The notes below the pieces were generated by a model, which worked only from the letters and a program-made list of their open reading frames with translations, was not told the origin of the DNA and did not search any database. From a virus: DNA of 64,000 nt. Positions 1 through 64,000 of the stretch are shown piece after piece. How positions within the stretch are numbered: the first letter of the stretch is position 1; every line of letters starts with the position of its first letter. The stretch lies in the IMG/VR virus record IMGVR_UViG_3300029904_000002, positions 1 to 64,000 of that record; one strand, written 5' to 3'. Position numbers and translations under genes: made by a program.

Positions 1-18
1 CTGGGAAAGCATCTTCGA

Positions 19-90
19 TGGGCTATCGCCAAGCGGTAAGGCACAGGACTTTGACTCCTGCATTCGCTGGTTCGAATCCAGCTAGCCCAG
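19..90 (+). tRNA. tRNA-Gln (anticodon TTG)
   Basis: Hand-folded 72-nt cloverleaf: acceptor TGGGCTA/TAGCCCA, anticodon arm CAGGA-CTTTGAC-TCCTG, T-arm GCTGG-TTCGAAT-CCAGC. Confidence 0.85.
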
Positions 91-139
91 CTGATATGTA
101 GAGTAATTCCTCAAATCAATATGATGAACCTCAGTGAAA

Positions 140-152
140 GTATCGTCACTAA
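140..152 (+). promoter_or_regulatory. weak variant of the gAATCGTTAt promoter-like motif (GTATCGTCACTAA)
   Basis: ATCGTCA core as in the 1951 copy; 43 nt upstream of ATG 195; degenerate. Confidence 0.3.
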
Positions 153-194
153 GAAGGTCGAGAAAAGATGTAGTCATTAAGGAGATTGATGTAA

Positions 195-515
195 ATGAAA
201 AGAGTAATAAGAAGCAGTAAAGATCCTGACGTGATCAGAGATCTTACATACACTAAATCAGAATTAGGTGATCAGATACTTCCATATCTCTCAGATGCTG
301 AACATGAATTATCATTAAGGCATAAGATATGCAAGAGTGAGAATACCGTTGAATTTTACGAAGTCATAAAATCTGTAGGAGAAGTATTCTTAGATGATCT
401 AGATATAGATGACGTCAAAGATCACTTACATGATATATGGTACACAAATGAAGGTCTATCTAAATCGGATATCGTTCAAGATATAATAGAATATCTCAGG
501 GTGTCATTATATTAA
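195..515 (+). CDS. hypothetical protein, N-terminus MKRVIRSS
   Basis: ORF track 106 aa; GGAG 10 nt upstream of ATG; N-terminal octapeptide shared with ORFs at 1537 and 39043. Confidence 0.6.
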   Translation: MKRVIRSSKDPDVIRDLTYTKSELGDQILPYLSDAEHELSLRHKICKSENTVEFYEVIKSVGEVFLDDLDIDDVKDHLHDIWYTNEGLSKSDIVQDIIEYLRVSLY

Positions 516-526
516 CTTTTTCACCT

Positions 527-539
527 GCATCGTTAATAT
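527..539 (+). promoter_or_regulatory. gAATCGTTAt promoter-like motif copy (GCATCGTTAATAT)
   Basis: Intergenic, 12 nt after stop of 195..515, 30 nt upstream of small ORF ATG 569. Confidence 0.55.
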
Positions 540-568
540 GATTGTAGATAACATAGAAGGATATTCAC

Positions 569-688
569 ATGTCTCATTCACATAGAAAAATGCATGCATA
601 TGGAGAACGAGATCATGGAGGAAGCTACGTGTTAGATGATTATGAATTCTCTCATAATCATACAACTTCTGCAACTATTCGCAGATGA
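569..688 (+). CDS. small His-rich ORF, 39 aa (MSHSHRKMHAYGERDHGG...)
   Basis: Own translation; below the ORF-track cutoff; preceded by GAAGGA and a motif copy; could be non-coding. Confidence 0.3.
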   Translation: MSHSHRKMHAYGERDHGGSYVLDDYEFSHNHTTSATIRR

Positions 689-750
689 GAGAGAGGCATC
701 TTAAGAAGTATGACAGAAAAGCTTGTAAGAAACTTTGCAAATCAATTTTA

Positions 751-832
751 GCAGATATGGTGGAATGGTAGACACGGCAGACTCAAAATCTGCTGACCTT
801 GAGTCGTAAGAGTTCAAATCTCTTTATCTGCA
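751..832 (+). tRNA. tRNA-Leu (anticodon CAA), type II
   Basis: 82 nt: acceptor GCAGATA/TATCTGC, anticodon arm GCAGA-CTCAAAA-TCTGC, 14-nt variable arm, T-arm AAGAG-TTCAAAT-CTCTT. Confidence 0.85.
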
Positions 833-1020
833 TTACTTCAGCTTAGATGGTTTCTAAATCATGGGTTAGAATCTAAGTTTGAGTACGTAAACTCTGCACT
901 AGAGAACGATAAGTGGGTGCTCCGTTTAGAGTTGTTAGATCGAGTAAAGCAACAACCGTAAGTTTTCCTGTAGCTTACCTAACAAAAACTTGATGACACA
1001 TCGGAAAGACGATGGAGCTC

Positions 1021-1093
1021 GCTGGTGTAGCTCAATTGGCAGAGCAGCTGATTTGTAATCAGCAGGTTAAGAGTTCAAGTCTCTTCATCAGCC
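1021..1093 (+). tRNA. tRNA-Thr (anticodon TGT)
   Basis: 73 nt: acceptor GCTGGTG/CATCAGC, D-arm GCTC-AATTGGCA-GAGC, anticodon arm GCTGA-TTTGTAA-TCAGC, T-arm AAGAG-TTCAAGT-CTCTT. Confidence 0.85.
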
Positions 1094-1416
1094 AGTAGAG
1101 CTAATGGCCCACGTCTTTATAAGACGTCTTAAGGAAGCTTCTGCATTCGATGCAGGCTATGTCAAGAATGCAGCCGAAGGTGACACCGGATACAGTGGCA
1201 CAATCTGCGACATGTCAAGCAGTCACAATAACGGGTATAGCAGATGGCAGAAGGAAAGACTTCCGTAGTCTCGTGTGTAAGATTTCGTTATTGCTAGAGA
1301 TCTGAAGCGAATGGTAGGTTGCAGCCTGTTATAGCAGTAACAGGTGATTAATATGCAATACAAACTGATCACGTTAGAAATCAGGGTTATGGACTTGAGG
1401 CTTGTCCATAATGTAA

Positions 1417-1499
1417 GCGGATATGGCGGAATTGGCATACGCTGAGGACTTAAAATCCTCTGACTTCGAGTCATGTGGGTTCAAGCCCCACTATCCGCA
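1417..1499 (+). tRNA. tRNA-Leu (anticodon TAA), type II
   Basis: 83 nt: acceptor GCGGATA/TATCCGC, anticodon arm GAGGA-CTTAAAA-TCCTC, 14-nt variable arm, T-arm GTGGG-TTCAAGC-CCCAC. Confidence 0.85.
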
Positions 1500-1509
1500 T
1501 CGTTATAGT
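1497..1509 (+). promoter_or_regulatory. gAATCGTTAt promoter-like motif copy (GCATCGTTATAGT)
   Basis: Overlaps the last 3 nt of tRNA-Leu(TAA); 28 nt upstream of ATG 1537. Confidence 0.55.
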
Positions 1510-1536
1510 ATATGACAAAGATAGGAGGTGTATAAG

Positions 1537-1944
1537 ATGAAAAGAGTAATTAGGAGATCAATTCCAATTACAGGAGCTAAAATTCAATCAAAAGGAATCT
1601 TTTGGTACATTCCGGATGATGACAAATTATTAGCGTTTCCATATGATCCTGATCAGTTTCAGAATTCAATTTCTAGGAATGGTTTATCTTATACACACAA
1701 AAAGTTATGGCCTGAAATTTCTGGTAAACTCAAGAAATATCCATACAACTATTTTCCTAGAGGTAGAGTAGAAATTGATAATAAAGGAAGATCTGTAATT
1801 TATATGAATCCTAATATTCCAGATTCAGCTATTTCTGATATCCGATCTGAATTTGGAATAAGAAATGAATCATCTATCATAAAATACGATAGTAGTTCTC
1901 ATTATCTTTGTTATTTAGATGACAGATGGAAAGCTGATAAATAA
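1537..1944 (+). CDS. hypothetical protein, N-terminus MKRVIRRS
   Basis: ORF track 1528..1944; start moved to ATG 1537 (GGAGG at 1524-1528, 8-nt spacer); sits inside the tRNA array. Confidence 0.6.
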   Translation: MKRVIRRSIPITGAKIQSKGIFWYIPDDDKLLAFPYDPDQFQNSISRNGLSYTHKKLWPEISGKLKKYPYNYFPRGRVEIDNKGRSVIYMNPNIPDSAISDIRSEFGIRNESSIIKYDSSSHYLCYLDDRWKADK

Positions 1945-1950
1945 TTCTTA

Positions 1951-1963
1951 GCATCGTCATAAT
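1951..1963 (+). promoter_or_regulatory. promoter-like motif variant (GCATCGTCATAAT)
   Basis: 7 nt after stop of 1537..1944; next downstream gene is tRNA-Leu(TAG) at 2094. Confidence 0.45.
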
Positions 1964-2093
1964 AAGTGTAGAAAATAAATAGGTTGTAACCAAGATAGCT
2001 AGAATGAAATGCGAGTGTACTAGTTATCAAAAAGTTTTATAAAAAGATATTGAGAGATTCGCATACTTTCGATAAATCTTACCTATTTTACTT

Positions 2094-2174
2094 GCCGATG
2101 TGGTGTAAGGGAAGCCACGCTGGTCTTAGGAACCAGTGCCGCAAGGCGTGCAGGTTCGACTCCTGTCATCGGCA
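2094..2174 (+). tRNA. tRNA-Leu (anticodon TAG), type II
   Basis: 81 nt: acceptor GCCGATG/CATCGGC, anticodon arm CTGGT-CTTAGGA-ACCAG, 13-nt variable arm, T-arm GCAGG-TTCGACT-CCTGT. Confidence 0.8.
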
Positions 2175-2202
2175 TCCACATCTTATGATAATTCTACTTT
2201 CT

Positions 2203-2215
2203 GAATCGTTATAAG
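2203..2215 (+). promoter_or_regulatory. gAATCGTTAt promoter-like motif copy (GAATCGTTATAAG)
   Basis: Lies in the loop and 3' arm of a 10-bp inverted repeat CACATCTTAT (2177-2186) / ATAAGATGTG (2211-2220); tRNA-Asn lies downstream. Confidence 0.45.
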
Positions 2216-2450
2216 ATGTGTGAATAAAATATAAAAACTTTAGAAACATATTCAATAGGATTGATTCGGTGGATGTACATAGCTACAAAAGAAGTCGGTC
2301 AATTGAGAAATGTGCTAGTTTATACGATGTGTAACATATCAGCGTCAGTTACCTAGGCTGGTTTACTCGGGACACACATCTTAAGTTCTAGCAAAAAGCT
2401 TTACGCCTTTCAAATATGTATAATGACTGACTTAAAAAGTCAGTCATCAA

Positions 2451-2524
2451 TGCCTCATAGCTCAGAAGAGTAGAGCGCTTGACTGTTAATCAAGATGTCG
2501 CAGGTTCGAGTCCTGCTGAGGCAG
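2451..2524 (+). tRNA. tRNA-Asn (anticodon GTT)
   Basis: 74 nt: acceptor TGCCTCA/TGAGGCA, anticodon arm CTTGA-CTGTTAA-TCAAG, T-arm GCAGG-TTCGAGT-CCTGC; D-loop lacks the usual GG. Confidence 0.8.
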
Positions 2525-2792
2525 TTTGCTTGATAATCAGTTATCAAGCATAGGTACTTAGGTTTTGCCTATCTAAAGCTATAGTAGCCGAAGTGATTAG
2601 TAGGTGCAAAGATAGGTGTCTAATCGGGTTGAAATCTTGTTATTGTACCAAGATTCCGAAGACATAAAGGTACGTACAATATGATTAAGTTATCCTAGTT
2701 TGCTTAATCATTAAAAATAACTAGGTAGTTGCGGATCCTGTACTATCGCTAAATGCCGCTCAAGTTCAATACTAAAAGTTGAACATGATTTA

Positions 2793-2865
2793 GGCGGATT
2801 AGTCAAGTGGTCAAGACGACGCCCTTTCACGGCGTAAGCGCTCGGTTCGAGTCCGGCATCCGTCA
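2793..2865 (+). tRNA. tRNA-Glu (anticodon TTC)
   Basis: 73 nt: acceptor GGCGGAT/ATCCGTC (one G-U), anticodon arm ACGCC-CTTTCAC-GGCGT, T-loop TTCGAGT; one mismatch at the top of the T-stem. Confidence 0.7.
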
Positions 2866-3073
2866 TTTGCTCAAGTAACTGAGCAACTAATCAAATATAA
2901 CCATCTACGGTGTAGGCATATCAGTTACGTCCACGATATGCTGAGGTGTAAGAGGATGAATTGGGAAGATGGTCCGGAGGATGATTAGTTAAACGTTAGT
3001 CACACAATTGCTACTAGTGTGCACAGAGTCATTGAATGCAAACGATGGTAGCACATCGGCCATTGTCTCTGTA

Positions 3074-3142
3074 GGCAGTAGGTGTAAGGCGCACACGTAT
3101 ATCAAGGATATACGAGGGAAGGTTCAATTCCTTCTACTGTCA
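3074..3142 (+). tRNA. atypical 69-nt tRNA, anticodon unresolved
   Basis: Acceptor GGCAGTA/TACTGTC, 3-bp D-stem with loop AAGGCGC, T-arm GAAGG-TTCAATT-CCTTC. The anticodon hairpin GTATAT-CAAGG-ATATAC has only a 5-nt loop; forcing 7 nt gives TCAAGGA with C at position 33. Confidence 0.45.
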
Positions 3143-3364
3143 TCTGATTCTTGTCCGGTAGGTCCGAAGAATCAGGAAATGCGGATAACGTCAGATATGC
3201 AAGTGTCTGCAACGTAAACTTGAAGCATAAGTCTTGCAACTTATGTAGAGGCACGCTAAGTGGTGAGAGGTCAAAGGATCAGCTTATATGCGTAGCAAGT
3301 GATAGTATGCCTAAATCATTGAGTAAGCGACCTAGGAGCTGAAATATGATCAATACTATTGCGT

Positions 3365-3431
3365 ACATGTATAGTGTAGTGGTTAGCACACATAGAGATA
3401 TGTAGGAGTTGTTCGAATCGGCTTGCATGTA
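3365..3431 (+). ncRNA. tRNA-like element or tRNA pseudogene (anticodon loop reduced to a tetraloop)
   Basis: Acceptor ACATGTA/TGCATGT, canonical D-arm GTGT-AGTGGTTA-GCAC, T-arm AGTTG-TTCGAAT-CGGCT; anticodon position is ACATA-GAGA-TATGT; 67 nt. Confidence 0.45.
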
Positions 3432-3583
3432 TTGAGAATATCTATTCCAGATGAAGTCAAACTGGACATTATTGTATCATATGTGATGCATAAACGTGAT
3501 AAAATAGGGATCTAAGGGAGCTCCAACAAACAGCGGTCTATAATGTGATCGACCGTACAAAGTATAGATATTCTCATAATTAA

Positions 3584-3669
3584 GGGAGAGCGGTGATGAT
3601 GGCGGAATCACGGCAGACTGTAAATCTGTTACATTAGAAACGTTGCAGGTTCGACTCCTGCCTCTCTCA
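3584..3669 (+). tRNA. tRNA-Tyr (anticodon GTA), type II
   Basis: 86 nt: acceptor GGGAGAG/CTCTCTC, D-arm GTGA-(11 nt)-TCAC, anticodon arm GCAGA-CTGTAAA-TCTGT, 15-nt variable region, T-arm GCAGG-TTCGACT-CCTGC. Confidence 0.8.
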
Positions 3670-4033
3670 TTGAGGTAATCCTCACATGACGCATTGGGTA
3701 CAAAGTAATGCGTTGAAGGTCTAGACAAAATGTATAGAACATGTAATTATAACATGTTGCAAGGTTTGCAAAACTAGGCAAGTATGCATGTTAATTAAAT
3801 CTAATGGTAGAACCTTTGAAGTGTAAACATGTATTGAAACGTAATATATAAGTGAAAAATAGCTTAATTACGCGAATGTGAATATAGTACTTCATAAAAC
3901 ATAATTGAAATGTCTGATCAACATTCATGCATACGAATTTCAAATGAATAGGATGCATATCAAAACTGCATGGAGTGAAATTCATGTAGCTGTTCTCATA
4001 TAGAGGATATGCATCTGAAATTCTACAATAATT

Positions 4034-4107
4034 GGCTCTGTAGTTCAGTTGGTTAGAACGCTTGCCTGTCACGCAAGAGGTCGTCAGTTCGAATCTGATC
4101 AGAGTCG
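4034..4107 (+). tRNA. tRNA-Asp (anticodon GTC)
   Basis: 74 nt: acceptor GGCTCTG/CAGAGTC, D-arm GTTC-AGTTGGTTA-GAAC, anticodon arm CTTGC-CTGTCAC-GCAAG, T-arm GTCAG-TTCGAAT-CTGAT. Confidence 0.88.
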
Positions 4108-4109
4108 TT

Positions 4110-4195
4110 AGCTGTATAGTATAATGGTAGACGTCTAAAGATATCATTACACTCTATTGTTAAGAGAGATGCAAGTTCGATTCTTGCTGCAGCTG
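4110..4195 (+). ncRNA. tRNA-like element, 86 nt, non-canonical core
   Basis: Acceptor AGCTGTA/TGCAGCT and T-arm GCAAG-TTCGATT-CTTGC are canonical. The D region is weak, about 18 extra nt (4133-4150) follow, and the only anticodon-like hairpin is CTCT-ATTGTTA-AGAG. Confidence 0.4.
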
Positions 4196-4208
4196 GCTCA
4201 GAGATACG

Positions 4209-4275
4209 CCGGATGTTTTAGGGCGCTGGTGTAGGTCACCTTTAGGTGGAAGAGTTCGAATCTCTTAGGGTCCGG
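4209..4275 (+). ncRNA. tRNA-like element (T-arm plus closing helix only)
   Basis: T-arm AAGAG-TTCGAAT-CTCTT; closing helix CCGGAT/GTCCGG, extended by GATACG (4203-4208) / CGTATC (4284-4289); internal hairpin CACC-TTTA-GGTG; no cloverleaf found. Confidence 0.3.
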
Positions 4276-4309
4276 AACGCTAACGTATCTTGTGACAAAC
4301 CTATGACGA

Positions 4310-4384
4310 GGACCATTAGCTCAGTTGGTTAGCAGCATTTGTCTCATAAACAAAAGGTCCTGGGTTCGAGTCCCAGATGGTCCA
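4310..4384 (+). tRNA. tRNA with anticodon CAT (elongator Met or Ile2; not initiator-like)
   Basis: 75 nt: acceptor GGACCAT/ATGGTCC, anticodon arm TTTGT-CTCATAA-ACAAA (no GGG/CCC initiator signature), T-arm CTGGG-TTCGAGT-CCCAG. Confidence 0.8.
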
Positions 4385-4386
4385 TT

Positions 4387-4476
4387 GGGGTTACATAACT
4401 AGGATATGTTATGATCTACATGATTGAGCATGCTATACATCATGTAGATGATTCGGGTTTGATTCCCGAGCCCCTC
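4387..4476 (+). ncRNA. tRNA-like element with an 11-bp extended central hairpin
   Basis: GGGGTT/AGCCCC closing helix, T-arm-like CGGG-TTTGATT-CCCG, hairpin CATAAC-(8 nt incl. GG)-GTTATG, and an 11-bp stem ATCTACATGAT/ATCATGTAGAT with a 14-nt loop. Confidence 0.35.
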
Positions 4477-4515
4477 TCCGCTCGTTTTACATTTTGATAA
4501 GAAGGAGGAAACAAT

Positions 4516-4842
4516 GTGGAAACACGAAATGTGACGCAGTATCATGTTTATCTTCTAGTGCTAAACACATTCGGAAGAGCAGAAGAGGTGGGAATTGCTG
4601 CAGTTTCTACTGATTATGATCATCTTGTTAGCTGGTATCACGATCAGTTTGCAGAATCTAAATGGAGAGATGCTTCGGGATTCATCCATACTTTCAAGGA
4701 AGGCAGTCCTATAGAAAACTATAATCCTTGCTCGTCCATTGTTCTCAATCAATTAGGGTGTTTTGGAGACGGGATAAAAGATGAATGGGTTGATCAATCT
4801 TCATTTGAAACAATTCCAGGAAGATTTTATTTCTTAGGATAA
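4516..4842 (+). CDS. hypothetical protein
   Basis: ORF track 108 aa; GTG start 7 nt after GGAGG (4504-4508); the overlapping ATG 4514 frame stops after 6 codons. Confidence 0.5.
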   Translation: METRNVTQYHVYLLVLNTFGRAEEVGIAAVSTDYDHLVSWYHDQFAESKWRDASGFIHTFKEGSPIENYNPCSSIVLNQLGCFGDGIKDEWVDQSSFETIPGRFYFLG

Positions 4843-4866
4843 ATGGTATCACAGTATACCATCAAA

Positions 4867-4981
4867 AGGGGATTACGGTAATGGAATCCGCCAAATCTCG
4901 AGTTCTACTTTCTAGAAGATGAATGATGACAGAGGAGGGACTTGTATAACAAGTTTGATAGTTCGAATCTATCATCCCCTA
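4867..4981 (+). ncRNA. expanded tRNA-like gene, 115 nt
   Basis: Perfect acceptor AGGGGAT/ATCCCCT, D-arm CGG-TAATGGAAT-CCG, T-arm GATAG-TTCGAAT-CTATC. About 66 nt lie between the D- and T-arms, including hairpins TTCTA-CTTTC-TAGAA and ACTTG-TATAA-CAAGT. Confidence 0.5.
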
Positions 4982-5161
4982 TTAACTTAATTCATGGAGT
5001 ACAAGTGGTACCATTTGAAGGAGAGACTTGAAATCTCACACCCGTGGAGTTTACCCGAGGGAAATTTGAATTACAGTTACACGGAGTAAAGTAGCCATGC
5101 CCGTGTCAATACAACTGTACATTGTATTTGAGAAGCTTGCTAGCAGCACATGGTGAAGCCT

Positions 5162-5252
5162 GGAGGATTGTCCCAGTGGTATGAGGAACTGGAAACTGCA
5201 GTGATAAAAATTGTGACCAGAAAATGCGATAGTTCGAATCTATCATCCTCCA
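5162..5252 (+). ncRNA. expanded tRNA-like gene, 91 nt (paralogue of 4867..4981)
   Basis: Perfect acceptor GGAGGAT/ATCCTCC and a T-arm GATAG-TTCGAAT-CTATC identical to 4867..4981, D-arm TCC-(11 nt)-GGA; central CTGG/CCAG helix encloses 24 nt. Confidence 0.5.
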
Positions 5253-5408
5253 TTTAGAAAACCTAAAATACAAGGTCAACCCCATGTAGTCCTTTAGATG
5301 TACGTCAAAGTCTCTATAAAATAGAAGTGGGTCACAAGAACAGTTTAAGAAACTGCACAGTTATCGTAAGAATGGTCTGTTGCTAATTAAAACCTTGGTT
5401 TTCTATAA

Positions 5409-5497
5409 GCAGGATTACCCAAGTGGTTGAAGGGAGTGGTCTTGAAAACCACCAGGCGGATAGCATCCGTGCCAGAGTTCAAATCTCTGATCCTGCG
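5409..5497 (+). tRNA. tRNA-Ser (anticodon TGA), type II
   Basis: 89 nt: acceptor GCAGGAT/ATCCTGC, anticodon arm GTGGT-CTTGAAA-ACCAC, 20-nt variable arm with CGGAT/ATCCG stem, T-arm CAGAG-TTCAAAT-CTCTG. Confidence 0.85.
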
Positions 5498-5677
5498 TTT
5501 ACTTGTCAAGATCAACTATTCATACCTAGGCAATTTGAATAGAGAGTCTTAGGGAGACGATCTCCTACTTCGAGTGAAATAAAGAAGTGTGCAACATTAT
5601 GCGATATAGGTAGCTCTTATACGAATTGTGGAATATGATGCAGTCCACTGTATATTAGACGAAGACAAGTATTAAAT

Positions 5678-5831
5678 TTACATGTAGCTCAACGGTAGAG
5701 CATCCTGTATATCAGGAAGTGACGAATGATATATCAATAGACTGTTGATATGAATAAGTCAGATAAAATAATTGAATGATTTAGTCACAGGAAATTACTT
5801 CATAATCAAGGTTCAAATCCTTGCATGTAAA
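5678..5831 (+). ncRNA. interrupted tRNA-like gene, 154 nt
   Basis: Acceptor TTACATG/CATGTAA, canonical D-arm GCTC-AACGGTA-GAGC, T-arm CAAGG-TTCAAAT-CCTTG. TCCTG-TATAT-CAGGA hairpin is followed by a 70-nt insert closed by GTGAC (5719-5723) / GTCAC (5784-5788); CAGGA is repeated at 5713 and 5788. Confidence 0.5.
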
Positions 5832-6226
5832 TTAGAATACTAGAATAAAGGTCAAGGAAAGGTATCACCTGATAGACACCTAGACTACGTAGAAGGTAAA
5901 CCTGCATGTACGATCCAAAGTTCTATCTGATTCAGTATTCATCACAAAACCTGCCGTCAAGCCATTGCTTATTTTATCTACTATAGACGCACAAAAGTGC
6001 GATAGATGAATAGGCGAGGTGTAGTATATTAGGGTACAGTTCCGGCTTAAATTGACGTAAACCGTAAGCAGACGAGGACACAAAGTGAACAGTGCTATCT
6101 TCTCACAGTCGACACAGACCAACGGAGCTCGAATAAAGGTATCACTTAGTAGCGGAAACTCAAATCACTTACAAATGCTATTAAGTTCTGAGGGTCTTAA
6201 TAGAGAACTTCACACATTCCCGGTGA

Positions 6227-6269
6227 AGAGCTGATATTGATAGTTTTAGACTCTATTGATATCAGCTCT
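6227..6269 (+). terminator. 17-bp stem-loop at the end of the tRNA region
   Basis: AGAGCTGATATTGATAG / CTATTGATATCAGCTCT (2 G-U pairs), 9-nt loop, followed by TTTC; directly precedes a motif copy. Confidence 0.55.
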
Positions 6270-6277
6270 TTCACTAT

Positions 6278-6290
6278 GCATCGTTATATG
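6278..6290 (+). promoter_or_regulatory. gAATCGTTAt promoter-like motif copy (GCATCGTTATATG)
   Basis: After the 6227-6269 hairpin; 51 nt upstream of ATG 6341. Confidence 0.6.
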
Positions 6291-6340
6291 ATGTAGAAGA
6301 TAATATCAATGATTCAAGAGAATGTGAGGTATTTATTACG

Positions 6341-7054
6341 ATGACAAACAATTCTGTTTCAATAAATATGGATTCTGCATATCTTTTCAAGAAGGGAAAG
6401 AATGGAAGATTTGTTTCTTATGATGATTATGGTAAGGTAATTATTGCAGAAAATTGCATTAAACCTGGATACTACATGATAAATAAAATTGTTAGAGATC
6501 TTAAGAAGTGTTGCATAGTCGAAGTATCTGAAGAAGTGTTAGTTGATTACTACGAAGGAATGAGATATGATCAGTTCAAGAATCTTCTTAAGATGAGAGG
6601 ATATGAGATTGCTTATGAACTTCCTTTCAACAATCCTCATTCTAGAAGTTTACCAGTAGTCGAATATCAGATGGTTGCATACAATTCTAGATTGAATATT
6701 GTTATCATTACAGAAACATTTTCGTTGTATGATGAATATACATTCAATACCATAGACTGCTACTGTTACGGAACAAGTGTATTTGATAATATGAAAGCAC
6801 AGTTCGTAAGTCGTGGAGGTTCAGAAGAATGTGTATTCAATATTGGTACATATCATAATGTTACCTGGATAAAGCCTCTTCAGTTTGTAGAAAGCAGAGC
6901 ATGTAAAGATGCCGAGAAGGGTACTTTTGATCTTCCTAGTTGTTTTACATATGCAGATGATGATGTATGCAAACATCTTGATGAGTATAGGGATAGATTC
7001 TTAAGTTTGATTCCTGATGAACTCAGAATTTGGTTTAGATCTTATAAGGGGTAG
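6341..7054 (+). CDS. hypothetical protein
   Basis: ORF track 237 aa; no motif recognised. Confidence 0.7.
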   Translation: MTNNSVSINMDSAYLFKKGKNGRFVSYDDYGKVIIAENCIKPGYYMINKIVRDLKKCCIVEVSEEVLVDYYEGMRYDQFKNLLKMRGYEIAYELPFNNPHSRSLPVVEYQMVAYNSRLNIVIITETFSLYDEYTFNTIDCYCYGTSVFDNMKAQFVSRGGSEECVFNIGTYHNVTWIKPLQFVESRACKDAEKGTFDLPSCFTYADDDVCKHLDEYRDRFLSLIPDELRIWFRSYKG

Positions 7055-7058
7055 GTAA

Positions 7059-7244
7059 ATGGCAAAAGATAGAATTGAACCATGTAAATTTTATATTTGT
7101 GAAGGTCAGTGTACAAAGAATAGATCTGCAAGTCATAAAAGTTACTGCCAGAAATGTTCTAAGTATGTTCCTCGTGTACGCACGAAACATGCTAATCAGA
7201 AGAAGCAAAAGCTTGAGAAAATACGAGAAAATGAGGGGTACTGA
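7059..7244 (+). CDS. small basic Cys-rich protein (possible zinc-binding)
   Basis: ORF track 61 aa; CKFYICEGQC...CQKC plus a Lys/Arg-rich tail. Confidence 0.55.
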   Translation: MAKDRIEPCKFYICEGQCTKNRSASHKSYCQKCSKYVPRVRTKHANQKKQKLEKIRENEGY

Positions 7245-7247
7245 TGG

Positions 7248-7631
7248 ATGTGTGATGATACTGTATTATGGGAAGATCCTATAGATACTTATGATCTAGA
7301 TAAGTATTTTGGAGCTGCGGAAATAACTTCTAGACGATCAGGTCTTCCGATGAACATTCGATCTATTCATAGAACAGAAATTACGCATGATAGATTATGC
7401 TTAGAGCTCAGTGCAAATAGCCTTCATGTTGAGCTAGCAATGGGTTTAGAGTTATGTATCATCAATAGATCAAGACATATCACATTTCATGAATATGAGA
7501 TGATAGAAACATGTAGAACCTATATCCGACGTAATTTAGATTTATTTTACAAGCATCAATTAGATCTTACAGATAGCTTTGATGATAAAGATTTATTTGA
7601 TGCATTAGAAAGGAGAGGTGATTTTAAGTGA
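7248..7631 (+). CDS. hypothetical protein
   Basis: ORF track 127 aa; GAGGGG 9 nt upstream. Confidence 0.6.
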   Translation: MCDDTVLWEDPIDTYDLDKYFGAAEITSRRSGLPMNIRSIHRTEITHDRLCLELSANSLHVELAMGLELCIINRSRHITFHEYEMIETCRTYIRRNLDLFYKHQLDLTDSFDDKDLFDALERRGDFK

Positions 7632-7722
7632 AAAGAGTAGAAGGAAAGTATTCAACTGCAAAAATATTTACAGATAACGTAGATGATGGGTCTTAACAAT
7701 TTTAATATTAGGTGAATCATAT

Positions 7723-8586
7723 ATGGATAATAGAAGAAAGGGCTCTGTAACAGGGCGTATATGTATAACAGATGGAACCCATAATAAATTTGTACACGAA
7801 ACTGAATTGACTTACTATCTGAACAATGGGTGGAGAAAAGGAAGTTACAGGTATACAGGAGGTACAAAAATACCATGTAAAGTATGCGGTAAAATGATAT
7901 CTAAGTATGACGGTAAACATGGAATGTGCGCTAAATGTATGAAAGATACAGGATTCTATAAGAATCTATGGAAAGATGAAAATTATAGAAACAACGTTAT
8001 TTCAAGTTGTACGGGACTTAAGCGATCAGAAGAATTTAAGAAGAAACAAAGTGAACATATGAAAGAATACTATAAGAACCATCCGGAACGTAGACAAGCT
8101 CAGGGATTAGTATTCAGCAAAGCGTGGAAGGACGGTAAGCATGCAAAGATGACCGATACATATGGTATAACTAGAAGTATTGCTGAAAATATGATGTATG
8201 ATGCATTCCTTAAATTATTTGGTTCATATTATGTGTCCAGAAATCCTGTACAAGGTCCTGATGGGAGATGGTGTTATCCTGATGTGTTATTATTCGATTC
8301 TGTTATTGTAGAATATTACGGTGATTATTGGCATGCAAATCCACAGTTGTATCAATCATCAGATACATTAGCTAATAGTACTGCTCAGGATATTTGGAAT
8401 TCTGACGCAGATAGAGAAAAGCGTATTCTACAATCTGTAGTGAATGGATATAATAAATATATGTCTTCTATATCATCCATGATAATAATATGGGAGAGTG
8501 ATACAAGTCATCTTAAAACACAGAGTGATTGGGATGATTACATTGCAAATAGATTTGTAGGTTATGATGAACATGTATCTTGTTGA
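7723..8586 (+). CDS. free-standing homing-endonuclease-like protein (N-terminal DNA-binding/zinc module plus Vsr/DUF559-like PD-(D/E)XK domain)
   Basis: 287 aa; N-term ICITDGTHNKFV..ELTYYLNNGWRKG and CKVCG..CAKC; C-term YPDVLLFDSVIVEYYGDYWHANP resembles the Vsr/DUF559 nuclease core. Confidence 0.6.
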   Translation: MDNRRKGSVTGRICITDGTHNKFVHETELTYYLNNGWRKGSYRYTGGTKIPCKVCGKMISKYDGKHGMCAKCMKDTGFYKNLWKDENYRNNVISSCTGLKRSEEFKKKQSEHMKEYYKNHPERRQAQGLVFSKAWKDGKHAKMTDTYGITRSIAENMMYDAFLKLFGSYYVSRNPVQGPDGRWCYPDVLLFDSVIVEYYGDYWHANPQLYQSSDTLANSTAQDIWNSDADREKRILQSVVNGYNKYMSSISSMIIIWESDTSHLKTQSDWDDYIANRFVGYDEHVSC

Positions 8587-8640
8587 TATAAAGATAGCTG
8601 TTCTCAAACATTCTAAATATATCAGAAAGTAGGTGAATAC

Positions 8641-8856
8641 ATGATCAATGTAGATTTGAAGGAATTTTATGTAAACCCTTGTGAATCGTGTATATACAAA
8701 GGTGGATGTCCTCCGATGTGCATGAGTACTGAAGATTCAATAATCCCATCATTGTATGCATCTGATGACATCGCTTCTGCGAAGTACATTAATCTTCTAG
8801 ATAATTATGTAAAGCTTATACGAAATCTAGGATTCAATCCCGTGTTAGAAGATTAA
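8641..8856 (+). CDS. hypothetical protein
   Basis: ORF track 71 aa. Confidence 0.55.
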   Translation: MINVDLKEFYVNPCESCIYKGGCPPMCMSTEDSIIPSLYASDDIASAKYINLLDNYVKLIRNLGFNPVLED

Positions 8857-8867
8857 TCTTTATTTAG

Positions 8868-8893
8868 ATAGGCAGACCTTATGGTCTGTCTAT
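8868..8893 (+). terminator. stem-loop, 11 bp
   Basis: ATAGGCAGACC-TTAT-GGTCTGTCTAT followed by an A/T-rich tract; 12 nt after stop of 8641..8856. Confidence 0.5.
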
Positions 8894-8899
8894 TATTAT

Positions 8900-8912
8900 G
8901 AATCGTTATATA
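8900..8912 (+). promoter_or_regulatory. gAATCGTTAt promoter-like motif copy (GAATCGTTATATA)
   Basis: Immediately after the hairpin; 26 nt upstream of ATG 8938. Confidence 0.6.
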
Positions 8913-8937
8913 TTTATATAAGAAGGAGGTGAACATA

Positions 8938-9228
8938 ATGAAATTTATTCCATTTTATAGATGTGGATGCTGCAATGGTGCAATGACACAAGGTATGCCT
9001 GTTGAATTTGAGTCAGAAGAAGATTTACAGAAAGGAATGGAGAAAATGGTGCAAGGTCAAGTGTATGATTTTGTACCAGGAATTGAGAATACAATGCAGA
9101 CTCCGAACTCTATCCTACACTTTTGCACAGACGGAAGTGTAGGTATTGCGAAATTTGTAGGTTATCACAAACTTTCAGAGAAGGAGATAAAGTATTTTGA
9201 ATTGATGTCTGGAAATACTTCGGAGTAG
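8938..9228 (+). CDS. hypothetical protein
   Basis: ORF track 8929..9228; start moved to ATG 8938 (GGAGG at 8925-8929). Confidence 0.6.
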   Translation: MKFIPFYRCGCCNGAMTQGMPVEFESEEDLQKGMEKMVQGQVYDFVPGIENTMQTPNSILHFCTDGSVGIAKFVGYHKLSEKEIKYFELMSGNTSE

Positions 9229-9239
9229 AAAGGGGAAAT

Positions 9240-11234
9240 ATGAATTCATTAGAACGCGAACTTAGGCTTGCTGCACATCTTTATTATCAAGATGGCAATA
9301 GCTTCTTATCAGATGATGAGTTTGACAAAAAATGTGATCAATTAAGATCTGCTGATCCAAACAATTCTATATTTAAAGAACCTTCTTGGGGATACAATAT
9401 TAATAATGATTCAACAGTTGGAGAACGTTGTCCTCATAGATATGGATTAGTAACAGGATTAGGTAAAGCGTACACATACAAAGAGGTTCCGAATCAGTTT
9501 AAAGTTCATTGCATCGTAGGATCTCCAAAACTTGATGGAATGTCAATTGCACTGTATTATGAAAACAGTGTGTTGATTCAAGCATTAACTAGAGGAGATT
9601 ATAAACAAGGAATTGATGTAACAGATAAAGTTAAACTGATCATCGGCGATACTTTACCTTCACCTCATATTACTGGTGGGTTCCGTGGAGAAATCATAAT
9701 GTCGAAAGCTTCATATGAAAGATATGAATCTTGTCATGATAATATCAAAAACGCTCGTAATTCAGTTGCAGGTATCATTAACTCAAAAGAGATAACAGAA
9801 GATATCAAGTATCTTGATATTGTAGTTTACACTATACTTGCAGATGAATCATTACGTAAGGATATTGTTGATGAAGAAGGTATGCATTCTTATATGGTAT
9901 GTACACATATTGATTATACTGAAGCATATGAACTTTTGAATAAAAATTTTGAAAATGTTGCACCGTATTTTACGTTTACAGGTTTAAGTGAAGATAATTT
10001 CATAGATTGTATGTCGCATAAATTTTCTGAGTTATGTGCATATTATCCATACGAAGTAGACGGCATTGTAATTTCAACAAAACGCATCAGTATTGACAGA
10101 AATGGTCAGTTTAAGTATGATGAGATAGCAGTAAAATTCAAGTCAGAGACCGCGATAACAAAAGTAGAGAAAGTTGACTGGCAGATGTCTAAAACACATT
10201 TTGCTATTCCAGTGGTGTACATCCAACCTGTTGAACTTGATGGTGCAACTATAACAAAATGTACAGGTCTCAATGCTAAGTATATTAAAGACAACAAGAT
10301 TGAAAATGGTGCTGTAGTAGAGATTGAGAGACACGGGCAGGTTATTCCATATATCAATAGGGTCATCAACCCAGTATCTATTGATGATGTACTCATTACA
10401 AATTGTCCAGAATGCGGTGAGAAGCTAGAATGGGAGGGAGTACATCTGAAATGTATGAATCCTTTATGCGGCAACGCAATATTGCAAGATGCACTTATTT
10501 GGATCAATAATATCGCTCCTTTAGATAACTTTGGAGATAAACTTAGAATAAAGTTTCTTCAAAAATATATTTCAGGCGAGATATCCGTTGAATCTATAAT
10601 GGATTGCGAAGAGCTTGTGAAAATTGCCGTTTTGTGCATGGATGAGCATCCAAGTCCGCTGATCAGCAAGCAGCTTATTCTATTTTCAATGATGTGCAAT
10701 GCATTGTTTAACAAACCTGTGCTTGCTTCAGATGCTATTAAAGCATTGAATATTCCGAGATTTGGAGATATTACATCTGAAAAGCTTGCAAGCTATCCAC
10801 ACCTTGTCAAAGAAATTTTCTCTCTATCTCAAGCAGTCAATTCTGATGATACCTATGTTATTCCAGACAATTTCTTAGATGAACTCATTAGATGCATCGG
10901 AGTTGCAAACGGTCAGTCCATTATCAATAATATTAAAAAATTCTACAGATTACGATTTGTATACAATCGGATTGTTTGGAATTCATCATCAAATAGTGCA
11001 GAGGTAAAAGGTAAAGTAGCAATCACAGGAAAACTCAGTGTTAAACGATCGGAATTTGAGAAAGAACTTAAATTAGCAGGATGGTCAGTAGGAGAAATCT
11101 CTAAAGACTCAAAGTTCCTCATCACGGATAATCCAGATAGTTCATCTTCTAAGAATAAGAAAGCAGATGAGTGGGGCATACCAAAAATTACTGAGTATGA
11201 TTTCAGATTCAATTATCTTAAAGGAGATGAGTAA
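9240..11234 (+). CDS. ligA: NAD-dependent DNA ligase
   Basis: 664 aa; adenylation motif KLDG (SPKLDGMS), Cys4 zinc finger CPECG..CMNPLC, C-terminal BRCT-like region; length typical of LigA. Confidence 0.93.
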   Translation: MNSLERELRLAAHLYYQDGNSFLSDDEFDKKCDQLRSADPNNSIFKEPSWGYNINNDSTVGERCPHRYGLVTGLGKAYTYKEVPNQFKVHCIVGSPKLDGMSIALYYENSVLIQALTRGDYKQGIDVTDKVKLIIGDTLPSPHITGGFRGEIIMSKASYERYESCHDNIKNARNSVAGIINSKEITEDIKYLDIVVYTILADESLRKDIVDEEGMHSYMVCTHIDYTEAYELLNKNFENVAPYFTFTGLSEDNFIDCMSHKFSELCAYYPYEVDGIVISTKRISIDRNGQFKYDEIAVKFKSETAITKVEKVDWQMSKTHFAIPVVYIQPVELDGATITKCTGLNAKYIKDNKIENGAVVEIERHGQVIPYINRVINPVSIDDVLITNCPECGEKLEWEGVHLKCMNPLCGNAILQDALIWINNIAPLDNFGDKLRIKFLQKYISGEISVESIMDCEELVKIAVLCMDEHPSPLISKQLILFSMMCNALFNKPVLASDAIKALNIPRFGDITSEKLASYPHLVKEIFSLSQAVNSDDTYVIPDNFLDELIRCIGVANGQSIINNIKKFYRLRFVYNRIVWNSSSNSAEVKGKVAITGKLSVKRSEFEKELKLAGWSVGEISKDSKFLITDNPDSSSSKNKKADEWGIPKITEYDFRFNYLKGDE

Positions 11235-11600
11235 ATGAAAACAGTAGTTGATAGGTATAGAGATTATTGTAAAGATATGAAGTTCTTTGAAATCTTAAAT
11301 CTTTTACAGAATGGATATTCTTTAAAAGATTGTGCAGCAGAATTGAACATTCCATATTCTAGAACACAGGTGTATTCACAAAAACTGTCAGAATTCCACA
11401 GACTCTGTAATATGCAAAATGATGCTGATAGCATCGTCAATTTGGATATCAACTATAAAGATTTTTTGAAACTAGAATCAATGAGAATCAAAACAATAAG
11501 TCGACTCCGATCGTTACTCAGTGACCCTTTAAGTAGTGTTGATTTCAGCAGGAAACTATTAGGTAATTGTCGTCTTGCATTAGACGAATACGATAACTAA
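11235..11600 (+). CDS. hypothetical protein with helix-turn-helix-like segment
   Basis: 121 aa; LKDCAAELNIPYSRTQVYSQKL. Confidence 0.55.
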   Translation: MKTVVDRYRDYCKDMKFFEILNLLQNGYSLKDCAAELNIPYSRTQVYSQKLSEFHRLCNMQNDADSIVNLDINYKDFLKLESMRIKTISRLRSLLSDPLSSVDFSRKLLGNCRLALDEYDN

Positions 11601-11617
11601 AGAAAGGAGAATGAAGA

Positions 11618-11830
11618 GTGAGATGGATAAAAAAGCATGAGTCAACCGAATGGATAAAAACGTTTGCTATATTTCCTATTCGGATTGGCGATGAAGTACG
11701 GTGGCTCGAAACTGTCTATTATCATCAGCATATAGAAGGATACGATGACTTCACAGGCGAGCCATATTATGAGCCGGACAAGTTCTTAACCAAAGAGGAA
11801 TATGAGAGAGGCTTGAAAGACGAGTATTAA
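11618..11830 (+). CDS. hypothetical protein
   Basis: ORF track 70 aa; GTG start 9 nt after GGAG. Confidence 0.5.
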   Translation: MRWIKKHESTEWIKTFAIFPIRIGDEVRWLETVYYHQHIEGYDDFTGEPYYEPDKFLTKEEYERGLKDEY

Positions 11831-11894
11831 TTATGACTTGCTGACAGATGATATTTGTAAGTCGTTGTTTGGCGAAAGAAAGGAGAATGAAGAG

Positions 11895-12365
11895 ATGCCG
11901 TCCAAGAAAACTAAACTTCTTACACCGAGTCAAATGAAATGTAAGAAACCACGAGTTGTGAATTATTCTGGTGATCAAGAGAAGCAGCAGAAAGCTCGAG
12001 ATATTATCGTGCTGTATGTTGAATGTGGGCTAGGTTACAGCCCTATACGACACATCATTGGTCTTGCAAATGATAAGCTTGTTGAAGATGTTATCAGACA
12101 GCACATGCTTGGAAGAAATAATGTAGATGAAGAGAACGGTGAACTTATGTGCCCACAGTCGAGGTATCTAAGTGAATTTCAGAAAAGCATCATAATTCAG
12201 AAATCTCAAAGATATCTCACAGAGGAAGATCCATACATTGTAGATATGTTAGCAGACGGTAAATGGTCTGATGATCCTATCTGTGGGCCGAAGATATGCA
12301 AAGTATGTGGAACGAAGATTGAATCGACTTGGAAATATTGTCCAAGCTGTGCAACTAAATTATAG
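11895..12365 (+). CDS. hypothetical protein with C-terminal zinc ribbon
   Basis: ORF track 11838..12365; start moved to ATG 11895 behind AAGGAG; C-term CKVCG..CPSC. Confidence 0.55.
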   Translation: MPSKKTKLLTPSQMKCKKPRVVNYSGDQEKQQKARDIIVLYVECGLGYSPIRHIIGLANDKLVEDVIRQHMLGRNNVDEENGELMCPQSRYLSEFQKSIIIQKSQRYLTEEDPYIVDMLADGKWSDDPICGPKICKVCGTKIESTWKYCPSCATKL

Positions 12366-12376
12366 GAGGGGTATTT

Positions 12377-13411
12377 ATGCATTTTATCAAAAGTAACGCA
12401 ACAGAAATTAAGGAAACTAATCCCTACAAGAAAGTAGAGAAAATCGGAAGAATATGTTATAAATCAGAAGATAAGATAACTGAAGATAGTTGGAAAACGT
12501 TTGTAGGTAACCTCATTAAGCGTCAGCATTTTGCAATGCTTGAACATGCACGTCTATTCTTCTTGATACATATCAACGATGAAGATGGGTGTGCAGAGGT
12601 CAGAGGTATTGATCTTATGAATGATCTCAGCAAATTACCTTACGTGTATGCTGATTTCAGCGGGTACTCACATTGTGCAGAAGTAGGTGTGGATGTAAGC
12701 TTATCTCATATTTACAATGATAGGTGGAGGACTTATCCGTATAGTCAAACAATGACAATACTTGATGCATTTAGAATTGTGATTGAAGAATATTTTGAAT
12801 TTGATTTTGATGACAAAAAATTTTCTAAAAATCGAGTCCTTGATAATCTTAAGGAACTCCATAATCTTGAACTTGGTGATATTGAATTTAGAATGGATTG
12901 GGAATCATCTGATACACCTACTTGGAGCTATCCTGAGTGTGAATATGTTACAGTTAAATTTGATTGTGATCGAGGAGTGTCGCATGAACTTGTACGTCAT
13001 AGAGTTGCAGTAGCACAATCGTCTACTAGGTATTGCAATTACAGCAAAGAAAAATTTGGAAATGGTGATATTGCATTTGTGTATCCTCATGATTATGATG
13101 CTTGGTACAATGATGTAAAATTATTATTTGAACAAAATCTCAAAGAATGCGAGGATACTTACAACTATATGATCGGTGAAAATATGTCACCACAGCAGGC
13201 TCGTGCAATTCTTCCTAATGCACTTGCAACAGAGGTAGTTCTAACCATGAATCTCGCTCAGTGGAAGCATTTTATAGATCTGAGATACAAGGGAACAACA
13301 GGTGCACCTCATCCAGATATGAAGGATGTTGCTTCAATCGCATATGATGATATATTACATTCATATCTTGAAAACATATCAGATATCTACTTTGAACATT
13401 TGAATGACTGA
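12377..13411 (+). CDS. thyX: flavin-dependent thymidylate synthase
   Basis: 344 aa; ThyX signature RHRVAVAQSSTRY (RHRxxxxQSxRY); longer than typical ThyX. Confidence 0.88.
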   Translation: MHFIKSNATEIKETNPYKKVEKIGRICYKSEDKITEDSWKTFVGNLIKRQHFAMLEHARLFFLIHINDEDGCAEVRGIDLMNDLSKLPYVYADFSGYSHCAEVGVDVSLSHIYNDRWRTYPYSQTMTILDAFRIVIEEYFEFDFDDKKFSKNRVLDNLKELHNLELGDIEFRMDWESSDTPTWSYPECEYVTVKFDCDRGVSHELVRHRVAVAQSSTRYCNYSKEKFGNGDIAFVYPHDYDAWYNDVKLLFEQNLKECEDTYNYMIGENMSPQQARAILPNALATEVVLTMNLAQWKHFIDLRYKGTTGAPHPDMKDVASIAYDDILHSYLENISDIYFEHLND

Positions 13412-13425
13412 TTGTATATCAGATT

Positions 13426-13456
13426 ATCAGGTGTGAAATCTTCACACCTGATTTTT
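13426..13456 (+). terminator. intrinsic terminator
   Basis: 12-bp stem ATCAGGTGTGAA/TTCACACCTGAT, 3-nt loop, TTTT tail. Confidence 0.8.
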
Positions 13457-13467
13457 AATGTATCACA

Positions 13468-13480
13468 GAATCGTTATAAT
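13468..13480 (+). promoter_or_regulatory. gAATCGTTAt promoter-like motif copy (GAATCGTTATAAT)
   Basis: 12 nt after the terminator; 47 nt upstream of ATG 13527; no -35-like hexamer at 17 nt (TTTTTA). Confidence 0.65.
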
Positions 13481-13526
13481 ATGTGTAATCGACATAGAAT
13501 CAAATATCCATAGAGGAGGTATTAGT

Positions 13527-14561
13527 ATGAATAAGTATTATGAACCAGTAGATAAGATCTATGAACAGTTCAAAAGATTCAATCAGAAATCACAGATTGA
13601 GAATAATATTCAGAATGAATCATTTCCAGAAGTAGAACCTGGACTGCCTACACATAAAGTAGCTGAATTTGAAGAGATCAAAGTTGAATCTCAGCTTACA
13701 AAGCCGAAGAGTTGGTACTGGGAACTTGCAAGAAACTTCATGATTGCATATGTAGCATTAACTATTGTAACAGGTATCATGAATGTTATCATGTTTGCTA
13801 TTTGGATTTTCCTTCTTCCAGGCGCTGCTATCGTTGCAGCAGTACTTAGAGGTGTAAGAACTAAACAATTTTATACACTCAAGCAGCAGGATGTAGAAAG
13901 AATAAAAGCTTCTAAGGAATACAAAGATGAGTATCAGAGACGGTTAGACGATCAGAAAAATCGCCAAGGTGAATTTGATAAAGAATATGAAAATGCTCTT
14001 GCTCAATTCGACATTGATTGGAACACTTGGAAAGAACATAAGAAAGCGTGGGAAGCAGATCGTCAGAAACGATACGAGACAGCAAAAGCTGAAAGGGTAC
14101 ATGAAAGAGACGTACTTCGCCAGATGTTTGATGATTTCGGAAAGTTTCCGAAACAGTACAGATTTGAATCATGTGTAGCATATGTCCACGAGGTACTGTC
14201 CTCTTCAGATGCAGATATATCTACAGCTATTGAAATGTATGATCGTGAACGTCAGCGTCAGTTAGAATCTGAAAGAATTGATGCATTGAATAGGCAGGCA
14301 GATCTTCAGGCACAGAGAAATAGGGAGCTTGAATATCAGTCAGAACTTCAAGAACGCGCTAACGACACAGCCGAAAGACATAGAAGAGAAGCAGCAGCTT
14401 TAGGCGCTTACAACGCATATCAGAATCATAAGCAGACTAGAATGATGAAAGACGAAAGACGTGAAAGAGAACGTGCTAAAGCTCGAAATGAAAGAGATCG
14501 TAGAGATGCTAAGATCAAAAGAGCCGTAGATGAGTTTAATCGAAACTCTAGATATCACTGA
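13527..14561 (+). CDS. membrane protein with long charged coiled-coil C-terminus
   Basis: ORF track 13458..14561; start moved to ATG 13527 (GGAGG upstream); hydrophobic stretch FMIAYVALTIVTGIMNVIMFAIWIFLLPGAAIVAAVL; R/E-rich tail. Confidence 0.65.
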   Translation: MNKYYEPVDKIYEQFKRFNQKSQIENNIQNESFPEVEPGLPTHKVAEFEEIKVESQLTKPKSWYWELARNFMIAYVALTIVTGIMNVIMFAIWIFLLPGAAIVAAVLRGVRTKQFYTLKQQDVERIKASKEYKDEYQRRLDDQKNRQGEFDKEYENALAQFDIDWNTWKEHKKAWEADRQKRYETAKAERVHERDVLRQMFDDFGKFPKQYRFESCVAYVHEVLSSSDADISTAIEMYDRERQRQLESERIDALNRQADLQAQRNRELEYQSELQERANDTAERHRREAAALGAYNAYQNHKQTRMMKDERRERERAKARNERDRRDAKIKRAVDEFNRNSRYH

Positions 14562-14602
14562 TCCTTGTATAAATCTATCAAATATATCGGAGGTAGATTT
14601 AT

Positions 14603-14866
14603 ATGTCGAATCTACAATCATACTATCGGCAACTTCAAAAAGATGAGATGATAACGAGCAGATGTGAAGAAATCATAAGATTGTTTTTGGATCAGCGCAT
14701 GACCATAAGGTTGTGCGCTGAAAATATGTGTATGTCTAAATCAAATGTACACAAGTACATACACACTCAAATTAAAGACAGATATCCTACTGAATATGAT
14801 CAGATACGTAGAAAATTGCAATGGAATAGTAAACATCTGTGTATCAATCGAAAATATTGGAAATGA
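14603..14866 (+). CDS. SpoIIID-like HTH transcriptional regulator
   Basis: 87 aa; TIRLCAENMCMSKSNVHKYIH matches the SpoIIID pattern T.R..A.....SKS.VHKD from memory. Confidence 0.55.
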   Translation: MSNLQSYYRQLQKDEMITSRCEEIIRLFLDQRMTIRLCAENMCMSKSNVHKYIHTQIKDRYPTEYDQIRRKLQWNSKHLCINRKYWK

Positions 14867-14877
14867 ATCGTTAATAT
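14865..14877 (+). promoter_or_regulatory. gAATCGTTAt promoter-like motif copy (GAATCGTTAATAT)
   Basis: Overlaps the stop codon of 14603..14866; 32 nt upstream of ATG 14909. Confidence 0.6.
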
Positions 14878-14908
14878 ACATAAGATAAATAGATAGGAGG
14901 CACACATT

Positions 14909-15772
14909 ATGAAATGTTTTTATCATAACGATATGGACGGACATTGCGCAGGATATCTGGTGCGGAAATTTACAAACAATAATAATCCGGAAGATTATTA
15001 TGAAAGTGATTACTCAGGATTAAACCTTGAAGATGTAGAAATAGGGGAAGAGATTTACATTGTAGACTACAGCTTTACAGAAGCAACACTGCATGAACTT
15101 TTGTGGTTAATCAATTCTGGTTGTAAAATCATATGGATTGATCATCATGCATCTAGCTTAGATTTAGTTCGTAAATATCCTGAACTTAATGATCTTGATG
15201 GTATCAGATCCGATGAATGTAGCGGAGCTGCTTTGACTTATATGTATTTCAAAAATTGTACCTTTGATGATGTACCGGAATACGTCCAGCTTGTTTCTGA
15301 TTACGATACCTGGGCACACAAGCTGACAGATTCTGATGCATTTAAACTTGGAATTGATAGTCAGAAGAATGACGTATTTGATGATGTCTGGAAGAAATTA
15401 GATTCTCATCATGAATTGATATCCGGCGAATCATTTTTAGATGAGATCATACTTTCAGGATACATTATCAAATCTTATATAGATAACGATAATGAATCGT
15501 ATCTCAAATCCTATGGATTTGAATCTGAAATAGATGGAATCACAGTATATGCAGTAAATAAGTCAAGCAATTCTTGGATATTCGGAGATTTGATTAATTC
15601 GTATCCTGCAGTTGTTGTTTTTGTATTCAATGGATCGAAATGGAAATATTCAATATTCAGTTCAGATAATGGTGCAGATTGTCAGAAAATTGCAGAAAAT
15701 CACGGCGGTGGAGGACATAAGCACGCTGCAGGATTTACATCTGAAGAATTCCTGTTTCCTAAGGAGGTGTAG
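14909..15772 (+). CDS. DHH/DHHA1-family phosphoesterase (NrnA/GdpP-like)
   Basis: 287 aa; motif I HNDMDGH, motif III IDHHASS, DHHA1 motif GGGHKHAAG. Confidence 0.85.
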   Translation: MKCFYHNDMDGHCAGYLVRKFTNNNNPEDYYESDYSGLNLEDVEIGEEIYIVDYSFTEATLHELLWLINSGCKIIWIDHHASSLDLVRKYPELNDLDGIRSDECSGAALTYMYFKNCTFDDVPEYVQLVSDYDTWAHKLTDSDAFKLGIDSQKNDVFDDVWKKLDSHHELISGESFLDEIILSGYIIKSYIDNDNESYLKSYGFESEIDGITVYAVNKSSNSWIFGDLINSYPAVVVFVFNGSKWKYSIFSSDNGADCQKIAENHGGGGHKHAAGFTSEEFLFPKEV

Positions 15773-15774
15773 TT

Positions 15775-15999
15775 ATGAGTCTTATGAGTAAAGAAGAATA
15801 TCTTAAAACAAGACCTAAGATGACAGCGAATTACTTATCCTTACCTAAATACAGCAGTCCAGTATATAGATGTGATAAGTGTGGTGGAGGTATGTGTAAA
15901 AATCTATGGTATGGAGTCACTGTAGCTACTATGCCTCCTATATCTCAAAGCGTATTTAGATGTGATACTTGTGGATATACAGAAACTATTGATGATTAA
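15775..15999 (+). CDS. small double zinc-ribbon protein
   Basis: 74 aa; CDKCGG and CDTCGY. Confidence 0.55.
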   Translation: MSLMSKEEYLKTRPKMTANYLSLPKYSSPVYRCDKCGGGMCKNLWYGVTVATMPPISQSVFRCDTCGYTETIDD

Positions 16000-16014
16000 T
16001 GGGAGGTACCGTTC

Positions 16015-17226
16015 ATGCCTACTATAAGCAAAGGAAGTAAGACAGCATGGATGTTAAGACAGGGTGGTGATGCATTCGGTGTAATGCATCACTTCTATGT
16101 TATGGATGATGAAGATTTGTCATCAGAAGCAGAAGTTGCAGCATTCTTAGTTTCTACAGAATCTAAAGATTTAGATCTCGCAAAATATATTTTAGATGCT
16201 TGGATGGCAATACTTATTGAGAATATTGTACCTTACGATGGAGAGGAGCCTGAGATTGAATTAGCAATAGAATCAGCATTGTCAACTCTTCCATATTCTT
16301 TTCAGTATCCATTATCTACAACAGAATTGATTAAGATACATAGAGAATGCAACCAGTATGATAATGTAGGTTCTTTATATGATTTTGTAGATGATGTTCG
16401 ATCCGAACGGACTTCGTTATCAAAACGAATCAAAGATTCATTAAATCAGCAGTTTTGTAGATCAAGATATGGTGGGCAGTATAATACTAGACGGGGCAAT
16501 AAAGAATTATGGTTCCGAATTTCGTCTACTGGGTATAATTGGATTAACGACATTTATATCTGGACAGCAGACCATTATAGAGGGTTAGGGGCACAGACAA
16601 TCACTATCTGTCGTGATTATGAATCTGATTACGGAGATTCAGAAGGTAATGCGGAATACTTTTACACTGCAAGAGACGGTGCAGTATATCGCAATATGCC
16701 TATTATTGAATTCTTAGCTGAAGAACATGATACACGTCCTGTATTTGATTCTCGAGATCTCGGATATGCTCCTAATCCATATGATTTATTCAATGAAGGG
16801 TATACAAGAGAAGAATGCGATACTATTTTGGGATCAAAATTTTTAGATTTGGAGGCAGCTACAGACGATATGGTAATCAAAGAGAAAGAAGTTCGATGCG
16901 TATCAGAGGTACGTGCAAACTTGATACAGCAATATCCTACACGAACTCAAATACGTCTGAACAACATGTGTAATAAGATCAAAGAAATGTTTCCCGAGTT
17001 CACAAATGTTGATATCATAGAAATCAATCCTCGAGAAAATCGTTCTGGCAATATGGTTGCGTCGGAAGTTGTGTTCTACTGCAAATCTGATATCGAAGAT
17101 ATAGACGATCTAAAAGTCTCAATCATACTCAATAGAGGAATCAAGGATGCTACCGTCGGAGATGTTGTACGAAAGTTTCGTATAGAATACAACGATTTCA
17201 AAAAGTTCAAAGAAATTGAGGTGTAA
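16015..17226 (+). CDS. hypothetical protein
   Basis: ORF track 403 aa; GGGAGG upstream; no motif recognised. Confidence 0.7.
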   Translation: MPTISKGSKTAWMLRQGGDAFGVMHHFYVMDDEDLSSEAEVAAFLVSTESKDLDLAKYILDAWMAILIENIVPYDGEEPEIELAIESALSTLPYSFQYPLSTTELIKIHRECNQYDNVGSLYDFVDDVRSERTSLSKRIKDSLNQQFCRSRYGGQYNTRRGNKELWFRISSTGYNWINDIYIWTADHYRGLGAQTITICRDYESDYGDSEGNAEYFYTARDGAVYRNMPIIEFLAEEHDTRPVFDSRDLGYAPNPYDLFNEGYTREECDTILGSKFLDLEAATDDMVIKEKEVRCVSEVRANLIQQYPTRTQIRLNNMCNKIKEMFPEFTNVDIIEINPRENRSGNMVASEVVFYCKSDIEDIDDLKVSIILNRGIKDATVGDVVRKFRIEYNDFKKFKEIEV

Positions 17227-17232
17227 TGTTAT

Positions 17233-17436
17233 ATGTTTAGATGTCCTATGTGCGATTCATCCAACATAACGCAACGGATCATATATTGTGCTGGAAGCGC
17301 TATGAACCATGTAAAGTGTAGCTCATGCGGTTATGATAATACAAAGCAAGTTACACGTCTATCAACAACCACGTCTTCATATTTTACTAACAATAAAATA
17401 ATTTTCAGCAATAATACAACGTCATGTTTATTCTAA
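17233..17436 (+). CDS. small zinc-ribbon protein
   Basis: 67 aa; CPMCDS..CSSCGY. Confidence 0.45.
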   Translation: MFRCPMCDSSNITQRIIYCAGSAMNHVKCSSCGYDNTKQVTRLSTTTSSYFTNNKIIFSNNTTSCLF

Positions 17437-17444
17437 ACACTATC

Positions 17445-17466
17445 AACCTCCACTCTAGTGGAGGTT
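17445..17466 (+). terminator. stem-loop, 9 bp
   Basis: AACCTCCAC-TCTA-GTGGAGGTT, followed by CCTTTAT. Confidence 0.55.
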
Positions 17467-17564
17467 CCTTTATGTATGTTCATACAAACTTACACCTTTT
17501 ATAGAGATAGAAGTGAAAACATTTCATATCATGTACTTATTGTATAGATTGGAGGATAAGTCTT

Positions 17565-17795
17565 GTGAGACGTCCGGATATATGCGTTGAGATTCCTGGT
17601 ACATGTCAATACATACGTCCAGGTGATATAGTGAAGTTAGGAAGATTCGAAACTACTAGATGGCAAGTAGGATTCGGATGGTTTAGTTTTGATGAAAACA
17701 GGCCATTCTATGGTATGTATCTTACTAATATTCAATCTGGACAAGTAAAACCGTTGCTGAAAACAGACTTAGATGATATCTATATGATTGAGTAG
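17565..17795 (+). CDS. hypothetical protein, paralogous to the N-terminal domain of 17824..18483
   Basis: 76 aa, GTG start behind GGAGG; shared pattern G..V.L.RF..T.W.V..GW....GWYL..I.S....PL...DL..I. Confidence 0.55.
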   Translation: MRRPDICVEIPGTCQYIRPGDIVKLGRFETTRWQVGFGWFSFDENRPFYGMYLTNIQSGQVKPLLKTDLDDIYMIE

Positions 17796-17823
17796 TTAAA
17801 TCCTGATAAGGAAAGGCGGTGAA

Positions 17824-18483
17824 TTGACTGTCATGGCGGATAGAATCACACTTGATTCAGGCATACAAATTGTTGATGGTAGTATTGTCATCCTTGCTAG
17901 ATTTCCTGGTACTAAATGGGTAGTCCATAAGGGCTGGTATGCATATCAGGAAAATCAATATAATGGATGGTACCTATCTTCTATCCCGTCGCAGGCTACA
18001 ATGCCACTAATTGATTCTGATCTTATTGGAATTGTAGTTGTAGGCGGAGATTGTTCATGTCCGGATCAACCATTTCCGTCACCAAACCCTCCAAGACCAG
18101 GATGCGGGGGGATGTCACCTGAAATGACATGGGAATTGAATAGAGCTTGGATAACTGTAGACACACTGGAGCAGCTATCTAGGTTGAATCGAAGATTGGT
18201 CCCAGACGGTAAGATTGTCAGAGTAAACGACACAGGTGATGGCACAGCAAAATATTACAGATATGATCAAGCAAAGTCAATTTGGACCGAGGAGTATTTT
18301 GGAGTAGATACAACGAATTTTGTATCGAAGGACGATCTAGTCCAAGAAGTCAAGGACCAGCTTGATAATGCAGATTTTTCGCAAACAGTTGTAAATGTCA
18401 TCAAAGAAAATGACGAGGTTCATCAGACGATAAAAGAAGTCGCTGAATCAGATACAACATGGAAAGAATTATCAGAAGAATAG
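17824..18483 (+). CDS. putative virion/tail-associated protein
   Basis: 219 aa; TTG 17824 or ATG 17833 start; N-terminal domain paralogous to 17565..17795; heads the fibre gene block. Confidence 0.55.
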   Translation: MTVMADRITLDSGIQIVDGSIVILARFPGTKWVVHKGWYAYQENQYNGWYLSSIPSQATMPLIDSDLIGIVVVGGDCSCPDQPFPSPNPPRPGCGGMSPEMTWELNRAWITVDTLEQLSRLNRRLVPDGKIVRVNDTGDGTAKYYRYDQAKSIWTEEYFGVDTTNFVSKDDLVQEVKDQLDNADFSQTVVNVIKENDEVHQTIKEVAESDTTWKELSEE

Positions 18484-18496
18484 GAGGTAAACAAAT

Positions 18497-19993
18497 ATGC
18501 CAGTAATTGATACTAATCTGAATGTATCATTTGTACGGTGTACTTCTGCACAGTATACAGCATTGTCTCCAAAAGATGCAAATGCTATATATTTTGTGAC
18601 AGATACACGTGAAATTTATCAAGGTGAGAGTCTGTATTCTGGAAATGCTATTGAATTTACTACAGCTGTTCCAGAATTTGGTACTGCACAAGATAACAAA
18701 CTTTATGTTGTAACAGACGATACTGGAAAAGTAACATTCTATGTGAAAGGTGAAGACTCGATGATACCTGCAGGTGGAAGTACTGCTGTATCAATCGAAG
18801 ATCTTGATTCCATCTTAGATAAAGATGGTACAGCCTTAACAGAAGATGATACAAAGATTCCAACATCCGGTGCAGTTGTTGAAGCAATTCAAGATGCATT
18901 ATCTGGGTATAATGCAGCTATTGTAGATGTATCTGCTGATAGATCCGAGGACAACACCGGAACAGTTATCACATTTACACCTAAAGAGGGTGCGCCAAAA
19001 ACGGTAACTATCGCAGACCTGTTCCTATCTGCTGCAAGCTATGATTCAGAGAGTCATATTCTTTCACTTACAGTTACAGGTGCGGATGCTCCGGTAAGTG
19101 TAGATCTTGGAGAACTCATTCCTCAGGCAGTATCTACGTCAGATGTAGCAATGGCTGCTAATATTGTATGCACAGTAGATGTAGGTAACTACAAGAAAGG
19201 TGATACAATCGATATTTCAACAACTGAAAATCTTCAGAAATTTTTAGTTGGTATGCTATCACAGGACAGCAACCCGACAACTACTCAACCAAGTGCATCT
19301 ATTACACTTACAGGTGCAGGTGCTAAAGAAGTTGGTACAGAATTTACACCGAATTATTCAGCAAATCTGAATGTTGGTGCATATTCAAATAATGCCGAAG
19401 GTGCACAGCCTACAGGTGTTACGGCAACAGCTTGGAGTGTAACAGATACAGACGATAATTCAGCTGCTACTCAGACAGGTGCATTTGATGCATTCACTGT
19501 TGAAGATGCTACAAATTATCGTGTATCCGTAGAAGTTACACATACAGCAGGTAACATTCCTACAACTTTCTTAGGAGAGCCTTACCCAGCAGGCCAGATC
19601 CAAGCAGGTACAAAATCTGCAAATTCTTCATCTGTAACAGGTTACAGAATGGGATTCTATGGAGCTCTTACAGATAAGACAGGTACTGTTGATTCTGCGC
19701 TGATTAGATCACTTTCCGGTAAATCTAACAAGAAAGTTGCTAAAGGTCAGAAGTACACTATTTCTGTTCCAGCTGGTGTATCTAGAGTTATCTTAGCTTA
19801 CGATGCATCTATTGGTGATGTTGCATCTATTACATCTGCAGAAGAATTTGGATCTGAAATCAAAGATTCATTTGTAAAATCTAATGTAAACGTAGAAGGT
19901 GCAAATGCATACTCAGCAATTTCATACAATGTATATGTTAAAGATTTAGCTGCTCCGCAGGCTAATGCTACAACATATTCTGTAACTATTTAA
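18497..19993 (+). CDS. tail fibre / receptor-binding protein 1
   Basis: 498 aa; N-terminal adaptor motif KDANAIYFVTDTREIYQGESLY; Thr/Ser/Ala/Gly-rich composition. Confidence 0.75.
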   Translation: MPVIDTNLNVSFVRCTSAQYTALSPKDANAIYFVTDTREIYQGESLYSGNAIEFTTAVPEFGTAQDNKLYVVTDDTGKVTFYVKGEDSMIPAGGSTAVSIEDLDSILDKDGTALTEDDTKIPTSGAVVEAIQDALSGYNAAIVDVSADRSEDNTGTVITFTPKEGAPKTVTIADLFLSAASYDSESHILSLTVTGADAPVSVDLGELIPQAVSTSDVAMAANIVCTVDVGNYKKGDTIDISTTENLQKFLVGMLSQDSNPTTTQPSASITLTGAGAKEVGTEFTPNYSANLNVGAYSNNAEGAQPTGVTATAWSVTDTDDNSAATQTGAFDAFTVEDATNYRVSVEVTHTAGNIPTTFLGEPYPAGQIQAGTKSANSSSVTGYRMGFYGALTDKTGTVDSALIRSLSGKSNKKVAKGQKYTISVPAGVSRVILAYDASIGDVASITSAEEFGSEIKDSFVKSNVNVEGANAYSAISYNVYVKDLAAPQANATTYSVTI

Positions 19994-20015
19994 GAGTAAG
20001 GAGGTTGAATAAGTT

Positions 20016-21641
20016 ATGCCAAATGCATATAGTCCATCTCAGGTAAAATCAAAACTTGGTTGGTCAAACTCATTTGATAGAAACGCAGCTTTCCCGCTTG
20101 AGTTTGCAGCTTGGTTTGGATCATATGAAGATGCGCAAGCAGCTGCGCAAACAGCCGTAGAGGTAGGATCTACAGATTCTAAATATTATTACGGTATGCA
20201 GTTGTACGTATTTGACGGAACAACAGCGAGAACTTATCTCATTCAGGGAGATAAATCTCTGAAAGAGATCGGTGAAAATACACCTATGATGTTTGTAGAT
20301 TCTGAAGATGATTTATATCTTCTTGAGGATCTTGAAATTGGTCAGCAGGTACTTGTTGAAGGTACTGGAGAAATTTGGGTATTCAAGGGTGGACTTGCTT
20401 CTGAACCCAGCAATTGGGTACAGGCAGGATCAGGTTCTGATGTTGTATGGCAGGGCACAGAAGACAGAGTTATATTTCGTGCTATTGCACAGTCTGCTTT
20501 TGACAGCGTTGACCCGAAAGATGCAAATACACTGTATTTCATAACAGACGCTGGTAAGATCTACAAAGGATCGACAGATGTTACAAGCTGTGTAACAGTT
20601 GGAGCTATTCCAGAAGCATCGGCAGCTGTAAAGGGCAAATTATACATCGATTCTAATACATTTGCTATGGCAATCACCATGGACGGAGCATCTTGGATTC
20701 AGGCATCTCCAGGATATCTTACAGATGGTGTTGAATGGACAGCTGCTGACTCTAGTAAGCTCGCTACTATTGGACTTATCAAAAAGGGCATTCAAGCAGC
20801 TGTAGATGGAATCGATACAACAACGTATTTTGAAAAGTCTACAGGTACTGTAAAAGTAGGCGCAGAGGGTACTGGTGCTGTGCTTACCGGTGTTGCACAT
20901 GACGTCAAATACGATCAAGCTCAACTTAGAATCACAATTCCGGTCTACGGTGGAACGGATGTCGTAGTAGATATACCCAAAGATAAATTCGTAACAGCTG
21001 GACAGTTTTATGAAGACTACCCTGCAGAAGGCGAACCAACACATCATAATGTTATTGTGCTAACAATTGATGGGCAAGCAGAACCTGTAATTATACCAGC
21101 AGAAGCTCTTGTAGATGTCTATACAGCAGATAATACGGGAAAAGATGTAACATTAGTTATTAGCCAAGATAACAAGATCTCAGCTTCCGTTAAAATTGAT
21201 CCTACAGGTGGTAATGCGCTTGTAACATCTGAAAACGGTCTTAAAGTAGATGTCAGTGGTAAGATGGATAAGATTGCATCTGCTACAGGCACTAAGATCG
21301 CAATGACTACAGCTGACGGAGGTGTAAGTGAATCAACTTATACAATTACAGCTGATGGTGAAATGGGATCTGAGTCTACTGTAGTTCCTACAGCTAATTT
21401 GATAGCTGCTGCAATCTCAACTGCTATCAACAATGCAAATATCAGCAATAAGGTTGATAAAGTTGTAGGTACGGTAGATAACTTTGTAGGATTTGCAGCT
21501 GAAGGTGCAATCAAAGATTCTGGGAAGAAGTCAGGTGGGGCTACACTTGCTGAATCGCCGGATGCAAATACGCTTGCAACGGAAGCAGCAGTTAAAGCTG
21601 CTGTAGAGAACGCTCACATTACATGGGGTACAATCGAATAG
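20016..21641 (+). CDS. tail fibre / receptor-binding protein 2
   Basis: 541 aa; internal copy of the adaptor motif KDANTLYFITDAGKIYKGSTDV. Confidence 0.7.
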   Translation: MPNAYSPSQVKSKLGWSNSFDRNAAFPLEFAAWFGSYEDAQAAAQTAVEVGSTDSKYYYGMQLYVFDGTTARTYLIQGDKSLKEIGENTPMMFVDSEDDLYLLEDLEIGQQVLVEGTGEIWVFKGGLASEPSNWVQAGSGSDVVWQGTEDRVIFRAIAQSAFDSVDPKDANTLYFITDAGKIYKGSTDVTSCVTVGAIPEASAAVKGKLYIDSNTFAMAITMDGASWIQASPGYLTDGVEWTAADSSKLATIGLIKKGIQAAVDGIDTTTYFEKSTGTVKVGAEGTGAVLTGVAHDVKYDQAQLRITIPVYGGTDVVVDIPKDKFVTAGQFYEDYPAEGEPTHHNVIVLTIDGQAEPVIIPAEALVDVYTADNTGKDVTLVISQDNKISASVKIDPTGGNALVTSENGLKVDVSGKMDKIASATGTKIAMTTADGGVSESTYTITADGEMGSESTVVPTANLIAAAISTAINNANISNKVDKVVGTVDNFVGFAAEGAIKDSGKKSGGATLAESPDANTLATEAAVKAAVENAHITWGTIE

Positions 21642-21732
21642 GTTGTACCTCCACCCTCATGGGTGGTTATGAATCATTGATCCTTATATAAGATCACAAG
21701 ACGTTTGTATTCATATAGAAAGGAGATTAAAC

Positions 21733-22941
21733 ATGAGTTTAAACGGTGTTGACATTGCTAATTACCAGGCAGGTATCAATATTGCTGCAATGACTACAAC
21801 AGACTTCGTCATTGTAAAAGCTACACAAGGTACATGGTACACGTCACCATCATTTGTTAAGCAGTATTCTGATGCAAAAGCTGCTGGTAAGCTGCTTGGT
21901 ATTTATCACTATGCAGAAGGTAAAGACTACAAAGCTGAAGCAGATTACTTCTTGAAAACAATCGGTGATCGCGTAGGAGAGGCTATTCTTTGTCTTGACT
22001 GGGAAGGAACGGACAATGCAACTTTCAATTCCGGAAAAGATAAAACATGGGTTAAGAATTGGTGCGACTATGTTGCATCTAAAACCAATGTTAAGCCGCT
22101 TGTATATACTTCCAAAGCATATATGGGCAACCTTTCTGGAATTGGAGATTATGGTCTTTGGATCGCACAGTATGCAAACAATAATCCTACCAATTATCAA
22201 GCTACTCCTTGGAATGAAGGCGCATATTCTTGTGCTATTCGTCAGTATTCATCTACGGGTAGAATCAAAGGTTATAGCAGCAACATAGACTTAAACAAAT
22301 TCTACGGAGATGCTACAGCTTGGAAGAAATATGCTAACCCAGGAAACGCAAAACCTGTAGAGGGTGGATCTTCTAATCCATCTACTCCTTCTACAACACC
22401 TTCAGGATCTACGTTAGATCTCGTGTTAGGTGTAATGCAGGGCAAATATGGTGATGGAAATGCTCGTAAAGCTGCACTTGGTACAAAGTATAATGAAGTT
22501 CAGAATATGATAAATCATATTGCTACAGCGTCTGCTTCAACGCTTGCAAACGAAGTAAAAGCTGGAAAATATGGAAATGGTGATACTCGCAAAACAGTTT
22601 TAGGATCAAGGTATACCGAGGTTCAGAATATTGTGAATGCAGGATCTAAAAAATCGAATGATGAGATCGCTAATGAAGTAATCGCAGGTAAATGGGGCGA
22701 TGGAAATACTCGTAAGTCTAAACTTGAAGCTGCTGGATATGACTATGATGCGGTACAAGCCATTGTCAATAAGAAATTAGGAGCTTCAAGTTCTGGTAAA
22801 CAGTATTATACGATCAAGAAAGGTGATACACTATCCGGTATAGCTTCTAAATATGGTACCACTGTAAGTAAACTACAATCTTTGAACGGCATCAAGAATG
22901 CAAACGTCATTTATGCAGGTCAGAAGATTAGGGTGAAGTAA
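21733..22941 (+). CDS. endolysin: GH25 muramidase + 3 Cpl-7 (CW_7) repeats + LysM
   Basis: 402 aa; [24 protein letters not shown] (GH25); three [10 protein letters not shown]-type repeats; C-term [18 protein letters not shown] (LysM). Confidence 0.9.
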
Positions 22942-22942
22942 A

Positions 22943-23413
22943 TTGGACGGTCAGATAACGCTCAAACGTGGTTCATATGAACGTTATCAATCACTTGAGT
23001 TAGATACTGATACAATTTATTTCTGCGAAGATTGTGGTAGGATATTTGTAGGGGACATTGAATACTGTCCCCCCGTCAATTGGAACGAAGTTTATCCAAT
23101 AAATAGTGTGATCATATTCTATGACAATATGGATCATAGTAATCATTTAGGTCTTACATGGGAGAAGTGCTTGATAGGTCGTGTACCAGTAGGTATAGAT
23201 GAAAACGATGATTCTTTCAATTCTATAGGAGCTAAAATAGGGTCTAAGACCCATTCGTTAGTTGCTTCAGAATTACCTGAATTAACAAAAGACGCAGTAC
23301 CATTAGGTATCGACACATCTGGATCTCATGTAACTGGATATAGCGACACTAGCGCACCGCATAATAATATACAGCCTTCAGAAGTAGTGTCGTTCTGGAG
23401 AAGAATCAATTAA
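22943..23413 (+). CDS. tail-collar-like fibre protein
   Basis: 156 aa, TTG start; adaptor motif DTDTIYFCEDCGRIFVGDIEY; C-term ..HSL....LP.....H.NIQPS.V..FW.R resembles the phage tail collar domain. Confidence 0.6.
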   Translation: MDGQITLKRGSYERYQSLELDTDTIYFCEDCGRIFVGDIEYCPPVNWNEVYPINSVIIFYDNMDHSNHLGLTWEKCLIGRVPVGIDENDDSFNSIGAKIGSKTHSLVASELPELTKDAVPLGIDTSGSHVTGYSDTSAPHNNIQPSEVVSFWRRIN

Positions 23414-23431
23414 TAAAGGAGATGTAAAATA

Positions 23432-24826
23432 ATGCCACAGGTAGGACAAAATGTTAAGTTTTTAGCAGGACTTCATGCTAATTATGTAGACATTCCAAGT
23501 AAAGATCTAAATACTGTGTATTTTTGTACAGATACGCAGCAATTATTCGTAGGGGAAACAGAGTATACACGTCCTGTTAATCATGGAACGCAGTTACCGG
23601 AAGGGTATCTTCCTCCGAATTCTCTGTTTTATCATGAGACTGAAAGAGTGTTATACTTCAGTCAGGATGGAGCATCTTGGCAGTCTGTGTCAAACTTCTA
23701 TACGCATCCAACATTTACTCAGAGAGTTCTTGGTGATCAAACTGGTGGGCAGCTTACTTACGGTCAAACATTTAAGATCCCGAAGGTAACGGTAGATCAG
23801 AACGGACATGTTAGTGCTGGTGAAGACATTGAATTCACAATGCCTACTGCACAAGATATTCCAGACGTTCCAGATGTAGAAGCTGAAGTAACTGGATCAG
23901 GTAATGTAATCACAAATATCACAGCATCTGAACACACAGTTACTGCTGAAAAGGGATTTACTGCTGCATCTCAGACAGATTTAGATGCTGTTGAAGCAAC
24001 GGCAAATGCAGCTATGCCTAAATCAGGTGGTACATTTACAGGTGCTGTAATTGTACAAACTCCGACAGAAGACGGCCATGCTGCTACAAAAGGATATGTT
24101 GATCAAGAAGCTGCAGCTGCTGAACAGGCTGCTAAAGATTATGCAGATAGCATCTTAGGTGCCAACGATGCGATGGTATTCAAAGGTACACTTGGTACAG
24201 ATGGTACTGTTACAGCTCTTCCTACCACATATCAAACAGGTTGGACATATCGTGTAATCACAGCAGGTACTTATGCCGGACAGCAATGCGAAGTTGGTGA
24301 TCTGATTATTGCTATTGCAGATGCAACTGATGACGGATCTGATGCAGATTGGACGATCGCACAGACTAACATTGATGGTGCAGTGACACATTCAGCTGAC
24401 TTAACAGCTGACAATATCGTTGTTGGTAATGGTGCTGGTCAGGTTAAACCGTCAAGCACAAAAGTATCTGATCTAGCTACAACTGCAGATCTTGCTGGTA
24501 AAGTTGATAAAACTTTCGAGCTGAATGGTCATGCATTATCCGGAGATCATCTTGATCTTACAAAATCTGATGTAGGATTAGGAAACGTAGATAACACAGC
24601 TGATGCTAACAAAGTTGTTGCAAGTGCTGGTAAGCTGACAACTGCTCGTACAATTACACTTGAAGGCGATGCAACAGGATCTGCATCATTTGATGGATCT
24701 GCCAATGCAACTATCACAGTTGATGTTGCTAGAGCAACAGCGGATGCTTCTGGAAACAACATTGAAGACACTTATGCTACTAAAACAGAGGTTCAGAGTG
24801 CTGCTCTTAAATGGGGCGAGTTCTAA
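23432..24826 (+). CDS. tail fibre / receptor-binding protein 3
   Basis: 464 aa; adaptor motif KDLNTVYFCTDTQQLFVGETEY; one copy of the GQTFKIPKVTVDQNGHV unit that is repeated in the next gene. Confidence 0.72.
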   Translation: MPQVGQNVKFLAGLHANYVDIPSKDLNTVYFCTDTQQLFVGETEYTRPVNHGTQLPEGYLPPNSLFYHETERVLYFSQDGASWQSVSNFYTHPTFTQRVLGDQTGGQLTYGQTFKIPKVTVDQNGHVSAGEDIEFTMPTAQDIPDVPDVEAEVTGSGNVITNITASEHTVTAEKGFTAASQTDLDAVEATANAAMPKSGGTFTGAVIVQTPTEDGHAATKGYVDQEAAAAEQAAKDYADSILGANDAMVFKGTLGTDGTVTALPTTYQTGWTYRVITAGTYAGQQCEVGDLIIAIADATDDGSDADWTIAQTNIDGAVTHSADLTADNIVVGNGAGQVKPSSTKVSDLATTADLAGKVDKTFELNGHALSGDHLDLTKSDVGLGNVDNTADANKVVASAGKLTTARTITLEGDATGSASFDGSANATITVDVARATADASGNNIEDTYATKTEVQSAALKWGEF

Positions 24827-24856
24827 TCCTGATGAAGTAGTGTTGACCTAACGATT

Positions 24857-24902
24857 AAAGATCTGCTACCTTGTATATTTCCACGAGATAGCAGATCTTT
24901 TT
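24857..24902 (+). terminator. 12-bp stem-loop with T tail
   Basis: AAAGATCTGCTA/TAGCAGATCTTT, 20-nt loop, T-run. Confidence 0.55.
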
Positions 24903-24934
24903 ACATTAAACATAAATTGGAGGTGTTATCAAAA

Positions 24935-27304
24935 ATGCCTAGAGAAGAAGTAAGTTTCGCCAGAGGTACTAAGGCTACAATGCCGCAAAACAAAGTACCT
25001 GGAAGGCTTCTCATTGCTACAGATACAGGTGAAGCATATGTAGATGATACTACGACCAGCCGTGTGCAACTAAAAGACACAACAAAAGTATCTAAGTCGG
25101 GAGATACTATGTCAGGTCCTTTAAATATGGGATCAAATAAGATCACAAATGTAGCTACACCTACAGCGGATACCGATGCAGCAAATTTAGGATCTGTAAA
25201 ATCTGAAACAGCGAAGGTCAAATATACTGGTGGTACAGCAATAACTGTTGATGATGGTAACAAAACAATTTCACATAACACTATTGGTATTGCAGGAAGT
25301 GTAGGACCTTCTGCAAATGCAACACCAGCACCTGGTGGTACATTCAATGTACCTCAAATAACTACCGATGCACAAGGTCATGTTAGTTCGAAAACTAATC
25401 GAACTGTTACAATTCCGCAGTATTCTGCAGGAACAGGTCTAAGCATTAGTGGTACTGCAATCAGTCATGCGAATAACGGAACTGCTGGTTCATATGGACC
25501 TACAGGTAATGTTACTCCAGGTTATGGTGGAACTTTTGAGATTCCCCAGATTACAACCAATGCTCAAGGGCATGTAACTGCAATTACTATGCGGACTGTA
25601 AGATTGCCATCTGCTCAAGATATTCCTGAAGTAGAGACTTATACAGGTGTTTCACCTATCACAGTAAGCGGTACACAGATCAGTCACAACAATATAGGTA
25701 CTGCAGGATCTGTAGGTCCAACAGGTAATTCAACTGCTACTCATGGTGGTACTATTACAATTCCTTACATCACAGTCGATGCTAAGGGACATGTGTCTGC
25801 AAAATCTAACAGAACAATTACATTACCAGCTGGACCTGTTAACATGAGGGGTGCAACTTCAAGCGCTGCAGGTAGTGCAGGTTATGTTCCAGCACCTGCA
25901 GCTGGTGCGTCTAATAGATATTTGAGATCTGATGGAACATGGGCAGTGCCTGCAAGTACTACTTACACAGCTGCAAGAGGTCTTTCGTTATCTGGCACAG
26001 AGATTGGACACTCTAATTCAGCTATAACAGCAGGTAACAGAGGGCCAACAGCAAATGCAACCATATCTCCAGGAAGTACTTTCAGCGTTCCTCAAATCTA
26101 CTATGATGCATATGGGCATGTTACATCTTCTGCAACAAACAGAACGATGACATTGAATTCAAGTATCCTTGATACATCAGATATCTTGACATCACTGTCA
26201 AGTGCAACAAATAATACAAAGGTATTAGGTGCTAAACTTGTAGCTGATGCAATCAACGATTTGAACAGCCAAGTTAGTACATTAAATACGAATCTGTCTA
26301 ACGATATACAACGCAGAACACAATGTAATTTTGATATGAGTAATGTAATATGTGTTTCTGATTCATTTGGTGAAGGATATAATCCGGATGGAGCAGCTAC
26401 TGTACCATGGTGCGAACGATTGCAAGTATATTTTGATTATGATAACTGGCACAATATAGCAGAAGGCGGTATAGGATTCCAGCATGTATCAGGTAGTACT
26501 AGACATAATGCAGTTCAGTGCTGGAATGCTCATAAATCAGAAATAGCTTGGTTGAATAAAGCGACAACAGTAATTTGCTTATTTGGGCACAATGATAGGG
26601 ATCAATCTTCTGCAACTAGTGAGGATGCTGCCAGACTTACAGCATCTGTTAGATCTTTCTTCGATCAAGTGATGTCTGACTGCCCGAATGCTAAGATAAT
26701 TTGGATGATGAATCCTACCAATGTCATATTCAAACGGGCTATTATAGCTACTGTGTTACGTTGTCAGAACTTATATACAGGATATGACAAACTTACAGTA
26801 TTCGACTCCTGGTACTGGAATATATTTACACGACCTAACGGTATATATGAACAAATGCTATGGACTTCAGATGGAATACATCCAAATAGCTCTGGTCAAA
26901 CAATGATAGCTAGACAAATTTATCATGCAATGCATGGAGGTTGCCCATATAACAATACCTATGTACACTTAGCTGATGATATTTCAAATTCCAACTGTGG
27001 ATTATATGTATATGGTCCTGTAAGTACATTATACATTTCATACTCAAATTATGTGGCTCGAAGATCTAATACAATTGGTAGATTTCCTGCTAATATGTTT
27101 TATGGTAGTAATGCAGGACCTTATGCATCATATGCCGATACAGTTAATCTGAATGATGTACTTTGGGGAACTATTAACTATGGTGGAGATTATGGACGAA
27201 GCATTTACCTATTTCAACCTACTGTTAATCAATCAAGTTACCAGTCAGGTAATGTAAGAACTTGTATAACGCTAGATACGTTTGAATTTGCGTGCATAGG
27301 ATGA
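24935..27304 (+). CDS. tail fibre with C-terminal SGNH/GDSL esterase domain
   Basis: ORF track 24917..27304; start moved to ATG 24935 (MP.. like the other fibre genes); four ~63-aa repeats; ICVSDSFGEG (GDS block) and DGIHPN (DxxH block). Confidence 0.8.
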   Translation: MPREEVSFARGTKATMPQNKVPGRLLIATDTGEAYVDDTTTSRVQLKDTTKVSKSGDTMSGPLNMGSNKITNVATPTADTDAANLGSVKSETAKVKYTGGTAITVDDGNKTISHNTIGIAGSVGPSANATPAPGGTFNVPQITTDAQGHVSSKTNRTVTIPQYSAGTGLSISGTAISHANNGTAGSYGPTGNVTPGYGGTFEIPQITTNAQGHVTAITMRTVRLPSAQDIPEVETYTGVSPITVSGTQISHNNIGTAGSVGPTGNSTATHGGTITIPYITVDAKGHVSAKSNRTITLPAGPVNMRGATSSAAGSAGYVPAPAAGASNRYLRSDGTWAVPASTTYTAARGLSLSGTEIGHSNSAITAGNRGPTANATISPGSTFSVPQIYYDAYGHVTSSATNRTMTLNSSILDTSDILTSLSSATNNTKVLGAKLVADAINDLNSQVSTLNTNLSNDIQRRTQCNFDMSNVICVSDSFGEGYNPDGAATVPWCERLQVYFDYDNWHNIAEGGIGFQHVSGSTRHNAVQCWNAHKSEIAWLNKATTVICLFGHNDRDQSSATSEDAARLTASVRSFFDQVMSDCPNAKIIWMMNPTNVIFKRAIIATVLRCQNLYTGYDKLTVFDSWYWNIFTRPNGIYEQMLWTSDGIHPNSSGQTMIARQIYHAMHGGCPYNNTYVHLADDISNSNCGLYVYGPVSTLYISYSNYVARRSNTIGRFPANMFYGSNAGPYASYADTVNLNDVLWGTINYGGDYGRSIYLFQPTVNQSSYQSGNVRTCITLDTFEFACIG
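25223..26155 (+). repeat. four tandem ~63-codon repeats inside the fibre gene
   Basis: Units ..ISH.N.G.AGS.GP..N.TP..GGTF..PQITT.AQGHV......RTVT.P at aa 103-167, 169-231, 242-304, 350-413 of the ORF-track protein. Confidence 0.8.
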
Positions 27305-27314
27305 TCTATCATAA

Positions 27315-27350
27315 AATTAGGGCTACCTACTGATAGCCCTAATTTATTTT
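27315..27350 (+). terminator. intrinsic terminator
   Basis: 11-bp stem AATTAGGGCTA/TAGCCCTAATT, then TATTTT. Confidence 0.75.
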
Positions 27351-27398
27351 GATTCAGTTGAAATGTTTATTGTGTAATTCTTCTAGGATTTCATATTT

Positions 27399-27436
27399 AA
27401 TAGTCTATCGATTTTCATCGGTAGACTATTTCTTTG
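27399..27436 (+). terminator. second tandem terminator
   Basis: 14-bp stem AATAGTCTATCGAT/ATCGGTAGACTATT, loop TTTC, then TCTTTG. Confidence 0.7.
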
Positions 27437-27441
27437 TGATT

Positions 27442-27454
27442 GAATCGTTATTGG
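27442..27454 (+). promoter_or_regulatory. gAATCGTTAt promoter-like motif copy (GAATCGTTATTGG)
   Basis: After two terminators; 86 nt upstream of ATG 27540. Confidence 0.5.
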
Positions 27455-27460
27455 TACATG

Positions 27461-27497
27461 TAATCACTTCAATCAAATATAATAATCACTTCAATCA
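27461..27497 (+). repeat. 15-bp direct repeat TAATCACTTCAATCA x2, 22-bp period
   Basis: Copies at 27461-27475 and 27483-27497, between the promoter-like motif and the integrase relic. Confidence 0.7.
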
Positions 27498-27539
27498 TCA
27501 ACCAGAAAACTATCAATAATCCAAGAGGAGGTTGGCAGT

Positions 27540-27966
27540 ATGATTCTTGAAAATAAGATATATGATGTCATAAGGACGATGACACCTACTCTGAATACTA
27601 CACAGCTTCAGAGTTTGAAAGATACATTATTTGCAGTATTTGAAAACTGTGAAATTGTAGATAAATCAGAACATACAGAATTAGCAGTTGTCAATGACTC
27701 TTGGAAATATGACCTTCAGGATTTCCTAACATCTAAAACACTTGAAGGTAAAACGGATGAATATAGTAGGAAAGGCTGCAGGTATAAAGAAATCACATCT
27801 ACACAAAATGCGTCGTACTTCTATTACAAATGCCGTAAATAGAGGTATGCCGATACAAGAAGCTGCATTATTTGCCGGCCATGCATCTACGGAAACTACG
27901 TTGTTGTACTGGACAGCTGATCAAGAAGCTGTTAGGTATCATCATAAAAAATATTTAAGTGCATAA
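27540..27966 (+). pseudogene. internally deleted, frameshifted tyrosine recombinase (integrase relic)
   Basis: Frame 1 (27540..27842) has a SAM-like N-domain remnant (DLQDFLTSKTLEGK). Frame 2 (27742..27966) has only the C-terminal catalytic end HLHKMRRT..GH.S..TT..Y. The region that should hold the first catalytic Arg and Lys is missing. Confidence 0.7.
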
Positions 27967-27979
27967 GGAGGTGAAATTA

Positions 27980-28207
27980 TTGGCATATATCAAAGAAGTT
28001 ACACAAGAGAAAGGTTCACATGATTCCTCTATTCTTAACATCTCAAATACTGAGGATAGATCTTGTTTAATCTGCGGATCTAGAAATACCAATTCTAATA
28101 AAATACAGTTTAATCGTAAACATGGTAGAGGCAACATTGTTACATTCAATATTTGTAGTAGTTGTCTCAAAGAGCTTCGCAGGTCATTCATTAACCTGAA
28201 ACTGTAG
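27980..28207 (+). CDS. small zinc-ribbon protein
   Basis: ORF track 27959..28207; TTG 27980 lies 8 nt after GGAGG; CLICGS..CSSC. Confidence 0.45.
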   Translation: MAYIKEVTQEKGSHDSSILNISNTEDRSCLICGSRNTNSNKIQFNRKHGRGNIVTFNICSSCLKELRRSFINLKL

Positions 28208-28280
28208 TATACAACCTTGTTTACAGATAGAAATTGTGGATGATATCAAACACTTAGATTTGAGTCATTGCGAAATAATC

Positions 28281-28306
28281 AGGGCGATATCTGATATCGC
28301 CCTTTT
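28281..28306 (+). terminator. intrinsic terminator
   Basis: 10-bp stem AGGGCGATAT/ATATCGCCCT, loop CTG, TTTT tail. Confidence 0.75.
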
Positions 28307-28337
28307 CTTATATTAAATAGAAAGGAGCTGAAATGCT

Positions 28338-29969
28338 ATGGCTCGTGAATTATATAATCTTGGCCGCGTTACAGGATTTAGTGCATATGAAATATATGTG
28401 AAACAACATGCTTCTGAAGATCCTGTGAATCCACCTGCATCCGAACGTGAATGGCTTGCATCTTCATTAGCAATGGGTGCATCAATGCTACTTAAAATTC
28501 CAGCTAACACAGCTCATGGTGATTCAGATAACTGGGTACTTGATATACAGTTTCCGTCTGATACAATATTGTGCGCTGCAAATACCATTATTGCTTCATT
28601 CTTCAGAGGTGAAGGGGTATACAATGGTAACTGGGCAACACGTGTGTCAAGTTATGGTGATCTGATTTCAAATACTTCAGGGTCATCTCCTAATGGTAAC
28701 TTGAATCATGGGTCCACTATTCCACAAGGTACAATAGATGACTGGAACGAAAGAGAGAAAGCTACATTAGCAGATTACATGAAAATTGTAGATGGTATCA
28801 TTATCCATCCCGGAACTTGGTCAAATAGTGCTAAAACTCCTCCTCAAAAAGATTTTGCACCTAACATGGGAGATTATCCTAGAATACGTCTTCATATACG
28901 AGGACCTATCAATAATGATTTGCAAATACTACTTACAGGGTTCACTATACGCACGATTGTTAAAGGTATGACTGGACTTGACGGATCTACAAACACAACC
29001 GCCCCTCAAAATGGAGATTTCTTAGGACCTGGTCAATTCCCATGGGCAGCTAAAGTAATCTTCTCTGTACCAAGTTCTTATATTAGTTTCTTTGCTGCAG
29101 GAGCGTACAAACGTAAATTACCAACAAGTTCATCTTCTAGAGCAGTTAAAGATACGGCTGTTATCGATATGCAAACGAGTAGACCTGAGACATATTATGA
29201 GTCACAGCATCAAGCTGCTCGTGTTCAAGTAAATGTCGATGATTATACTACACTTGGAGATGGTACAGCAGTACTCACAGTGTATCAAAAATCTTCTAAA
29301 TTTCCTCCAGCTATCTGGGGAACATTTGTTGATTCTAAAGGCACAAATTATCTACATCCTCTTGATATTGTAGCACCAGGATCTGTAAAGATGTTTGAAG
29401 ATGCTACAGAAGAGGAATTGAAAGAATATGAAAATCTATTTGATGGAACATTTTCTATCAATAAGAATACCGAGGACGGTACGATAGAGATCATAGGACC
29501 TGACGGAACACTTGTACCGGCTGCTGAAGTATCTGTACAAGATGCTAACTATACTTCACCAACATCTGGGGCTACAAAAGCTAAGATACTTGTTACTAAG
29601 ACAGGTAAATTGACTGGGCTGTCATTATCAATGTCTTCAGGAGTAGGCAACACACAATACACCATCGGATCAGATGGTGCTAGCAATGCTACTATGGGAA
29701 ATACTTCATATGATAAAGGCTCACAAACTAAGTTATCGCCGTCTAGCTCTAATATAAATTGGGCAATGTTGCTTGAAGCACTCGCGAACAACAAGGCTAT
29801 AGATGTTTTGGGAGATAACATGAAAGCGTTGAAATCTGGATTGAATCAAACATTTCCATATATTCAATTCAAAAATGGGTTACGATTATACATTTCAAAT
29901 ACTGAGCCTACACCGAGTTCATCAATTCCTGTAGGATCTATTGGAATTGGATGGACAGCTGATGAATAG
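28338..29969 (+). CDS. putative virion structural protein
   Basis: ORF track 543 aa; AAGGAG upstream; Ser/Thr/Gly-rich; no family recognised. Confidence 0.7.
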   Translation: MARELYNLGRVTGFSAYEIYVKQHASEDPVNPPASEREWLASSLAMGASMLLKIPANTAHGDSDNWVLDIQFPSDTILCAANTIIASFFRGEGVYNGNWATRVSSYGDLISNTSGSSPNGNLNHGSTIPQGTIDDWNEREKATLADYMKIVDGIIIHPGTWSNSAKTPPQKDFAPNMGDYPRIRLHIRGPINNDLQILLTGFTIRTIVKGMTGLDGSTNTTAPQNGDFLGPGQFPWAAKVIFSVPSSYISFFAAGAYKRKLPTSSSSRAVKDTAVIDMQTSRPETYYESQHQAARVQVNVDDYTTLGDGTAVLTVYQKSSKFPPAIWGTFVDSKGTNYLHPLDIVAPGSVKMFEDATEEELKEYENLFDGTFSINKNTEDGTIEIIGPDGTLVPAAEVSVQDANYTSPTSGATKAKILVTKTGKLTGLSLSMSSGVGNTQYTIGSDGASNATMGNTSYDKGSQTKLSPSSSNINWAMLLEALANNKAIDVLGDNMKALKSGLNQTFPYIQFKNGLRLYISNTEPTPSSSIPVGSIGIGWTADE

Positions 29970-29981
29970 AGGTGATATGAT

Positions 29982-31079
29982 ATGAGTTGGAGTGGAACTG
30001 TCACAATTCATGAAGGTGCTCAACATTATACCGAAAATCCTCATATATCAATATCATTAAATGTGGGTGATATTACTCGAAGCGGTAATACTATATCTTG
30101 TAGAGCAAGTGCGTCTATCAGTGGACTGAGTGGTCAATCATATTTTGGATATGGAATTCAAGTATTTGCCCAGTTAGACAATGGATCTCGACAGACTTTA
30201 TTTACTAAACCAAACTCCCCTAGTCAATGGAGTTCAGGTGCATATTCAGGTAGTGCAACTTGTACATCTACTAATACTGGAACATCTGCAACATTCAAAA
30301 TACTTGCTAGATTCAATTGTACTTGTGCAGAGGCTGCTGGGGGCGCTGGTGGAGGTGACATCAATAATATCACTCCTGTAGTTGTATGGTCAAGATCATT
30401 ATCTGCACCGGCAGCAAACGTTACAGTAAAATTCAATCTTGATGGAGGTACTCGTACAGGCGGAGGTGCATTAACACAAAGCGTAGCAATTGGTGGCACA
30501 GCTACAGCACCTACATGTACGAGAACTCAATGTAATTTTGTAGGATGGGATAAACCACTTACTAATATTCAGTCTTCACAAACAATTACGGCCATATGGG
30601 ATTACATCATAAAGTATGATACATCAGAATTATATTACATAACACTTCCTGATCAAATCAAGCATAAGAATAAAAACCTTACACTTGATAGCACAAATCT
30701 GAGTTCTGAGAATCCAGGACATGAACATACAGGGTGGGCAACATCTAAGGGAGGTGCTCCGGCATATACACTAGGAGGAACATATACTCAAAATGCTCCA
30801 GATACATTATATCCTGCTTGGGACGTATCAAAAACAACATTTACCGTTATATTCGACTTAAAAGGTGGTACATCTTCAGGCGGAGGCGCTCTTACACAGA
30901 CTGTAGCATATGGTCAATCTGCCACACCTCCAAGCAATCCTACTAAATCCGGTAGGCGATTCATGGGATGGTTAGGGAATTACAAGAATGTCACAAGCGA
31001 TAGAACAATTTATGCAATGTGGGATTCAGCTCCGTTGTGGATATTTACCGGTACAGAATGGATACCGTTTGCTAATTAA
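29982..31079 (+). CDS. adhesin-like protein with three Listeria-Bacteroides (Flg_new / InlB B-type) repeats
   Basis: 365 aa; VTVKFNLDGGTRTGGGALTQSVAIGGTATAP..FVGW.. and FTVIFDLKGGTSSGGGALTQTVAYGQSATPP..FMGW.. match the repeat pattern from memory. Confidence 0.65.
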   Translation: MSWSGTVTIHEGAQHYTENPHISISLNVGDITRSGNTISCRASASISGLSGQSYFGYGIQVFAQLDNGSRQTLFTKPNSPSQWSSGAYSGSATCTSTNTGTSATFKILARFNCTCAEAAGGAGGGDINNITPVVVWSRSLSAPAANVTVKFNLDGGTRTGGGALTQSVAIGGTATAPTCTRTQCNFVGWDKPLTNIQSSQTITAIWDYIIKYDTSELYYITLPDQIKHKNKNLTLDSTNLSSENPGHEHTGWATSKGGAPAYTLGGTYTQNAPDTLYPAWDVSKTTFTVIFDLKGGTSSGGGALTQTVAYGQSATPPSNPTKSGRRFMGWLGNYKNVTSDRTIYAMWDSAPLWIFTGTEWIPFAN

Positions 31080-31093
31080 GGAGGTGACTGTAT

Positions 31094-31867
31094 ATGGCAA
31101 TTGCATACGATCCTAACACCGGGTGGTCAAACTTACTTGCATTCAATGTCGGATCTGATGCATATTCAGATAACTCTTACAGATCAGCAAGTGCAACATG
31201 GTTCCAAAGGTCTTGGTGGTCAACTAGTAGGTGGGCTAGGAAATATGTGAATATCAATGACATACCTGTTAAGATTACTCAGATGAACTTCCTAGCATGC
31301 GCAGGGCATTCAAATGGGAAGCAATTTGGAGCATCTCCTTCAGGTGGTCTGGTAGGACCTACAAATGGATATGGATGTACATTTACAGTTGATATATATG
31401 TAGTAGGAGGATCAAACGGTAATGAATCTCTTACAGCTGTATCTTCTCATACATTAGAATCTATCAATCAATACAATTGTGCATATGGAGGATTGGGAAA
31501 CGTATCAACATCTAACGACCAGACATCATTTGGGTCTGTAGCATATTTTGGACCTGGTACTGGCAGAGATTTAGATAGTCAAGGTCATAGACGATATAGA
31601 TATAAACAAGAGTTTATATTTGACGATGCACCTGGAATTCCTCCAGGACATTCAATGTTCGTACATGTTAGACCTACTAATTGGCCTAGTGGATCAACAA
31701 CAAATAACAGCATGCTTGTAATACAAAGTGCAGACCCATTTTTCGAAGCAACTATGGAACCTGCTGAGAGTCCATATATTTGGAGATTTGATGGAAAACA
31801 GTGGGTCAAAGACCTATATGCATTCAAATTTGACGGAAAGGCGTGGTTAGAATTAAAAGATCAATAA
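31094..31867 (+). CDS. hypothetical (probably structural) protein
   Basis: ORF track 257 aa; GGAGG upstream. Confidence 0.65.
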   Translation: MAIAYDPNTGWSNLLAFNVGSDAYSDNSYRSASATWFQRSWWSTSRWARKYVNINDIPVKITQMNFLACAGHSNGKQFGASPSGGLVGPTNGYGCTFTVDIYVVGGSNGNESLTAVSSHTLESINQYNCAYGGLGNVSTSNDQTSFGSVAYFGPGTGRDLDSQGHRRYRYKQEFIFDDAPGIPPGHSMFVHVRPTNWPSGSTTNNSMLVIQSADPFFEATMEPAESPYIWRFDGKQWVKDLYAFKFDGKAWLELKDQ

Positions 31868-32268
31868 TATTCTGTGGAAAATCTGACAGACCTCCTAAAT
31901 ATCAAGGAGGTCAAGCTGTTAATATCATTGGGAAGTATCTGTTCAAGCATATTGACGGAGCACACAATTTCAAAAAAGGAGCTAATACATATGACATCTA
32001 TTTTACTATATTGTATCAGCTCAAAGAAGACTATCGAACAGAGAAAGATAATGATATGCATGAAATGAATATCAACATATCGCTCACAACGTACTCTGAT
32101 AAGTTGAGAATGAATATAATTGAAATATCACCTAGAGAGAAGACATTAGGATTCAACACATTTTCTCTGTCTAAGTTTGATGATCTACAAGCTGGGTATG
32201 AACTTATCATGAATACATTGATGAAACGACTATCTAAAGAATATCAAAACTATGATTTTATATTTTGA
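31843..32268 (+). CDS. hypothetical protein, start uncertain
   Basis: ORF track 141 aa. No good SD at GTG 31843. The internal GGAGG (31906-31910) can pair with CCTCC (31891-31895), and no canonical start codon follows it. Confidence 0.35.
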   Translation: MVRIKRSIIFCGKSDRPPKYQGGQAVNIIGKYLFKHIDGAHNFKKGANTYDIYFTILYQLKEDYRTEKDNDMHEMNINISLTTYSDKLRMNIIEISPREKTLGFNTFSLSKFDDLQAGYELIMNTLMKRLSKEYQNYDFIF

Positions 32269-32611
32269 TTTCAGTGCAACCATTTTCTTCAAATAGATCA
32301 TTTGTAGGGTCAATCATGATTCTAAGAAAGCAGTCAGTTGATACAATTGTTCTATGATCATATATTCTGAAGTTAGTCGTATCATTAGATGGAATAACTT
32401 TGATATGATTAAAATCAGATGCAATAAGAAAATCTAAAATAGCAGGATGTATACATATGACAATATTATCAGATTCTACATTTCTGTAAGTTTTCTTGAT
32501 ATTTTGAATAGACGCAAAAATATAGAAGTCCAATTCATAAGCTTCCATCTTTACATCTTTGATAATGTCATTGTCTTTGCATCGAAATATAATTTGGTTC
32601 AATATAATCAC
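32258..32611 (-). CDS. hypothetical protein (one of only two minus-strand genes)
   Basis: ORF track 117 aa, GTG/TTG start; its 3' end overlaps the 3' end of 31843..32268 by 11 nt. Confidence 0.5.
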   Translation of the reverse strand: MIILNQIIFRCKDNDIIKDVKMEAYELDFYIFASIQNIKKTYRNVESDNIVICIHPAILDFLIASDFNHIKVIPSNDTTNFRIYDHRTIVSTDCFLRIMIDPTNDLFEENGCTEIKI

Positions 32612-32651
32612 AACCTTTCATTATAACGGACGGCATTCAATTTCTTCATTG

Positions 32652-32690
32652 ATCTGCAGTGGGTCTTATTAAGATCCCTGCAGATTTTCT
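32652..32690 (+). terminator. long stem-loop with T tail (+ strand terminator located beyond the antisense gene)
   Basis: ATCTGCAG/CTGCAGAT outer stem plus inner GGTCTT/AAGATC stem, followed by TTTTCT. Confidence 0.6.
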
Positions 32691-32694
32691 ATGT

Positions 32695-32707
32695 ATAATA
32701 ACGATCT
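32695..32707 (-). promoter_or_regulatory. minus-strand copy of the promoter-like motif (AGATCGTTATTAT on the - strand)
   Basis: Left arm of the palindrome ATAATAACGAT-CTAAGC-ATCGTTATTAT; points at the minus-strand gene 32258..32611. Confidence 0.45.
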
Positions 32708-32709
32708 AA

Positions 32710-32722
32710 GCATCGTTATTAT
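32710..32722 (+). promoter_or_regulatory. gAATCGTTAt promoter-like motif copy (GCATCGTTATTAT)
   Basis: Right arm of the same palindrome; 42 nt upstream of ATG 32764. Confidence 0.55.
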
Positions 32723-32763
32723 ATTCAAATAAGATATAACTATAAGATGAAAGGTGGATGAAT

Positions 32764-33264
32764 ATGGATATTAATATGAATGGAATCTATAAAATATCTG
32801 ACAAGATGACTATCAAAGAAGCTTGCAGAAAATATCGACCTAGTAGAGTAGGAATGGAATTTCATTGCATGAATTGGACATTCAAGCCTAGAGAATTTAG
32901 AGGCAAGATCTACATGGTTGATACTTATTGGTCCGCCGATTCATTTTCTATTGAAGTTGATGAAAATAATATAGATGATTTCAAACTTGTAGCAATTAAA
33001 GATGATATAACATCTGTAGATTCATCTAATTTGAAGTATTACAATAGCGCAGATATTATATGGTTAGCATTAGATTCGTTGGGTGAATCTCGTCCGTATA
33101 TCTTGAAAAGTACTAAGATGTCAGCTGAAATTAGTGTGAAGGTACTTAGAAGTGAAATTGAATGGCTATATTCCGAGATCGAATATAAAAAGTCTTTGAT
33201 ATCTAAAATCTTAAAAGGTAAAGATTCCAGATTTGATACCTTTAATATAGAAGATCAAAAATAA
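32764..33264 (+). CDS. hypothetical protein
   Basis: ORF track 32758..33264; ATG 32764 has better spacing to AGGTGG. Confidence 0.6.
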   Translation: MDINMNGIYKISDKMTIKEACRKYRPSRVGMEFHCMNWTFKPREFRGKIYMVDTYWSADSFSIEVDENNIDDFKLVAIKDDITSVDSSNLKYYNSADIIWLALDSLGESRPYILKSTKMSAEISVKVLRSEIEWLYSEIEYKKSLISKILKGKDSRFDTFNIEDQK

Positions 33265-33374
33265 CAGGTACAAACATTGTACCTGATTATATATATCAAC
33301 TTTTCATAAGACCAGTTATGTAATAACCTTGACGTCCTGGTCTAAAACAAAAAATAATAGGAGGTAAATTGAAT

Positions 33375-34124
33375 ATGAATAAGTTGAAATCAACCATTGT
33401 CAGTGAGATAGAAGATTACAAAATTCTTCTTAGGAATGTTCCTGCATTGACGATGGTTTTCTTTGTGTTGAGTGTAGTGTTCATGAATGTGTTCGCCGGG
33501 AAAGAGCTAATAAGTGTGGAATATCTTGCTCTTGACTGTGGATTTATTTTATCATGGATGAGCTTCTTATGTATGGATATGCTTACAAAAAGATTTGGTG
33601 CAAAAGCTGCTATCAAATTATCACTCTTATCTGTATTTATAAATCTTATCTGTTGCTTGGTATTTTTTATTGAATCAAAGATTGGCAATAACTGGTCTGT
33701 ATTTTATAACTATAATGATCCTATTGCAAACGATGCACTTAATGATACATTTGGAGGTACTTGGTATGTATTACTTGGATCGACTATTGCAATGATTATT
33801 GCATCTGTTGTAAATGCTATCATAAATCAAGCAATCGGAAATCGTATGAAGAAAAATAATTTCTTTGCATATGCACTCAGATCTTATGTATCGACTGCTT
33901 TCGGACAGTTTGTAGATAATTTTGTATTTGCTATGATTGTATCTGTCACATTCTTTGGGTGGAATATGACGCAAGTAATTATGTGCTCTATCACCGGTGC
34001 TGCTTGTGAATTGTTAGCTGAAGTTATTTTTTCTCCTCTAGGATTTAAGGCATGCAGAAGATGGGAAAGTTATGGAGTGGGACAGAACTATATCGACTAT
34101 ATGAATTCACAGAAATCTGCGTAA
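33375..34124 (+). CDS. YhhQ/VUT-family queuosine-precursor transporter-like membrane protein
   Basis: ORF track 33369..34124; ATG 33375 lies 10 nt after GGAGG; multi-pass hydrophobic; MDMLTKRFG resembles the D..TE.YG motif of YhhQ; adjacent to the que operon. Confidence 0.7.
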   Translation: MNKLKSTIVSEIEDYKILLRNVPALTMVFFVLSVVFMNVFAGKELISVEYLALDCGFILSWMSFLCMDMLTKRFGAKAAIKLSLLSVFINLICCLVFFIESKIGNNWSVFYNYNDPIANDALNDTFGGTWYVLLGSTIAMIIASVVNAIINQAIGNRMKKNNFFAYALRSYVSTAFGQFVDNFVFAMIVSVTFFGWNMTQVIMCSITGAACELLAEVIFSPLGFKACRRWESYGVGQNYIDYMNSQKSA

Positions 34125-34129
34125 TATGT

Positions 34130-34142
34130 GAATCGTTATATA
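34130..34142 (+). promoter_or_regulatory. gAATCGTTAt promoter-like motif copy (GAATCGTTATATA)
   Basis: 6 nt after the transporter stop; 26 nt upstream of ATG 34168; heads the que operon. Confidence 0.6.
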
Positions 34143-34167
34143 CATACAGATAAAGGAGGTAATTCAT

Positions 34168-34317
34168 ATGAGTAAATCAGAGATGAAAAAGAAACTTCAG
34201 AATTTTATTGATAATCTTATGAAGGATTATAATGATAAACTTGAGTGTTTTGTAAGAGATGAAGATGATATGATTAGAGAATTCAAGTCTATCATTGAAG
34301 ATTCAGATGAGGTGTAA
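34168..34317 (+). CDS. small acidic protein, 49 aa (MSKSEMKKKLQNFIDNLMKDYNDK...)
   Basis: Own translation; GGAGG 8 nt upstream; below the ORF-track cutoff; first gene of the que operon. Confidence 0.45.
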   Translation: MSKSEMKKKLQNFIDNLMKDYNDKLECFVRDEDDMIREFKSIIEDSDEV

Positions 34318-34320
34318 TAG

Positions 34321-35013
34321 ATGAGAGTAGTCATAACTGGAGCTTCTAGAGGAATTGGTCGTGCATGTGTTAAAAAATTTCTTGATGAAGGCCACGAAGT
34401 ATTTGGAATAGATGTAGAGAATGATCTCTATGCATCTAAAATATATTTAGGAGATAAAGCAGGTAACTATACACATCATTGCAGAAATGTGAAGTCAGAC
34501 AGAGCTCTGCCTCAAATCAGATGCGTTGACATACTGATCAACAATGCGGGAACACAAGATAATGATGCTATTGATGTCAATCTCAAAGGGTTAATTAGAA
34601 CCACAGAGGAATATGGATTGCAACCAAATATTAAATCCATCTGTAATATGGCAAGTGTTTCTGCCCATAACGGTGCAGAATTTCCTTACTACGTTGCATC
34701 CAAAGGAGGAGTATTGTCATACACCAAGTGGACTGCAAAGGAAATTGCAAAATATGGTGCTACATGTAATAGCTTATCTTTTGGCGGAGTTATGACTGAT
34801 TTGAACCAGTCTGTAATAGATGATGACGAAGCTTGGGAAGAGATAATGTGTATGACACCACTGAGAAAGTGGATGACTCCTGAAGAATGTGCAGAATGGG
34901 TATATTTCTTAACTGTTATAAACAAGAGTTGCACTGCACAAGATATTGTAGTTGACAACGGAGAATTATTTAATCATACATTTGTATGGAGAGAAGAGGA
35001 GGATATTTTCTAG
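34321..35013 (+). CDS. short-chain dehydrogenase/reductase (SDR)
   Basis: 230 aa; [10 protein letters not shown] cofactor motif; catalytic S...YVASK (YxxxK); ends 2 nt before queF. Confidence 0.88.
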
Positions 35014-35014
35014 T

Positions 35015-35518
35015 ATGAGTAGAAGCAAAGAAGATTTAGGCAATGTAACGTCTTTAGGATCTAATAAAACAAAGTACCCTACAGATTACGATCCGAGCGT
35101 ACTTGAATATTTTATCAATAAGCATCCTGAAAGTGATTATGTAGTTTCATTTGATGCTTATGAATTCAGTAGCTTATGTCCTAAAACTGGACAGCCGGAT
35201 TTTGCAAAGGTTGTGATATCATATATACCAAATTCTAAAATGGTGGAGAGCAAATCACTAAAACTATATCTGTTTAGTTTTAGGAATCATGGAGACTTCC
35301 ATGAGGATTGTATAAATATCATTATGAGTGATTTAATTTCTCTAATGGATCCTAAATATATTGAAGTTAAAGGAATATTTAGTCCCAGAGGAGGAATTTC
35401 AATATTTCCATTTGTAAACTATGCAGACCCTAGATACCAATATCAGGAATTTGCAAAGCAGCGTCAGTTAGATGCATTAAGAGATGCATCAAACAGAACT
35501 GTACGTTATGATATGTAA
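35015..35518 (+). CDS. queF: NADPH-dependent 7-cyano-7-deazaguanine (preQ0) reductase, type I
   Basis: ORF track 34952..35518; start moved to ATG 35015 (167 aa); motif [14 protein letters not shown]. Confidence 0.88.
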
Positions 35519-35598
35519 TGGTTAATTCTGCACAAGACAGTGCTGTCACCCTAGCTTGTGCAGTCTTAATAAATATTAAAAACAGGAGGTTTCAAACT

Positions 35599-36309
35599 AT
35601 GAAACAGCGAAAAGCAATAGTATTGAATTCAGGAGGAGCTGATTCCACAACATGTGTAGGAATTGCAGTTGATTCTGAAAAGTACTCAGAAGTAGCTACA
35701 GTAAGTGTACTGTATGGGCAGACGCATCAGAAAGAACTCAAATGTGCTCAGAATGTGGCTAATCATTATCATCTTAATCACTATGAATTAGATCTTTCAT
35801 CTGTACTCAGGTTCAGTAATTGTTCTCTTCTTAAAGGAAGTACAGAATCAATCCCTGAAAAAAGTTATGCAGAGCAGATTGCAGAAAATGGAGAAGGTAA
35901 AGTATCAACATATGTTCCGTTTAGGAATGGTCTCATGTTATCCTCTGTTGCTGCACTAGCACAGTCGATTTGGTCCGAAGATGATGTAGATATCTTACTA
36001 GGAGCTCATGCAGATGATGCTGCTGGTAGAGCGTATGCTGATTGTAGTGAGGAGTTTACATCTGCGATGAATACTGCAATCATCATAGGAACTTACGGAA
36101 AAGTAAGAGTAGTTGCACCGCTTGTAAATATGAATAAAGCTGAAGTCATTAAAGCGGGATTGGACTTAAATGTTCCATATGAACTTACCACAAGTTGCTA
36201 CAAAGGTGGAGATAAAGCATGTGGAAAATGCGGAACATGTATTGATCGTCTTAATGCATTCCATGAAAATGGTGTAGAGGATCCTATTGAATATGAGGAG
36301 GATAATTGA
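35599..36309 (+). CDS. queC: 7-cyano-7-deazaguanine synthase
   Basis: ORF track 35518..36309; ATG 35599 behind GGAGG; SGGADS PP-loop; C-terminal zinc Cys cluster C..CGKCGTC. Confidence 0.9.
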   Translation: MKQRKAIVLNSGGADSTTCVGIAVDSEKYSEVATVSVLYGQTHQKELKCAQNVANHYHLNHYELDLSSVLRFSNCSLLKGSTESIPEKSYAEQIAENGEGKVSTYVPFRNGLMLSSVAALAQSIWSEDDVDILLGAHADDAAGRAYADCSEEFTSAMNTAIIIGTYGKVRVVAPLVNMNKAEVIKAGLDLNVPYELTTSCYKGGDKACGKCGTCIDRLNAFHENGVEDPIEYEEDN

Positions 36310-36311
36310 GT

Positions 36312-36641
36312 ATGTATTATGTAAGAAAAGAATTGGAAGTTTCAGCAGCACATAAATTGGAACTTGATTATGAATCTCCGTGCACAAATATGCATGGACA
36401 TAATTGGAAAATAACAGTATTTTGTAAGTCTGATGAAGTCAATCAAAACGGTATGGTTATTGACTTCAAGGAGATTAAAAAGTCTGTTCATGCAGTTATG
36501 GATCATAAATATCTTAACGATGTATTTGATTTCAACCCTACTGCAGAAAACATTGCAAAATGGATTGTTGATTCAATTCCATGCTGCTATCGAGCAGAGG
36601 TTGAAGAGAGCTCTAATAATTGGGCTGCATATGAGGAGTAG
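36312..36641 (+). CDS. queD: 6-carboxy-5,6,7,8-tetrahydropterin synthase
   Basis: 109 aa from ATG 36312; VSAAHKL..C..MHGHNWKI signature. Confidence 0.9.
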   Translation: MYYVRKELEVSAAHKLELDYESPCTNMHGHNWKITVFCKSDEVNQNGMVIDFKEIKKSVHAVMDHKYLNDVFDFNPTAENIAKWIVDSIPCCYRAEVEESSNNWAAYEE

Positions 36642-36647
36642 ATCGAT

Positions 36648-37304
36648 ATGGAAGAATTAATCAAAGTTTCTGAAATCTTTAGGTCCATAGATGGAGAGGG
36701 TATCCGAACAGGATACCCTGTAACCTTCATACGTCTATATGGATGTAATCTTAAATGTAGTTACTGTGATTCTTCATATGCAACTACATATGGTGATTAT
36801 ACATTGATGAGTATATCAGATATCGTAGAACATGTAGATTACTTTGGTTTACACAGAATCACATTAACAGGAGGAGAACCGCTTGCATGCGATCAATGTT
36901 ATGATTTGGTAACTGCATTAACTGATGCAGGATATGAAGTAAATATTGAGACTAATGGAAGTCTTTCAATACTTCCATATGTTGATATGAAAAATGTGAT
37001 CCTTACTATGGATTATAAGTGTCCTTCATCTAATATGGAAGATAGAATGAATAGATTGAATCTTCCTCTATTAAGATCAAAAGATGTTCTAAAGTTTGTA
37101 GTAGGATCTAAACTTGACCTATCAACTATGCTTGCAGTGGTTAATGGATATGATATTAGTGCAAACATCTTTGTTAGTCCCGTATTTGGAGAGATAGATC
37201 CTAAAGAAATTGTAGATTTTCTTATCTGTAATGAAGTTGAAAATGTTCGTATTCAACTTCAGTTGCACAAGATAATTTGGGATCCAAATATGAGAGGAGT
37301 GTAA
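36648..37304 (+). CDS. queE: 7-carboxy-7-deazaguanine synthase (radical SAM)
   Basis: 218 aa; CNLKCSYCDS cluster motif; position between queD and folE. Confidence 0.88.
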   Translation: MEELIKVSEIFRSIDGEGIRTGYPVTFIRLYGCNLKCSYCDSSYATTYGDYTLMSISDIVEHVDYFGLHRITLTGGEPLACDQCYDLVTALTDAGYEVNIETNGSLSILPYVDMKNVILTMDYKCPSSNMEDRMNRLNLPLLRSKDVLKFVVGSKLDLSTMLAVVNGYDISANIFVSPVFGEIDPKEIVDFLICNEVENVRIQLQLHKIIWDPNMRGV

Positions 37305-37307
37305 GAT

Positions 37308-37934
37308 ATGAAAGATGGATTGAATAAGGAGTACTGGGATACTCAATTGATAAAATCTATAGTTCCAGGAGAAGATCCAAATGTTGTCATAGAAAAATGC
37401 GTATATAACATATTACTTGCATTAGGAGAAAATCCAGATAGACCTGGATTGGTTGAAACTCCTAAAAGAGTGAGAAAAGCCTATCAAGAAATATTTAGCT
37501 CAATCGATAAATCTAATGAAAGAATAGCTGAGGAAAACTCGAAATCATTTGATATTGAATCTAATGATCTTGTAACAGAGCTTCATATTCCATGCTATTC
37601 TATGTGTGAGCATCATTTACTTCCGATGAAACTCGATATCAGTATCGGTTATCTTCCTAAAGGTAAAGTTTTAGGCCTTTCTAAGATGGCTAGAATTGCA
37701 GACGCTGTCTGCAGGAGACCTCAGCTTCAGGAGAGAATTGGACATGATATTGCGGACATCATGATGAAAGCAACTGGTAGCGAAGATGTAATTGTAGTAA
37801 TATCAGGAGAGCATTATTGCATGACAATGCGCGGAGTTAAGAAACCTGGGACTTATACAAGAACAGCAGCTATGAGAGGTAAATTTGATACTGATCATGC
37901 ACTCAGACAAGAGTTCTACAATCTTATAGGTTAG
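37308..37934 (+). CDS. folE: GTP cyclohydrolase I
   Basis: 208 aa; CEHHLLP motif. Confidence 0.9.
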   Translation: MKDGLNKEYWDTQLIKSIVPGEDPNVVIEKCVYNILLALGENPDRPGLVETPKRVRKAYQEIFSSIDKSNERIAEENSKSFDIESNDLVTELHIPCYSMCEHHLLPMKLDISIGYLPKGKVLGLSKMARIADAVCRRPQLQERIGHDIADIMMKATGSEDVIVVISGEHYCMTMRGVKKPGTYTRTAAMRGKFDTDHALRQEFYNLIG

Positions 37935-37937
37935 TAT

Positions 37938-37950
37938 GAATCGTTATTAA
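37938..37950 (+). promoter_or_regulatory. gAATCGTTAt promoter-like motif copy (GAATCGTTATTAA), nested in a terminator
   Basis: 4 nt after the folE stop; its 3' end forms the base of the 37949-37979 hairpin; 49 nt upstream of ATG 37999. Confidence 0.55.
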
Positions 37951-37980
37951 GTGTGATACATGCGATATGTATCACACTTT
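37949..37980 (+). terminator. 12-bp stem-loop with T tail
   Basis: AAGTGTGATACA-TGCGATA-TGTATCACACTT, then TCTTTAT. Confidence 0.65.
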
Positions 37981-37998
37981 CTTTATGGAGGAGTGAAT

Positions 37999-38811
37999 AT
38001 GAATAACATTGATAAAATACTTCAATATCTACAACTTGTATCAAAACATCCTATCATTGTAGATGATCAGATATATGATAGGTGTTTAAAGATACATAGA
38101 ATACAACTTTCTAATACATTTTTCTTGACAGATGGATGTAATTCTTGTGGATGCTGTGATGTTCCTGAAGATAATGTATATGTTCAGTTTGAATATGATC
38201 GTATTATGAATATAAGTGAACCTGAATATCATTCATACAATAAACTGCTTGATATGAATCAACTTCAACGATTGCGTGATGGACTGAAGCAGGAAATGCA
38301 TACAATTAATTTTAAGCGTGTACCTGTATATGTTTTCAAGTTAGAGAAGCAGCATCTGTATTTATCGCAAAAGCAGAAGGTTGTTGAAAGATGTACCTGG
38401 TCCTTTAGCCCTGATAGAGATCATCCGGAAGAACCTACAGATAAATTTACAACGTATTATTGTCATATTCATCCAGTCACATCAATCACTTGTAAGATGC
38501 CGCATCTTAGATTTTTAAATAATTCTAAATCTGATTGTTGCAGAATCGGAATATATCAGTTTGGAAGAAATTGGGCAACTAAATGTCCTATCATATTTAA
38601 AGATCCTGAATCTGAGTCTGTCTTCAGTGCAAACAAGAAAAATCGACTTGATAAACTTGAATATCTGCAGAAAGTTTCGGAGGAGCTTGGAATAGATACT
38701 TATTTACCAAATATAATCCAATTTGTATCAAAAATATCCTTCAATAACTACAGAGATTACTTGAATGTAGATATTGTAAACACACAATCTAAATCGAAAA
38801 GATTATTCTGA
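37999..38811 (+). CDS. CxxCxxCC (YkgJ/UPF0153-like) putative Fe-S or zinc protein
   Basis: ORF track 37960..38811; ATG 37999 behind GGAGG; motif CNSCGCC; further Cys/His-rich segments; not TGT-like. Confidence 0.6.
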   Translation: MNNIDKILQYLQLVSKHPIIVDDQIYDRCLKIHRIQLSNTFFLTDGCNSCGCCDVPEDNVYVQFEYDRIMNISEPEYHSYNKLLDMNQLQRLRDGLKQEMHTINFKRVPVYVFKLEKQHLYLSQKQKVVERCTWSFSPDRDHPEEPTDKFTTYYCHIHPVTSITCKMPHLRFLNNSKSDCCRIGIYQFGRNWATKCPIIFKDPESESVFSANKKNRLDKLEYLQKVSEELGIDTYLPNIIQFVSKISFNNYRDYLNVDIVNTQSKSKRLF

Positions 38812-38819
38812 GGTATATC

Positions 38820-39005
38820 ATGAAACATAAAGGTTTGATACAATTTATATTCTATACTGCTATGTGCATACTTGGTGCATTTGTTGTATTATCTATATGC
38901 ATGTATATTCCTCTAAGATATTTACTTCCAACACTTATTATCACTGCTACTGCTTGGTCAATATTAGAAGTAATCCTTGGAGAATATATTTTCAAAGATA
39001 GATAG
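38820..39005 (+). CDS. small membrane protein
   Basis: 61 aa, two hydrophobic segments. Confidence 0.5.
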   Translation: MKHKGLIQFIFYTAMCILGAFVVLSICMYIPLRYLLPTLIITATAWSILEVILGEYIFKDR

Positions 39006-39042
39006 AACCTTCAATATTTTATATGAAGGAGGTCTCTGTCAA

Positions 39043-39444
39043 ATGAAAAGAGTTCTCAGATCGAGTTTAAATGTTCCGAAAGATTTTGAGATCATAAGAT
39101 GCATGTTTGCAGATGCATCTGATAGATCTAATATATTTGCAGCAATCAGCACTAAAGAAATAACAAAGAATATGGTCCGTGCAAAATCTTCTAATATATG
39201 GAGTTATGCTATTAATGTTAGGAATGCTAAGGACAGTACGGGTGATATGTATATTCAGTTTAAAGGAAGAGATGGTGGACCTGATGATATTTATATGTAT
39301 TTCGATGTCCCAATAAGAATATACAGAAGATTTGTAACTGCTACATCGAAGGGCCACTTTTTTTGGCAGTATATTCGAAACAATTATAAGTACCGAAAGC
39401 TTACAGGGAATAAACGAGGTGTGCTTCCTAACGCAGTTAATTAA
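39043..39444 (+). CDS. KTSC-domain protein, N-terminus MKRVLRSS
   Basis: ORF track 38977..39444; ATG 39043 behind GGAGG; SSNIWSYAINV..YMYFDVPIRIYRRFVTATSKGHFFWQYIRNNYKY matches the KTSC pattern. Confidence 0.72.
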   Translation: MKRVLRSSLNVPKDFEIIRCMFADASDRSNIFAAISTKEITKNMVRAKSSNIWSYAINVRNAKDSTGDMYIQFKGRDGGPDDIYMYFDVPIRIYRRFVTATSKGHFFWQYIRNNYKYRKLTGNKRGVLPNAVN

Positions 39445-39458
39445 GTAGGTGGTAAATC

Positions 39459-39617
39459 ATGCAGATAACAGTAGTTCTAATAATTGCTTTAATCCTCGGA
39501 GTTGCAAGTTTGTTTCTGCTTGTTAAGGGTTCAAGAAACGAATATGATGATTATCAATCAGATGAAGATCAAATAAAATATTTAGAAGAATGGCGTAAAG
39601 ATCACAACAAACTTTGA
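39459..39617 (+). CDS. small single-pass membrane protein, 52 aa
   Basis: Own translation MQITVVLIIALILGVASLFLLVKGSRNEYDDY...; below the ORF-track cutoff. Confidence 0.4.
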   Translation: MQITVVLIIALILGVASLFLLVKGSRNEYDDYQSDEDQIKYLEEWRKDHNKL

Positions 39618-39639
39618 TGTGAAAGGAGCTGATAGTTCA

Positions 39640-40113
39640 ATGGATACTATTCTTCAAGAGATTTCAAAAGAAGATGCATTGAAAAGATACTTGGAAGGTG
39701 AAGATATACAGGTTCTTCGACCTACAACAAATGGTCGTCTTGCGATGTGGTCAATGAGTGAATTATTTCAAGGATCTAGGTTTCTTGTAGAATCAAACAA
39801 TAAGAAATCAATTCATGGAGTTATCAAGTTAGAAGACCCTGGATTTGAAAATATCATCGAAGATCTATTTGAGCATTCAAGTAGTGCTGATCAGACTTCT
39901 AATGAGGACATACATCAACAAATTCAAGGATCTGAATTAACACATAAGGGTGATTGTATCATTGATACAGAAGATAAACCTCGTAAGAGGAGAATTCGCA
40001 TTGATTTAGGAAAATTAAAATCTCTTAGAGATGCAGGATGGAAACAGAAAGATGTAGCAGAAGAATTGCACTGCTCAATTCAGTCAGTTCGAAACTATTG
40101 GAATAAGGTATGA
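39640..40113 (+). CDS. hypothetical protein with C-terminal HTH
   Basis: ORF track 39619..40113; ATG 39640; C-term WKQKDVAEELHCSIQSVRNYW. Confidence 0.55.
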   Translation: MDTILQEISKEDALKRYLEGEDIQVLRPTTNGRLAMWSMSELFQGSRFLVESNNKKSIHGVIKLEDPGFENIIEDLFEHSSSADQTSNEDIHQQIQGSELTHKGDCIIDTEDKPRKRRIRIDLGKLKSLRDAGWKQKDVAEELHCSIQSVRNYWNKV

Positions 40114-40115
40114 TA

Positions 40116-40143
40116 ATAGCACAGAATGTGTTCTGTGCTATTT
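40116..40143 (+). terminator. intrinsic terminator
   Basis: 11-bp stem ATAGCACAGAA/TTCTGTGCTAT, loop TGTG, then TTTCT. Confidence 0.7.
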
Positions 40144-40152
40144 CTATGTATT

Positions 40153-40165
40153 GAATCGTTAAATT
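40153..40165 (+). promoter_or_regulatory. gAATCGTTAt promoter-like motif copy (GAATCGTTAAATT)
   Basis: 10 nt after the terminator; 44 nt upstream of ATG 40209. Confidence 0.6.
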
Positions 40166-40208
40166 ATGATGTAATTACATACATTATCATATGATAGGAG
40201 GAAACAAC

Positions 40209-41189
40209 ATGGCGAAAGACTACATATATGTAGGAGAGACACCTTGGGGTAAACTTGGCACTCTATATGAAGACAGCAAACCCAAGACTTCTCAAGAAAT
40301 TATTCAAGCAGCGGATCTTGATTGGAAAGTCGGTGCAACTCGCATGTACACACAGTTTCATCAGCAAGTAGACAGATGGCACTGTATCTACAAAGAAGAT
40401 GAGGTAAAATCTGTAATCGGAGCTGTAAACGTAGCTTATCCGAAACTCATTCAGAATGACGAAACATTTAAGTTAATTGAAAGCATGCTTGGTAACAAGA
40501 TCGAAGTTGAAACTTGTGGGCATGTAAACGGAGATGAAAAAGTATTTGGATGTTTCAAAGTTATGGATTCGTTTAAACTATTTGATGATGACGTAGATCA
40601 GTATCTTGTAGTGTTGAATGAGCATCTGAAGGTAGATGGTAAGATAACAATTCTTTATACACCTGTAAGGATTGTTTGCCAGAATACACTTGCATATGCA
40701 TTGAATAACAATGTATTTAAAGTAAGAGTAGCTGTAAGTCCAGATGTGCAGATTAATCAGCAGATGTGTTACAGTATAAATGATCAGATAGCTATTGCAT
40801 CTTCACAGCTTACAGGTAGGTCTTCAAAATACTATAAGGTGAGAATCGGTCGAGATGAGGTTGAGCATTTCTTGGATGATATGTTCCCCATTATGGAAGA
40901 TCCAACAGGATCTCATGCCAAAGCAAATGAGCAGCAGGAGATTGCCCGGGAGACATTCTTATCACAGTGCATGAATAGACCGGACCTCAATAATTATAGA
41001 GGTACTGGATATCAGCTGTTCCAAGCATCTATGGACTTCTTCCAGCATTACAAAACAAGTTCTGACAAAGTATATGATTTAACATACAGAATGTCATTAC
41101 TTCCAGGCCAGGGATCTGATTCTGCAAATACCTCAATGAAGAAAACAATAACATTCTTGAATAAGCTGATAGATAAGCAGGCAGCATAA
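40209..41189 (+). CDS. DUF932 / TIGR03299-like phage-plasmid protein
   Basis: ORF track 40191..41189; ATG 40209; N-term ETPWGKLG and internal PVRIVCQNTL match the family pattern from memory. Confidence 0.65.
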   Translation: MAKDYIYVGETPWGKLGTLYEDSKPKTSQEIIQAADLDWKVGATRMYTQFHQQVDRWHCIYKEDEVKSVIGAVNVAYPKLIQNDETFKLIESMLGNKIEVETCGHVNGDEKVFGCFKVMDSFKLFDDDVDQYLVVLNEHLKVDGKITILYTPVRIVCQNTLAYALNNNVFKVRVAVSPDVQINQQMCYSINDQIAIASSQLTGRSSKYYKVRIGRDEVEHFLDDMFPIMEDPTGSHAKANEQQEIARETFLSQCMNRPDLNNYRGTGYQLFQASMDFFQHYKTSSDKVYDLTYRMSLLPGQGSDSANTSMKKTITFLNKLIDKQAA

Positions 41190-41237
41190 TCTAGATAGTA
41201 GAACATTACAAGAGCGGAGATTGAAATATATCTCTGC

Positions 41238-41993
41238 TCAAATACTTTCGTAAACATCTAAACTATCATGCAATTGTTTGTAAAGATCTGCTTCTGCTCG
41301 AGGTAGCTCTTTCTTCAAGTCATAAAAATCTATTCCAAACATATCCGACATTGCTTGAAGTTTTTTATCATCAAGTTTACATTCATTCTCAATCATTTCA
41401 TGTATCAAAAAATCATGTATAGAATCATAATTATCTGACATATCCCTAAATAGATCAGGCTTAGCAGCTTCAATATAAATCTCGTGTGTTTCAAGATCAG
41501 CAGAGTATAATGATCCAAATATTGCTTTCAAAGAATTCATCTCATCTGCAGTCAATTTAACTATTGGATTTGATAGATCTTCGTATGTAACTTTTGCCCA
41601 ATGCTTATCAAGTTGTTTCGCTACTTTCATACATAAAGAGCGACGAACTGAATACTTAACTTCATCAAGTTCTCGCTCCATAACTTCTGTTATTCTCGGT
41701 TTAAAGAATACGGTAAATGACAAATCGGCTCTATATTTAGGAGTCCAACGATACTTCCACCACATGGTCAACCAAGCATAAATAGCAGTATTAAGTTTAT
41801 CTTCGTACGACACATATTGATTATTCACAAACTTATGCGACGCTACATATCCAAAAAACGCATAATTGAGTTCTAATATCTGATCACGTATATCATGCCG
41901 AGATTGTCGAGCCTCTAACTCCATAGGTAGTTGATCATACAGTTCTATTGTCTTTTGTTTTATTTGTTCGTTCGTCATATACTCTGCCTCCAA
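41238..41993 (-). CDS. sigma-70-family-like factor (phage sigma candidate)
   Basis: 251 aa; ILELNYAFFGYVASHKF....YEDKLNTAIYAWL resembles region 2; C-terminal LDDKKLQAMSDMFGIDFYDLKKEL resembles a region-4 HTH. The gene call is solid; the function is tentative. Confidence 0.5.
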   Translation of the reverse strand: MEAEYMTNEQIKQKTIELYDQLPMELEARQSRHDIRDQILELNYAFFGYVASHKFVNNQYVSYEDKLNTAIYAWLTMWWKYRWTPKYRADLSFTVFFKPRITEVMERELDEVKYSVRRSLCMKVAKQLDKHWAKVTYEDLSNPIVKLTADEMNSLKAIFGSLYSADLETHEIYIEAAKPDLFRDMSDNYDSIHDFLIHEMIENECKLDDKKLQAMSDMFGIDFYDLKKELPRAEADLYKQLHDSLDVYESI

Positions 41994-42295
41994 GTTAACT
42001 CACACATACTACAATTTAATCGTTCAAATATTACATCATACATATATTATATAATATTCAACACAGAAATTATAGATGTTTCGTAAAACTTATATAAAAG
42101 ATTATATGATGAATTAGATCATCAACGTGTGCATCATATGTACATGAACTACATCAAAGATTTCAACTTGATAAATACATGACATTTGTTTAATATCTAG
42201 AAACATCAGTATTCTATTTAGAACTTGGTAAATTCTATAATTATCAATGAATATCTTATATCCAGAAATTTAAAGAAATTAGTTAAAATTAATCA

Positions 42296-42383
42296 ATTGA
42301 ATTTCTGGAGTATTTCATAGATTACCTGATTGATGGTGTGCATAGCAATTATGAACTAGGGAGATTTATGAAATTGAATTTCT
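42296..42383. repeat. 11-mer ATTGAATTTCT x2 (42296, 42373) with a 9/11 copy at 42570
   Basis: Direct repeats in the most AT-rich part of the 1.26-kb non-coding region. Confidence 0.5.
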
Positions 42384-42439
42384 ATGAATTTAATTGTAAT
42401 TCTAAGAAAATTAGCAAATTCAGCGGTTGAGCTCGTGTA

Positions 42440-42449
42440 CGCACGTGCG
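42440..42449. promoter_or_regulatory. GC-rich perfect palindrome CGCACGTGCG (possible operator)
   Basis: Isolated GC-rich island (GTGTACGCACGTGCGCGTAT) in otherwise AT-rich non-coding DNA. Confidence 0.3.
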
Positions 42450-42702
42450 CGTATAGAGATCATAGATCTCAAATAATAACAATCAAAGATTGTAAATATA
42501 ATAAATTATTTTCCTCTTAAAGAAAAATAATTAATACACGAATACTAAAGAATAGAGCGAGGGCGGAAGTTTGAATTTCACAGTGAGTAGCTCACCTAAA
42601 GGTTCGCCTCAAATAAAAACTAGCCATAGCTGGTCACACTCTTTTTATTCTATCCGTTGATATTTCTACTAGTTCGCAGATGTGAATTGATGCTTCATGT
42701 CA

Positions 42703-42715
42703 GAATCGTTAAACA
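42703..42715 (+). promoter_or_regulatory. gAATCGTTAt promoter-like motif copy (GAATCGTTAAACA) with no CDS downstream
   Basis: Orphan copy in the non-coding region, 173 nt upstream of the sigma-A-type promoter. Confidence 0.4.
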
Positions 42716-42875
42716 TAGTTGATAACAACTTCACTCCGGCAATCGAACTTTCGTTTTCAACGGTGTGGTGGTCATGGAAGTTATGTGCAGTACATATGAA
42801 ACGCAGTGAATTCAGTTGAATCTTAGTCGATTAGATGGCAGAAATAAACTTTTTCAAAAAATTTTAAAAATGGTA

Positions 42876-42904
42876 TTGACTTCTCAACAATTCGATGCTA
42901 TAAT
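42876..42904 (+). promoter_or_regulatory. near-consensus sigma-A-type promoter
   Basis: TTGACT, 17 nt spacer, TATAAT, with TG at the extended -10 position (TGCTATAAT). Confidence 0.75.
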
Positions 42905-42969
42905 TTATGATGTAGTCAACGATAGATGGATAAGAAGGTAACCTAGTAGTTAACATCGCGATATAGCGA

Positions 42970-42997
42970 TTGACATGAACGGTGACATTTTTATCAT
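42970..42997 (+). promoter_or_regulatory. second sigma-A-type promoter candidate
   Basis: TTGACA, 16 nt spacer, TATCAT. Confidence 0.45.
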
Positions 42998-43080
42998 CTA
43001 TCAAAAGTTGACTCACACATATTTGATTCTTCTAGATGATCAACTAGGAGACGAGTACAATTGAATATGTTTAGAAGCAT

Positions 43081-43235
43081 GAAGCCGATGAGACTCACCC
43101 CTTCGTCATTTGTTTTATGCTATCTAGTAAGGTGTAGGGCTAAATGCCCTGACCGACATAGGAAAGGGTGAGTCCTATATCTAGATAGTATAAAAGAATT
43201 GACGAAGGGAATCTCATCGGCTTTTTATTTTTTTC
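43081..43235 (+). ncRNA. ~145-nt multi-helix RNA ending in a U-tract (complex terminator, riboregulator or early ncRNA 3' domain)
   Basis: Nested helices 43081-93/43212-24 (13 bp), 43099-108/43200-209 (10 bp), 43117-27/43181-91 (11 bp). These are capped by hairpins AGGGC-TAAAT-GCCCT and ATAGGA-AAGGGTGAG-TCCTAT. Followed by TTTTTATTTTTTT. Confidence 0.6.
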
Positions 43236-43254
43236 ATCTCAGGAGGTACTACAT

Positions 43255-44466
43255 ATGTTTTTTATGAATTATGGTGGTCTGGAAAACACATCAGTCAAGA
43301 TGCTGAAGTATGCAATGGATTTGCAACATGTGGAAGGTACTATGTATGCGAGCACCAAAGAAAAAGTGGAGAAAAGTATTGACAATCTAGAAAAATCTTT
43401 AGAGATCATGAAAGAATTTCTAGAAGCTCATAAGGATGACAATACCAAAGGGGGCGGAAATCGTCGAAATTCTTTCGATTATGACGAACTAGATAAACGA
43501 TATGTTACAAAGGAGGAGTTTAACAAGTTAGATAAAAAAGTTGATGATGTGCTTGATAAACTTGGACAACTATTAGATAGGTCGGTATCTGTAGCATGTG
43601 ATGCTGTTGAAACTGTGAAATCTGCTATAGTTCCTGATGAATATGACCCTAAGTTTGCATCAACGGCTGAATCAAAACCATATATAGACCTTCCTGCTAC
43701 TGCTACTAAATCTGAAAAACATAAGAAAGCAAAGGACCTTCGTAAGCTCATGAGACGTAATCATGAGCTTCTTAACAATGTGCCAGAAGAAATCGGAGCA
43801 GCTACCGGATTTAAAGAGATGGTGGAATGCACGGAGCTCATAAAGCATTGGTTTAATTGCAGATTTCATCCTAGCAACTATCCTTCTAAAGGATTCAATG
43901 CTGATAATATATACAATTACACACAGCAGATAATTGGTGCATATGTATACTATTGGAATCAAGGTGTTGTAGCGAAGAAGAATTTCATTAGTGAGTTCAA
44001 TGCTTGGTGTGATGGAATTAAGTCCGGTAAACCAAATCCATATGTATTACCTTCGATAGTAGCCGATATCAAATATACTCCCGAATGGTTTAAGCAACAC
44101 AGGATGTTCACTGATAGGAATGGAACTGCAGTTGCATTGATGTACGCAATATCTAATGCGATGTCACGCTATAGTGCTAGTTATGAAGAATTTTCTGATT
44201 GTTACCTTAATAGAAATCCGGATAACCGAAAACGTTTAGTAGATCTTATCGACAATGATATTTATGATAATATAGATAATGTGCATGACCAAGATGAATT
44301 CTTCAAATTTATCTGTAATGGTCGTAAGTTCATTAGAAACTTAGAAACATTTAAAAGTGAGGGGCAAAGGTACTTTACTTCAATAGCTGAGATTGGGGAC
44401 CCATCTCAATCTGACGATCGTTATAATATACCAGAGATGTTAGATCAAGAAGTTTGTTTTGCCTAA
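43255..44466 (+). CDS. hypothetical protein (first gene of the replication block)
   Basis: ORF track 403 aa; GGAGG 9 nt upstream. Confidence 0.7.
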   Translation: MFFMNYGGLENTSVKMLKYAMDLQHVEGTMYASTKEKVEKSIDNLEKSLEIMKEFLEAHKDDNTKGGGNRRNSFDYDELDKRYVTKEEFNKLDKKVDDVLDKLGQLLDRSVSVACDAVETVKSAIVPDEYDPKFASTAESKPYIDLPATATKSEKHKKAKDLRKLMRRNHELLNNVPEEIGAATGFKEMVECTELIKHWFNCRFHPSNYPSKGFNADNIYNYTQQIIGAYVYYWNQGVVAKKNFISEFNAWCDGIKSGKPNPYVLPSIVADIKYTPEWFKQHRMFTDRNGTAVALMYAISNAMSRYSASYEEFSDCYLNRNPDNRKRLVDLIDNDIYDNIDNVHDQDEFFKFICNGRKFIRNLETFKSEGQRYFTSIAEIGDPSQSDDRYNIPEMLDQEVCFA

Positions 44467-44480
44467 GGAGGTTATGAACA

Positions 44481-46334
44481 TTGGCAAAATATTACATAAC
44501 AGCTTGTGAGATGTTCTATGCTAACCTTTTTGATGTACAGTGCGTTAGAAAACATCTTGCTAAGATACAGTCTATATGCCCTGAATTTGTACAAGCATAT
44601 ATGGAATCAACATTACCTCACAATAAACGTAGAGATTATGGAGTTACTACCCTCAACTATCTTGTTTACAGTATTGTGAATGGGGATACAATTTCTAAAC
44701 CTGTCAAACTCATACAAGATTGTCCTTATGATGAATCTGAGATGAAGTCATGTTTAGGATCTGCATATGTTACAAGAGACACATTCAATTGGTTCATTGA
44801 TGATGAATCAGCTAAAATTACATCACCTGACGAAAATGTTTCTACAAATGATCAATTAGATTCTGATGCTGATGATATTCCGAGGAAGATTGAACATCAG
44901 AAAACTTCTGCAGTACTTGCTTCTGACGTGAACATTATTTCACAATCATCAGATTCTGTACAGCGAGAATTTACTGGATACAAATCAACTCTTGCAGACA
45001 TTGATTTAGAGTTTAGAAGTTTCCCAATTAGAGACGTGAGTAAGTTGTGGGGAACATGTTATGATGATTGTGGTCGTGAAATGAAAGTCTATTATTCGCA
45101 TCCGATCATACCTACAAAGCAGAATGAAATTACAATAACTACTCCATATGATCAGATTTCTGATATGGATGTGATCAAATTATTCCCAGATCATTTTATA
45201 CGTACTCGACTTGATATCATGTATGAACCTCAAGAAGGATTTACAGTTCATCCTAAACTTGGATTTATCCCCAAGATAACAGGATTTACCGAAGAACAGG
45301 TCATTGACAATATTATCAAGTATCCTCGTTTTTGTCACATATTTCGAATGATAGATGATCCTGATAAGTTTAGAGGTGAAAAACGTATCTCGTTTATCAG
45401 CAGAATTGAAGTCGATGGTGAGTTACTTCGTCTAAAGGAAGCTATTAACACAGTAGAAGATATGAAGAATCTCCCAGATATTAATGTATTTTATTATGAC
45501 TATATAATGAGACGATATCTGCTAGAACGAGATTATCATACAGTTGAACATAAGTATCCTTTAGATGGATATCTCCAACCATTTACCGTATTATTTATGA
45601 CGCCAGAAGAATATGCACAATTTGGATATACAGATGTCTTAGATCTTGCCAAACAGTGTGTGAAACATCGGGTTCAGTTCTATCAAAGCATTCATCCATT
45701 GACTAAGATGAGGTTTGCTTCAGAGCAGGTACCAATTCCTGAGTCTATTGAAAAAAGGGATTGCATATTCGCAGAAACTTGTAATAAAGTCAGATGTGAT
45801 TACACCTGTGGGCAAGATGTCATGTATAATTACATTTGGAAAAAATCTGGTATAAGAAAGATTGAAGGCATATATGATGAATCTAAATTGATTGAGGATT
45901 TCAATATGCTATCAAAATATGCTGGAGACTTAGTGTGCATAGAAACACCAGATGTGATTAAAAAGACATCTGAATACACATACATATATGCTTGTAAACT
46001 TCGAGGTGTGAATGCAAACTTAGTTCATATAAGCTATTCTGCATATATACAGCAAATACGTGATAGCTGGACATATGGAGGTACGGAAGAGCTTGAACAC
46101 TTGCAATTGAGACTGCGAAAATGGACAGTTGCAATCATATCTGGAATTGATTATTGTATGTTCAAAGATTTTGAAGCACAAACACTTCTAAATATCATTG
46201 ATACAAGAAGACTTGCAGGACTTACTACTATCATTTTAACTCGAAGCTTGACAAATATTCATGGTAATAGCATATTTCTAAGTCCTCTCAAAGAACAGCT
46301 CAAGGAGGTACTTGTATATGATAGAATCCATTGA
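44481..46334 (+). CDS. hypothetical protein, possible helicase loader / initiator
   Basis: 617 aa, TTG start 9 nt after GGAGG; overlaps the DnaB-like gene; no Walker A seen; function inferred from position only. Confidence 0.6.
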   Translation: MAKYYITACEMFYANLFDVQCVRKHLAKIQSICPEFVQAYMESTLPHNKRRDYGVTTLNYLVYSIVNGDTISKPVKLIQDCPYDESEMKSCLGSAYVTRDTFNWFIDDESAKITSPDENVSTNDQLDSDADDIPRKIEHQKTSAVLASDVNIISQSSDSVQREFTGYKSTLADIDLEFRSFPIRDVSKLWGTCYDDCGREMKVYYSHPIIPTKQNEITITTPYDQISDMDVIKLFPDHFIRTRLDIMYEPQEGFTVHPKLGFIPKITGFTEEQVIDNIIKYPRFCHIFRMIDDPDKFRGEKRISFISRIEVDGELLRLKEAINTVEDMKNLPDINVFYYDYIMRRYLLERDYHTVEHKYPLDGYLQPFTVLFMTPEEYAQFGYTDVLDLAKQCVKHRVQFYQSIHPLTKMRFASEQVPIPESIEKRDCIFAETCNKVRCDYTCGQDVMYNYIWKKSGIRKIEGIYDESKLIEDFNMLSKYAGDLVCIETPDVIKKTSEYTYIYACKLRGVNANLVHISYSAYIQQIRDSWTYGGTEELEHLQLRLRKWTVAIISGIDYCMFKDFEAQTLLNIIDTRRLAGLTTIILTRSLTNIHGNSIFLSPLKEQLKEVLVYDRIH

Positions 46335-47688
46335 ATTGCAAGTAATTTCTAAAATACTCACATCTCAAGATGAAGATGATGTCAACAAACTTCTGAGTTT
46401 TGATGACACATACTACTCTGTATTCAGACGTCATATACAGTTCATTTTTAATCATAAAGCTCGATATGGTGTAATACCTGATGTATTTACATTTTTAAAT
46501 GAGTTTCAAGATATTGAAACACTAGTAGATGTACAGGAACCTGTTCAATATTTATGCAATCAGCTACGTCTAAATAAGAAGAGAATCATACTTGTTGAAA
46601 CGGTAAATCGCATAAAAGACGCAGACGAATCTCAGATTGATAATGTGTGGGGATACATACGTGCACAAGTAAGTCGTGTAGATGTACTTGAGAATACACA
46701 ACCTATGGATATTGTACATACTACTCAAGAACGATCTGATATGATTCAAGAGTATAATAGACGTCCTAGAATACCGACAGGTATTCCTGAAATTGATGCA
46801 TGTATGTATGGTGGTATGTCAACGGTAGAAGAATTAGTTGTATTAGCAGCTAGGACGAACAGTGGAAAGAGCTGGCTATGTACTAAGATGATGGAATCGG
46901 CTCAACGTCATGGATTTCCTGTATTATATTATTCTCCTGAGATGCAAGCAGCTATGTTAGCAACAAGATTTGATACATGGAGAGCAGGATATGGAAAATT
47001 CAAAAATTCAGATATCTTCAGAGGACAATATAATGAAGAGTATCTCAAGTATCTGAGTAACTTACAAACTGAATCAACTCCAGCTTTCATACTCGAAGAT
47101 AAAGATGTTGAAAATGGAGTTGTGAATGCTACTAAGTTGCAAACATTTATTCATCAACACAAGATACAATTACTCATAATTGACGGCCTATCATACATGG
47201 AAGATGAGCAGCATGCAAGTGCTACTCATGAACAGTATAAGAATATATGTGCATCACTTTTCAAGATGTCAAAAACTGAAGGCTGCGTAGTTGTTATTGC
47301 TATGCAAGCAAATCGAGATACAAAGAAAAACAAATCTGATGAAGATGGAGTTGATCCATTCCCATCGTTATATGAACTTGAAGGATCTGATCATCCAGCT
47401 CGAATAGCTACTCAAGTATTCTCTATTCGTAATGTTTATGATCAAGGTCGTCTTGACATTAGGATGGAGAAATCAAGGAATGCTGCTAATAATAGATCTG
47501 TATTTTCATATCGATGGGATCCAAATAATGGAGAGATGTCATTGCTGGATGATACTACGTCAGATTCTATTTCTAATTCGATTAGTCCAAATGTAACTCC
47601 TGTAGTAGTAACTACTAAGATACATAAAGACGATGATAATGATCTAATCGATGACGACGATGAGTTTGAAGAAGGGATCAAATTCTAA
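46318..47688 (+). CDS. dnaB: DnaB-family replicative helicase
   Basis: ORF track 46312..47688; ATG 46318; Walker A ARTNSGKS; Walker B LLIIDGL. Confidence 0.88.
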   Translation: MIESIELQVISKILTSQDEDDVNKLLSFDDTYYSVFRRHIQFIFNHKARYGVIPDVFTFLNEFQDIETLVDVQEPVQYLCNQLRLNKKRIILVETVNRIKDADESQIDNVWGYIRAQVSRVDVLENTQPMDIVHTTQERSDMIQEYNRRPRIPTGIPEIDACMYGGMSTVEELVVLAARTNSGKSWLCTKMMESAQRHGFPVLYYSPEMQAAMLATRFDTWRAGYGKFKNSDIFRGQYNEEYLKYLSNLQTESTPAFILEDKDVENGVVNATKLQTFIHQHKIQLLIIDGLSYMEDEQHASATHEQYKNICASLFKMSKTEGCVVVIAMQANRDTKKNKSDEDGVDPFPSLYELEGSDHPARIATQVFSIRNVYDQGRLDIRMEKSRNAANNRSVFSYRWDPNNGEMSLLDDTTSDSISNSISPNVTPVVVTTKIHKDDDNDLIDDDDEFEEGIKF

Positions 47689-48677
47689 TGGATGTAGTAG
47701 GATTATTGAACTATATGAGTTCACAAGGTTTGTTGCGATTGAATAAAATAACAGGTGATTACTACAGTGTATATTGCCCGTTTCATAATGGTGGTCAAGA
47801 ACGAAGACCTTCCGCAGGTGTTCTGTTACATGATCAGTACAGAAACGGACAGCATTATCCTGAAGGTATGTTTAATTGTTTCACATGTCATACCGCAGGT
47901 AACATAAATCAGTGGGTATCAAAATTATTAAGTGAACGAGTAGTTTCTGATGATGTAAAGAAATATATACAAGAACAAATAGGCACTCGTGTGAACACAG
48001 AATCTGGTAAGCTATTCTCAGAAGATATTGGGAAAGCTTTGCAAGCAAAATTTGCAATCAATTCTATGCAGAGCATCATTCATAATAATCAAAAATCTTA
48101 TATAGATGAAACTGAGTTAGCTCAATATAGGCTCACTGTTCCGTATATGTATGAACGTAAGTTAACAGATGATCTTATAGAAAAATATGACGTAGGAGTA
48201 GATCTTCATTATATCCCTAAGGGTGGTAATAAAGAAATTCCATGTATAACATTTCCTGTACGAGACAGAACTGGTAAATCGTTATTTATTGTAAGAAGAG
48301 CAATTCCCATAAAGCGATTCTACATGCCTGATGATATACAGAAACCTGTATATGGGTTGTATGAATTACCTAAGAACTGCAAATCAGTTGTAATTGTGGA
48401 AAGCTGTTTCAATGCACTTACGTCTGTCAGATATGGTAGGCCTGCTGTTGCATTGTTAGGTACAGGTACTCCTTATCAAATTGAGCAGTTAAAACGATTA
48501 GGTGTAAGAGAATTCATATTAGGGTTTGATCCGGATGAAGCTGGAGAACGTGCAACTCGTAGACTTAAAAAAGCTCTAAAGTCTGTTGCACTTATTTGGC
48601 AGTTTTCTGGAATTCCTATTGGTAAAGATATAAATGATCTATCGGAAGAAGAATTTAGATCATTAGAAATAATTTGA
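47688..48677 (+). CDS. dnaG: DnaG-type primase (CHC2 zinc finger + Toprim)
   Basis: 329 aa; CPFHNGG..CFTCH; Toprim VVIVESCFNALT and GFDPDEAG; start overlaps the dnaB stop. Confidence 0.88.
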   Translation: MDVVGLLNYMSSQGLLRLNKITGDYYSVYCPFHNGGQERRPSAGVLLHDQYRNGQHYPEGMFNCFTCHTAGNINQWVSKLLSERVVSDDVKKYIQEQIGTRVNTESGKLFSEDIGKALQAKFAINSMQSIIHNNQKSYIDETELAQYRLTVPYMYERKLTDDLIEKYDVGVDLHYIPKGGNKEIPCITFPVRDRTGKSLFIVRRAIPIKRFYMPDDIQKPVYGLYELPKNCKSVVIVESCFNALTSVRYGRPAVALLGTGTPYQIEQLKRLGVREFILGFDPDEAGERATRRLKKALKSVALIWQFSGIPIGKDINDLSEEEFRSLEII

Positions 48678-48691
48678 GGAGGGAATTATAG

Positions 48692-48952
48692 ATGAAATTG
48701 TCAAAAGAAACTAAGTTAGGTCTAATCTATCTCAAAAGAAAGATATTGTCACGTGCATATGATGTACCAATTTCACATGTATCTGAAACATCTGTTGTTA
48801 ATGTTGAAGATATTGAGGACATATTTGATAATATATTGACAGAATCAGAGTTATCAGATAAAGATAGATTTAAACATGAAATGCAAAAAGATATCGAAGA
48901 TCTTTTCAGATCATTAACACCTGAAGAAGTTGCGGCAATGAATAAGCGTTAG
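48692..48952 (+). CDS. hypothetical protein
   Basis: ORF track 86 aa; GGAGGG upstream. Confidence 0.6.
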   Translation: MKLSKETKLGLIYLKRKILSRAYDVPISHVSETSVVNVEDIEDIFDNILTESELSDKDRFKHEMQKDIEDLFRSLTPEEVAAMNKR

Positions 48953-48966
48953 GAGATTATGTAAAT

Positions 48967-49005
48967 TAGGTCATGTATAGCAGATTGTACATGACCTATT
49001 AATTT
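48967..49005 (+). terminator. intrinsic terminator
   Basis: 11-bp stem TAGGTCATGTA/TACATGACCTA, 10-nt loop, T-rich tail. Confidence 0.65.
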
Positions 49006-49018
49006 GTTATATATTTGA

Positions 49019-49034
49019 CCATTAAATACGAATC
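49019..49034. repeat. left copy of inverted repeat (CCATTAAATACGAATC)
   Basis: Reverse complement recurs at 49966-49983 (16/18 match, 14-bp perfect core CATTAAATACGAAT). Confidence 0.5.
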
Positions 49035-49099
49035 TGCAATCAAACATAGATAAAGTAAGCTATTTAGAAACATCACGAAAAATTCTGTATATAAAAGAC

Positions 49100-49372
49100 A
49101 TGAGATACACATTTTCTAATATTGCAGGATATGGATACCAATATGTAGATATTACAGCAGATGTCAACTCGTTTGGAGGATTATCAGATGTATATGCAAT
49201 GACTCCATTTCAAGGAAATCAGCAATCTTGTATGCCTTACTTATATTCAGCTACTTCTGGGTCAGGGCAATGGTTGTATGTGTATAATTCTAGTCAACAC
49301 ACAGTATCAAGTTGTATTGTTATAGTGAGTACTTCTATGTATGAATCGTTATTATATGTGAGAAAGGTGTGA
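49100..49372 (+). CDS. hypothetical protein (no obvious SD)
   Basis: ORF track 90 aa. Confidence 0.4.
   Translation: MRYTFSNIAGYGYQYVDITADVNSFGGLSDVYAMTPFQGNQQSCMPYLYSATSGSGQWLYVYNSSQHTVSSCIVIVSTSMYESLLYVRKV
49343..49355 (+). promoter_or_regulatory. gAATCGTTAt promoter-like motif copy (GAATCGTTATTAT)
   Basis: In the last 30 nt of 49100..49372; 24 nt upstream of ATG 49379. Confidence 0.5.
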
Positions 49373-49378
49373 TATCTC

Positions 49379-49936
49379 ATGAAAATAAGCAAGAATAAGA
49401 GAATATTTGGAACATCTATACCTGAGTCACATATAATAAATGTTGATGTAGATGTGTATTATTATTCAGAAAATGTAGCAGTTAATTCTGCTACAGATTT
49501 AGCAGAAATTCCAGATAACTATGACGAGTACTTTAAACAGAGTCCTGGATTTACAGAATTTGAATCATTTCTTCATACCGCTGTAAATATTCTTAATTTG
49601 AAAAATTGTACTATTAAGAAACAGGAGTGGTCAGATAGAAATAATTCTTTATCCTATTACATATTATTCACAACTCCAGAAAATGATAATGAAATATACA
49701 TGATATTCTTGAGATTATCTGATCATTACATCGACATTAGAGATTCAAAGATTCGTCAGAAATATCAAAAATATGTTGAAAGATTGACCAAGCAATATGT
49801 AGAGGAGTTGAATGATGGGGATACTAAAATATATGTAGAGACACAACAGATTGTTGTAGGGTCTCGTCAAGCACCAACTTATTCTAGAGCTGGTAAGTAC
49901 CTTAATAATCTTATCGATGAGTATATAGAGCAATGA
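49379..49936 (+). CDS. hypothetical protein
   Basis: ORF track 185 aa. Confidence 0.6.
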   Translation: MKISKNKRIFGTSIPESHIINVDVDVYYYSENVAVNSATDLAEIPDNYDEYFKQSPGFTEFESFLHTAVNILNLKNCTIKKQEWSDRNNSLSYYILFTTPENDNEIYMIFLRLSDHYIDIRDSKIRQKYQKYVERLTKQYVEELNDGDTKIYVETQQIVVGSRQAPTYSRAGKYLNNLIDEYIEQ

Positions 49937-49965
49937 CGTAAAAATCATTGCTCTTATTTTTTTTT
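49928..49965 (+). terminator. intrinsic terminator
   Basis: 9-bp stem GAGCAATGA/TCATTGCTC, then TTATTTTTTTTT. Confidence 0.8.
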
Positions 49966-49983
49966 AATTCGTATTTAATGATC
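49966..49983. repeat. right copy of inverted repeat (AATTCGTATTTAATGATC)
   Basis: Reverse complement of the 49019-49034 element. Confidence 0.5.
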
Positions 49984-50031
49984 ATTGATTTTCTACAAAT
50001 ATTACGAAATGATTAAGTTTTGTGATCGGGC

Positions 50032-50060
50032 TTGACTTCTCATCAAAATCGTTATACAAT
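50032..50060 (+). promoter_or_regulatory. sigma-A-type promoter that contains a copy of the AATCGTTAT motif
   Basis: TTGACT, 17 nt spacer, TACAAT. TTGACTTCTCA.CAA is shared with the 42876 promoter. AAATCGTTATACA (50046-50058) spans the spacer and the -10. Confidence 0.65.
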
Positions 50061-50134
50061 ATATATGTAAAATAAATAACACATAAGTATCAACACACAT
50101 CAATAAATATCAATAGTCCAGGAGGATATAAATT

Positions 50135-50752
50135 ATGAGTAGAGAATTTTACGAAGCAAGAAGATTATTCATCAATCACATCAATTACACTGACCCATAT
50201 TCTTATGAAGAATGGGTTGCACTTCCTGACGATCATAAAACCGTTGCGTTATATATCCAGTATTTCAACGAAATTATCTTAGCTTGGTATAAAACCAAAT
50301 CTTTTTACGCTTCAGAAGAAGAGGGCGTAGAAACAGTTCTTCAGTACCTTCATAAAAATGTTCCAATTCTTGAAGAGAATAAGAAGAAATTCAATGAGCG
50401 ATATATCTACAGAGTAGCGTATAATTGCTTATATTGCATCAGTCATGATAGATTGATTGATAAAGCAAGATGGGAGCTTGAAACTTCTAACATTTGTCCG
50501 ACATCGGATGGTGAAATCAATATGTTTGATTTAATAGAAGACAACGATGCTTCTTCAGAATTTGATCTTTCTGATAGAGCTATCAGAGCTAAGTTTTGGG
50601 AGATCGTTGATTCTGACCCTGATATGGCTGCATTGGTAAATAATATCCTTAACGGTGAGAAGCTTGGATTTAGAGGTAAGAGAAAAGAAGCTGCAATGGA
50701 GAACTTAAAAGCAAAACTTGAAGTTTTCAAAGTTTACTTTTACAACGATTAA
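50135..50752 (+). CDS. ECF-sigma-like protein (second phage sigma candidate)
   Basis: 205 aa; YIYRVAYNCLYCISHDRLIDKAR resembles ECF region 2 (WLYRIA.N...D..R); C-terminal helix weakly resembles region 4. Confidence 0.4.
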   Translation: MSREFYEARRLFINHINYTDPYSYEEWVALPDDHKTVALYIQYFNEIILAWYKTKSFYASEEEGVETVLQYLHKNVPILEENKKKFNERYIYRVAYNCLYCISHDRLIDKARWELETSNICPTSDGEINMFDLIEDNDASSEFDLSDRAIRAKFWEIVDSDPDMAALVNNILNGEKLGFRGKRKEAAMENLKAKLEVFKVYFYND

Positions 50753-50810
50753 AGTAGTAATACATACATTAATCAAATGATATCAATAGTCCAAGAGGAG
50801 GTAATCAAAA

Positions 50811-51101
50811 ATGTATGCATATGCAAAAGCAAAATATCTAATGTCATCTCGTCCTAAGAAATCTAGGTTAGCTGGAGACCTTAACAGAACAGAATCTGTT
50901 AAACACATGTTTGATAGACATGATATTCCATATACGACTGGTTGTGATAAGAAAGGAGCAACTTATCAGAAAGCTCTCACGAATTTTGTTCGGAGTAAAT
51001 CTGATGAAGATCTCAAAGAGCTCATGAAGGATTGCTACAAAGGTGTTCCTACAGACATTGCTTTCAAGGCTGAAAATGAGTACCGCGGACGTCATATGTA
51101 G
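50811..51101 (+). CDS. hypothetical protein
   Basis: ORF track 96 aa; its 5' UTR shares TATCAATAGTCCA with the 50135 gene. Confidence 0.6.
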   Translation: MYAYAKAKYLMSSRPKKSRLAGDLNRTESVKHMFDRHDIPYTTGCDKKGATYQKALTNFVRSKSDEDLKELMKDCYKGVPTDIAFKAENEYRGRHM

Positions 51102-51110
51102 GAGGTGCAA

Positions 51111-51311
51111 ATGATGAAATTGAAATTTACGGATTTAACATTTGAAAAGATTCAGGATTATGATCCTTTCAATGAGAGAGCAAACGCAATTGGCATGGTC
51201 ACAAGCTGGGTGGCTAGAAATCCATTTGGAAATTCTGTAGCATTTGGAGATACAAAAGCTGAATGTGAGAAAGATGCTAGAAGATGGATCAAATATGGTC
51301 AAGGGAGGTGA
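51111..51311 (+). CDS. hypothetical protein
   Basis: ORF track 51105..51311; ATG 51111 or 51114 behind GGAGG. Confidence 0.5.
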   Translation: MMKLKFTDLTFEKIQDYDPFNERANAIGMVTSWVARNPFGNSVAFGDTKAECEKDARRWIKYGQGR

Positions 51312-51316
51312 TAAGA

Positions 51317-51757
51317 TTGTCACAGACAATGGTTTCTCAAAGAGCACATTTTGAGTGTGCTTATATCTACAAAAGAAATGATAAGTATATCTTGAATGCA
51401 CACGACTACAAGGTAGAAGTTACCGTCACTTCACCTGATAGGGTGTCACCTGTAATTATATCATTTGAAGATCTGAAATCTGCAGTAGTGTCTGCACTTC
51501 CACATCAGAAATTTCTCATTTCTAATAAGGAGGGATCAGATAACTCAATTGATTTATCACTAATAGGTATATTTGCACAGTTTGATACAGGTCTGTACTG
51601 CGTCATTCCTGATTACATATGTGCAGAGACGCTTGTCAATTACATTGCTTCTAAGATTGATGATAATCTCTTAGAATATGGGTGCTTATTGTGGCAGGTA
51701 CGGTTGATAGAATCATCAGATTCTTATGTTACATGGAATCGTGCGTCTAAACTTTAG
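51317..51757 (+). CDS. degenerate PTPS/QueD-fold paralogue
   Basis: ORF track 51284..51757; TTG 51317 lies 8 nt after GGAGG. Aligns by eye to the phage QueD (FECAYIY..NAHDYKVEVTV..ISFEDLK..ESSDSY vs VSAAHKL..MHGHNWKITV..IDFKEIK..ESSNNW), but two of the three metal-binding His and the Cys are replaced. Confidence 0.5.
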   Translation: MSQTMVSQRAHFECAYIYKRNDKYILNAHDYKVEVTVTSPDRVSPVIISFEDLKSAVVSALPHQKFLISNKEGSDNSIDLSLIGIFAQFDTGLYCVIPDYICAETLVNYIASKIDDNLLEYGCLLWQVRLIESSDSYVTWNRASKL

Positions 51758-51760
51758 GTA

Positions 51761-51773
51761 GCATCGTTAATAT
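51761..51773 (+). promoter_or_regulatory. gAATCGTTAt promoter-like motif copy (GCATCGTTAATAT)
   Basis: 4 nt after the stop; 48 nt upstream of ATG 51821. Confidence 0.6.
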
Positions 51774-51820
51774 AGATGAATCAAGTAATATCAAAAAATG
51801 AGTATCAAGGAGGATTATTC

Positions 51821-52585
51821 ATGGCGTTCAAATCAATGGATGAATACAATGAAGAGAAGTATGGAGGGCTATTTTCACTTCGTAACGACAAAGATTATGC
51901 AGATGTAGTATTCTTATATCGTAGCAGAAGAGATGTGCTCATATGCGATGCACATTACATTAAATCTGCAGATTACAGCGGATATGTACATTGCTGCGGA
52001 AAAGGCTGTCCGGTATGTGGTAAAGGAATTCGTGTTCAGACAAAACTTTTCATTCCGCTCTATAACTACTCCACAGGTAGAGTTGAGTTCTGGGATAGAA
52101 ATGTCCGGTTCGAGAATCAGCTTGTTACTGATGTATTTGACAGATATCCAAATCCGTCAGAGGTTGTATTCCGAATTACTCGAAATGGTGCATATGGAGA
52201 TATCAATACAACATATTCAATTGTTGCAAAAGGTGCAAACTCTCCGGAGAGTGGATGCAAAACATATTCACAGATCTTAGCTGAGAACAATATCTTATTC
52301 CCTGATTATTATTCACAGGTAATTAAGGAGTACTCACCTGGTGAGCTTTATGCTATGCTTAATGATTCTACGGGATATGACGCAGCTCAGCAACCTTCTG
52401 GAGGATATTCAATGCCTAACTATCAGGTGTCTCCTCGTAGAGCTGCAAATCCTGCACCTACGGGGTCTGAACTTGAACAGTTTACACCTACTATACCGGA
52501 TGGTGATGACGATAATACGGTTCCGTTTACAGAAGGAAATGATTCAGAAATCCCTCCGGAACTGACAGAGCCTGTAAAATTTTAA
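51821..52585 (+). CDS. single-stranded DNA-binding protein (zinc-containing, acidic C-tail)
   Basis: ORF track 51776..52585; ATG 51821; CCGKGCPVCG; acidic tail DGDDDNTVPFTEGNDSEIPPELTEPVKF; located before the polymerase. Confidence 0.6.
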   Translation: MAFKSMDEYNEEKYGGLFSLRNDKDYADVVFLYRSRRDVLICDAHYIKSADYSGYVHCCGKGCPVCGKGIRVQTKLFIPLYNYSTGRVEFWDRNVRFENQLVTDVFDRYPNPSEVVFRITRNGAYGDINTTYSIVAKGANSPESGCKTYSQILAENNILFPDYYSQVIKEYSPGELYAMLNDSTGYDAAQQPSGGYSMPNYQVSPRRAANPAPTGSELEQFTPTIPDGDDDNTVPFTEGNDSEIPPELTEPVKF

Positions 52586-52600
52586 ACTGTTGATATTGAG

Positions 52601-52625
52601 GTCGGCTACAAACGTTGTAGTCGGC
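52601..52625 (+). terminator. stem-loop, 11 bp, weak T tail
   Basis: GTCGGCTACAA-ACG-TTGTAGTCGGC; related to the 58563 hairpin (GGCTACAA..TTGTAG). Confidence 0.45.
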
Positions 52626-52638
52626 CTTAATTTATGTA

Positions 52639-52651
52639 GAATCGTTATTAC
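52639..52651 (+). promoter_or_regulatory. gAATCGTTAt promoter-like motif copy (GAATCGTTATTAC)
   Basis: After the hairpin; 32 nt upstream of TTG 52683. Confidence 0.6.
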
Positions 52652-52682
52652 ATGATATCATACAGAAAGGATGTGAATAGCA

Positions 52683-55286
52683 TTGAGATTATTTAGCTCT
52701 GCTCAAGCAGATAAAATCAATCGAGTAGCTGAACGAACGAAAGATTCTATTCAAGCGCCTAAAAAAGTAAGTGCTAAGAACATTTCAAGCGAATTGGAAC
52801 GAATATCTAAGCAGGTGCTTGAATACTTCAAAGATTCTGATGCTATCTTGATTGAGAGTAGAGAACAGCTTCACGATTATGTGACAAAATTGATTGAATC
52901 TGGATATGCAGGTATAGATACTGAGACGACTGGTCTTGATCGTATTCATGATACTATTGTAGGATCCTCACTTTACTATCCTGGAGGAGTTGAATGTTAC
53001 ATACCTAATAAGCATCTTGTCCCGATATTCGATCAGCCCTATAAGGGTCAGCTTACATATGAAGATGTACAAGAAGAGTTTCAACGTATTGCAGATTCAA
53101 GTGTGAAGCTGATCTTCGCGAATGCTGATTTCGACTTGGCTATGATCTTCAAAGATTATAAGGTGGATCTTGTCAAAAGGTGTTATTATGATGTTATTAT
53201 CGGGTGGCGTGTGATTCGAGAAGGTGAACAGCATTATGATTTGAAAGGATTATATAATCGGCATGTATTGAAAGGAAAGGGAGATCCTAAGAAATTTAGT
53301 GATTTTTTCTCTCCTCAGCTTTTTCCATATTGTAAGCCTCACATAGCAAAGTTATATGCTGCACACGATGCTAAAATAACATTTGAGGAGTTCAAATTTC
53401 AACTTCCGTTTGTTACAAAATCTAATGAAAAGTGTATATCAAATCATCTTGAGCGTATAGCTGATCTTGTCTGGGAAGTTGAAATGCCTATGATTGGAGT
53501 ATGCCAGCAGCTACATCGTAATGGTATATACTTAGATAAAGATATTGCAAAAGCACTTCAGGATAAGTATCATTCCGAACGGGATAAAGAATTGAAAATA
53601 CTGCAAGATATGGTTCAACAGATAATTGATGAAAGAGGATACACAGTTCCGTCGTCGATCAAAAAACCATTTTTGTCTGGTTCCGACTTCAATCCTACGT
53701 CTCCTCTTCATGTTAAGTATCTTCTTTATACACTGATGGGGATACCTTCCGATGGTAAGAAAGAGGGAACTGGTAAAGATGTTCTAAATGAACTTAATCT
53801 TCCTGTCACTAATCAGATTTTGAAAGTAAGATCTTATGGAGTATTGATCAATACATTTGTAGACAAGATGCCTAAAATAACAGCTACAGATGGTAGAGTG
53901 CATGCTACATTTAGGCAGGTCGGTGCAGATACGGGTCGCATGTCATCTGCAGATCCAAACTTGCAGAATATTCCGTCTCATGCAACAGATATACGTCATA
54001 TGTTTAAAGCATCTCCTGGATACGTTATGATGTCTAGCGACTATAGTCAGCAGGAACCAAAGTTGACAGCATTTGTAAGTCAGGACAAGAAAATGTTTGA
54101 AGCATTTACGCATGGTAGAGATATATATGCTACTATTGCGTCTATCGGATTCAATGTACCTTATGAGAACTGTCTTGAGTTTCATCCAGAGACTCATGAG
54201 TATCAGCCCGATGGTAAAGCTCGTCGAGGAGAAGCTAAGACTGTGCTTCTGGGAGTACTTTATGGTAGATCTATACCATCTATTGCAGAGCAGTTGTATG
54301 GTAAACGAACAGATATGTCAGATAAAGAAAAAGTAACTGCTGCACAGAAAGTCTATGATTCAATCATGAATGGATTTCCATCACTTAGAAACGCAATGCT
54401 GTCCGCACAGGATCACGCAAGAAAGTTTGGATATACAGAAACTATTTTAGGACGACGACGTCATCTTCCAGATATGCAATTACCTGAATTTGAATTCAAA
54501 CCGATGCCTGGATATGTCAATCCTGATATAGATCCACTTGATCCTTCTACATTGAATCAGAAGGAAGAGATTCCAAAAAGAATAACAGATGCTCTTTTAA
54601 AAGAGTTCAAAGGTTACAAATATTTTGGCCAGATAGTGAAACGTACAAAACAACTTGCTGAAGAACACATTCGTGTTATCAACAACCGTGCAAAGATAAA
54701 CGATGCTACTCGGCAGTGTCTAAACGGCGTTATCCAAGGCTCAGCTGCTGACATGACGAAGTTAGCATTACTTAACATATATGAGAGCGATGACTGGGAA
54801 CGACTTGGTGGTCGTCTACTGATTCCGATTCATGATGAAATTCTTTGTGAATTTCCTAAGGAAAATTATGAAGAAGGTGCAAAGCTTCTTAGCAAGCTGA
54901 TGTCATCTGCAGGTAGTTTTCTTCCTTTTCCTATCAATTGTGATGTAGAAGTTACAACAAATTGGTATGGCCTTGAATATCCTTGCCCATATAAGCAGCC
55001 GGAATCACTCGATACAGTAGATCCTGATGAGATCAAATGGATTCAGTACATGCTATTTGAATGCGAGTATTCTCTGCCTAAACATAAAGAAATGTTTGGT
55101 GAAGAATTCCGAGGTGACATTGCAAAAGGTGTAGACGGTGTATACTCAGATGAGATAAAATCCATGATTGATGATTACAAATCTAAGTGGAGAATTGAAT
55201 CGGACAAGGATTTCATAAACATGATCAAAACACATGTTATCGATGGAGTTACACCTTATGATCAGATGCACCGTGAATCGTTATAA
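52683..55286 (+). CDS. polA: family-A DNA polymerase with 3'-5' exonuclease domain
   Basis: 867 aa; Exo I GIDTETTGLD; motif A SSDYSQQEPK; motif B RRGEAKTVLLGVLYG; motif C PIHDEIL. Confidence 0.95.
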   Translation: MRLFSSAQADKINRVAERTKDSIQAPKKVSAKNISSELERISKQVLEYFKDSDAILIESREQLHDYVTKLIESGYAGIDTETTGLDRIHDTIVGSSLYYPGGVECYIPNKHLVPIFDQPYKGQLTYEDVQEEFQRIADSSVKLIFANADFDLAMIFKDYKVDLVKRCYYDVIIGWRVIREGEQHYDLKGLYNRHVLKGKGDPKKFSDFFSPQLFPYCKPHIAKLYAAHDAKITFEEFKFQLPFVTKSNEKCISNHLERIADLVWEVEMPMIGVCQQLHRNGIYLDKDIAKALQDKYHSERDKELKILQDMVQQIIDERGYTVPSSIKKPFLSGSDFNPTSPLHVKYLLYTLMGIPSDGKKEGTGKDVLNELNLPVTNQILKVRSYGVLINTFVDKMPKITATDGRVHATFRQVGADTGRMSSADPNLQNIPSHATDIRHMFKASPGYVMMSSDYSQQEPKLTAFVSQDKKMFEAFTHGRDIYATIASIGFNVPYENCLEFHPETHEYQPDGKARRGEAKTVLLGVLYGRSIPSIAEQLYGKRTDMSDKEKVTAAQKVYDSIMNGFPSLRNAMLSAQDHARKFGYTETILGRRRHLPDMQLPEFEFKPMPGYVNPDIDPLDPSTLNQKEEIPKRITDALLKEFKGYKYFGQIVKRTKQLAEEHIRVINNRAKINDATRQCLNGVIQGSAADMTKLALLNIYESDDWERLGGRLLIPIHDEILCEFPKENYEEGAKLLSKLMSSAGSFLPFPINCDVEVTTNWYGLEYPCPYKQPESLDTVDPDEIKWIQYMLFECEYSLPKHKEMFGEEFRGDIAKGVDGVYSDEIKSMIDDYKSKWRIESDKDFINMIKTHVIDGVTPYDQMHRESL

Positions 55287-55287
55287 A
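55275..55287 (+). promoter_or_regulatory. gAATCGTTAt promoter-like motif copy (GAATCGTTATAAA)
   Basis: Overlaps the last codons of polA; 41 nt upstream of ATG 55328. Confidence 0.55.
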
Positions 55288-55327
55288 CATTGTAGTACAA
55301 TATCAATTTCAAAAGGAGAATAATTAT

Positions 55328-56431
55328 ATGGAATTTAAGACAAACACACAGCCGTTATCAGATGCACTGAATCTTGGAATTGTAAATGCTAATGTATCTA
55401 AATTTTATCAGCCTAGCTGCTTAGCACATCTTACAGCTAAGAGAAACAAGTTGATTATCAATTTAGAGGCTGAGAGGTTACTTACTCAGATTACAGTGTC
55501 TGGCATGGGTTCCGAAAACGGCGAAGCTTCTATCTTTGTAGATAACTTGAAGCTTAAACAGCTTGTGAATAGCTTTGATACAAATACTATAGATATGATG
55601 TTTGAAGAGGATGGTCTTACATTAAAATCTGGTAAAGCTAAATTCACGTTATCTAAGATGGTAGAGGAGGAAGTAGCAATTCAGAAGCCTGCTATGCCAT
55701 TTGAAGATGATCCTCAGATTGAAGTATCTAAAGATGATTGGAAATTCATCAGCGATAAACAGATGTATGCTATCGCAATGAATTACATACATCCTGTATA
55801 TACAAGAGCTTGGATGGGCGACAAAGGTGATGTCATTGTAGGTGATTATGATAGCAGCTTGTTTACACATTCTACTAAGAATACATTAGGCATCACATGT
55901 CTTTTGAAAGATACTATTGTTAATTTACTTAACAGCCTTCCAGAAGGATCTAAACTTTACAAACACGGTAGATCATATATCGTAATTGTTAATACAGAGG
56001 GTTACGAGATGGTGACAGAGTTTACACCGGAATATGAAGATGAAGAAGGTTCTATTGGAAACTACAACTCTGATATCATATTAGGCATCTTTACTAAACC
56101 TGAGGAGCATATCACATTCAATCCTTCTGTCATAAATAAGTTTCTTGCTCAAGCTGATATCTTAGCAGAAGGGTCTGATGATATCATTGATGTATCGTTT
56201 GGGCATGATAAGCTTTCATTTAATGGAGATCGGGTAGATTATAGTGTAGATGTCACCGGATCCTGTATGCCATTTGAATTAAAATTCAAGTCAAAAGCTT
56301 TGAAGAGTGTACTGTCTCGATATGATGGAGAAAAGATGAACCTTGCACCGCTTAGCAATGGAGATGAGATTGCAGGTATTACAGTTTGGTCTGATGAGCT
56401 TGTAACGTCAATCGCAGGAGTTGAAGAATAA
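55328..56431 (+). CDS. dnaN: beta sliding clamp-like protein
   Basis: 367 aa (beta-clamp length); N-terminal pattern MEFKTNTQPLSDALNLGIV..; context next to polymerase and clamp-loader genes; not verified by search. Confidence 0.6.
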   Translation: MEFKTNTQPLSDALNLGIVNANVSKFYQPSCLAHLTAKRNKLIINLEAERLLTQITVSGMGSENGEASIFVDNLKLKQLVNSFDTNTIDMMFEEDGLTLKSGKAKFTLSKMVEEEVAIQKPAMPFEDDPQIEVSKDDWKFISDKQMYAIAMNYIHPVYTRAWMGDKGDVIVGDYDSSLFTHSTKNTLGITCLLKDTIVNLLNSLPEGSKLYKHGRSYIVIVNTEGYEMVTEFTPEYEDEEGSIGNYNSDIILGIFTKPEEHITFNPSVINKFLAQADILAEGSDDIIDVSFGHDKLSFNGDRVDYSVDVTGSCMPFELKFKSKALKSVLSRYDGEKMNLAPLSNGDEIAGITVWSDELVTSIAGVEE

Positions 56432-57228
56432 TGGCATTCAGAGAAGCAAATCTTGAGCATTTGGCAAAATTTAATTCATCAGGATCTATGTATTTATTAG
56501 ATGCATACAATAAACAACTGGATGATGATATTAGTGGGAGGGCGTCTATGCCCTCTCACAAAACATTTGCACCTTCCGCACTTCGATGTAAGCGTAGATC
56601 ATGGTTTAGACTTCGAGGTACGCAACCTGATAAGCCTAGGTCTACGGATAGAATATTAGAGTTTACAGCAGACGTCGGTACAGCTTGCCATTCAATGGTA
56701 CAAGAGCGGTTGATACGAGCTTTGAAATCTTCAGATCAATTTGAATGGATTGATGTTGTAGGATATCTTCGTAGTGAAGGATTTTTTGACCGTCATGATA
56801 TCAGAACTTTACGAAATGGATATGAAACACAAGTCGAATTTAAAAATCCACCAGTAAGGTTTGCTGTAGATGGGTTACTTCGTTACGATGATGAATATTG
56901 TTTATTCGAGATAAAAACTTCAGAATATTCAGTTTGGAATGATTTGACAGACCCTAAAGAGGAGCATATTGATCAGTTTAAAGCTTATTGTACATTGTTA
57001 GAATTGAATAGAGGATTCTTCTTCTACGTAGATCGACAATATGGAGGTATCAAATGCTTTGAATTGAATGTGTCACTTCAAGATCAGGAAGAAATCCGCA
57101 CAATGTTTACCGAAGTTCAACAATATGCCGAATTTGGAATCGCTCCTGATCCTCTGCCTACAGGTGACAAATGGTGTACACCTAATTTTTGCCCATATTA
57201 TGAAAAGTGCAAGCAGTTCGGGAGGTGA
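56431..57228 (+). CDS. Cas4/RecB-like PD-(D/E)XK exonuclease with Cys cluster
   Basis: 265 aa; FEIKTSE core; one N-terminal Cys (RCKRR) plus C-terminal CTPNFCPYYEKC. Confidence 0.7.
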   Translation: MAFREANLEHLAKFNSSGSMYLLDAYNKQLDDDISGRASMPSHKTFAPSALRCKRRSWFRLRGTQPDKPRSTDRILEFTADVGTACHSMVQERLIRALKSSDQFEWIDVVGYLRSEGFFDRHDIRTLRNGYETQVEFKNPPVRFAVDGLLRYDDEYCLFEIKTSEYSVWNDLTDPKEEHIDQFKAYCTLLELNRGFFFYVDRQYGGIKCFELNVSLQDQEEIRTMFTEVQQYAEFGIAPDPLPTGDKWCTPNFCPYYEKCKQFGR

Positions 57229-57233
57229 TTTAG

Positions 57234-57536
57234 TTGTTCACAATAGAATTTCCATATGACATAGGAACATTTGTTCAAGTCAATAATAGTATGAGAGGTG
57301 AATCTCCAAAGCCTAAAGAATGCTGGGATGACTTAGGAGATATCGGCATTATTGAGTTCTATAATTGTGTAGATAATTCACAGACTGATGACAAGTTTGT
57401 AGTTGTTGTGTCCGGCTATGAGCAATCATGGTGCGGAGAGTATCTACTTCGTGAGATACGATTGCTAACGGATGATGAAATTGCAATCGTTAAAAATGAT
57501 AATATCATCAGAGATGAGGAGGTAGAAGATGCCTAA
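57234..57536 (+). CDS. hypothetical protein
   Basis: ORF track 100 aa, TTG start. Confidence 0.5.
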   Translation: MFTIEFPYDIGTFVQVNNSMRGESPKPKECWDDLGDIGIIEFYNCVDNSQTDDKFVVVVSGYEQSWCGEYLLREIRLLTDDEIAIVKNDNIIRDEEVEDA

Positions 57537-58554
57537 TTTAGCAGCAAAGTATAGGCCACGAACTTGGGATGAAGTTGTTGAGCAAAAGATGGTCATTCAT
57601 ATGGTTAAAGGATTGATTGATAACGAATGTATGGATGTTCGCAACTTCTTGTTTACAGGCCCTGCGGGGTGCGCAAAGACGACGATTTGTAGGATACTTG
57701 CAAATGTTCTCAATGAAGGTAAAGGGGAACCTATTGAAATTGATGCAGCTTCTAACAGCGGTGTAGATAATATGCGAGTGATCATTGATCAAGCACGCTC
57801 ATATCCTGTGGGCACAAAATGGAAAATTTTCATCATAGATGAAGTTCATTCCTTTTCTAATGCAGCGTGGCAAGCAGCTTTGAAGACATTTGAAGAAGTC
57901 CCTGCACGTACAATATTTTTGATGGCTACAACAAACCCTGAAAAGATTCCACCTACTATATTATCACGTGTTCAGCAATTTCGATTATCAAAGATATCGG
58001 TAGAGGGAATTGAGAATCGGCTTAAGTATATAGTTGAGCAGGAGAATAGCGAGGGTCAGAATATTACATACACCCAAGATGCAATTAGTTATATTGCTAA
58101 GATGGCAAATGGTGGTATGCGTGATGCAATTACATTATTGGAGAAGGCAATAGCAAGTGATTCAAACATTACATCACAATCTTTGATGACGTCTTTAGGT
58201 CTGCCTAACTATGATCAGTTTTTTGAACTTCTTCAAGCTTATGCATCAAAGGACAATGCTGGTATTGCAAAGATTATAGATGAGGTATATAATTCAGGTG
58301 TGAATTTTGCAAAATGGATGACTGATTTCCATGCATTTACAATCAATGTAGTGAAATATATACTTTTGAAAGACATATCCAAAACTATGATACCTGGACA
58401 TTATGAGGATAAGATCAAGCCGTATGGCAATGCACATCTTATGATTTGTTTAAAACTTGCATCTAAACTTGTCAAGTTGAACAATGAGTTACGATTCAGT
58501 CAATATCAACAAGAGCTTACTCTCACATATCTCTGTTCCGTAGTTAAGAAATGA
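57529..58554 (+). CDS. dnaX: clamp-loader AAA+ ATPase (DnaX tau/gamma-like)
   Basis: 341 aa; Walker A GPAGCAKTT; Walker B IIDEVH; sensor SRVQQF. Confidence 0.82.
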   Translation: MPNLAAKYRPRTWDEVVEQKMVIHMVKGLIDNECMDVRNFLFTGPAGCAKTTICRILANVLNEGKGEPIEIDAASNSGVDNMRVIIDQARSYPVGTKWKIFIIDEVHSFSNAAWQAALKTFEEVPARTIFLMATTNPEKIPPTILSRVQQFRLSKISVEGIENRLKYIVEQENSEGQNITYTQDAISYIAKMANGGMRDAITLLEKAIASDSNITSQSLMTSLGLPNYDQFFELLQAYASKDNAGIAKIIDEVYNSGVNFAKWMTDFHAFTINVVKYILLKDISKTMIPGHYEDKIKPYGNAHLMICLKLASKLVKLNNELRFSQYQQELTLTYLCSVVKK

Positions 58555-58562
58555 TTTGTGAA

Positions 58563-58583
58563 GGGCTACAAATATTGTAGCCC
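58563..58583 (+). terminator. stem-loop, 9 bp, no T tail
   Basis: GGGCTACAA-ATA-TTGTAGCCC. Confidence 0.4.
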
Positions 58584-58596
58584 TGAAATACTGTTT

Positions 58597-58609
58597 GCAT
58601 CGTTATATA
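58597..58609 (+). promoter_or_regulatory. gAATCGTTAt promoter-like motif copy (GCATCGTTATATA)
   Basis: After the hairpin; 23 nt upstream of ATG 58632. Confidence 0.6.
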
Positions 58610-58631
58610 TTGATAGATAGGAGGATTGATA

Positions 58632-59207
58632 ATGAATTTCGACTTAATTGAACAAAAGTATCAGAAGGATATTGATGCTGTCATCGATTATGAGAATGAT
58701 ATTTACAATCATCTGTTTGCAGATGAATTTTCCGAGATTTTGAAACTGTCTGACGCAATTAAGCAATCGGGGTATCGATCACCTTCAGACGAAGTACTGG
58801 AACTCATCTTAATAGATGTGCCATTAAAACTTTTTGATGTGGCTGAGAGACTTAATCAGCTTGAGCTAACACTTCAGGTACTTAAGTTAGAGCTCAAAGA
58901 AAAGAAGATACAGCTTAAGCATTGCGACCATGTTCAAAATCTAAATTCTACAGAGACATCCGATTATATCACGTCAAAAACTATTGAGGATGAGCTTATG
59001 ATCTGCGTGTACACTAAGTTGATTGAAAGGGTGAATTCGCAAGTTTCATATTCTAAAGAGCTTATAATGAGCGCTAAAAAGCTATGGGATCGCAGAAAAG
59101 AAGCTGAATCTGTTATGCCGGTATCACCGGTTGATCCTACCTCTGTTCCGTATAATCCTACAGAGAGCAGAAAGCGACCTGTTTATGGGTCAACTGATGC
59201 GGTATGA
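58632..59207 (+). CDS. hypothetical coiled-coil protein
   Basis: ORF track 58626..59207; ATG 58632 lies 7 nt after GGAGG. Confidence 0.6.
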   Translation: MNFDLIEQKYQKDIDAVIDYENDIYNHLFADEFSEILKLSDAIKQSGYRSPSDEVLELILIDVPLKLFDVAERLNQLELTLQVLKLELKEKKIQLKHCDHVQNLNSTETSDYITSKTIEDELMICVYTKLIERVNSQVSYSKELIMSAKKLWDRRKEAESVMPVSPVDPTSVPYNPTESRKRPVYGSTDAV

Positions 59208-59219
59208 GAGAGGTGTTAT

Positions 59220-59384
59220 ATGTTATCAGATGTGAAACGAGTATTAGAGTGCCTTCACTGTAAATATTTTGATTATTGTATAAACAATATATCTAACCCA
59301 AAAGATAATCAAGATGGTACATGTTTAACTAAAGACTTATTGGATATGAAGGATGGTAAAAATGTCAAGAGCAGAACTTCGTAG
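59220..59384 (+). CDS. small Cys-containing ORF, 54 aa
   Basis: Own translation MLSDVKRVLECLHCKYFDYC...; AGAGG 6 nt upstream; overlaps the next gene by 23 nt. Confidence 0.35.
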   Translation: MLSDVKRVLECLHCKYFDYCINNISNPKDNQDGTCLTKDLLDMKDGKNVKSRTS

Positions 59385-59769
59385 AGCTGCTAAAGCTTCT
59401 AAATTGTCAAACAAAACATACAACATGACTGCACAGCAACTTAAAGATATGGAAGATAAAATATACAAATCTGCATATGATAAAGCTCGTGAGGATATCA
59501 TGAGTCATATAGATCGTTTAGGGGACGAAATGTTCAAGATGATGCTTGTTATCCCTACTAATCTTCTTATTGAAGATTATTGGAAGAAGTCAGCTAAGAC
59601 ACGAATCCCAAAATTTGTAGATGATTGCTTGAGTTTATATGAAGCATGGATTCAGGGTGTTGTTAATATGGATGAAATGGTCAAATTAACAGAGGAGTAT
59701 TCCGGAATAAAGATGGTAGAAAAAGATACTCCTACATGGAGATCTTTGCGTCGTAATGGCCAAATGTAG
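59362..59769 (+). CDS. hypothetical protein
   Basis: ORF track 59353..59769; ATG 59362 is better spaced from GAAGGA. Confidence 0.6.
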   Translation: MSRAELRRAAKASKLSNKTYNMTAQQLKDMEDKIYKSAYDKAREDIMSHIDRLGDEMFKMMLVIPTNLLIEDYWKKSAKTRIPKFVDDCLSLYEAWIQGVVNMDEMVKLTEEYSGIKMVEKDTPTWRSLRRNGQM

Positions 59770-59780
59770 ATCGTTATAAT
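59768..59780 (+). promoter_or_regulatory. gAATCGTTAt promoter-like motif copy (AGATCGTTATAAT)
   Basis: Overlaps the stop codon; 20 nt upstream of TTG 59800. Confidence 0.55.
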
Positions 59781-59799
59781 TATTATAGGAGGTGCTAAA

Positions 59800-60939
59800 T
59801 TGGCAACATTCGAAGATATTATTAAACGAAAACAAAAAGACTGGGGAGAGTCTATCATGGATATACATTCTAGAGATTCAAAGATTCCATTGAGTTCTCC
59901 TCAGTTTGTATGGTCGTTGTATGGTGGAATACCAAGAAATAAGATGACAGAGTTTTTTGGATGTCCAGGTGGAGGAAAGAGTACAAGTGCAATTGATGCT
60001 TGTAAAAATGCTGTCCAGCTGTTTAAACAGGAATTTGATGCACAGGTAGATAATTTGAGATTAGCTGCATCTAAGGGCAATAAACAAGCATCGATTGAAC
60101 TTGAGGATCTTGTAGATAGAGGTCCTAATAAAGTGTTCTACCTAGATTTAGAGCATTCATTTGATGAAGAATGGTCAAAAGTGTTAGGTATCAATTCTGA
60201 TGAAATATATATCATGCAACCACCGGATGCTCCAGCAGAAGAGATACTTCAGATGATTCAAGAGATGGTAGAAACAGGAGAAGTTGGATTACTTGTAATT
60301 GATTCTATTCCATCTTTAGTTCCTCAGGCAGAACTTGATAAGAAATATGGAGAACGTACCGTAGCTTCATTAGCAGGATTATTGACAGTTTTCTGCAGGA
60401 AAATGACACCTCTGCTAACTCGATATGAGTGTACTATGCTTGTCATTAATCAGATTCGTGACAACATGGATAATCCATATGTAGTTAAGACTCCTGGAGG
60501 GGAAGCACTTAAATTCTATTGCTCACTAAGAGTAGAATTTCGTCAAGGTAACCCAGTTGATTTCTTAGGCAATGAGCTTCCAATGAGTACAGAAGATCCT
60601 GCGGGATACATTATCAAGACGAAGATTCATAAACAGAAGAGTGCACCTAATAACCGTAAATCAGCGTCGTATTATTTGATGTGTACAAAGGGTATAATGC
60701 CTATGTTTGATTATGCACAGCTGGCCATAAAACGATATGGTATCATTTCTAAATCAGGTGGATGGTTTACACTTACCGATCCAGACACAGGTGAAATTTT
60801 GCAGCAGGATGGTAAAACAGTTAAGATTAATGGGCTTGCACGTGTATATCAGTACCTTGAGAATAATCCTGATTATTATGAAAAAATCCAAAAATACATT
60901 ATGAATGATCTCAATAATTCGGATCCGGAGGTGGTGTAA
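59800..60939 (+). CDS. recA: RecA-family recombinase
   Basis: 379 aa, TTG start 7 nt after GGAGG; Walker A GCPGGGKST; Walker B LLVIDSI. Confidence 0.88.
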   Translation: MATFEDIIKRKQKDWGESIMDIHSRDSKIPLSSPQFVWSLYGGIPRNKMTEFFGCPGGGKSTSAIDACKNAVQLFKQEFDAQVDNLRLAASKGNKQASIELEDLVDRGPNKVFYLDLEHSFDEEWSKVLGINSDEIYIMQPPDAPAEEILQMIQEMVETGEVGLLVIDSIPSLVPQAELDKKYGERTVASLAGLLTVFCRKMTPLLTRYECTMLVINQIRDNMDNPYVVKTPGGEALKFYCSLRVEFRQGNPVDFLGNELPMSTEDPAGYIIKTKIHKQKSAPNNRKSASYYLMCTKGIMPMFDYAQLAIKRYGIISKSGGWFTLTDPDTGEILQQDGKTVKINGLARVYQYLENNPDYYEKIQKYIMNDLNNSDPEVV

Positions 60940-61481
60940 TGTCTACAAAGACTTATTCTAATAAACAAGAGAAGATAATTTCAGAAGCGCTTGGATGGCA
61001 GACAGTTTCAGCGAGTGGCGCAAGAAATTTTAGCCCCGGAGATGTCAAATCTCCGAATTGGCTCGGAGAATGTAAAACTCATACTTCTGAAGTATCATCC
61101 ATTGTATTCAGAGAAGATGTTTGGATGAAGATTGAAGCAGAGGCAGATTCTGAGCATAAGGATCCTGTTTATTTTGTAGATAATGGTACTCAGACAATTA
61201 CAGGTACTTGGGCTATGTTTGATTACAAAAGATGTTCAGGTAGCTTTGAATATTTTGTGATCGACAAGACGAACTGTTCTGATTTATCTCGATTGATTAG
61301 AGGAAGCGTAAACATCATATTTGATAATATTGATCTACTTTATGAATATCGAAAGATCAAAAGAATGAATTTAGCTGCAGGTCTAGATGTTTGCACCGTT
61401 ATATCAGTTCCGCTGAAATCCAACAAAGATATTGTCATCTGTCCTCTAACAGAATTTATAGATATGTTTGGGAGCAAATAA
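60939..61481 (+). CDS. putative PD-(D/E)XK nuclease / Holliday-junction resolvase
   Basis: 180 aa; SASGARNFSPGDVKSPNWLGECKTH resembles the SG...D-(x)n-ExK nuclease core; follows recA. Confidence 0.4.
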   Translation: MSTKTYSNKQEKIISEALGWQTVSASGARNFSPGDVKSPNWLGECKTHTSEVSSIVFREDVWMKIEAEADSEHKDPVYFVDNGTQTITGTWAMFDYKRCSGSFEYFVIDKTNCSDLSRLIRGSVNIIFDNIDLLYEYRKIKRMNLAAGLDVCTVISVPLKSNKDIVICPLTEFIDMFGSK

Positions 61482-61483
61482 GT

Positions 61484-62404
61484 ATGAGAAGTATTCAAGA
61501 TGTAGGTATGGAGATCTTTAAAAGATCTCCTAAAAAGTTTTATGTATTTTGTGGATCTGAATATGGTATCAAATTGAAATATTTAGAAAATCTGAAAGAT
61601 TTTTATGATGGACATTATGAATCATATGATTCAGTTCAAGATGTATTAGATTTGATGAAAGTTAAGCGTATAATTCCTCTTGTTCCGTCGTTGTACGTTG
61701 TAAGGTATGATGATTCATTCATATCAAGTTTATCTGATAAATCTGCATCAAAGATTGAATCTTGTAACATCGTAGGTACCATTGTATGCTTATATGAAAA
61801 TCCTAAGTATTTATCTAAATTAGATAAATACTTAGGAAATTATACCGTATCTATAGATATGGTATCGCCACAGTTTGTCAAGAAATATCTGCATACTGAT
61901 TTCGCAGGAGTAGCTGATAAGGTAGTAGATATTGCTGTAGAGTGTGGAGCTAATTATTACCAGAGTAAGATGATCTGTGCAGCTTTGAAATCATTAGATG
62001 CATCAGAAATCTTGAATTCAGATATCACTTCAATATACAAATTGTTTGGGCATGAATGTAAATCAACAGAAGCGATGCTTAAAGAATGCATAGCTTCGAG
62101 AAATTTTAAGCATTGTATGAAAGTCCTCGGAGAATACGACAACTACGATACTATATATTACACAATTTTACAAACATTGATTGATATCGATAAATGCATG
62201 TCAAGCAAATATGCACAGTCTGATATCCAGAAATACGTGAAAAAGTGGAAACCGGAAGATGTCTATAATATGTTTGATATCACATATTCGGAACTTAAGC
62301 GATCAAGATCAATGTCTACCGATATTAAAATGAGTATAATCTATTTGATGAGTATACTTGTATTTAGCCCAATTCCGAGAAAGGAGCAGCTATATGATAT
62401 TTGA
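61484..62404 (+). CDS. clamp-loader delta (HolA)-like subunit
   Basis: ORF track 61391..62404; ATG 61484; N-term KKFYVFCGSEYGIKLKYL resembles the HolA start; context. Confidence 0.5.
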   Translation: MRSIQDVGMEIFKRSPKKFYVFCGSEYGIKLKYLENLKDFYDGHYESYDSVQDVLDLMKVKRIIPLVPSLYVVRYDDSFISSLSDKSASKIESCNIVGTIVCLYENPKYLSKLDKYLGNYTVSIDMVSPQFVKKYLHTDFAGVADKVVDIAVECGANYYQSKMICAALKSLDASEILNSDITSIYKLFGHECKSTEAMLKECIASRNFKHCMKVLGEYDNYDTIYYTILQTLIDIDKCMSSKYAQSDIQKYVKKWKPEDVYNMFDITYSELKRSRSMSTDIKMSIIYLMSILVFSPIPRKEQLYDI

Positions 62405-63167
62405 AAATCAAAAATCTGCTATGGATCAGCTTAAACAACTTGGACAATCTGATAGACACAGTGTCATGATTGAAGGACTTGAAGGATGTGGAAAAACTAC
62501 ATTGGCACAAACTTACAAACATCTTGTAGCGTGTTCTGATTTTACACTTGTTGAGCCAAATGTCCAAGCTTTAAGGAATGCAATAGATAGTTGTTATAAC
62601 CTATCTACAAAATCATTGATATGCATTGAAAACTTAGATTCAGGTGTAGCTGCAGCATCTTATACAATACTGAAATTTCTAGAGGAGCCAGCTGAAAACA
62701 TCTATATTGTTGTGACTTGCAGAAATAGATACAGAATTCCAGATACAATAATTAGTAGAAGCACCGTGGTGACAATAGATCCTCCAACTACCCAATCAAT
62801 AATAGAATATGTCGATTATAAATATCCTGATGAAGGTATTAAGTCTCATAGCTTGTTTCGATGTATAAAAACATTTTCTGATGTAGATAGAGTAGCTCAA
62901 ATGAATAAAGATCAGATAGACTATTTTCAAACGTTTTCTCATCTTGATTTCAGTGAGTCCGTGTCTAATATGGCATGGAAACTGATGCATTACCCTGATA
63001 ACACAGATTTGTATATACCATTTGTAATACGGTACATCATGAATCTGACGCATAATACACATGTACATAGATGTGGAGTAGAATGCTTAGATGATTTATC
63101 TACAGGAAGAATTGCTGCACATGCAGTTGTTAGCAAATTTTGTATGGATCTAAAGTATACGGAGTAG
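62394..63167 (+). CDS. clamp-loader delta-prime (HolB)-like AAA+ subunit
   Basis: ORF track 62358..63167; ATG 62394; GLEGCGKTT P-loop, SRSTVV sensor. Confidence 0.65.
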   Translation: MIFENQKSAMDQLKQLGQSDRHSVMIEGLEGCGKTTLAQTYKHLVACSDFTLVEPNVQALRNAIDSCYNLSTKSLICIENLDSGVAAASYTILKFLEEPAENIYIVVTCRNRYRIPDTIISRSTVVTIDPPTTQSIIEYVDYKYPDEGIKSHSLFRCIKTFSDVDRVAQMNKDQIDYFQTFSHLDFSESVSNMAWKLMHYPDNTDLYIPFVIRYIMNLTHNTHVHRCGVECLDDLSTGRIAAHAVVSKFCMDLKYTE

Positions 63168-63175
63168 TGATAAGT

Positions 63176-63532
63176 ATGGTTGGAGATATTTTCTTATTTA
63201 TTGTGTCAGGTATTTGCATATTGATGAACATTGCACTAGTTGGATCTATCATCAAAGTATCTGCTGCATATCAATCTATGCTTACTAAATATAATGATCT
63301 TGCAAATAAGTATAGTATTGCAGATCGTACTATAAGATCGTTGAAAGATGCATTGAAGCACAGCGAGTTCAAAAATTCATTTATACAATCGTTAAACATT
63401 GATTCTGTAGATGATACTGTATTAGACGCACTTAAAATTGCGATGAAACAATCTCATCCGGACAATGGAGGGTCCTCAGAAGACTTCATAAGATTTCGTG
63501 AAGCACTTAACAAGTACTCATCAAATCGTTAA
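63176..63532 (+). CDS. membrane-anchored J-domain-like (DjlA-like) protein
   Basis: ORF track 63140..63532; ATG 63176; N-terminal TM IFLFIVSGICILMNIALVGSII; C-term LKIAMKQSHPDNGGSSEDFIRFREALNKY with an HPD tripeptide. Confidence 0.55.
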   Translation: MVGDIFLFIVSGICILMNIALVGSIIKVSAAYQSMLTKYNDLANKYSIADRTIRSLKDALKHSEFKNSFIQSLNIDSVDDTVLDALKIAMKQSHPDNGGSSEDFIRFREALNKYSSNR

Positions 63533-63535
63533 TAT
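63523..63535 (+). promoter_or_regulatory. gAATCGTTAt promoter-like motif copy (AAATCGTTAATAT)
   Basis: Overlaps the stop codon; 33 nt upstream of ATG 63568. Confidence 0.55.
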
Positions 63536-63567
63536 GTGTAGATATTTAAGAAGTGTGAGGTGTTTGT

Positions 63568-64000
63568 ATGAATATTGAGATATTTACATGTAGATCATCA
63601 TTTGATTTACATCTTTGGGATGATGATAGTAAGCTTCCAGAGTATAAATTAAAGATGTCAGATTTTCAAAATTTGATGCATTCAAGACATCCAAAATTGA
63701 TTTTTGAGCATGTTTATGATCGACTATGTAGATACTGGTCAGCTTGTAGTATTTCAGGATTTGATGAATCTGATACCATTGTGATTATAACATATCAAGA
63801 AGTGGTTTTTGACGCATGCACATTATTCATGAGCAATGTTAAGAAATATGATAGCAAAGATCAGCTACATATGAATGTACACGTAGTTGACAACCATCGG
63901 GAGCTATTCGTTGCAAGTGTAACATCTACAGGAAAGATGATTGCACCTGTAGGATCGGATTTTACTGAGATATTTGATTCATTTACATATGGAATGGATC
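63568..64000 (+). CDS. hypothetical protein, 3'-truncated by the window edge
   Basis: Own translation MNIEIFTCRSSFDLHLWDDDSKLPEYKLKM...; open to the last base; GTGAGGTG upstream. Confidence 0.55.
   Translation, partial: MNIEIFTCRSSFDLHLWDDDSKLPEYKLKMSDFQNLMHSRHPKLIFEHVYDRLCRYWSACSISGFDESDTIVIITYQEVVFDACTLFMSNVKKYDSKDQLHMNVHVVDNHRELFVASVTSTGKMIAPVGSDFTEIFDSFTYGMD

Follow-up and report, generated by a model that had tools for sequence, protein, structure and literature searches.

An ATCGTTA box ahead of some 25 gene blocks in an uncultured gut phage and in related phages: most likely a promoter core read by a divergent phage sigma-like protein

Boxes and the gene blocks behind them

The window (the whole stretch of viral DNA analysed, 64,000 nt, GC 36%) belongs to an uncultured gut phage of ~160 kb, about 84 kb of which was surveyed. 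About 25 gene blocks of this phage are preceded by the heptamer ATCGTTA, and the same holds in its relatives. Twenty-three copies on the + strand were found in a promoter-like context; scores from a weight matrix are given in bits below, and boxes are on the + strand unless stated otherwise. A box at 529..535 (19.2 bits) leads into a small ORF and the tRNA-Leu gene at 751, the next (1499..1505, 21.7 bits) adjoins the 3' end of a tRNA-Leu gene upstream of the CDS 1537-1944, and the box at 2205..2211 (24.7 bits; kept in the related loci L015 and L019) precedes the tRNA cluster 2451-5497. Between the latter two, the variant ATCGTCA (1953..1959, 17.6 bits), whose orthologue in L016 reads ATCGTTA, lies upstream of the tRNA-Leu gene at 2093. 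A second ATCGTCA (142..148), listed with it in the original prediction, lacks the A/T-rich downstream block, scores below 9 bits and is a doubtful member.

Further along, the box at 6280..6286 (kept in L015, L016 and L019) stands between a 19-pair hairpin and the CDS 6341-7054, and that at 8902..8908 lies behind a terminator at the head of an operon with genes for an NAD-ligase (9240-11234) and ThyX (12377-13411). A perfect gaATCGTTAtaat (box 13470..13476, 25.3 bits) follows the terminator 13426-13452 and precedes the CDS 13527-14561 and the gene for an 87-aa SpoIIID-like HTH protein (14603..14866, + strand), a putative accessory regulator; directly 3' of the stop codon of the latter is another box (14867..14873, kept in L011), with the CDS 14909-15772 next. 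Absence of the motif upstream of the fibre and structural blocks had been noted, and no matrix site of at least 9 bits occurred within 14868-27443 or 27445-32698, which hold the tail-fibre, lysis and structural blocks. The box separating these intervals (27444..27450, 13.1 bits) lies behind the terminator 27399-27430 and upstream of the CDS 27540-27842. The sole minus-strand copy in promoter context (32699..32705, 16.9 bits) faces the minus-strand CDS 32602-32258 and forms a divergent pair with the + box 32712..32718 (19.6 bits), which is upstream of the CDS 32758-33264.

The 7-deazaguanine (que) operon 34168-37934 is preceded by a box at 34132..34138 (11.5 bits); that at 37940..37946 (20.2 bits) is followed by a 14-pair hairpin (37949-37979) and the CDS 37999-38811, and that at 40155..40161 lies between the terminator 40115-40142 and a DUF932 gene (40209-41189). 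In a 1.28 kb intergenic region, a box (42705..42711, 16.3 bits) stands upstream of two near-consensus sigmaA-type promoters on the + strand, presumed to be early: TTGACT-17-TATAAT with a TG (42876..42904) and TTGACA-16-TATCAT (42970..42997), 11/12 each. The same arrangement is present in L023. The box at 44417..44423, within the last 50 nt of the CDS 43255-44466, comes before a 617-aa gene and those for DnaB and primase; 49345..49351 (25.2 bits) precedes the CDS 49379-49936, and 50048..50054 lies in the spacer of a TTGACT-17-TACAAT promoter (50032-50060) upstream of the gene for p205 (50135..50752, + strand), a putative divergent sigma-like protein of 205 aa. Boxes then precede the CDS 51821-52585 (51763..51769), the DNA polymerase A gene 52683-55286 (52641..52647, after an 18-pair hairpin), a beta-clamp-like gene, 55328-56431 (55277..55283, overlapping the PolA stop), a clamp-loader gene, 57529-58554 (57486..57492, the weakest at 10.4 bits), the CDS 58632-59207 (58599..58605, after a hairpin) and a RecA-like gene, 59800-60939 (59770..59776); the last (63525..63531) is found at the end of the CDS 63176-63532, ahead of the gene that follows. 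Four further copies fall within coding sequence, at 11510, 47364, 48278 and 63388, the middle two of which had previously been missed.

Enrichment and geometry of the box

ATCGTTA occurs 33 times on both strands of the window (27 on + and 6 on -), compared with 8.27 +/- 2.86 in dinucleotide shuffles, none of 100 of which reached 33. In non-coding DNA (15.5% of the window) it is the top-ranking 7-mer, above the Shine-Dalgarno heptamers, with 19 + copies against 1.0 expected (Poisson P about 4e-18), and at a threshold of 12 bits the matrix returned 25 + and 2 - sites, 0.7 being expected per strand. This formal count bears out the motif and the intergenic enrichment of the original prediction, which was also right in its GC (about 35%) and chance estimates, in its one promoter-context copy on the minus strand and, to within 2 nt, in its coordinates; the class of + copies stands as described, at 23 members rather than 21.

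The full context of the box is t-G-a-ATCGTTA-T-a-a-t-a-T-R-T-(G/A)TAGA. With the sites grouped into 50 non-redundant clusters, every column between -25 and -11 carried 0.15 bit or less, so that box sites have no -35 element, as had been noted, and T+12, R+13 and T+14 are semi-conserved in a single register. The TGTGTAG block described earlier corresponds to this semi-conserved stretch, but its spacing is not a variable 1-8 nt: most sites follow ATCGTTA-N8-(G/A)TAGA. The distance from the start of the box to the first Shine-Dalgarno base is never below 17 nt (17, 17, 20, 20, 21 x4 ...), the RecA-like gene lying at this minimum, as expected if the start point is just upstream of the Shine-Dalgarno. 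Taken together, the lack of a -35 element, the 17-nt limit and the fixed offset of the TRT/GTAGA block point to a single-box promoter of the -10 region.

All sites are co-oriented with the downstream gene, the divergent pair 32699(-)/32712(+) included, in agreement with the earlier description, whose 20-90 nt to the start codon fails at 42705 (550 nt) and at the tRNA-directed sites. A stem-loop 5-15 nt upstream proved not to be typical: a hairpin shortly precedes about 9 of 26 sites (6280, 8902, 13470, 27444, 40155, 52641, 58599 and two weaker ones), and since this is only about a third, the box does not belong to a terminator. Most operons behind strong terminators have no candidate promoter other than the box. 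What lies behind the boxes (tRNAs, the que cluster and genes for ligase, ThyX, DnaB, primase, PolA, the clamp loader and RecA) fits the early or middle class suggested at the outset. The near-consensus TTGACA/TATAAT promoters at 42876, 42970 and 50032 indicate that the host sigmaA is ordinary and that the box belongs to a different class; as first described, the copy at 50048 is the only one inside a TTGACT-17-TACAAT promoter. These phages also carry a second leader motif, ATATCAA.

Conservation and sigma-like proteins in related phages

In orthologous sites aligned by their flanks, mismatches affected 1/112 box positions and 134/1120 flank positions (P = 4e-5), which suggests that the box itself is under purifying selection. 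Relative to L001 the flanks at 57486 and 63525 are unalignable, yet the box is present there, its shifted position relative to 57486 implying turnover of that site. Every related lineage examined has the box; in relatives with GC of 31 to 44%, whose hosts probably differ, 57 sense copies were found versus 17.5 expected, and 6 antisense copies versus 20.4. In phiCTP1, the nearest sequenced isolate checked and a low-GC Firmicutes phage, there was no sense-strand ATCGTTA in 50 kb and no homologue of p205 or of a second protein, p246m; its replication module is syntenic, and a distant 194-aa-type sigma (gp61) is present.

Neither p205 nor p246m (41238..41978, minus strand, 246 aa from the ATG at 41978, 41993 being the TTG start of the longest ORF) matched a Pfam family in the window versions. 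The AlphaFold model of p205 (pLDDT 89) retrieved mostly sigma factors from PDB and BFVD (E 0.2 to 4), and its deeper family profile aligned with that of a 194-aa sigma (hhalign E 1.3e-4, probability 54%), the YIYRVAYNCLYCISHDR segment and linker falling on regions 2.3-2.4 and 3.2-4.1. The best PDB sequence match of p205, sigmaF (E 0.85), covers the same region, and 2/41 of its relatives match Pfam Sigma70_r2. For p246m, the top Foldseek match in the PDB was a sigmaH model (probability 0.98, E 0.05), about 30/44 matches were sigma factors, over the full length, and hhalign placed residues 30-77 in register with sigma region 2.1-2.2. The Foldseek E values and hhalign probability are weak but convergent signals, from which both proteins, two of the three factors originally proposed (41238-41993(-) and 50135-50752), are probably sigma-like; p246m may be an alternative reader or a late sigma. 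The 194-aa sigma is encoded about 4.4 kb upstream of the window (L008:5603-6187), in an ATCGTTA-headed operon; it has real Pfam Sigma70_r2 and r4 matches, resembles SigK, SigE and SigH, and has a sigmaH as its best PDB sequence match. In a word-filtered search, rather than one of whole genomes, its homologues were at least 66% identical and confined to ~160 kb contigs, followed by bacteria at 39%. In a separate tblastn comparison of this sigma with GenBank phage records, no SPO1 record was among the best 25 of 30 matches.

The p205 family is present in 12/12 motif-bearing lineages examined, at identities down to 24-30%, including a 7.7 kb contig (L025) whose gene content differs and one of 1.08 kb in which the gene is flanked by a box on either side. 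In three divergent lineages the p205 gene is preceded by TTGACT/TTGACA-17-TATAAT/TACAAT. The p246m gene is syntenic and present in L023, L024, L028 and L029. Since p205 and p246m co-occur wherever both can be checked, co-occurrence does not separate the two, and since all motif-bearing loci are related phages, it partly reflects shared ancestry.

Proposed reader of the box and known parallels

Enrichment, position at operon starts, the Shine-Dalgarno limit, the fixed block, conservation of the box and its lineage distribution, all read from sequence, support the phage-specific promoter class originally proposed. Most likely, the box is a promoter core read by a very divergent, phage-encoded sigma-like protein and not by the standard sigma of the host. 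The specific form that we favour, with a probability of about 0.55, is a single-box promoter without a -35 element, used by host core polymerase with a phage sigma-like protein for which p205 is the best candidate. It is possible, if rather unlikely, that the reader is instead p246m or the 194-aa sigma and that p205 serves another gene class or role. The structural signal of p246m is the stronger one, its alignment to region 2.1-2.2 and its synteny add to this, and it was not seen in L025, which has p205 and the box and at 7.7 kb is too short to decide. The 194-aa sigma is a recognisable sigma factor that resembles SigH among others, and for the SigH-family ComX the promoter is likewise a -10-only box; its own ATCGTTA-headed operon would be compatible with such a role, as phiEco32 gp36 lies within its own regulon (PMC8948821), but the box is used far beyond the ~160 kb subclade to which the word-filtered search assigned its phage homologues, and phiCTP1 has a distant sigma of this type and no sense-strand box in 50 kb.

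An unusual extended -10 promoter of host sigmaA, with ATCGT at -17 to -13 and TAtaat as the -10 hexamer, would explain the invariant TA and A/T-rich bases, the G at the -14 equivalent (the G of a TG extension) and box 50048 inside a full sigmaA-type promoter, and a sigma gene in a box-headed operon is most easily accounted for by a host able to start the programme; in addition, -35 recognition might be blocked by a small phage protein, as happens in Thermus phage P23-45. We nevertheless regard it as unlikely: seven contiguous invariant bases far exceed the known reading by sigmaA region 3.0, the box has C in place of the T of the extended -10, T occupies the -7 equivalent in only 52% of sites, and, at 50048, correct spacing from the -35 picks out a hexamer 2 nt off the TAtaat register. 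Absence of the box from the sense strand in 50 kb of phiCTP1, itself a low-GC Firmicutes phage, and its retention at GC of 31 to 44%, probably in different hosts, also argue against sigmaA. Very improbable, in our estimation, is that the box is no core promoter at all. SpoIIID-type proteins act as monomers on asymmetric sites and the window has a gene for one, so the box could be an operator of such a regulator; or it could be an RNA processing or leader signal, since read-through would put it in RNA, about a third of sites lie behind hairpins and ATATCAA shows that these phages carry leader-level signals. Neither version predicts the hard 17-nt minimum, the fixed-register pyrimidine-purine start-like block with its A/T-rich melting region, or the antisense depletion in relatives, and both sit poorly with the strong-terminator operons that mostly lack another candidate promoter and with the two thirds of sites that have no hairpin.

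Several known systems offer parallels to the favoured phage-sigma promoter. In T4 late promoters the element at -10 is TATAAATA, and gp55 reads it together with gp33 and the sliding clamp. These promoters share with the box a -10-only layout and a very divergent phage sigma (gp55) barely recognised by sequence searches; the T4 box, however, is A/T only, late and replication-coupled, whereas the one described here has CG at its centre and is tied to early/middle functions, and dependence on gp33 or the clamp cannot be deduced for it. The cin-box TACGAATA of ComX/SigH-type factors and the CGT -10 elements of ECF-type factors likewise combine a single -10-region box and a central CG with a small alternative sigma, and the 194-aa sigma has its best PDB match in a sigmaH, but these belong to host competence or stress regulons, and ECF promoters require an AAC -35 element that is absent here. 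In the sigma cascade of Bacillus phage SPO1, gp28 serves middle and gp33/gp34 late genes, and the late -35 element, CGTTAGA, contains the pentamer CGTTA. That cascade (summarised in PMC13401047) resembles the one proposed here as a Firmicutes phage in which several phage sigmas succeed host sigmaA in sequence; SPO1 promoters differ in being bipartite (-35 and -10), and the short distance to the Shine-Dalgarno excludes a -35 role for the box. The gp36 promoters of phiEco32 have a single element, tAATGTAtA, with the start 6-8 bp downstream, and gp36 is a middle-gene product without region 4 homology, acting at middle and late promoters (PMC8948821). Common to both phages would be one highly conserved 8-9 bp box without a -35 element, a start a few bp downstream (here predicted), host core polymerase with a divergent phage sigma (here as proposed) and sigma70-type promoters for the earliest genes. 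Box sequence, host phylum and phage lineage differ; gp36 has no detectable homology to p205 or p246m, p205 seems to retain a C-terminal domain resembling region 4, though no -35 element is seen, and the genes behind the box include those for replication and tRNAs, while structural blocks lack it.

In the proposed programme, p205 would be an early product, its gene transcribed from a host sigmaA-type promoter of consensus sequence, and would bring host core RNA polymerase to the ATCGTTA box, which would sit in the -10/extended -10 region, with transcription predicted to start 7-12 nt past the last box base (+13 to +18 from the first A). Further sigmas, or an RNA polymerase of the phage's own, may be encoded in the rest of the genome. 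The early/middle programme of tRNAs, nucleotide metabolism, 7-deazaguanine synthesis and replication genes would then be driven by the box, as would the operon holding the 194-aa sigma, which in turn may serve the late genes.

Source phage and distribution of the box

Coding in the window (GC 36%) was found nearly all on the + strand, with strong AGGAGG ribosome sites and only two minus-strand genes (32258-32602 and 41238-41978). It carries 12 tRNA genes, a NAD-ligase, ThyX and FolE/QueD/QueE/QueC/QueF-like cluster, genes for DUF932, DnaB, primase, family-A DNA polymerase, clamp loader and RecA, and a GH25+CW_7+LysM lysin amid tail-fibre-like genes. Metagenomic contigs of 160-165 kb encode proteins identical to window proteins, and a megablast query of 12 kb taken from the window found no counterpart among GenBank phages; the window is accordingly assigned to an uncultured phage genome of about 160 kb with a predicted Gram-positive, Firmicutes-type host. 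The PolA proteins of the closest isolates (Dp-1, phiCTP1 and Flasso) are only about 34% identical. Rfam detected tRNAs only; the tRNAs called by ARAGORN as Tyr (3584), Val (5161) and Ser (5409) were unconfirmed at the gathering score, and the non-coding spacers of 718, 587 and 363 nt in the tRNA region (2525-6084) had no Rfam match. Two early proteins of 403 and 617 aa were without match in Pfam, PHROGs, NCBIfam and PDB sequence searches. The 7-deazaguanine genes, at 33375-37934, form a complete set (Vut_1 transporter, short-chain dehydrogenase, QueF-like, QueC, QueD, QueE and FolE); this gene set suggests that the phage DNA probably contains modified guanine, which could affect the reading of promoters, including the G of the box described below.

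The box is the 7-base word ATCGTTA, each site being named by its first base. It occurs 33 times in the window against 8.3 expected, 27 of the copies being on the + strand, and the non-coding DNA (15% of the window) holds 19 + copies where one is expected (P ~4e-18), making it the top-frequency 7-mer there, above the Shine-Dalgarno words. With a weight matrix derived from 48 non-redundant sites and a cut-off of 12 bits, 25 + and 2 - sites were obtained in the window versus 0.7 per strand in shuffles, with no sites in 14868-27443 or 27445-32698. Gene 32258-32602 (-) has its own minus-strand box, back to back with a + box. These counts bear out much of the original prediction, which had described a 13-nt motif as a possible phage-specific promoter class: its intergenic enrichment, its coordinates, its minus-strand copy and its absence from the fibre and structural blocks all held. 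Both of the ATCGTCA variants it included are present, but that at 142 is a doubtful member, and the coding copies of the 7-mer it listed exist but are not the full set, two more lying at 47364 and 48278. A word with one mismatch to the box, ATCGTTC, is found at 42019-42025 (+), at the left edge of a large intergenic region and just upstream of the divergent minus-strand gene 41238-41978.

In close relatives (PolA 95%), the box was present at every orthologous position of 44-64 kb, including where the flanks were unalignable, and in 16 flank-anchored pairwise alignments mismatches numbered 1/112 in the box versus 134/1120 in the flanks (P = 4e-5). It stands in the same context, on the sense strand, in contigs of 117-125 kb with PolA at 60%, in a 188 kb contig (41.6% GC), in a 121 kb contig and in four more lineages; when the more distant relatives were pooled, sense copies numbered 57 (17.5 expected) and antisense copies 6 (20.4 expected). 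Two distant relatives have their family-A DNA polymerase gene in two pieces with inserted ORFs (DUF7487; a 249-aa ORF), at L024:12083-16163 and L026:6082-9920, likely as a result of mobile-element insertion. Clostridium phage phiCTP1, used as a control, has a replication module syntenic with the window and contains no sense-strand ATCGTTA in 50 kb. It has repeated intergenic words of its own, CTTTAAT-N-(T)GATATAAT and CTTGTATATTATATAATAATGTTATATAATAATA, and its gp43 'response regulator', with a sigma-region-4/LuxR-like C-terminus, follows the primase, in the place that the window gives to a 205-aa protein (p205; 50135-50752, +).

Anatomy of the box and its predicted promoter class

The consensus derived from 50 clusters of sites in the window and close relatives was t-G-a-ATCGTTA-T-a-a-t-a-T-R-T (T-R-T occupying +12 to +14), followed by a purine-rich (G/A)TAGA, and tGaATCGTTAT holds nearly all information of the site. 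No column from -25 to -11 exceeded 0.15 bit in these clusters, and because nothing is conserved in that interval a -35 element is taken to be lacking, as originally proposed for most copies; the canonical sigmaA/sigma70 -35 hexamer, TTGACA 16-18 bp upstream of the -10, has a counterpart (TTGACT) at 50048 only, where, also as proposed, the box is embedded in a full sigmaA-type promoter (50032-50060). Other parts of that proposal changed. Stem-loops had been thought typical before the motif, and a strong hairpin in fact precedes only about one third of the sites; the downstream TGTAG block does exist, but mostly in one register rather than at variable spacing.

When the box is compared with the -10 hexamer TATAAT, in which A-11 and T-7 are conserved, its TA is invariant but a T equivalent to that at -7 occurs in only 26 of the 50 sites, and moving the register 2 nt downstream gives an equally poor fit. 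The positions equivalent to the TG of an extended -10 (-15/-14) are taken by the invariant CG. This central CG is like that of ComX cin-boxes and of ECF -10 elements, but of the ECF-sigma arrangement (a CGT -10 element preceded at 16-17 bp by a -35 element containing AAC) the CGT is present and the -35 signal absent. Single-box promoters served by phage-encoded sigmas are known from T4 and phiEco32, and the sites have the form of this type (phiEco32 gp36 / T4 gp55), with a box of about 8 bp and no second element; in promoters of this type, starts lie 6-9 bp beyond the box. In phiEco32, the single-element promoter tAATGTAtA is used by the divergent sigma gp36, and transcripts start 6-8 bp downstream (PMC8948821). 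This gp36 system is the closest analogue of the predicted box promoter, followed by T4 TATAAATA/gp55.

Distances from the first base of the Shine-Dalgarno sequence to the start of the box cluster at 17-33 nt, with a minimum of 17 nt. Since the Shine-Dalgarno sequence can begin this close, the box being a -35 element, by analogy with the SPO1 late CGTTAGA, was ruled out, and the predicted start falls at about +13 to +18. Judged from sequence, such a start, 7-12 nt after the box, places the box in the geometry of a -10-region element, and there is a strong likelihood that it is a core promoter. As for a second, late promoter, TTCATACA, which follows the terminator at 17445-17466, was SigE/K-like in appearance, but CATACA and TATGTAT lacked an intergenic pattern.

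Several further leader features were recorded. A second non-coding word, ATATCAA (variants ACATCAA and ATATCGA), has 12 + copies outside coding sequence, where about 1.9 are expected; most stand 23-38 nt ahead of a start codon (for example at 6303, 13504, 50107, 50780, 51788 and 55300). In every lineage (window, L023, L024, L026 and L027) the p205 leader contains this word 2-4 times, and a leader-acting regulator could use it as an operator or as an RNA site. The interval 43005-43254, which lies between a pair of consensus sigmaA-type promoters and the gene at 43255, the first behind them, contains a near-perfect hairpin of about 150 nt with a terminal T-run (MFE -100.8 kcal/mol versus -55.6 in shuffles, z = -10.9) and no Rfam match, which could be an attenuator or terminator in an early leader, or an origin-type inverted repeat. 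A 14-pair terminator-like hairpin (37949-37979) separates the 37940 box from its presumed target gene, 37999-38811, which suggests attenuation of this unit.

Candidate sigma factors

One conventional sigma was recognised, a protein of 194 aa encoded 4.4 kb upstream of the window (L008:5603-6187), behind a UvrD-type helicase in a box-headed operon. It matched Sigma70_r2 at 1.5e-11 and Sigma70_r4 at 3.7e-4 (under Pfam's cut-off), and most resembles SigK, SigE and SigH. The phage thus has a sigma of its own, as phiEco32 and T4 do, and no T7-like single-subunit RNA polymerase appeared in the Pfam lists of the approximately 84 kb examined. Homologues of the 194-aa sigma at 66% identity or more were found in contigs of about 160 kb only, the next being at 39% in a bacterial contig (L018), where its nearest bacterial relatives form a tandem array of four paralogues. 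A viral-contig search with this sigma alone gave no match, and one with its alignment gave two close relatives only, the same two as with the UvrD helicase as anchor. A protein of more than 1150 aa, encoded upstream of the sigma operon, is uninterrupted in one relative; in another, a GIY-YIG/NUMOD3 homing-endonuclease gene divides it into genes of 786 and 653 aa (L008:1-3458 versus L019:2522-7864).

Two further proteins appear sigma-like by fold and profile, on convergent but sub-threshold matches. For p205 itself, Pfam (Sigma70_r2/r4 threshold not reached), PHROGs and NCBIfam gave no match, and its AlphaFold model (pLDDT 89) retrieved mostly sigma factors in Foldseek (PDB and BFVD), weakly (E >=0.2). 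Single-sequence hhalign of p205 and of the 246-aa minus-strand protein (p246m; 41238-41978) against the sigma family was uninformative, a signal emerging only with a deeper p205 alignment: in this profile, a near-invariant YIYRVAYNCLYCISHDR segment and the linker that follows align to the 194-aa sigma family at its regions 2.3-2.4 and 3.2-4.1 (probability 54%, E 1.3e-4). Sigma70_r2 was seen in 2 of 41 distant p205 relatives (E 0.005, sub-threshold), and the best PDB sequence match of p205 was SigmaF, in the same register (E 0.85). In a set of 1.8 billion representatives the p205 family accounts for 245 clusters (50% identity), and it has neither a Pfam model nor a homologue in 50,697 GenBank phage records. 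A genome-contig search with a shallower p205 alignment found two MAG contigs whose bin labels conflict (Muribaculaceae versus Clostridia). The p246m model (pLDDT 79) matched mostly sigma factors over its full length (the top match, at E 0.05 and probability 0.98, being a sigmaH model), and hhalign against the sigma family gave E 0.09; Pfam gave no match. More than 670 members of the p246m family lie in contigs of 90-190 kb.

Proposed reading of the box and a possible cascade

A p205 homologue was present in 12 of 12 motif-bearing lineages examined, at identities down to 24-30%, including a short contig of unrelated gene content and a contig of 1.08 kb in which the gene is flanked by boxes. The p205 gene is probably early, because a consensus sigmaA-type promoter stands in front of it in three divergent lineages (TTGACT-17-TACAAT, TTGACT-17-TATAAT and TTGACA-17-TATAAT), as expected of a factor activating the next class. 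From these sequence and model data, we put at about 0.55 the probability that p205 reads the box as a promoter. It is unlikely, by comparison, that the reader is p246m or the 194-aa sigma. The former does co-occur with the box wherever the region is covered; for the latter, a sigma encoded inside its own regulon has a precedent in phiEco32 gp36 (PMC8948821), but its distribution seems too narrow and a distant relative is present in the box-free phiCTP1. Near-consensus promoters of the TTGACA-17-TATAAT type, three in the window (42876, 42970 and 50032) and one just outside it on the upstream side, imply a conventional primary sigma in the host and mark the box as a separate class, and recognition by host sigmaA, alone or with a cofactor, appears improbable. 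That the box is instead an operator or an RNA-level signal is more improbable still.

The reading of the box by p205 would fit a cascade of three sigmas, in which host sigmaA would drive p205 and p246m, these would drive the ATCGTTA genes, including that of the conventional sigma, and the conventional sigma would in turn drive the late genes, a layout reminiscent of SPO1. The seven invariant bases would be read in the -10/extended -10 region with no -35 contact, and the p205 family would be widespread in large uncultured gut Firmicutes phages. The whole of this, with the box as cognate promoter of an unrecognised, highly divergent p205 sigma family, is a tentative proposal to which we give somewhat under an even chance. 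Its principle is not new; no description of the box, of the phage clade or of the two candidate sigma families was found in the literature and databases searched, a literature search for ATCGTTA as a phage promoter having returned primer noise only.

If the proposal is true, the box and its protein would form a pair that lends itself to in vitro tests with any Firmicutes core polymerase, the host itself being uncultured, and a compact orthogonal sigma/promoter pair may also serve as a genetic part. The promoter word would flag early/middle operons and could be used to annotate transcription units, and the two unannotated families would count as new sigma factors of extreme divergence. Sequence alone would then have revealed the logic by which a large clade of uncultured gut phages of 90-190 kb organises its transcription.

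Follow-up and report, generated by a model that had tools for sequence, protein, structure and literature searches.

The window, by which we mean the whole analysed stretch of 64,000 nucleotides, contains a tRNA array in which eight loci of odd structure lie among ordinary tRNA genes. As judged from the aligned sequences of related phages, these odd structures are maintained by compensatory substitutions. On balance we consider it probable that the eight loci encode tRNA-shaped RNAs of tRNA origin, which are unable to decode and act as tRNA mimics. As most of the elements appear to be kept by selection in the relatives, they would be working tRNA look-alikes and not dead genes. The features concerned are listed below, where L numbers designate related phages.

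19..5497 (+): canonical tRNAs Gln (19), Leu (751), Thr (1021), Leu (1417), Leu (2093), Asn (2451), Glu (2793), Tyr (3584), Asp (4033), Met (4310) and Ser (5409); ARAGORN and Rfam, except Tyr (weak tRNA-Sec)
3074..3142 (+): E1, tRNA-shaped RNA; sequence, MFE cloverleaf, covariation
3144..3175 (+): hairpin immediately 3' of E1, CTGATTCTT...AAGAATCAG plus inner stem; conserved in alignment
3365..3431 (+): E2, 67-nt tRNA-shaped RNA; sequence, MFE fold, alignment
4110..4195 (+): E3, tRNA-derived element; Rfam tRNA, comparison with L015
4201..4291 (+): E4 (4209-4277 in the first-pass annotation) plus outer stem; alignment of 10 arrays, RNAalifold
4387..4475 (+): E5, four-way junction; MFE fold, comparison with L034
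4516..4842 (+): small ORF of 108 aa, lying 38 nt after E5 and 25 nt before E6
4867..4981 (+): E6, 115-nt class-II-like tRNA-shaped RNA; sequence, MFE fold, L007/L014 homologue
5162..5253 (+): E7, 92-nt tRNA-shaped RNA; ARAGORN 'Val(aac)'
5678..5831 (+): E8, 154-nt tRNA-shaped RNA; Rfam tRNA, MFE fold, L005 variant

A strict motif, defined as a 5-bp T stem with a TTCRAnn loop and a 7/7 paired acceptor, was matched 16 times on the + strand of positions 1-6300 in our own scan. It had no match on the - strand of that region, on either strand of the remaining 57.7 kb of the window, or in 300 dinucleotide-preserving shuffles. The motif is thus confined to the array and far above chance (16 vs 0). 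Six of the eight odd elements satisfy it (E1 at 3074, E2 at 3365, E3 at 4110, E6 at 4867, E7 at 5162 and E8 at 5678), and for these the claim of the first-pass annotation that acceptor and T arm are intact holds. The claim was too broad for E4 (4209), in which the acceptor is paired at 6/7 positions, and for E5 (4387), which has an acceptor of merely 5 bp and the loop TTTGATT; both miss the motif. Within positions 1-8000 ARAGORN called 12 tRNAs, all on the + strand, the twelfth being E7. The other 11 are canonical, in agreement with the number of ordinary tRNAs given earlier, and the Rfam tRNA model supports 10 of them, the sole match for tRNA-Tyr being a weak tRNA-Sec.

Neither program revealed ordinary cloverleaves at the odd loci, and none of the eight carries, on an anticodon stem of 5 bp, a 7-nt loop with both U33 and a purine at 37, which bears out the original description of their anticodon domains as aberrant. 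What is kept is the top half and the elbow, i.e. the acceptor stem and a T arm with T54-T55-C56-A58, together with U8, A14 and G18G19 in most of the eight. The anticodon arm either has a lengthened stem with a loop of 4-5 nt or has given way to extra helices. The short loops reported before were all recovered: CAAGG (E1), GAGA (E2), TTTA (E4), CTTTC (inner hairpin of E6) and TATAT (E8). The statement that the arm is closed or replaced throughout does not apply to E3, which keeps a 7-nt loop and has its large insertion (18 nt) in the D loop. CCA is encoded by 0/8 odd elements and 0/11 true tRNAs, and a T directly 3' of the discriminator is found in 9/11 true tRNAs and in 5/8 odd elements (E1, E2, E6, E7, E8).

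The elements were compared across 15 human-gut phage arrays from one phage clade. The alignment of related arrays, which had been suggested as a check, yielded compensatory changes in seven of the eight elements (E1, E2, E3, E4, E5, E6 and E8), the double changes stemming mostly from a few lineages: L010 (E1 of the window type, W), L002 (E2) and L034 (E5). The true tRNA-Met of the same arrays, taken as a control, gives the same covariation signature, which supports the earlier argument that random decay is unlikely to spare acceptor and T arm. In contrast, a truly decayed tRNA in L015 has lost one arm while its anticodon loop is intact.

E1 occurs as a single copy in each of the arrays (15/15). 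It has a 7-bp acceptor, a short D arm (GTGT-AAGGC-GCAC) with a one-nt linker, a 7-bp 'anticodon' stem capped by the pentaloop CAAGG, a variable region of 3 nt and a canonical T arm (GAAGG-TTCAATT-CCTTC). Four divergent alleles were found, each of which retains a 7-8-bp stem and the pentaloop cap. A set of 9 alleles was aligned manually so as to fit the structure; in this alignment 16 of the 24 pairs are compensated, and positions 2 (A) and 5 (G) of the pentaloop are invariant. In the pair test 100% of the cells were paired and 6 pairs were doubly changed (0/500 shuffles; slid controls 0). The alleles are exchanged as cassettes, with a near-identical upstream flank. The hairpin directly downstream, after which there is no T run, keeps its stem in L005/L029 via a T-A to G-C change and swaps jointly with E1 in the remaining alleles.

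E2 combines a canonical acceptor, U8, a D arm (GTGT-AGTGGTTA-GCAC) and a canonical T arm with an anticodon and variable region that has shrunk to 17 nt (ACATA-GAGA-TATGT). According to the pair counts its acceptor, D and T stems are 100% paired, with 3 double changes in the T stem, and it sits 5' of tRNA-Tyr in every array that carries it. E4, found in 10/10 aligned arrays, has 31 pairs according to RNAalifold, 10 of them with double changes. Its hairpin CACC-TTTA-GGTG competes with a GGTG...CACC pairing, its T-arm-like part reads AAGAG-TTCGAAT-CTCTT, and its 6/7 acceptor lengthens to 9 bp. The tRNA-like description given first captures part of E4, which sits within a longer helix (outer 8-bp stem, 4201-4208/4284-4291); both the T-like and the outer stem are compensated between the W type and the other type. 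Since its relatives have the loop TTAGATT or TTAAATT, without C56 and hence without a canonical T loop, E4 may be another kind of structured RNA. E5 is better described as a four-way junction than as a close copy of a tRNA; it consists of an acceptor-like stem of 5 bp, an arm of 6 bp, a T-like arm (TCGGG-TTTGATT-CCCGA) and an 11-bp arm that bears a 14-nt loop with the palindrome GCATGC. Compared with the window, L034 has a compensated pair (4416C>T with 4447G>A) and the changes 4429C>T and 4432G>A, by which the palindrome becomes GTATAC. A terminator-like hairpin (4467-4484) overlaps the 3' end of E5.

E3 and E8 score 41.2 and 41.7 bits with the Rfam tRNA model, which skips the 18-nt insertion of the former and 84 nt of the latter. 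E3 has a canonical T arm and acceptor, a 4-bp anticodon stem (CTCT/AGAG, with the compensatory variant CTTC/GAAG in L015), the 7-nt loop ATTGTTA and a pyrimidine at 37. E8 has a perfect acceptor, canonical D (GCTC-AACGGTA-GAGC) and T arms, a hairpin CCTG-TATAT-CAGG, an extra domain of ~70 nt closed by GTGAC/GTCAC and an A/U-rich linker; in the L005 variant a D-stem C-G pair is U-A (compensated) and the loop TATAT is TAGAG. The acceptor, U8, 3-bp D stem with GG loop and canonical T arm of E6 enclose an expanded central domain with TTCTA-CTTTC-TAGAA and a variable-arm hairpin (ACTTGT-ATA-ACAAGT), and the 118-nt homologue in L007/L014 differs by 3 double changes in each of the acceptor, the variable-arm hairpin and the T stem. 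For E7 ARAGORN's 'Val(aac)' model spans 93 nt, with A33 and an unpaired 26-nt 'variable arm'; a stem CTGG/CCAG surrounds a 24-nt loop, and no Rfam tRNA match was obtained. With 1 substitution in L005 and none in L034, E7 provides no covariation data.

Among the three explanations offered in the first-pass annotation, tRNA-scaffolded RNAs released by RNase P/Z would fit the anatomy best. The odd elements would be co-transcribed with the true tRNAs and recognised by host RNase P and RNase Z via acceptor, T arm and elbow, and would therefore be excised as discrete, stable and probably CCA-tailed small RNAs; elbow and acceptor are the features recognised by these two enzymes and by the CCA-adding enzyme (PMC4810234). 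The same cuts would set the ends of neighbouring tRNAs, of the hairpin RNAs and of the small mRNA 4516-4842. As they have no single-stranded anticodon loop, the released RNAs should be neither readable by the ribosome nor cleavable by anticodon nucleases, and most likely they would work through their tRNA body, by binding as mimics to a host or phage factor that normally binds tRNA. Such a role, if true, would suit a phage lineage pressed by tRNA-targeting defences, considering that relatives carry RtcB beside the array.

Identical covariation could arise from selection on the folding of processing signals alone. The only reason for keeping the elements would then be that RNase P/Z cut at them and so divide the array transcript, the excised pieces being functionless by-products, as in mitochondrial tRNA punctuation or at the MALAT1 3' end. 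We regard this as possible but doubtful. The arrangement is suggestive: the small ORF, which has no Pfam or PHROG match, belongs to no known family and has homologues confined to the relatives of this phage, is bracketed by E5 and E6; E3 and E5 start 2 nt past tRNA-Asp and tRNA-Met, respectively; in relatives E2 ends 5 nt ahead of tRNA-Tyr; and a conserved hairpin follows directly on E1. Moreover, a single long precursor is suggested by the absence of the promoter-like motif ATCGTTATA from 2204 to 6279, and in E2 the body, with the parts read by the processing enzymes, is invariant while the central mini-arm is hypervariable. Mimicry of tRNA indeed serves the end maturation of lncRNAs (PMC4810234). 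However, the 11 true tRNAs of the array already supply such sites, and E1, which lies 208 nt after tRNA-Glu and 223 nt before E2 and adjoins no ORF or tRNA, is the most universally kept element, with its lengthened stem and two invariant loop bases preserved over four divergent alleles. Since RNase P and RNase Z require only the acceptor-T minihelix and the elbow, this reading does not account for the large conserved domains of E6 and E8 or for the compensation in the 7-8-bp 'anticodon' stem.

Alternatively, the elements might serve as tRNA bodies that resist nucleases and titrate away an immune effector of the host which targets tRNAs and recognises the tRNA body or acceptor end, for which anticodon nucleases, acceptor-end nucleotidyltransferase or acetyltransferase toxins and Cas13-type collateral RNases are candidates. 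Every element keeps the body but has lost the single-stranded anticodon loop, where tRNAs are usually cut, which would be in line with this, and an arms race would be expected to yield several divergent cassette alleles at one locus (E1) and a hypervariable arm (E2). Indirect support comes from RtcB, which L005, L023, L028 and L034 encode two or three genes past the array and which the window itself has lost; its role in phages as a repair ligase for cleaved tRNAs has been reviewed (PMC7824862). Nevertheless, we think such decoys unlikely. Mosaic alleles are no specific evidence of an arms race, as true tRNAs (Met) show them equally, and known anticodon nucleases read the very loop that is missing here. 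The earlier proposal of anticodon-nuclease decoys or resistant variants has indirect support from RtcB in the relatives, but a closed 4-5-nt loop is no longer a substrate of anticodon nucleases and a resistant decoding tRNA would retain its 7-nt loop.

That the loci are pseudogenes or recombination debris, i.e. tRNA genes damaged by deletions, insertions or T-arm-mediated recombination that persist as young or neutral sequences, is very unlikely, even though the arrays are highly mosaic (4024-5254 of the window is 99.6% identical to L005, versus ~85% for the flanks). The 3' end and flank of E6 are homologous to the Asp 3' flank of L007/L028, E7 shares a near-identical T arm and acceptor 3' strand with E6, and the top halves of E3 and E7 are most similar to tRNA-Asn and the neighbouring tRNA-Ser, respectively. 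In tRNA genes the T-psi-C stem-loop is where T4 SegB cleaves the DNA (PMC2330249), and the L028 array contains an HNH endonuclease gene. Decay is nevertheless contradicted for E1, E2 and E4, which are retained in essentially all arrays despite anchor protein identities of 64 to 98%, E1 even in L010, where its flanking sequences have diverged beyond alignment. The compensatory changes also weaken the earlier notion of recent pseudogenes for E3, E5, E6 and E8; E7, which has no informative variation, may still be one.

It is extremely unlikely that E3, E6, E8 and perhaps E7 are decoding tRNAs of Asn/Leu type in disguise, from which short introns or insertions are removed and the ends joined, e.g. 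by RtcB, the tRNA-splicing ligase of archaea and animals: although E3 and E8 exceed the gathering score of the Rfam tRNA model, RtcB adjoins the array in relatives and ARAGORN, if introns are allowed (the only setting in which it models E3), returns Asn with a 15-nt intron (E3), Leu(tag) with a 71-nt intron and stem CCTGT/ACAGG (E8) and Leu(cag) with a 36-nt intron (E6), the inserts are far below group I intron size, Rfam found no intron family, the predicted introns are not located at position 37/38, spliced E8 has a non-canonical loop with T at 37, spliced E6 has a mismatched stem and loses its compensated variable-arm hairpin, we know of no splicing endonuclease in bacteria and saw none among the ~50 ORFs of the window, the window carries all eight elements yet no RtcB, and Asn and Leu(tag) are already present in the array.

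The closest known relative of the odd elements, read as tRNA mimics, is the species 1 RNA (rnaC) of phage T4. It too is encoded within a phage tRNA cluster, on the tRNA strand and a few nt from its neighbours (rnaD follows tRNA-Arg at a distance of 1 nt and is itself followed by rnaC at 6 nt). Like the odd elements, this 139-nt RNA has a canonical T arm (CCGGG-TTCGAAT-CCCGG) beside its 3'-terminal strand and extra helices in place of the anticodon domain, in which it comes closest to E5-E8. It differs in its acceptor of ~3 bp and the lack of a recognisable D arm (in our own fold), and its sequence is not similar. In T4 it is the one RNA of this kind, as rnaD is without a T loop, versus eight in this array. 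To our knowledge the function of rnaC is still unknown, and we know of no T4 counterpart of the short-loop class (E1, E2, E4). The anatomy of that class, with acceptor, T arm, elbow and a reduced non-decoding anticodon arm, is of the mascRNA type. The 3' tRNA-like structures of MALAT1 (mascRNA) and MEN-beta are recognised by RNase P and RNase Z and CCA-tailed, and the cut also matures the neighbouring RNA. In contrast to the phage elements, mascRNA is eukaryotic and single-copy, and it lies 3'-terminally in a long non-coding RNA instead of in a tRNA operon. Murine gammaherpesvirus 68 has eight clustered tRNA-like RNAs (vtRNAs or TMERs) that are processed and CCA-tailed, not aminoacylated, and each followed by hairpins that tRNase Z releases. 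E1 and its conserved hairpin (3144-3175) share this layout, but TMERs belong to an animal virus, have pol III promoters and carry pre-miRNAs as hairpins, a pathway without equivalent in bacteria.

The tRNA-like domain of tmRNA also keeps acceptor and T arm with a long helix for the anticodon arm; the odd elements have no G3-U70 and no tag reading frame, and ARAGORN called no tmRNA in the array. The bacterial Y RNA YrlA ends within its Ro-binding stem and has a closed acceptor-like stem, unlike the odd elements, which end at the acceptor. Both nevertheless represent mimicry of T arm, D arm and acceptor in a non-coding RNA, and YrlA is encoded beside RtcB in enterobacteria (PMC4201824). There was no Rfam Y RNA match at the odd elements and no TROVE/Ro gene among the scanned ORFs. 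Finally, a large comparative screen of IMG/VR phages predicts structured RNAs annotated as 'tRNA or tRNA-like' (PMC10690425). It is without the anatomy of the anticodon-less classes and without a link to these contigs, but its candidates are of the same kind and from the same source environment as the odd elements, and some of the tRNA-like ones are highly expressed in human-gut small-RNA data (PMC10690425).

The eight aberrant tRNA-shaped genes that the first-pass annotation had placed in the tRNA array (positions 1-6300, + strand) are real and lie far beyond chance. When the sequence was scanned mechanically for a 5-bp T stem carrying a TTCRAnn loop, with a 7/7 acceptor inside 60-160 nt, the + strand of 1-6300 gave 16 matches (ten true tRNAs and the elements E1, E2, E3, E6, E7 and E8). 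The opposite strand had none, and neither did either strand of the remaining 57.7 kb or any of 300 dinucleotide shuffles.

Elements E1-E8 by starting position, with their equivalents of the anticodon arm
3074, + strand: E1, 7 bp and CAAGG
3365, + strand: E2, 5 bp and GAGA
4110, + strand: E3, 4 bp and ATTGTTA (T at 37)
4209 (outer stem 4201-4291), + strand: E4, TTTA
4387, + strand: E5, 11 bp and 14 nt
4867, + strand: E6, extra helices
5162, + strand: E7, extra helices
5678, + strand: E8, extra helices

A canonical anticodon arm, with a stem of 5 bp and a loop of 7 nt that has U33 and purine 37, is absent from all eight, which rules out ordinary tRNAs, and every short loop listed in the annotation is present in the sequence. 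In E3, however, the large insertion sits in the D loop. An intact acceptor and T arm, ascribed earlier to all eight, is found in the six elements that passed the scan, but E4 (6/7 acceptor) and E5 (5-bp acceptor, TTTGATT loop) fall below the strict test. Likewise, the D arm and core, described as usually intact, show U8, A14, G18G19 and a 3-4-bp D stem in E2, E3, E6, E7 and E8, and in E1 the D stem (4 bp) and GG are kept, though the linker is a single nt (G/A at 8), whereas E4 and E5 lack this set of features.

ARAGORN called twelve tRNAs in 1-8000, every one on the + strand. Eleven are canonical (Gln, three Leu, Thr, Asn, Glu, Tyr, Asp, Met and Ser), the same number of ordinary cloverleaves as had been counted before. 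The twelfth is E7, called at 5161-5253 as 'Val(aac)' with A33 in the chosen anticodon loop and an unpaired 26-nt arm; it is the only one of the eight that ARAGORN detects at default settings, and then as an aberrant fold. The Rfam tRNA model matches E3 (41.2 bits) and E8 (41.7 bits) only by skipping insertions of 18 and 84 nt, respectively, scores that exceed the gathering score in the short-region search only, and for E1 the result was a chance-level match to tRNA-Sec. Neither program thus offers a canonical fold for E1-E8 that had been mis-folded earlier. The tRNA-Tyr(GTA) called by ARAGORN at 3584-3669 has an unusually long D stem (GTGAT/ATCAC); it is not matched by the Rfam tRNA model, and its best match is tRNA-Sec (31.9 bits, below threshold).

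The window is a segment of a phage genome in which the + strand carries nearly all genes. It codes for DNA polymerase A, a DnaB-like helicase, primase, clamp loader, RecA, NAD-dependent ligase and ThyX, for tail and baseplate proteins, for a GH25/CW_7/LysM endolysin, which points to a host that is Gram-positive, and for a 7-deazaguanine (queuosine-precursor) gene set. The last constitutes a complete 7-deazaguanine/preQ pathway, located at 33369-38811 (YhhQ-like transporter (Vut_1), short-chain dehydrogenase, QueF, QueC, radical-SAM QueE-like protein and GTP cyclohydrolase I) and at 51284-51757 (QueD/PTPS), and could serve DNA modification or the Q-modification of tRNAs. No close relative was found among the sequenced phages of INPHARED, where the matches were to individual tRNAs only; the relatives are contigs of 158-163 kb from human-gut metagenomes. 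Their arrays were located via the product of ORF 6341-7054, just downstream of the array, which has homologues of 64-98% identity, and those of contigs L001, L002, L005, L007, L010, L013-L016, L023, L024, L028, L029 and L034 were fetched. Scans of IMG/VR with ORF 4516 (4516-4842, 108 aa, between E5 and E6), the E2 sequence and the upstream S1-domain protein returned nothing, or the same two contigs, and a metagenome scan with an alignment of the anchor protein encoded by ORF 6341-7054 returned the same two contigs and 40%-identity relatives without a tRNA array.

The order Asn-Glu-E1-E2-Tyr-Asp-(E3 or a 112-nt 'family X' element)-E4-Met is conserved among the arrays. The block E5-ORF4516-E6-E7-Ser-E8 is accessory and was found in the window, L005/L006 and L034/L035, with E6 additionally present in L007, L008 and L014. 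Asn, Asp and Tyr in the array core are Q-family tRNAs, and UGU is present in the E3 loop. The arrays are recombination mosaics. Window 4024-5254 and L005 7768-9000 form a block of 99.6% identity with flanks of ~85%, and an HNH endonuclease gene lies inside the L028 array (527-970). The 3' end and flank of E6 (window 4960-5096) are homologous to the tRNA-Asp 3' end and flank of other arrays (L007 8889-9025), which suggests exchange at T-arm sequences.

For E1, a covariance model trained on five of its sequences picked out a single E1-like element per array in all of 14 arrays, and L034 carries an identical copy. Four allele types can be told apart by acceptor strand (GGCAGTA/GTTAGTA, GATAGTA and two versions of GGTTACT), and their stem sequences differ almost wholly, yet all types share one architecture: an acceptor of 7 bp, a linker of one nt, a D stem of 4 bp whose loop of 4-5 nt contains GG, a 7-8-bp stem capped by a pentaloop, a variable region of 3-4 nt and a canonical T arm. 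The pentaloops (CAAGG, CACGG, CAGGG, AAGAG and GAGAG; consensus NANRG) share an invariant A2 and G5. In the ungapped MAFFT alignment of the alleles of the window's type all cells are paired and 6 of the 23 pairs show double changes, a level reached by none of 500 shuffles, with slid controls at zero. In the nine-allele alignment compensation is seen at 16 of 24 pairs, and 207 of 211 cells pair; this alignment was made by hand and fitted to the structure, and so leans towards it. On the upstream side the window and L007/L023 are near-identical until E1 begins, whereupon E1 and ~100 nt downstream are replaced; thus, E1 alleles move as cassettes. The hairpin directly after E1 (3144-3175) is conserved and compensated as well.

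The D-arm and T-loop pattern of E1 gave four matches in IMG/VR and 185,579 genomes, all in unrelated contexts and none with the pentaloop arm. The short D arm of the E1 type (GGTGTA-M-GG-H-GCACA) was seen in three places.

Occurrences of the E1-type D arm outside the related arrays
L036 311-375, - strand: acceptor-less element 8 nt upstream of tRNA-Phe/Met, unrelated viral contig
L038 4226-4277: tRNA-like element upstream of tRNA-Met, Saccharibacteria MAG
L039 90-159, - strand: real 70-nt tRNA-Met(CAT), gammaproteobacterial MAG

E1 may have descended from a short-D-arm tRNA of such a kind. Pairing of its loop with the 16S 3' end was dropped, as by eye the CAAGG allele alone fits.

The acceptor, U8, D arm and T arm of E2 are invariant or compensated across the arrays (in L002 three double changes convert the T stem AGTTG/CGGCT to GAGTG/CGCTC), and its central 17-18 nt are hypervariable (ACATA-GAGA-TATGT, ATGTG-TAACC-CACAT, CAT-CCAAGT-ATG, CAT-CGTAGT-ATG); E2 always lies 5' of tRNA-Tyr, with a gap down to 5 nt. 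In L015 the E3 stem CTCT/AGAG has become CTTC/GAAG with the loop ATTGTTA unchanged. E4 is conserved in 10 of the 10 arrays compared, and RNAalifold gave 31 pairs of which 10 are compensated, among them pairs of the T-like stem and of an outer stem in which 4201-4208 pairs with 4284-4291 over 8 bp. In most relatives its loop reads TTAGATT or TTAAATT, without C56. E4, which is set in a longer helix, therefore counts as a conserved structured RNA that is tRNA-like only loosely. E5 has a T-like arm but forms a four-way junction and is not a close copy of a tRNA. In L034 one pair within the 11-bp stem of E5 is compensated, and two substitutions convert its loop palindrome (4427-4432) from GCATGC to GTATAC; this single event has the pattern expected of a kissing-loop dimerisation site or of a dimeric protein site. 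A terminator-like hairpin (4467-4484, CGAGC...GCTCG followed by TTTT) is located 30 nt ahead of ORF 4516; it overlaps the T stem and the acceptor 3' strand of E5 and is mutually exclusive with the E5 fold. Sites of this type are no more numerous in the region than in shuffles. In the E6 homologue of L007/L014 three stems, those of the acceptor, the variable-arm hairpin and the T arm, have three double changes apiece, and E8 in L005 has a compensated D-stem change from C-G to U-A together with a pentaloop change from TATAT to TAGAG.

The comparison of related arrays that the annotation had proposed thus gave compensatory changes in E1-E6 and E8, but E7 offers no covariation test, as it has one substitution in L005 and none in L034. 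As a control, tRNA-Met of the same arrays has 99% of cells paired, double changes in 10 of 21 pairs and an invariant loop. A genuinely decayed tRNA, the truncated tRNA-Thr at L015 6371-6423, differs from the elements in that the D arm is deleted and the anticodon loop intact. The mismatch density of elements versus spacers (window versus L034) was uninformative because the array is a recombination mosaic. Taken together, the alignments argue that at least seven of E1-E8 are under structural selection. The relatives also contain further elements, several of them aberrant.

Further elements in related arrays
L001 9302-9413, L007 9243-9354, L010 9219-9330 and others: family X, 112 nt, four-way junction with tRNA acceptor and T arm
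L007 6039-6113: aberrant 'tRNA-Ile(aat)' at the Thr position, arm GTAAC-AAATT-GTTGC (pentaloop)
L001 7982-8046: 64-nt element without D arm, GCGCG pentaloop
L023 824-898 / L024 4456-4530: gene at the Glu position, ARAGORN tRNA-???(tc)

Family X fills the Asp-Met interval, which holds E3 in the window, L005 and L015. At its D-arm position it has a second T-arm-like hairpin (TCCGG-TTCAACT-CCGGG), and it is preceded by a compensated hairpin (TAACAG-AATT-CTGTTG).

The genomic context suggests how the elements would be made. The motif ATCGTTATA (at most one mismatch) occurs in 16 copies versus 6.6 expected, 15 of them on the + strand and mostly 30-90 nt upstream of ORFs (1498, 1952, 2204, 6279, 8901, 13469, 32711, 34131, 47363, 50047, 58598, 59769 and others), and is probably the promoter element of the phage's own sigma factor. 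In relatives a sigma-factor gene lies upstream of the array. Since there is no copy between 2204 and 6279, one long array precursor is suggested; a scan of the array for sigma-70 promoters and terminators did not rise above shuffles. A near-perfect hairpin of ~22 bp (GGTGAAGAGCTGATATTGATAG...CTATTGATATCAGCTCTTTCAC, 6209-6263), conserved in relatives, lies between E8 and ORF 6341 and may end the array transcript; the Rfam match to 'mir-8536' at this position is spurious. CCA is encoded by no tRNA or tRNA-like gene of the array, and the discriminator is followed by T in nine of the eleven true tRNAs and in E1, E2, E6, E7 and E8, the usual context of Firmicutes RNase Z substrates. Moreover, the conserved parts of the elements are those read by the tRNA-processing enzymes, as RNase P, RNase Z and the CCA-adding enzyme recognise the acceptor, the T arm and the D/T elbow (PMC4810234). 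Together with the tight spacing and the likely single precursor, these features suggest that the elements would be excised like tRNAs, yielding stable, non-decoding and probably CCA-tailed tRNA mimics.

The same cuts would set the ends of neighbouring RNAs, and several elements indeed adjoin tRNAs or bracket ORF 4516-4842. The main rival explanation is that the elements serve purely as processing punctuation. Such a role, however, leaves unexplained that E1 is universal yet away from any neighbour, as well as its lengthened, compensated stem and its conserved loop bases. Considering the architecture and covariation, we lean, if cautiously, towards E1-E8 being selected, processed, non-decoding tRNA mimics.

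Several relatives carry RtcB beside the array, on its downstream side and two or three genes away. In the window its first 22 codons (7628-7693) and last 9 codons (8603-8629) are left, and the middle is replaced by an unrelated ORF of 287 aa (7723-8586) that has no Pfam or PDB match and a single-sequence structure model with pLDDT 33. The change amounts to the swap of a cassette at a locus for tRNA repair. An intron reading of E3, E6 and E8 is rejected as the main one: with introns allowed, ARAGORN puts them at positions 31-34, not at the 37/38 of a bulge-helix-bulge intron, and the spliced loops are non-canonical; in E6 it would moreover destroy a compensated hairpin, and the window lacks RtcB. 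The inserts (15-84 nt) are too short for group I introns, and there was no Rfam intron family. For Y RNA/YrlA there is no Rfam match, and both ends of the RNA lie at the acceptor instead of forming a Ro-binding stem; no TROVE domain occurs in the ~50 ORFs scanned. A tmRNA, which would have a tag-peptide reading frame and G3-U70, is dismissed by the lack of a default ARAGORN call and of an Rfam match, a lowered threshold giving implausible permuted calls only. Overall, Rfam gave no tmRNA, YrlA, group I/II intron, ROOL, GOLLD or T-box in the array region or the whole window, and its remaining matches are chance-level miRNA/snoRNA.

As to the function of the proposed mimics, an RNA whose anticodon loop is closed should neither decode nor offer anticodon nucleases their usual target. 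The presence of RtcB beside the array in several relatives indicates that this lineage meets tRNA-cleaving defences, which makes it attractive to see the tRNA bodies as putative decoys or sponges. A specific decoy role in trans we consider improbable. The far-reaching version, in which the E1-type RNAs and their companions form a new class of phage anti-defence RNA, anticodon-less and nuclease-proof tRNA bodies that bind and neutralise tRNA-recognising host effectors or toxins, we likewise consider improbable. If true, such RNA decoys would be the counterpart of protein anti-defence genes and would complement replacement tRNAs and repair by RtcB.

Current interpretations of phage tRNA arrays centre on codon supplementation or on making good the loss of tRNAs that host defences destroy. 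Here, 8 of the 19 tRNA-shaped genes of the array cannot decode at all, and at least three of these are core, structurally selected parts of the array across the whole human-gut phage group. If they act as decoys or cofactors in tRNA-centred conflicts, they would represent a new kind of RNA-based counter-defence. Standard annotation misses such genes or mislabels them ('tRNA-Val(aac)', 'tRNA-Ile(aat)', 'tRNA-???'), so that phage tRNA counts and codon-usage arguments can be wrong. A large screen lists 'tRNA or tRNA-like' candidate phage RNAs without describing such classes (PMC10690425), and in the literature searched, with incomplete coverage in which absence is not proof, tRNA mimics of phage arrays that lack an anticodon are nowhere described.

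Among known RNAs, the species 1 RNA of T4 (rnaC) comes closest. In the T4 record rnaD follows tRNA-Arg at a distance of 1 nt, and rnaC follows rnaD at 6 nt; rnaC has 139 nt, with a canonical T arm CCGGGTTCGAATCCCGG (CCGGG-TTCGAAT-CCCGG) near the 3' end and extra helices in the centre. E1-E8 likewise belong to a phage tRNA cluster, adjoin its tRNAs and share their strand, and E5-E8 follow the same plan, with the T arm next to the 3'-terminal strand and non-tRNA helices centrally. The short-loop class (E1, E2 and E4) has an anatomy like that of mascRNA, and E1 with its following hairpin resembles the MHV68 tRNA-like/hairpin units. With several families that have alleles, covariation and defined architectures, the 50-year-old puzzle of T4 species 1 RNA gains a comparative handle, and the question of such RNAs is now testable. 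E1-E8 are best filed with the known, unexplained 'tRNA-like stable RNAs of phage tRNA clusters', as a new variant.

What the first reader, a model, noticed from the sequence alone, without database searches (positions are those of the whole stretch)
33375..38811. The 7-deazaguanine operon has an embedded SDR reductase and flanking YhhQ-like and CxxCxxCC genes, but I recognise no transglycosylase in the window
folE, queD, queE, queC and queF are tightly packed (gaps of 1-6 nt except for 80 nt between queF and queC), so preQ1 synthesis from GTP is fully encoded. Inside the same operon, ending 2 nt before queF, is a classical SDR (TGxxxGIG, YxxxK) and a 49-aa acidic ORF. A YhhQ-type precursor transporter lies immediately upstream, and a 270-aa CxxCxxCC (YkgJ-like) Cys-rich protein immediately downstream. 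From memory, published phage 7-deazaguanine DNA-modification clusters pair these genes with a DpdA/TGT-family transglycosylase, and I do not recall an SDR or a YkgJ-like protein as a described component. No protein in this window showed features I recognise as TGT/DpdA-like. Three possibilities follow. DpdA may lie elsewhere in the genome. The phage may feed the host tRNA-guanine transglycosylase. Or the SDR and the Cys-rich protein may make or install a derivative that has not been described.
Basis: partly seen in the sequence, partly recalled or inferred. Interest (0 to 1): 0.7.

Follow-up and report, generated by a model that had tools for sequence, protein, structure and literature searches.

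The report
Phage 7-deazaguanine DNA-modification cluster, transglycosylase nearby
This is a phage gene set for replacing guanine in its own DNA with a modified base; the enzyme that seemed to be missing lies 223 bases past the window's end, the cysteine-rich protein belongs to a known methylase family, and only the reductase, which always sits beside a transporter gene, is undescribed.

Summary
Window 33375-38811 (+) encodes a Vut_1/YhhQ-like transporter, a 49-aa ORF, a classical SDR, QueF, QueC, QueD, QueE, FolE and a Cys-rich protein. No transglycosylase lies in the 64 kb.

The puzzle is mostly resolved:
- **dpdA exists.** A contig 100% identical to window 53176-64000 carries a 335-aa DpdA that starts 223 nt beyond the window's end. 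Its closest characterised relative is Streptococcus phage Dp-1 Gp7; Dp-1 DNA contains dPreQ1.
- **The Cys-rich protein is a DpdM homologue.** DpdM is the YkgJ-like dPreQ1 N-methyltransferase described in 2023. HHalign gives 95-96% probability to the phiSM and VH7D DpdM proteins, and relatives sit directly upstream of dpdA.

Predicted product: dPreQ1, probably methylated to mdPreQ1, inserted after replication.

The SDR remains undescribed. It is an NAD-type subfamily that lies next to a COG1738/QPTR transporter in 51 of 67 viral loci and 74 of 80 gut-bacterial loci. In phages it is usually within 8 kb of dpdA or que genes. I infer that it processes an imported queuosine precursor, possibly queuine to preQ1; this is untested.

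Verdict: a new variant of a known system, of moderate interest.

The parts
33265..33285 (+). Terminator-like hairpin closing the upstream gene; marks the 5' boundary of the cluster
   Evidence: 9-bp stem followed by a T-rich tail
33329..33358 (+). Promoter-like site (TTGACG-18-AATAAT) 17 nt upstream of the transporter's ATG
   Evidence: 10 of 12 consensus matches. This is a consensus match only; promoter-like sites are not enriched over shuffles.
33375..34124 (+). Vut_1/COG1738 (YhhQ/QPTR-like) transporter of a divergent subfamily that is paired with the SDR
   Evidence: PF02592 82.4 bits. TIGR00697 41.8 bits, below the 50.95 cutoff. 21% identity to E. coli YhhQ. Orthologues lie next to the SDR in phage and bacterial loci.
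34168..34317 (+). 49-aa acidic ORF of unknown function
   Evidence: No family hit. Conserved only in the two closest relatives, L001 and L002 (E about 1e-28).
34321..35013 (+). Classical short-chain dehydrogenase/reductase, predicted NAD(H)-type, partner of the transporter
   Evidence: PF13561 90 bits and PF00106 77 bits. No NCBIfam equivalog reaches its cutoff. Invariant G7, S9, G11, G13, D31, N75-A76-G77, S112, Y124. Genomic association.
35015..35518 (+). QueF, unimodular NADPH-dependent preQ0 reductase (preQ0 to preQ1)
   Evidence: TIGR03139 159.8 bits against cutoff 86.9 and PF14489 113 bits. The [14 protein letters not shown] motif and the Cys in CPKTGQPD are visible in the translation.
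35599..36309 (+). QueC, 7-cyano-7-deazaguanine (preQ0) synthase
   Evidence: TIGR00364 158.9 bits against cutoff 150.3; PF06508 186 bits
36312..36641 (+). QueD, 6-carboxytetrahydropterin synthase
   Evidence: TIGR03367 92.8 bits against cutoff 89.25. CTNMHGH (CxxxHGH) motif in the translation.
36648..37304 (+). QueE, radical-SAM 7-carboxy-7-deazaguanine synthase (Clostridial type)
   Evidence: TIGR03963 256.7 bits (cutoff 260.1); PF04055
37308..37934 (+). FolE, GTP cyclohydrolase I
   Evidence: TIGR00063 184.8 bits against cutoff 181.6; PF01227 215 bits
37949..37979 (+). 14-bp-stem hairpin between folE and the dpdM-like gene; possibly an attenuator or partial terminator
   Evidence: the T tail is weak
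37999..38811 (+). DpdM-like (YkgJ/CxxCxxCC-family) Cys-cluster protein, predicted dPreQ1 N-methyltransferase
   Evidence: HHalign to phiSM DpdM: 95.4%, E 2e-8. HHalign to VH7D DpdM: 96.2%, E 2e-9 over 222 columns. A relative scores 22.9 bits on PF03692. AlphaFold2 model pLDDT 84. Three BFVD fold matches at E 4e-9 to 4e-6 and no PDB match. Relatives sit directly upstream of dpdA.

Best explanation
The cluster is the substrate-supply and tailoring part of a DpdA-dependent, post-replicative 7-deazaguanine DNA-modification system in a roughly 160-kb phage.

- FolE, QueD, QueE and QueC make preQ0 from GTP, and QueF reduces it to preQ1. These assignments are shown by family membership.
- A DpdA transglycosylase is encoded about 25 kb downstream, 223 nt beyond the window. 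It exchanges guanine in phage DNA for the deazaguanine base. The gene's presence is shown; its substrate is inferred from its Dp-1 relative, whose DNA contains dPreQ1.
- The Cys-rich protein is a DpdM homologue and probably methylates dPreQ1 to mdPreQ1. The homology is shown; the activity is inferred.
- The Vut_1 transporter and SDR form a two-gene salvage unit taken from gut bacteria. It imports a queuosine precursor and converts it into the base that DpdA (or bacterial TGT) uses. The association is shown; the function is inferred.
- My preferred chemistry for the SDR is NAD+-dependent oxidation of queuine's allylic hydroxyl, followed by beta-elimination that releases preQ1. This step is speculative.
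For: **que genes.**

**dpdA.**
- L100 is 10,825/10,825 identical to window 53176-64000.
- Its 335-aa ORF matches a 25-sequence DpdA profile at E 3.5e-76.
- It hits Dp-1 Gp7 (34% identity, E 4e-37) and the CAjan DpdA by tblastn, and the phiSM DpdA by BLASTP (E 5e-25).
- The same gene lies about 25.7 kb from the Cys-rich gene on IMG/VR contig 3300045988_142498.
- Dp-1 DNA carries 3389 dPreQ1 per 10^6 nt (PMC6884629).

**DpdM.**
- Homology is shown; the fold results are.
- phiSM has dpdM directly upstream of dpdA, the same order as in 14 IMG/VR loci.

**SDR and transporter.**
- In an SDR-seeded IMG/VR scan of 67 subfamily loci, 51 have a QPTR-family gene adjacent. Thirty-two have DpdA within 8 kb, and 43 have DpdA, the DpdM-like gene or at least three que genes.
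- In GTDB genomes, 74 of 80 loci have the transporter adjacent, in housekeeping contexts.
- Some partner transporters pass the TIGR00697 equivalog cutoff (61-98 bits).
- In syntenic phages, the order PolA-DpdM-like-DpdA is followed either by one canonical QPTR (L030/L009, 105 bits) or by the divergent transporter plus the SDR (L023).
- The SDR directly precedes queF in at least 10 operons, so it is unlikely to substitute for QueF.
- Asp31 at the end of beta-2 is invariant. By established SDR rules this indicates an NAD(H) preference.
Against: - No chemistry was measured; the final base (dPreQ1, mdPreQ1 or something else) is unknown.
- The DpdM-like protein is only about 24-26% identical to validated DpdM proteins. 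Its first Cys cluster has different spacing (C-x2-C-x-CC against C-x3-C-x2-CC), so its reaction could differ.
- dpdA is 25 kb from the operon, so co-regulation is not shown.
- No preQ1 riboswitch was found in the window or in 29 bacterial transporter-SDR loci. The bacterial pair is therefore tied to queuosine metabolism only through the transporter's family.
- Twenty-four of the 67 viral SDR loci show no DpdA, DpdM-like gene or que operon within 8 kb.
- The window's transporter falls below the TIGR00697 cutoff.
- The proposed queuine-to-preQ1 reaction has no precedent for an SDR.
Confidence: 0.72

Rival explanations
1. The operon mainly supplies preQ1 to the host tRNA-guanine transglycosylase. 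This would raise queuosine in host and phage tRNAs, with DNA modification secondary or absent.
For: The window encodes tRNA-Asn(GTT), tRNA-Tyr(GTA) and tRNA-Asp(GTC), three of the four Q-accepting species. No transglycosylase lies in the operon itself. The transporter-SDR pair also occurs in bacteria without any DNA-modification genes.
Against: The genome encodes a DpdA of the phage DNA-modifying clade. It also encodes a homologue of DpdM, which acts on DNA. Relatives place the DpdM-like gene, dpdA, the transporter and the SDR side by side in the replication module. Every phage examined so far with que genes plus DpdA has modified DNA (PMC10516641).
Confidence: 0.1
2. The SDR is a pterin reductase of the sepiapterin or pteridine reductase type. 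It would work with FolE and a PTPS-like enzyme to make a tetrahydropterin, unrelated to deazaguanine.
For: FolE plus a PTPS-family enzyme plus an SDR is the tetrahydrobiopterin pathway layout (established knowledge). The window holds QueD and a second weak PTPS-like ORF at 51284-51757. The SDR matches no specific NCBIfam equivalog.
Against: Most loci with this SDR subfamily have no FolE or QueD within 8 kb but do have the transporter: 51 of 67 viral and 74 of 80 bacterial loci. None of the best 25 NCBIfam hits or the best 60 PDB hits is a pterin reductase. The invariant Asp31 predicts NAD rather than the NADPH used by known pterin reductases (SDR rule).
Confidence: 0.07
3. The SDR and the DpdM-like protein together make or install a 7-deazaguanine derivative not yet described. 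One example is reductive or oxidative C1 chemistry on the preQ1 amine, or insertion of a queuine-derived base into DNA.
For: The DpdM-like protein is highly diverged and has altered Cys spacing. The methyl donor of DpdM is unknown, and VH7D DpdM worked poorly alone in E. coli (PMC10516641). The SDR is conserved near DpdA. Twelve of the 67 SDR loci also carry the DpdM-like gene.
Against: The SDR and the DpdM-like gene occur independently. Many loci have the SDR without the DpdM-like gene, several have the reverse, and all 80 bacterial SDR loci lack it. The SDR's constant partner is the transporter.
Confidence: 0.11

Closest known systems
Streptococcus phage Dp-1 queuosine-like cluster (Gp1-Gp7: QueF-like, QueC, QueD, QueE, FolE, QueT, DpdA); DNA contains dPreQ1
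   Same: It has the full FolE-QueD-QueE-QueC-QueF set plus a precursor transporter and a DpdA. Among isolates, the Dp-1 DpdA is second only to that of Bacillus phage Flasso (37%) as a relative of this phage's DpdA (34% identity, E 4e-37). The surrounding replication module is broadly similar (Cas4-like exonuclease, RecA/UvsX, clamp loader).
   Different: In Dp-1 the seven genes form one operon that ends in dpdA, and the transporter is an ECF QueT. Here dpdA lies 25 kb away, the transporter is Vut_1 family, and an SDR and a DpdM-like gene are added. tblastn finds no homologue of the Cys-rich protein or a close SDR in any GenBank phage.
[quoted passage not shown] 2023, PMC10516641)
   Same: These have the preQ1 pathway plus a YkgJ-like Cys-cluster protein. 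phiSM places dpdM directly upstream of dpdA, as do 14 relatives of this phage. HHalign gives 95-96% probability, and there is no solved structural relative, consistent with the 'unique fold' reported for DpdM.
   Different: Identity is only about 24-26%. The first Cys cluster is C-x2-C-x-CC here and CxxCxxCC in relatives, against CxxxCxxCC in DpdM. Neither the paper's text nor the phiSM locus I fetched shows an SDR or a QPTR-SDR pair for those phages. The activity of this protein is untested.
QPTR/YhhQ (COG1738) queuosine-precursor transporters and known queuine salvage (QueK hydrolase, QueL radical-SAM queuine lyase)
   Same: The transporter belongs to the same Pfam family (Vut_1). Some SDR partners pass the TIGR00697 equivalog cutoff. 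The inferred role, delivering a usable 7-deazaguanine base from an imported precursor, matches the logic of known salvage routes (PMC11130926).
   Different: No SDR has been linked to Q salvage in the papers I could search. The window's transporter is a divergent subfamily below the equivalog cutoff, only 21% identical to E. coli YhhQ. No preQ1 riboswitch accompanies the pair.

Membership tests
Phage DpdA-dependent 7-deazaguanine DNA-modification system | preQ0 pathway genes FolE, QueD, QueE and QueC | tested here: met
   FolE, QueD and QueC exceed their NCBIfam equivalog cutoffs. QueE scores 256.7 bits against a cutoff of 260.1 and also matches Radical_SAM.
Phage DpdA-dependent 7-deazaguanine DNA-modification system | A DpdA-family DNA transglycosylase encoded in the same genome | tested here: met
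   None lies in the window. A 335-aa DpdA starts 223 nt beyond its end on a contig 100% identical over 10,825 nt. It hits Dp-1 and CAjan DpdA and phiSM DpdA, and it is present on the near-identical IMG/VR contig.
Phage DpdA-dependent 7-deazaguanine DNA-modification system | 7-deazaguanine nucleosides in virion DNA | not testable with these tools
   Requires LC-MS/MS of phage DNA.
QueF (NADPH-dependent preQ0 reductase, unimodular) | Equivalog score, NADPH motif E(S/L)K(S/A)hK(L/Y)(Y/F/W) and catalytic Cys | tested here: met
   TIGR03139 159.8 bits against cutoff 86.9. ESKSLKLYL and CPKTGQPD are in the translation. The motif definition comes from PMC10516641.
DpdM (dPreQ1 N-methyltransferase, YkgJ/DUF3109-like) | Sequence homology to validated or assigned DpdM proteins (VH7D, phiSM) | tested here: met
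   HHalign 96.2%, E 2e-9 over 222 columns to VH7D CF80_gp081. HHalign 95.4%, E 2e-8 to phiSM CEPG_00054. For scale, the two reference DpdM proteins are only 24.6% identical to each other.
DpdM (dPreQ1 N-methyltransferase, YkgJ/DUF3109-like) | N-terminal CxxxCxxCC metal-binding motif | tested here: inconclusive
   Four clustered cysteines are kept but with different spacing: C47-x2-C50-x-C52-C53 here and CxxCxxCC in most relatives. A relative scores 22.9 bits on Pfam PF03692 against a cutoff of 23; the window protein itself gives no Pfam hit.
DpdM (dPreQ1 N-methyltransferase, YkgJ/DUF3109-like) | Four further conserved cysteines forming the two predicted metal sites | tested here: met
   C132, C155, C165 and C196 are invariant in the family. 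The first three align with the phiSM cysteines in KCEF, RCGIH and FSCEF. Metal binding itself was not tested.
DpdM (dPreQ1 N-methyltransferase, YkgJ/DUF3109-like) | Genomic linkage to dpdA and to a preQ1 (QueF) pathway | tested here: met
   It lies directly upstream of dpdA in 14 IMG/VR loci, as in phiSM. Here it sits in the que operon that contains QueF.
DpdM (dPreQ1 N-methyltransferase, YkgJ/DUF3109-like) | Methylation of dPreQ1 in DNA | not testable with these tools
   Needs heterologous expression with DpdA and LC-MS/MS.
QPTR/YhhQ queuosine-precursor transporter (TIGR00697 equivalog) | Pfam Vut_1 (PF02592) membership | tested here: met
   82.4 bits against cutoff 27.2
QPTR/YhhQ queuosine-precursor transporter (TIGR00697 equivalog) | Score at or above the curated equivalog cutoff | tested here: not met
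   41.8 bits against 50.95. SDR-linked orthologues score 28-34 bits. Other SDR-linked transporters do pass, at 61-98 bits.
Classical SDR | TGxxxGxG, NNAG and a Ser-Tyr-Lys catalytic set | tested here: met
   [13 protein letters not shown]112 and Y124-x3-K128
Sepiapterin/pteridine reductase or FolM-type pterin SDRs | Specific family match and an NADPH-type cofactor site | tested here: inconclusive
   No such family appears among the best 25 of 183 NCBIfam hits or the best 60 PDB hits. The invariant Asp31 predicts NAD. No dedicated profile was scored.
Bacterial or archaeal tRNA-guanine transglycosylase (PF01702) | TGT domain in any window ORF | tested here: not met
   No hit at E <= 0.001 in the 51 further ORFs of 100 aa or more scanned, nor in the cluster's own proteins scanned.

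The most novel reading that the evidence does not exclude
The SDR is a previously unrecognised queuosine-precursor salvage enzyme and the obligate partner of COG1738/QPTR transporters in gut anaerobes. It may be an NAD+-dependent, non-radical route from queuine to preQ1, working by oxidation and then beta-elimination. Phages have captured the two-gene unit to feed their DNA transglycosylase from precursors available in the gut.
Probability: 0.25. Interest if true: 0.7.

Novelty: new variant of a known kind. Interest (0 to 1): 0.42.

Why it matters
Cui et al. 2023 proposed that every virus with 7-deazaguanine genes encodes a DpdA. This phage appeared to be an exception only because the window ended 223 nt too early, so the rule holds.

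The analysis extends the very small DpdM family, previously assigned in only eight phages, by Cui et al. 2023. The new branch is diverged and comes from gut and rumen metagenome phages.

It also shows that Pfam TGT and the precomputed Pfam annotations miss this DpdA clade entirely. Scans that rely on them will wrongly report the transglycosylase as absent.

The new lead is the transporter-SDR pair. If the SDR processes an imported queuosine precursor, it would add an enzyme to micronutrient salvage in gut bacteria. It would also explain how phages without de novo genes obtain their modified base.

Tried and rejected
- **GenBank phages.** Megablast of the cluster found nothing. tblastn of the Cys-rich protein found nothing even at E <= 10.
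- **Pfam as a TGT detector.** It turned out to be blind to phage DpdA, so the negative scans had to be repeated with my own profiles.
- **Linking DpdA to the genome by contig length.** I tried to match 'longest contig' lengths from a 5.8-billion-protein search. Only 120 of 1378 hits were listed and none matched.
- **First DpdA-seeded IMG/VR scan.** It missed this phage's DpdA because the derived motifs (PIFHQGE, D[YF]KWL) differ in it. A later scan seeded with the real protein found it.
- **Exact-protein look-up of the last window ORF.** It failed with the TTG start and worked with the internal ATG.
- **DpdA3.** The phiST CGPG_00065 sequence found nothing in the window or its flanks. This is a weak test.
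- **preQ1 riboswitches.** None in the window or in 29 bacterial transporter-SDR loci.
- **A strict split between transporter types.** I considered that the SDR pairs only with the divergent transporter and that canonical QPTR genes stand alone. I rejected this because nine SDR loci carry canonical QPTR genes.
- **The window's post-PolA 367-aa ORF as a Dp-1-like DnaN.** BLASTP was not significant (E 0.09).
- **Supplementary tables of Cui et al.** They are not held.
- **PDB searches with the Cys-rich protein.** No hit by sequence or by fold.

Full report
**1. Observation**

ORF listing and profile scans confirm a same-strand, tightly packed gene row at 33375-38811.
- Vut_1/YhhQ-like transporter: PF02592, 82 bits.
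- A 49-aa acidic ORF with no family.
- A classical SDR: adh_short_C2 90 bits, with [12 protein letters not shown] and YxxxK.
- QueF: TIGR03139, 160 bits against a cutoff of 87. The NADPH motif ESKSLKLYL and the catalytic Cys are present.
- QueC, QueD (CxxxHGH present), QueE and FolE.
- A 270-aa Cys-rich protein starting at 37999. All 17 homologues begin MNNIDK or similar.

Gaps are 1-6 nt, except 80 nt between queF and queC. A terminator-like hairpin (33265-33285) and a promoter-like site (33329-33358) precede the transporter. A 14-bp-stem hairpin (37949-37979) separates folE from the Cys-rich gene. No Rfam family, including the preQ1 riboswitches, matches the region.

**2. Is a transglycosylase really absent?**

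Pfam found no TGT domain in any ORF of 100 aa or more. That test proved uninformative, because bona fide phage DpdA proteins give no Pfam hit at all.

I therefore built DpdA profiles from related loci and searched all six frames of the window. The best E-values were 0.28 and 1.5. So the window has no DpdA of the DpdA1/2 kind. A single DpdA3 sequence (phiST CGPG_00065) also found nothing, although that is a weak test.

**3. Where the transglycosylase is**

An exact-protein look-up of the window's last ORF returned contig L100 (Logan SRR4096731_37). It is identical to window 53176-64000 at 10,825 of 10,825 positions.

On L100, 223 nt past the window's end (extended coordinates 64223-65230, + strand), lies a 335-aa ORF.
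- It matches the 25-sequence DpdA profile at E 3.5e-76.
- It carries the DSGA(F/Y), P-x-FH-x-GE, TH-x-FG and SADS signatures.
- By tblastn it hits the transglycosylases of Bacillus phage Flasso (37%), Streptococcus phage Dp-1 (34%, E 4e-37) and Escherichia phage CAjan (27% over 85% of the query).
- By BLASTP it hits the phiSM DpdA at E 5e-25.

The near-identical IMG/VR contig 3300045988_142498 (159,879 bp) has the same gene about 25.7 kb downstream of the Cys-rich gene. Two related large contigs also carry it.

Dp-1 DNA contains dPreQ1 at about 1.7% of G (PMC6884629). Cui et al. 2023 state that all viruses with 7-deazaguanine synthesis genes encode a DpdA (PMC10516641). This phage conforms.

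**4. The Cys-rich protein**

It has only 18 homologues among 5.8 billion proteins, all from metagenomes, and no GenBank phage match.

Cui et al. 2023 described DpdM as a YkgJ homologue (DUF3109) with a CxxxCxxCC motif. They validated it in Vibrio phage VH7D as the dPreQ1-to-mdPreQ1 methyltransferase.

Evidence that the window's protein belongs to that family:
- Profile comparison of its family with phiSM DpdM gives 95.4% probability, E 2e-8.
- Comparison with VH7D DpdM gives 96.2%, E 2e-9 over 222 columns, from the N-terminal helix to the C-terminal region.
- For scale, the two reference DpdM proteins match each other only at 24.6% identity, E 9e-4.
- Relatives score up to 22.9 bits on Pfam CxxCxxCC, whose cutoff is 23.
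- An AlphaFold2 model (pLDDT 84, pTM 0.85) has three significant matches in the viral structure library, at E 4e-9 to 4e-6. Two of the targets are 217 and 304 aa, the lengths of the phiSM and VH7D DpdM proteins. Their identity is unverified.
- The model has no PDB match, which agrees with the 'unique fold' reported for DpdM.
- Eight cysteines are conserved.
- In 14 IMG/VR loci the gene sits immediately upstream of dpdA, exactly as dpdM does in phiSM.

One difference remains. The first Cys cluster is C-x2-C-x-CC here, not C-x3-C-x2-CC. I therefore file the protein as DpdM-like and leave its activity open.

**5. The SDR**

It has no close homologue in GenBank phages; the best hits are about 30% identical generic FabG-like proteins. 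No NCBIfam equivalog reaches its cutoff, and the PDB hits are generic.

It nevertheless defines a conserved subfamily with an invariant Asp at the end of beta-2. By the standard SDR rule this predicts an NAD(H) preference.

An SDR-seeded scan of IMG/VR, which is unbiased with respect to other genes, gave 67 subfamily loci:
- 51 have a COG1738-family transporter gene adjacent on the same strand.
- 32 have DpdA within 8 kb.
- 10 have the que operon starting directly after the SDR.
- 43 have at least one of DpdA, the DpdM-like gene or the que operon (30 of 43 after 90% dereplication).
- Twelve more distant SDRs in the same scan have none of these.

The same scan of 185,579 species genomes gave 80 loci in gut, rumen and termite MAGs (Clostridia, Treponema, Bacteroidales, Erysipelotrichales and others):
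- 74 have the transporter adjacent.
- None has DpdA, the DpdM-like gene or a que operon.
- The neighbours are housekeeping genes: PFK, NrdD, Pth, MazG and PBP1A.

The transporter-SDR pair is therefore a cellular two-gene unit that phages have acquired.

The partner transporter is of two kinds. One is the divergent type seen here, scoring 28-42 bits on TIGR00697 and below its cutoff. The other is a canonical queuosine-precursor transporter scoring 61-98 bits.

In otherwise syntenic 60-kb phages, the order PolA-DpdM-like-DpdA is followed either by one canonical QPTR or by the divergent transporter plus the SDR. This suggests the two arrangements deliver the same thing.

Relatives with a full de novo operon next to dpdA often lack the transporter, the SDR and the DpdM-like gene (L038, L053, L054, L059). 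These are accessory modules.

**6. Mechanism**

Shown by family membership: GTP goes to preQ0 through FolE, QueD, QueE and QueC, then to preQ1 through QueF.

Inferred from homologues: DpdA exchanges G in double-stranded phage DNA for preQ1 (or preQ0), and the DpdM-like protein methylates the aminomethyl group.

Inferred from gene association only: the transporter imports a queuosine precursor and the SDR converts it into a usable base.

The SDR directly precedes queF in many operons, so it is unlikely to replace QueF. It is also predicted to be NAD-dependent. I therefore favour oxidation of queuine's allylic hydroxyl, followed by elimination of preQ1, by analogy with the transient-oxidation logic of SAH hydrolase. 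No tool result tests this.

Against a queuosine link in bacteria, no preQ1 riboswitch occurs in 29 bacterial loci.

**7. Comparison and novelty**

Overall this is a member of the known DpdA/DpdM type of phage DNA hypermodification system, closest to those of Dp-1, phiSM and VH7D. It has an unusual split layout, with dpdA 25 kb from the operon in the replication module.

YhhQ homologues in such phages were already noted in 2019.

The SDR and its fixed pairing with COG1738 transporters are not mentioned in the papers I could search. That library is incomplete.

Hence my verdict: a new variant of a known kind, of moderate interest. The interest rests on the SDR lead rather than on the apparently missing transglycosylase.

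Noticed in passing
window 2451-2524, 3584-3669, 4033-4108: Phage tRNA genes for Asn(GTT), Tyr(GTA) and Asp(GTC), three of the four queuosine-accepting tRNA species, among the 12 tRNAs in the first 5.5 kb. They may benefit from phage-made preQ1 through the host TGT.
   Followed up: no
window 51284-51757 (+): A second T-fold/PTPS-like ORF just upstream of the SSB and PolA genes (PF01242 25.9 bits; phrog_2389 E 1e-4). It lacks both the QueD CxxxHGH motif and the DpdL LxxxHRHxF motif, having LNAHDY instead. No homologue appears in the related loci.
   Followed up: partly
window 38806-38811 (C-terminus of the DpdM-like protein); L100:12041-12052 (C-terminus of DpdA): DpdA (40 of 87 sequences), the DpdM-like family (18 of 38), phiSM DpdM and this phage's DpdA all end in ...(K/R)xLF. 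Among 66 + strand window ORFs of 80 aa or more, only the DpdM-like protein does. This may be a shared docking motif, for example for the clamp or replisome. It was not tested.
   Followed up: partly
L100:13180-13956 (extended window coordinates 66355-67131): A 258-aa protein with a dATP/dGTP diphosphohydrolase N-terminal domain (PF18909, 58.9 bits) lies 1.1 kb downstream of dpdA. A MazG/dUTPase-like pyrophosphatase also neighbours the deazaguanine genes of phiST.
   Followed up: no
window 37949-37979: A perfect 14-bp-stem hairpin between folE and the dpdM-like gene. It overlaps the alternative upstream ATG at 37960 and may act as an attenuator or an RNA-processing site.
   Followed up: no
L005:9213-10792 and L006:9213-10789: Two tandem paralogues of the DpdM-like gene in two large-phage contigs. 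In the 175-kb contig the SDR lies about 30 kb away.
   Followed up: no
L111, L113, L115-L121, L123-L125, L127, L128, L131, L137, L169 (IMG/VR contigs of about 26-51 kb, mostly about 44 kb): A group of small phages carries the transporter-SDR pair inside the replication module, between a RecA-like ATPase and a primase-helicase. No DpdA, DpdM-like gene or que gene lies within 8 kb. Whether they encode a DpdA elsewhere is unknown.
   Followed up: partly
window 21733-22941; 12377-13411; 9240-11234: A GH25-CW_7-LysM endolysin, a ThyX thymidylate synthase and an NAD-dependent DNA ligase. The lysin domains and the MAG sources of related loci point to a Gram-positive (Clostridia-like) host from an animal gut.
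   Followed up: no
L100:16994-19348 (outside the window): A 784-aa protein (PF27249 MJ0330_N) with a weak intein-splicing match (E 0.007), possibly an intein-containing terminase or ATPase.
   Followed up: no
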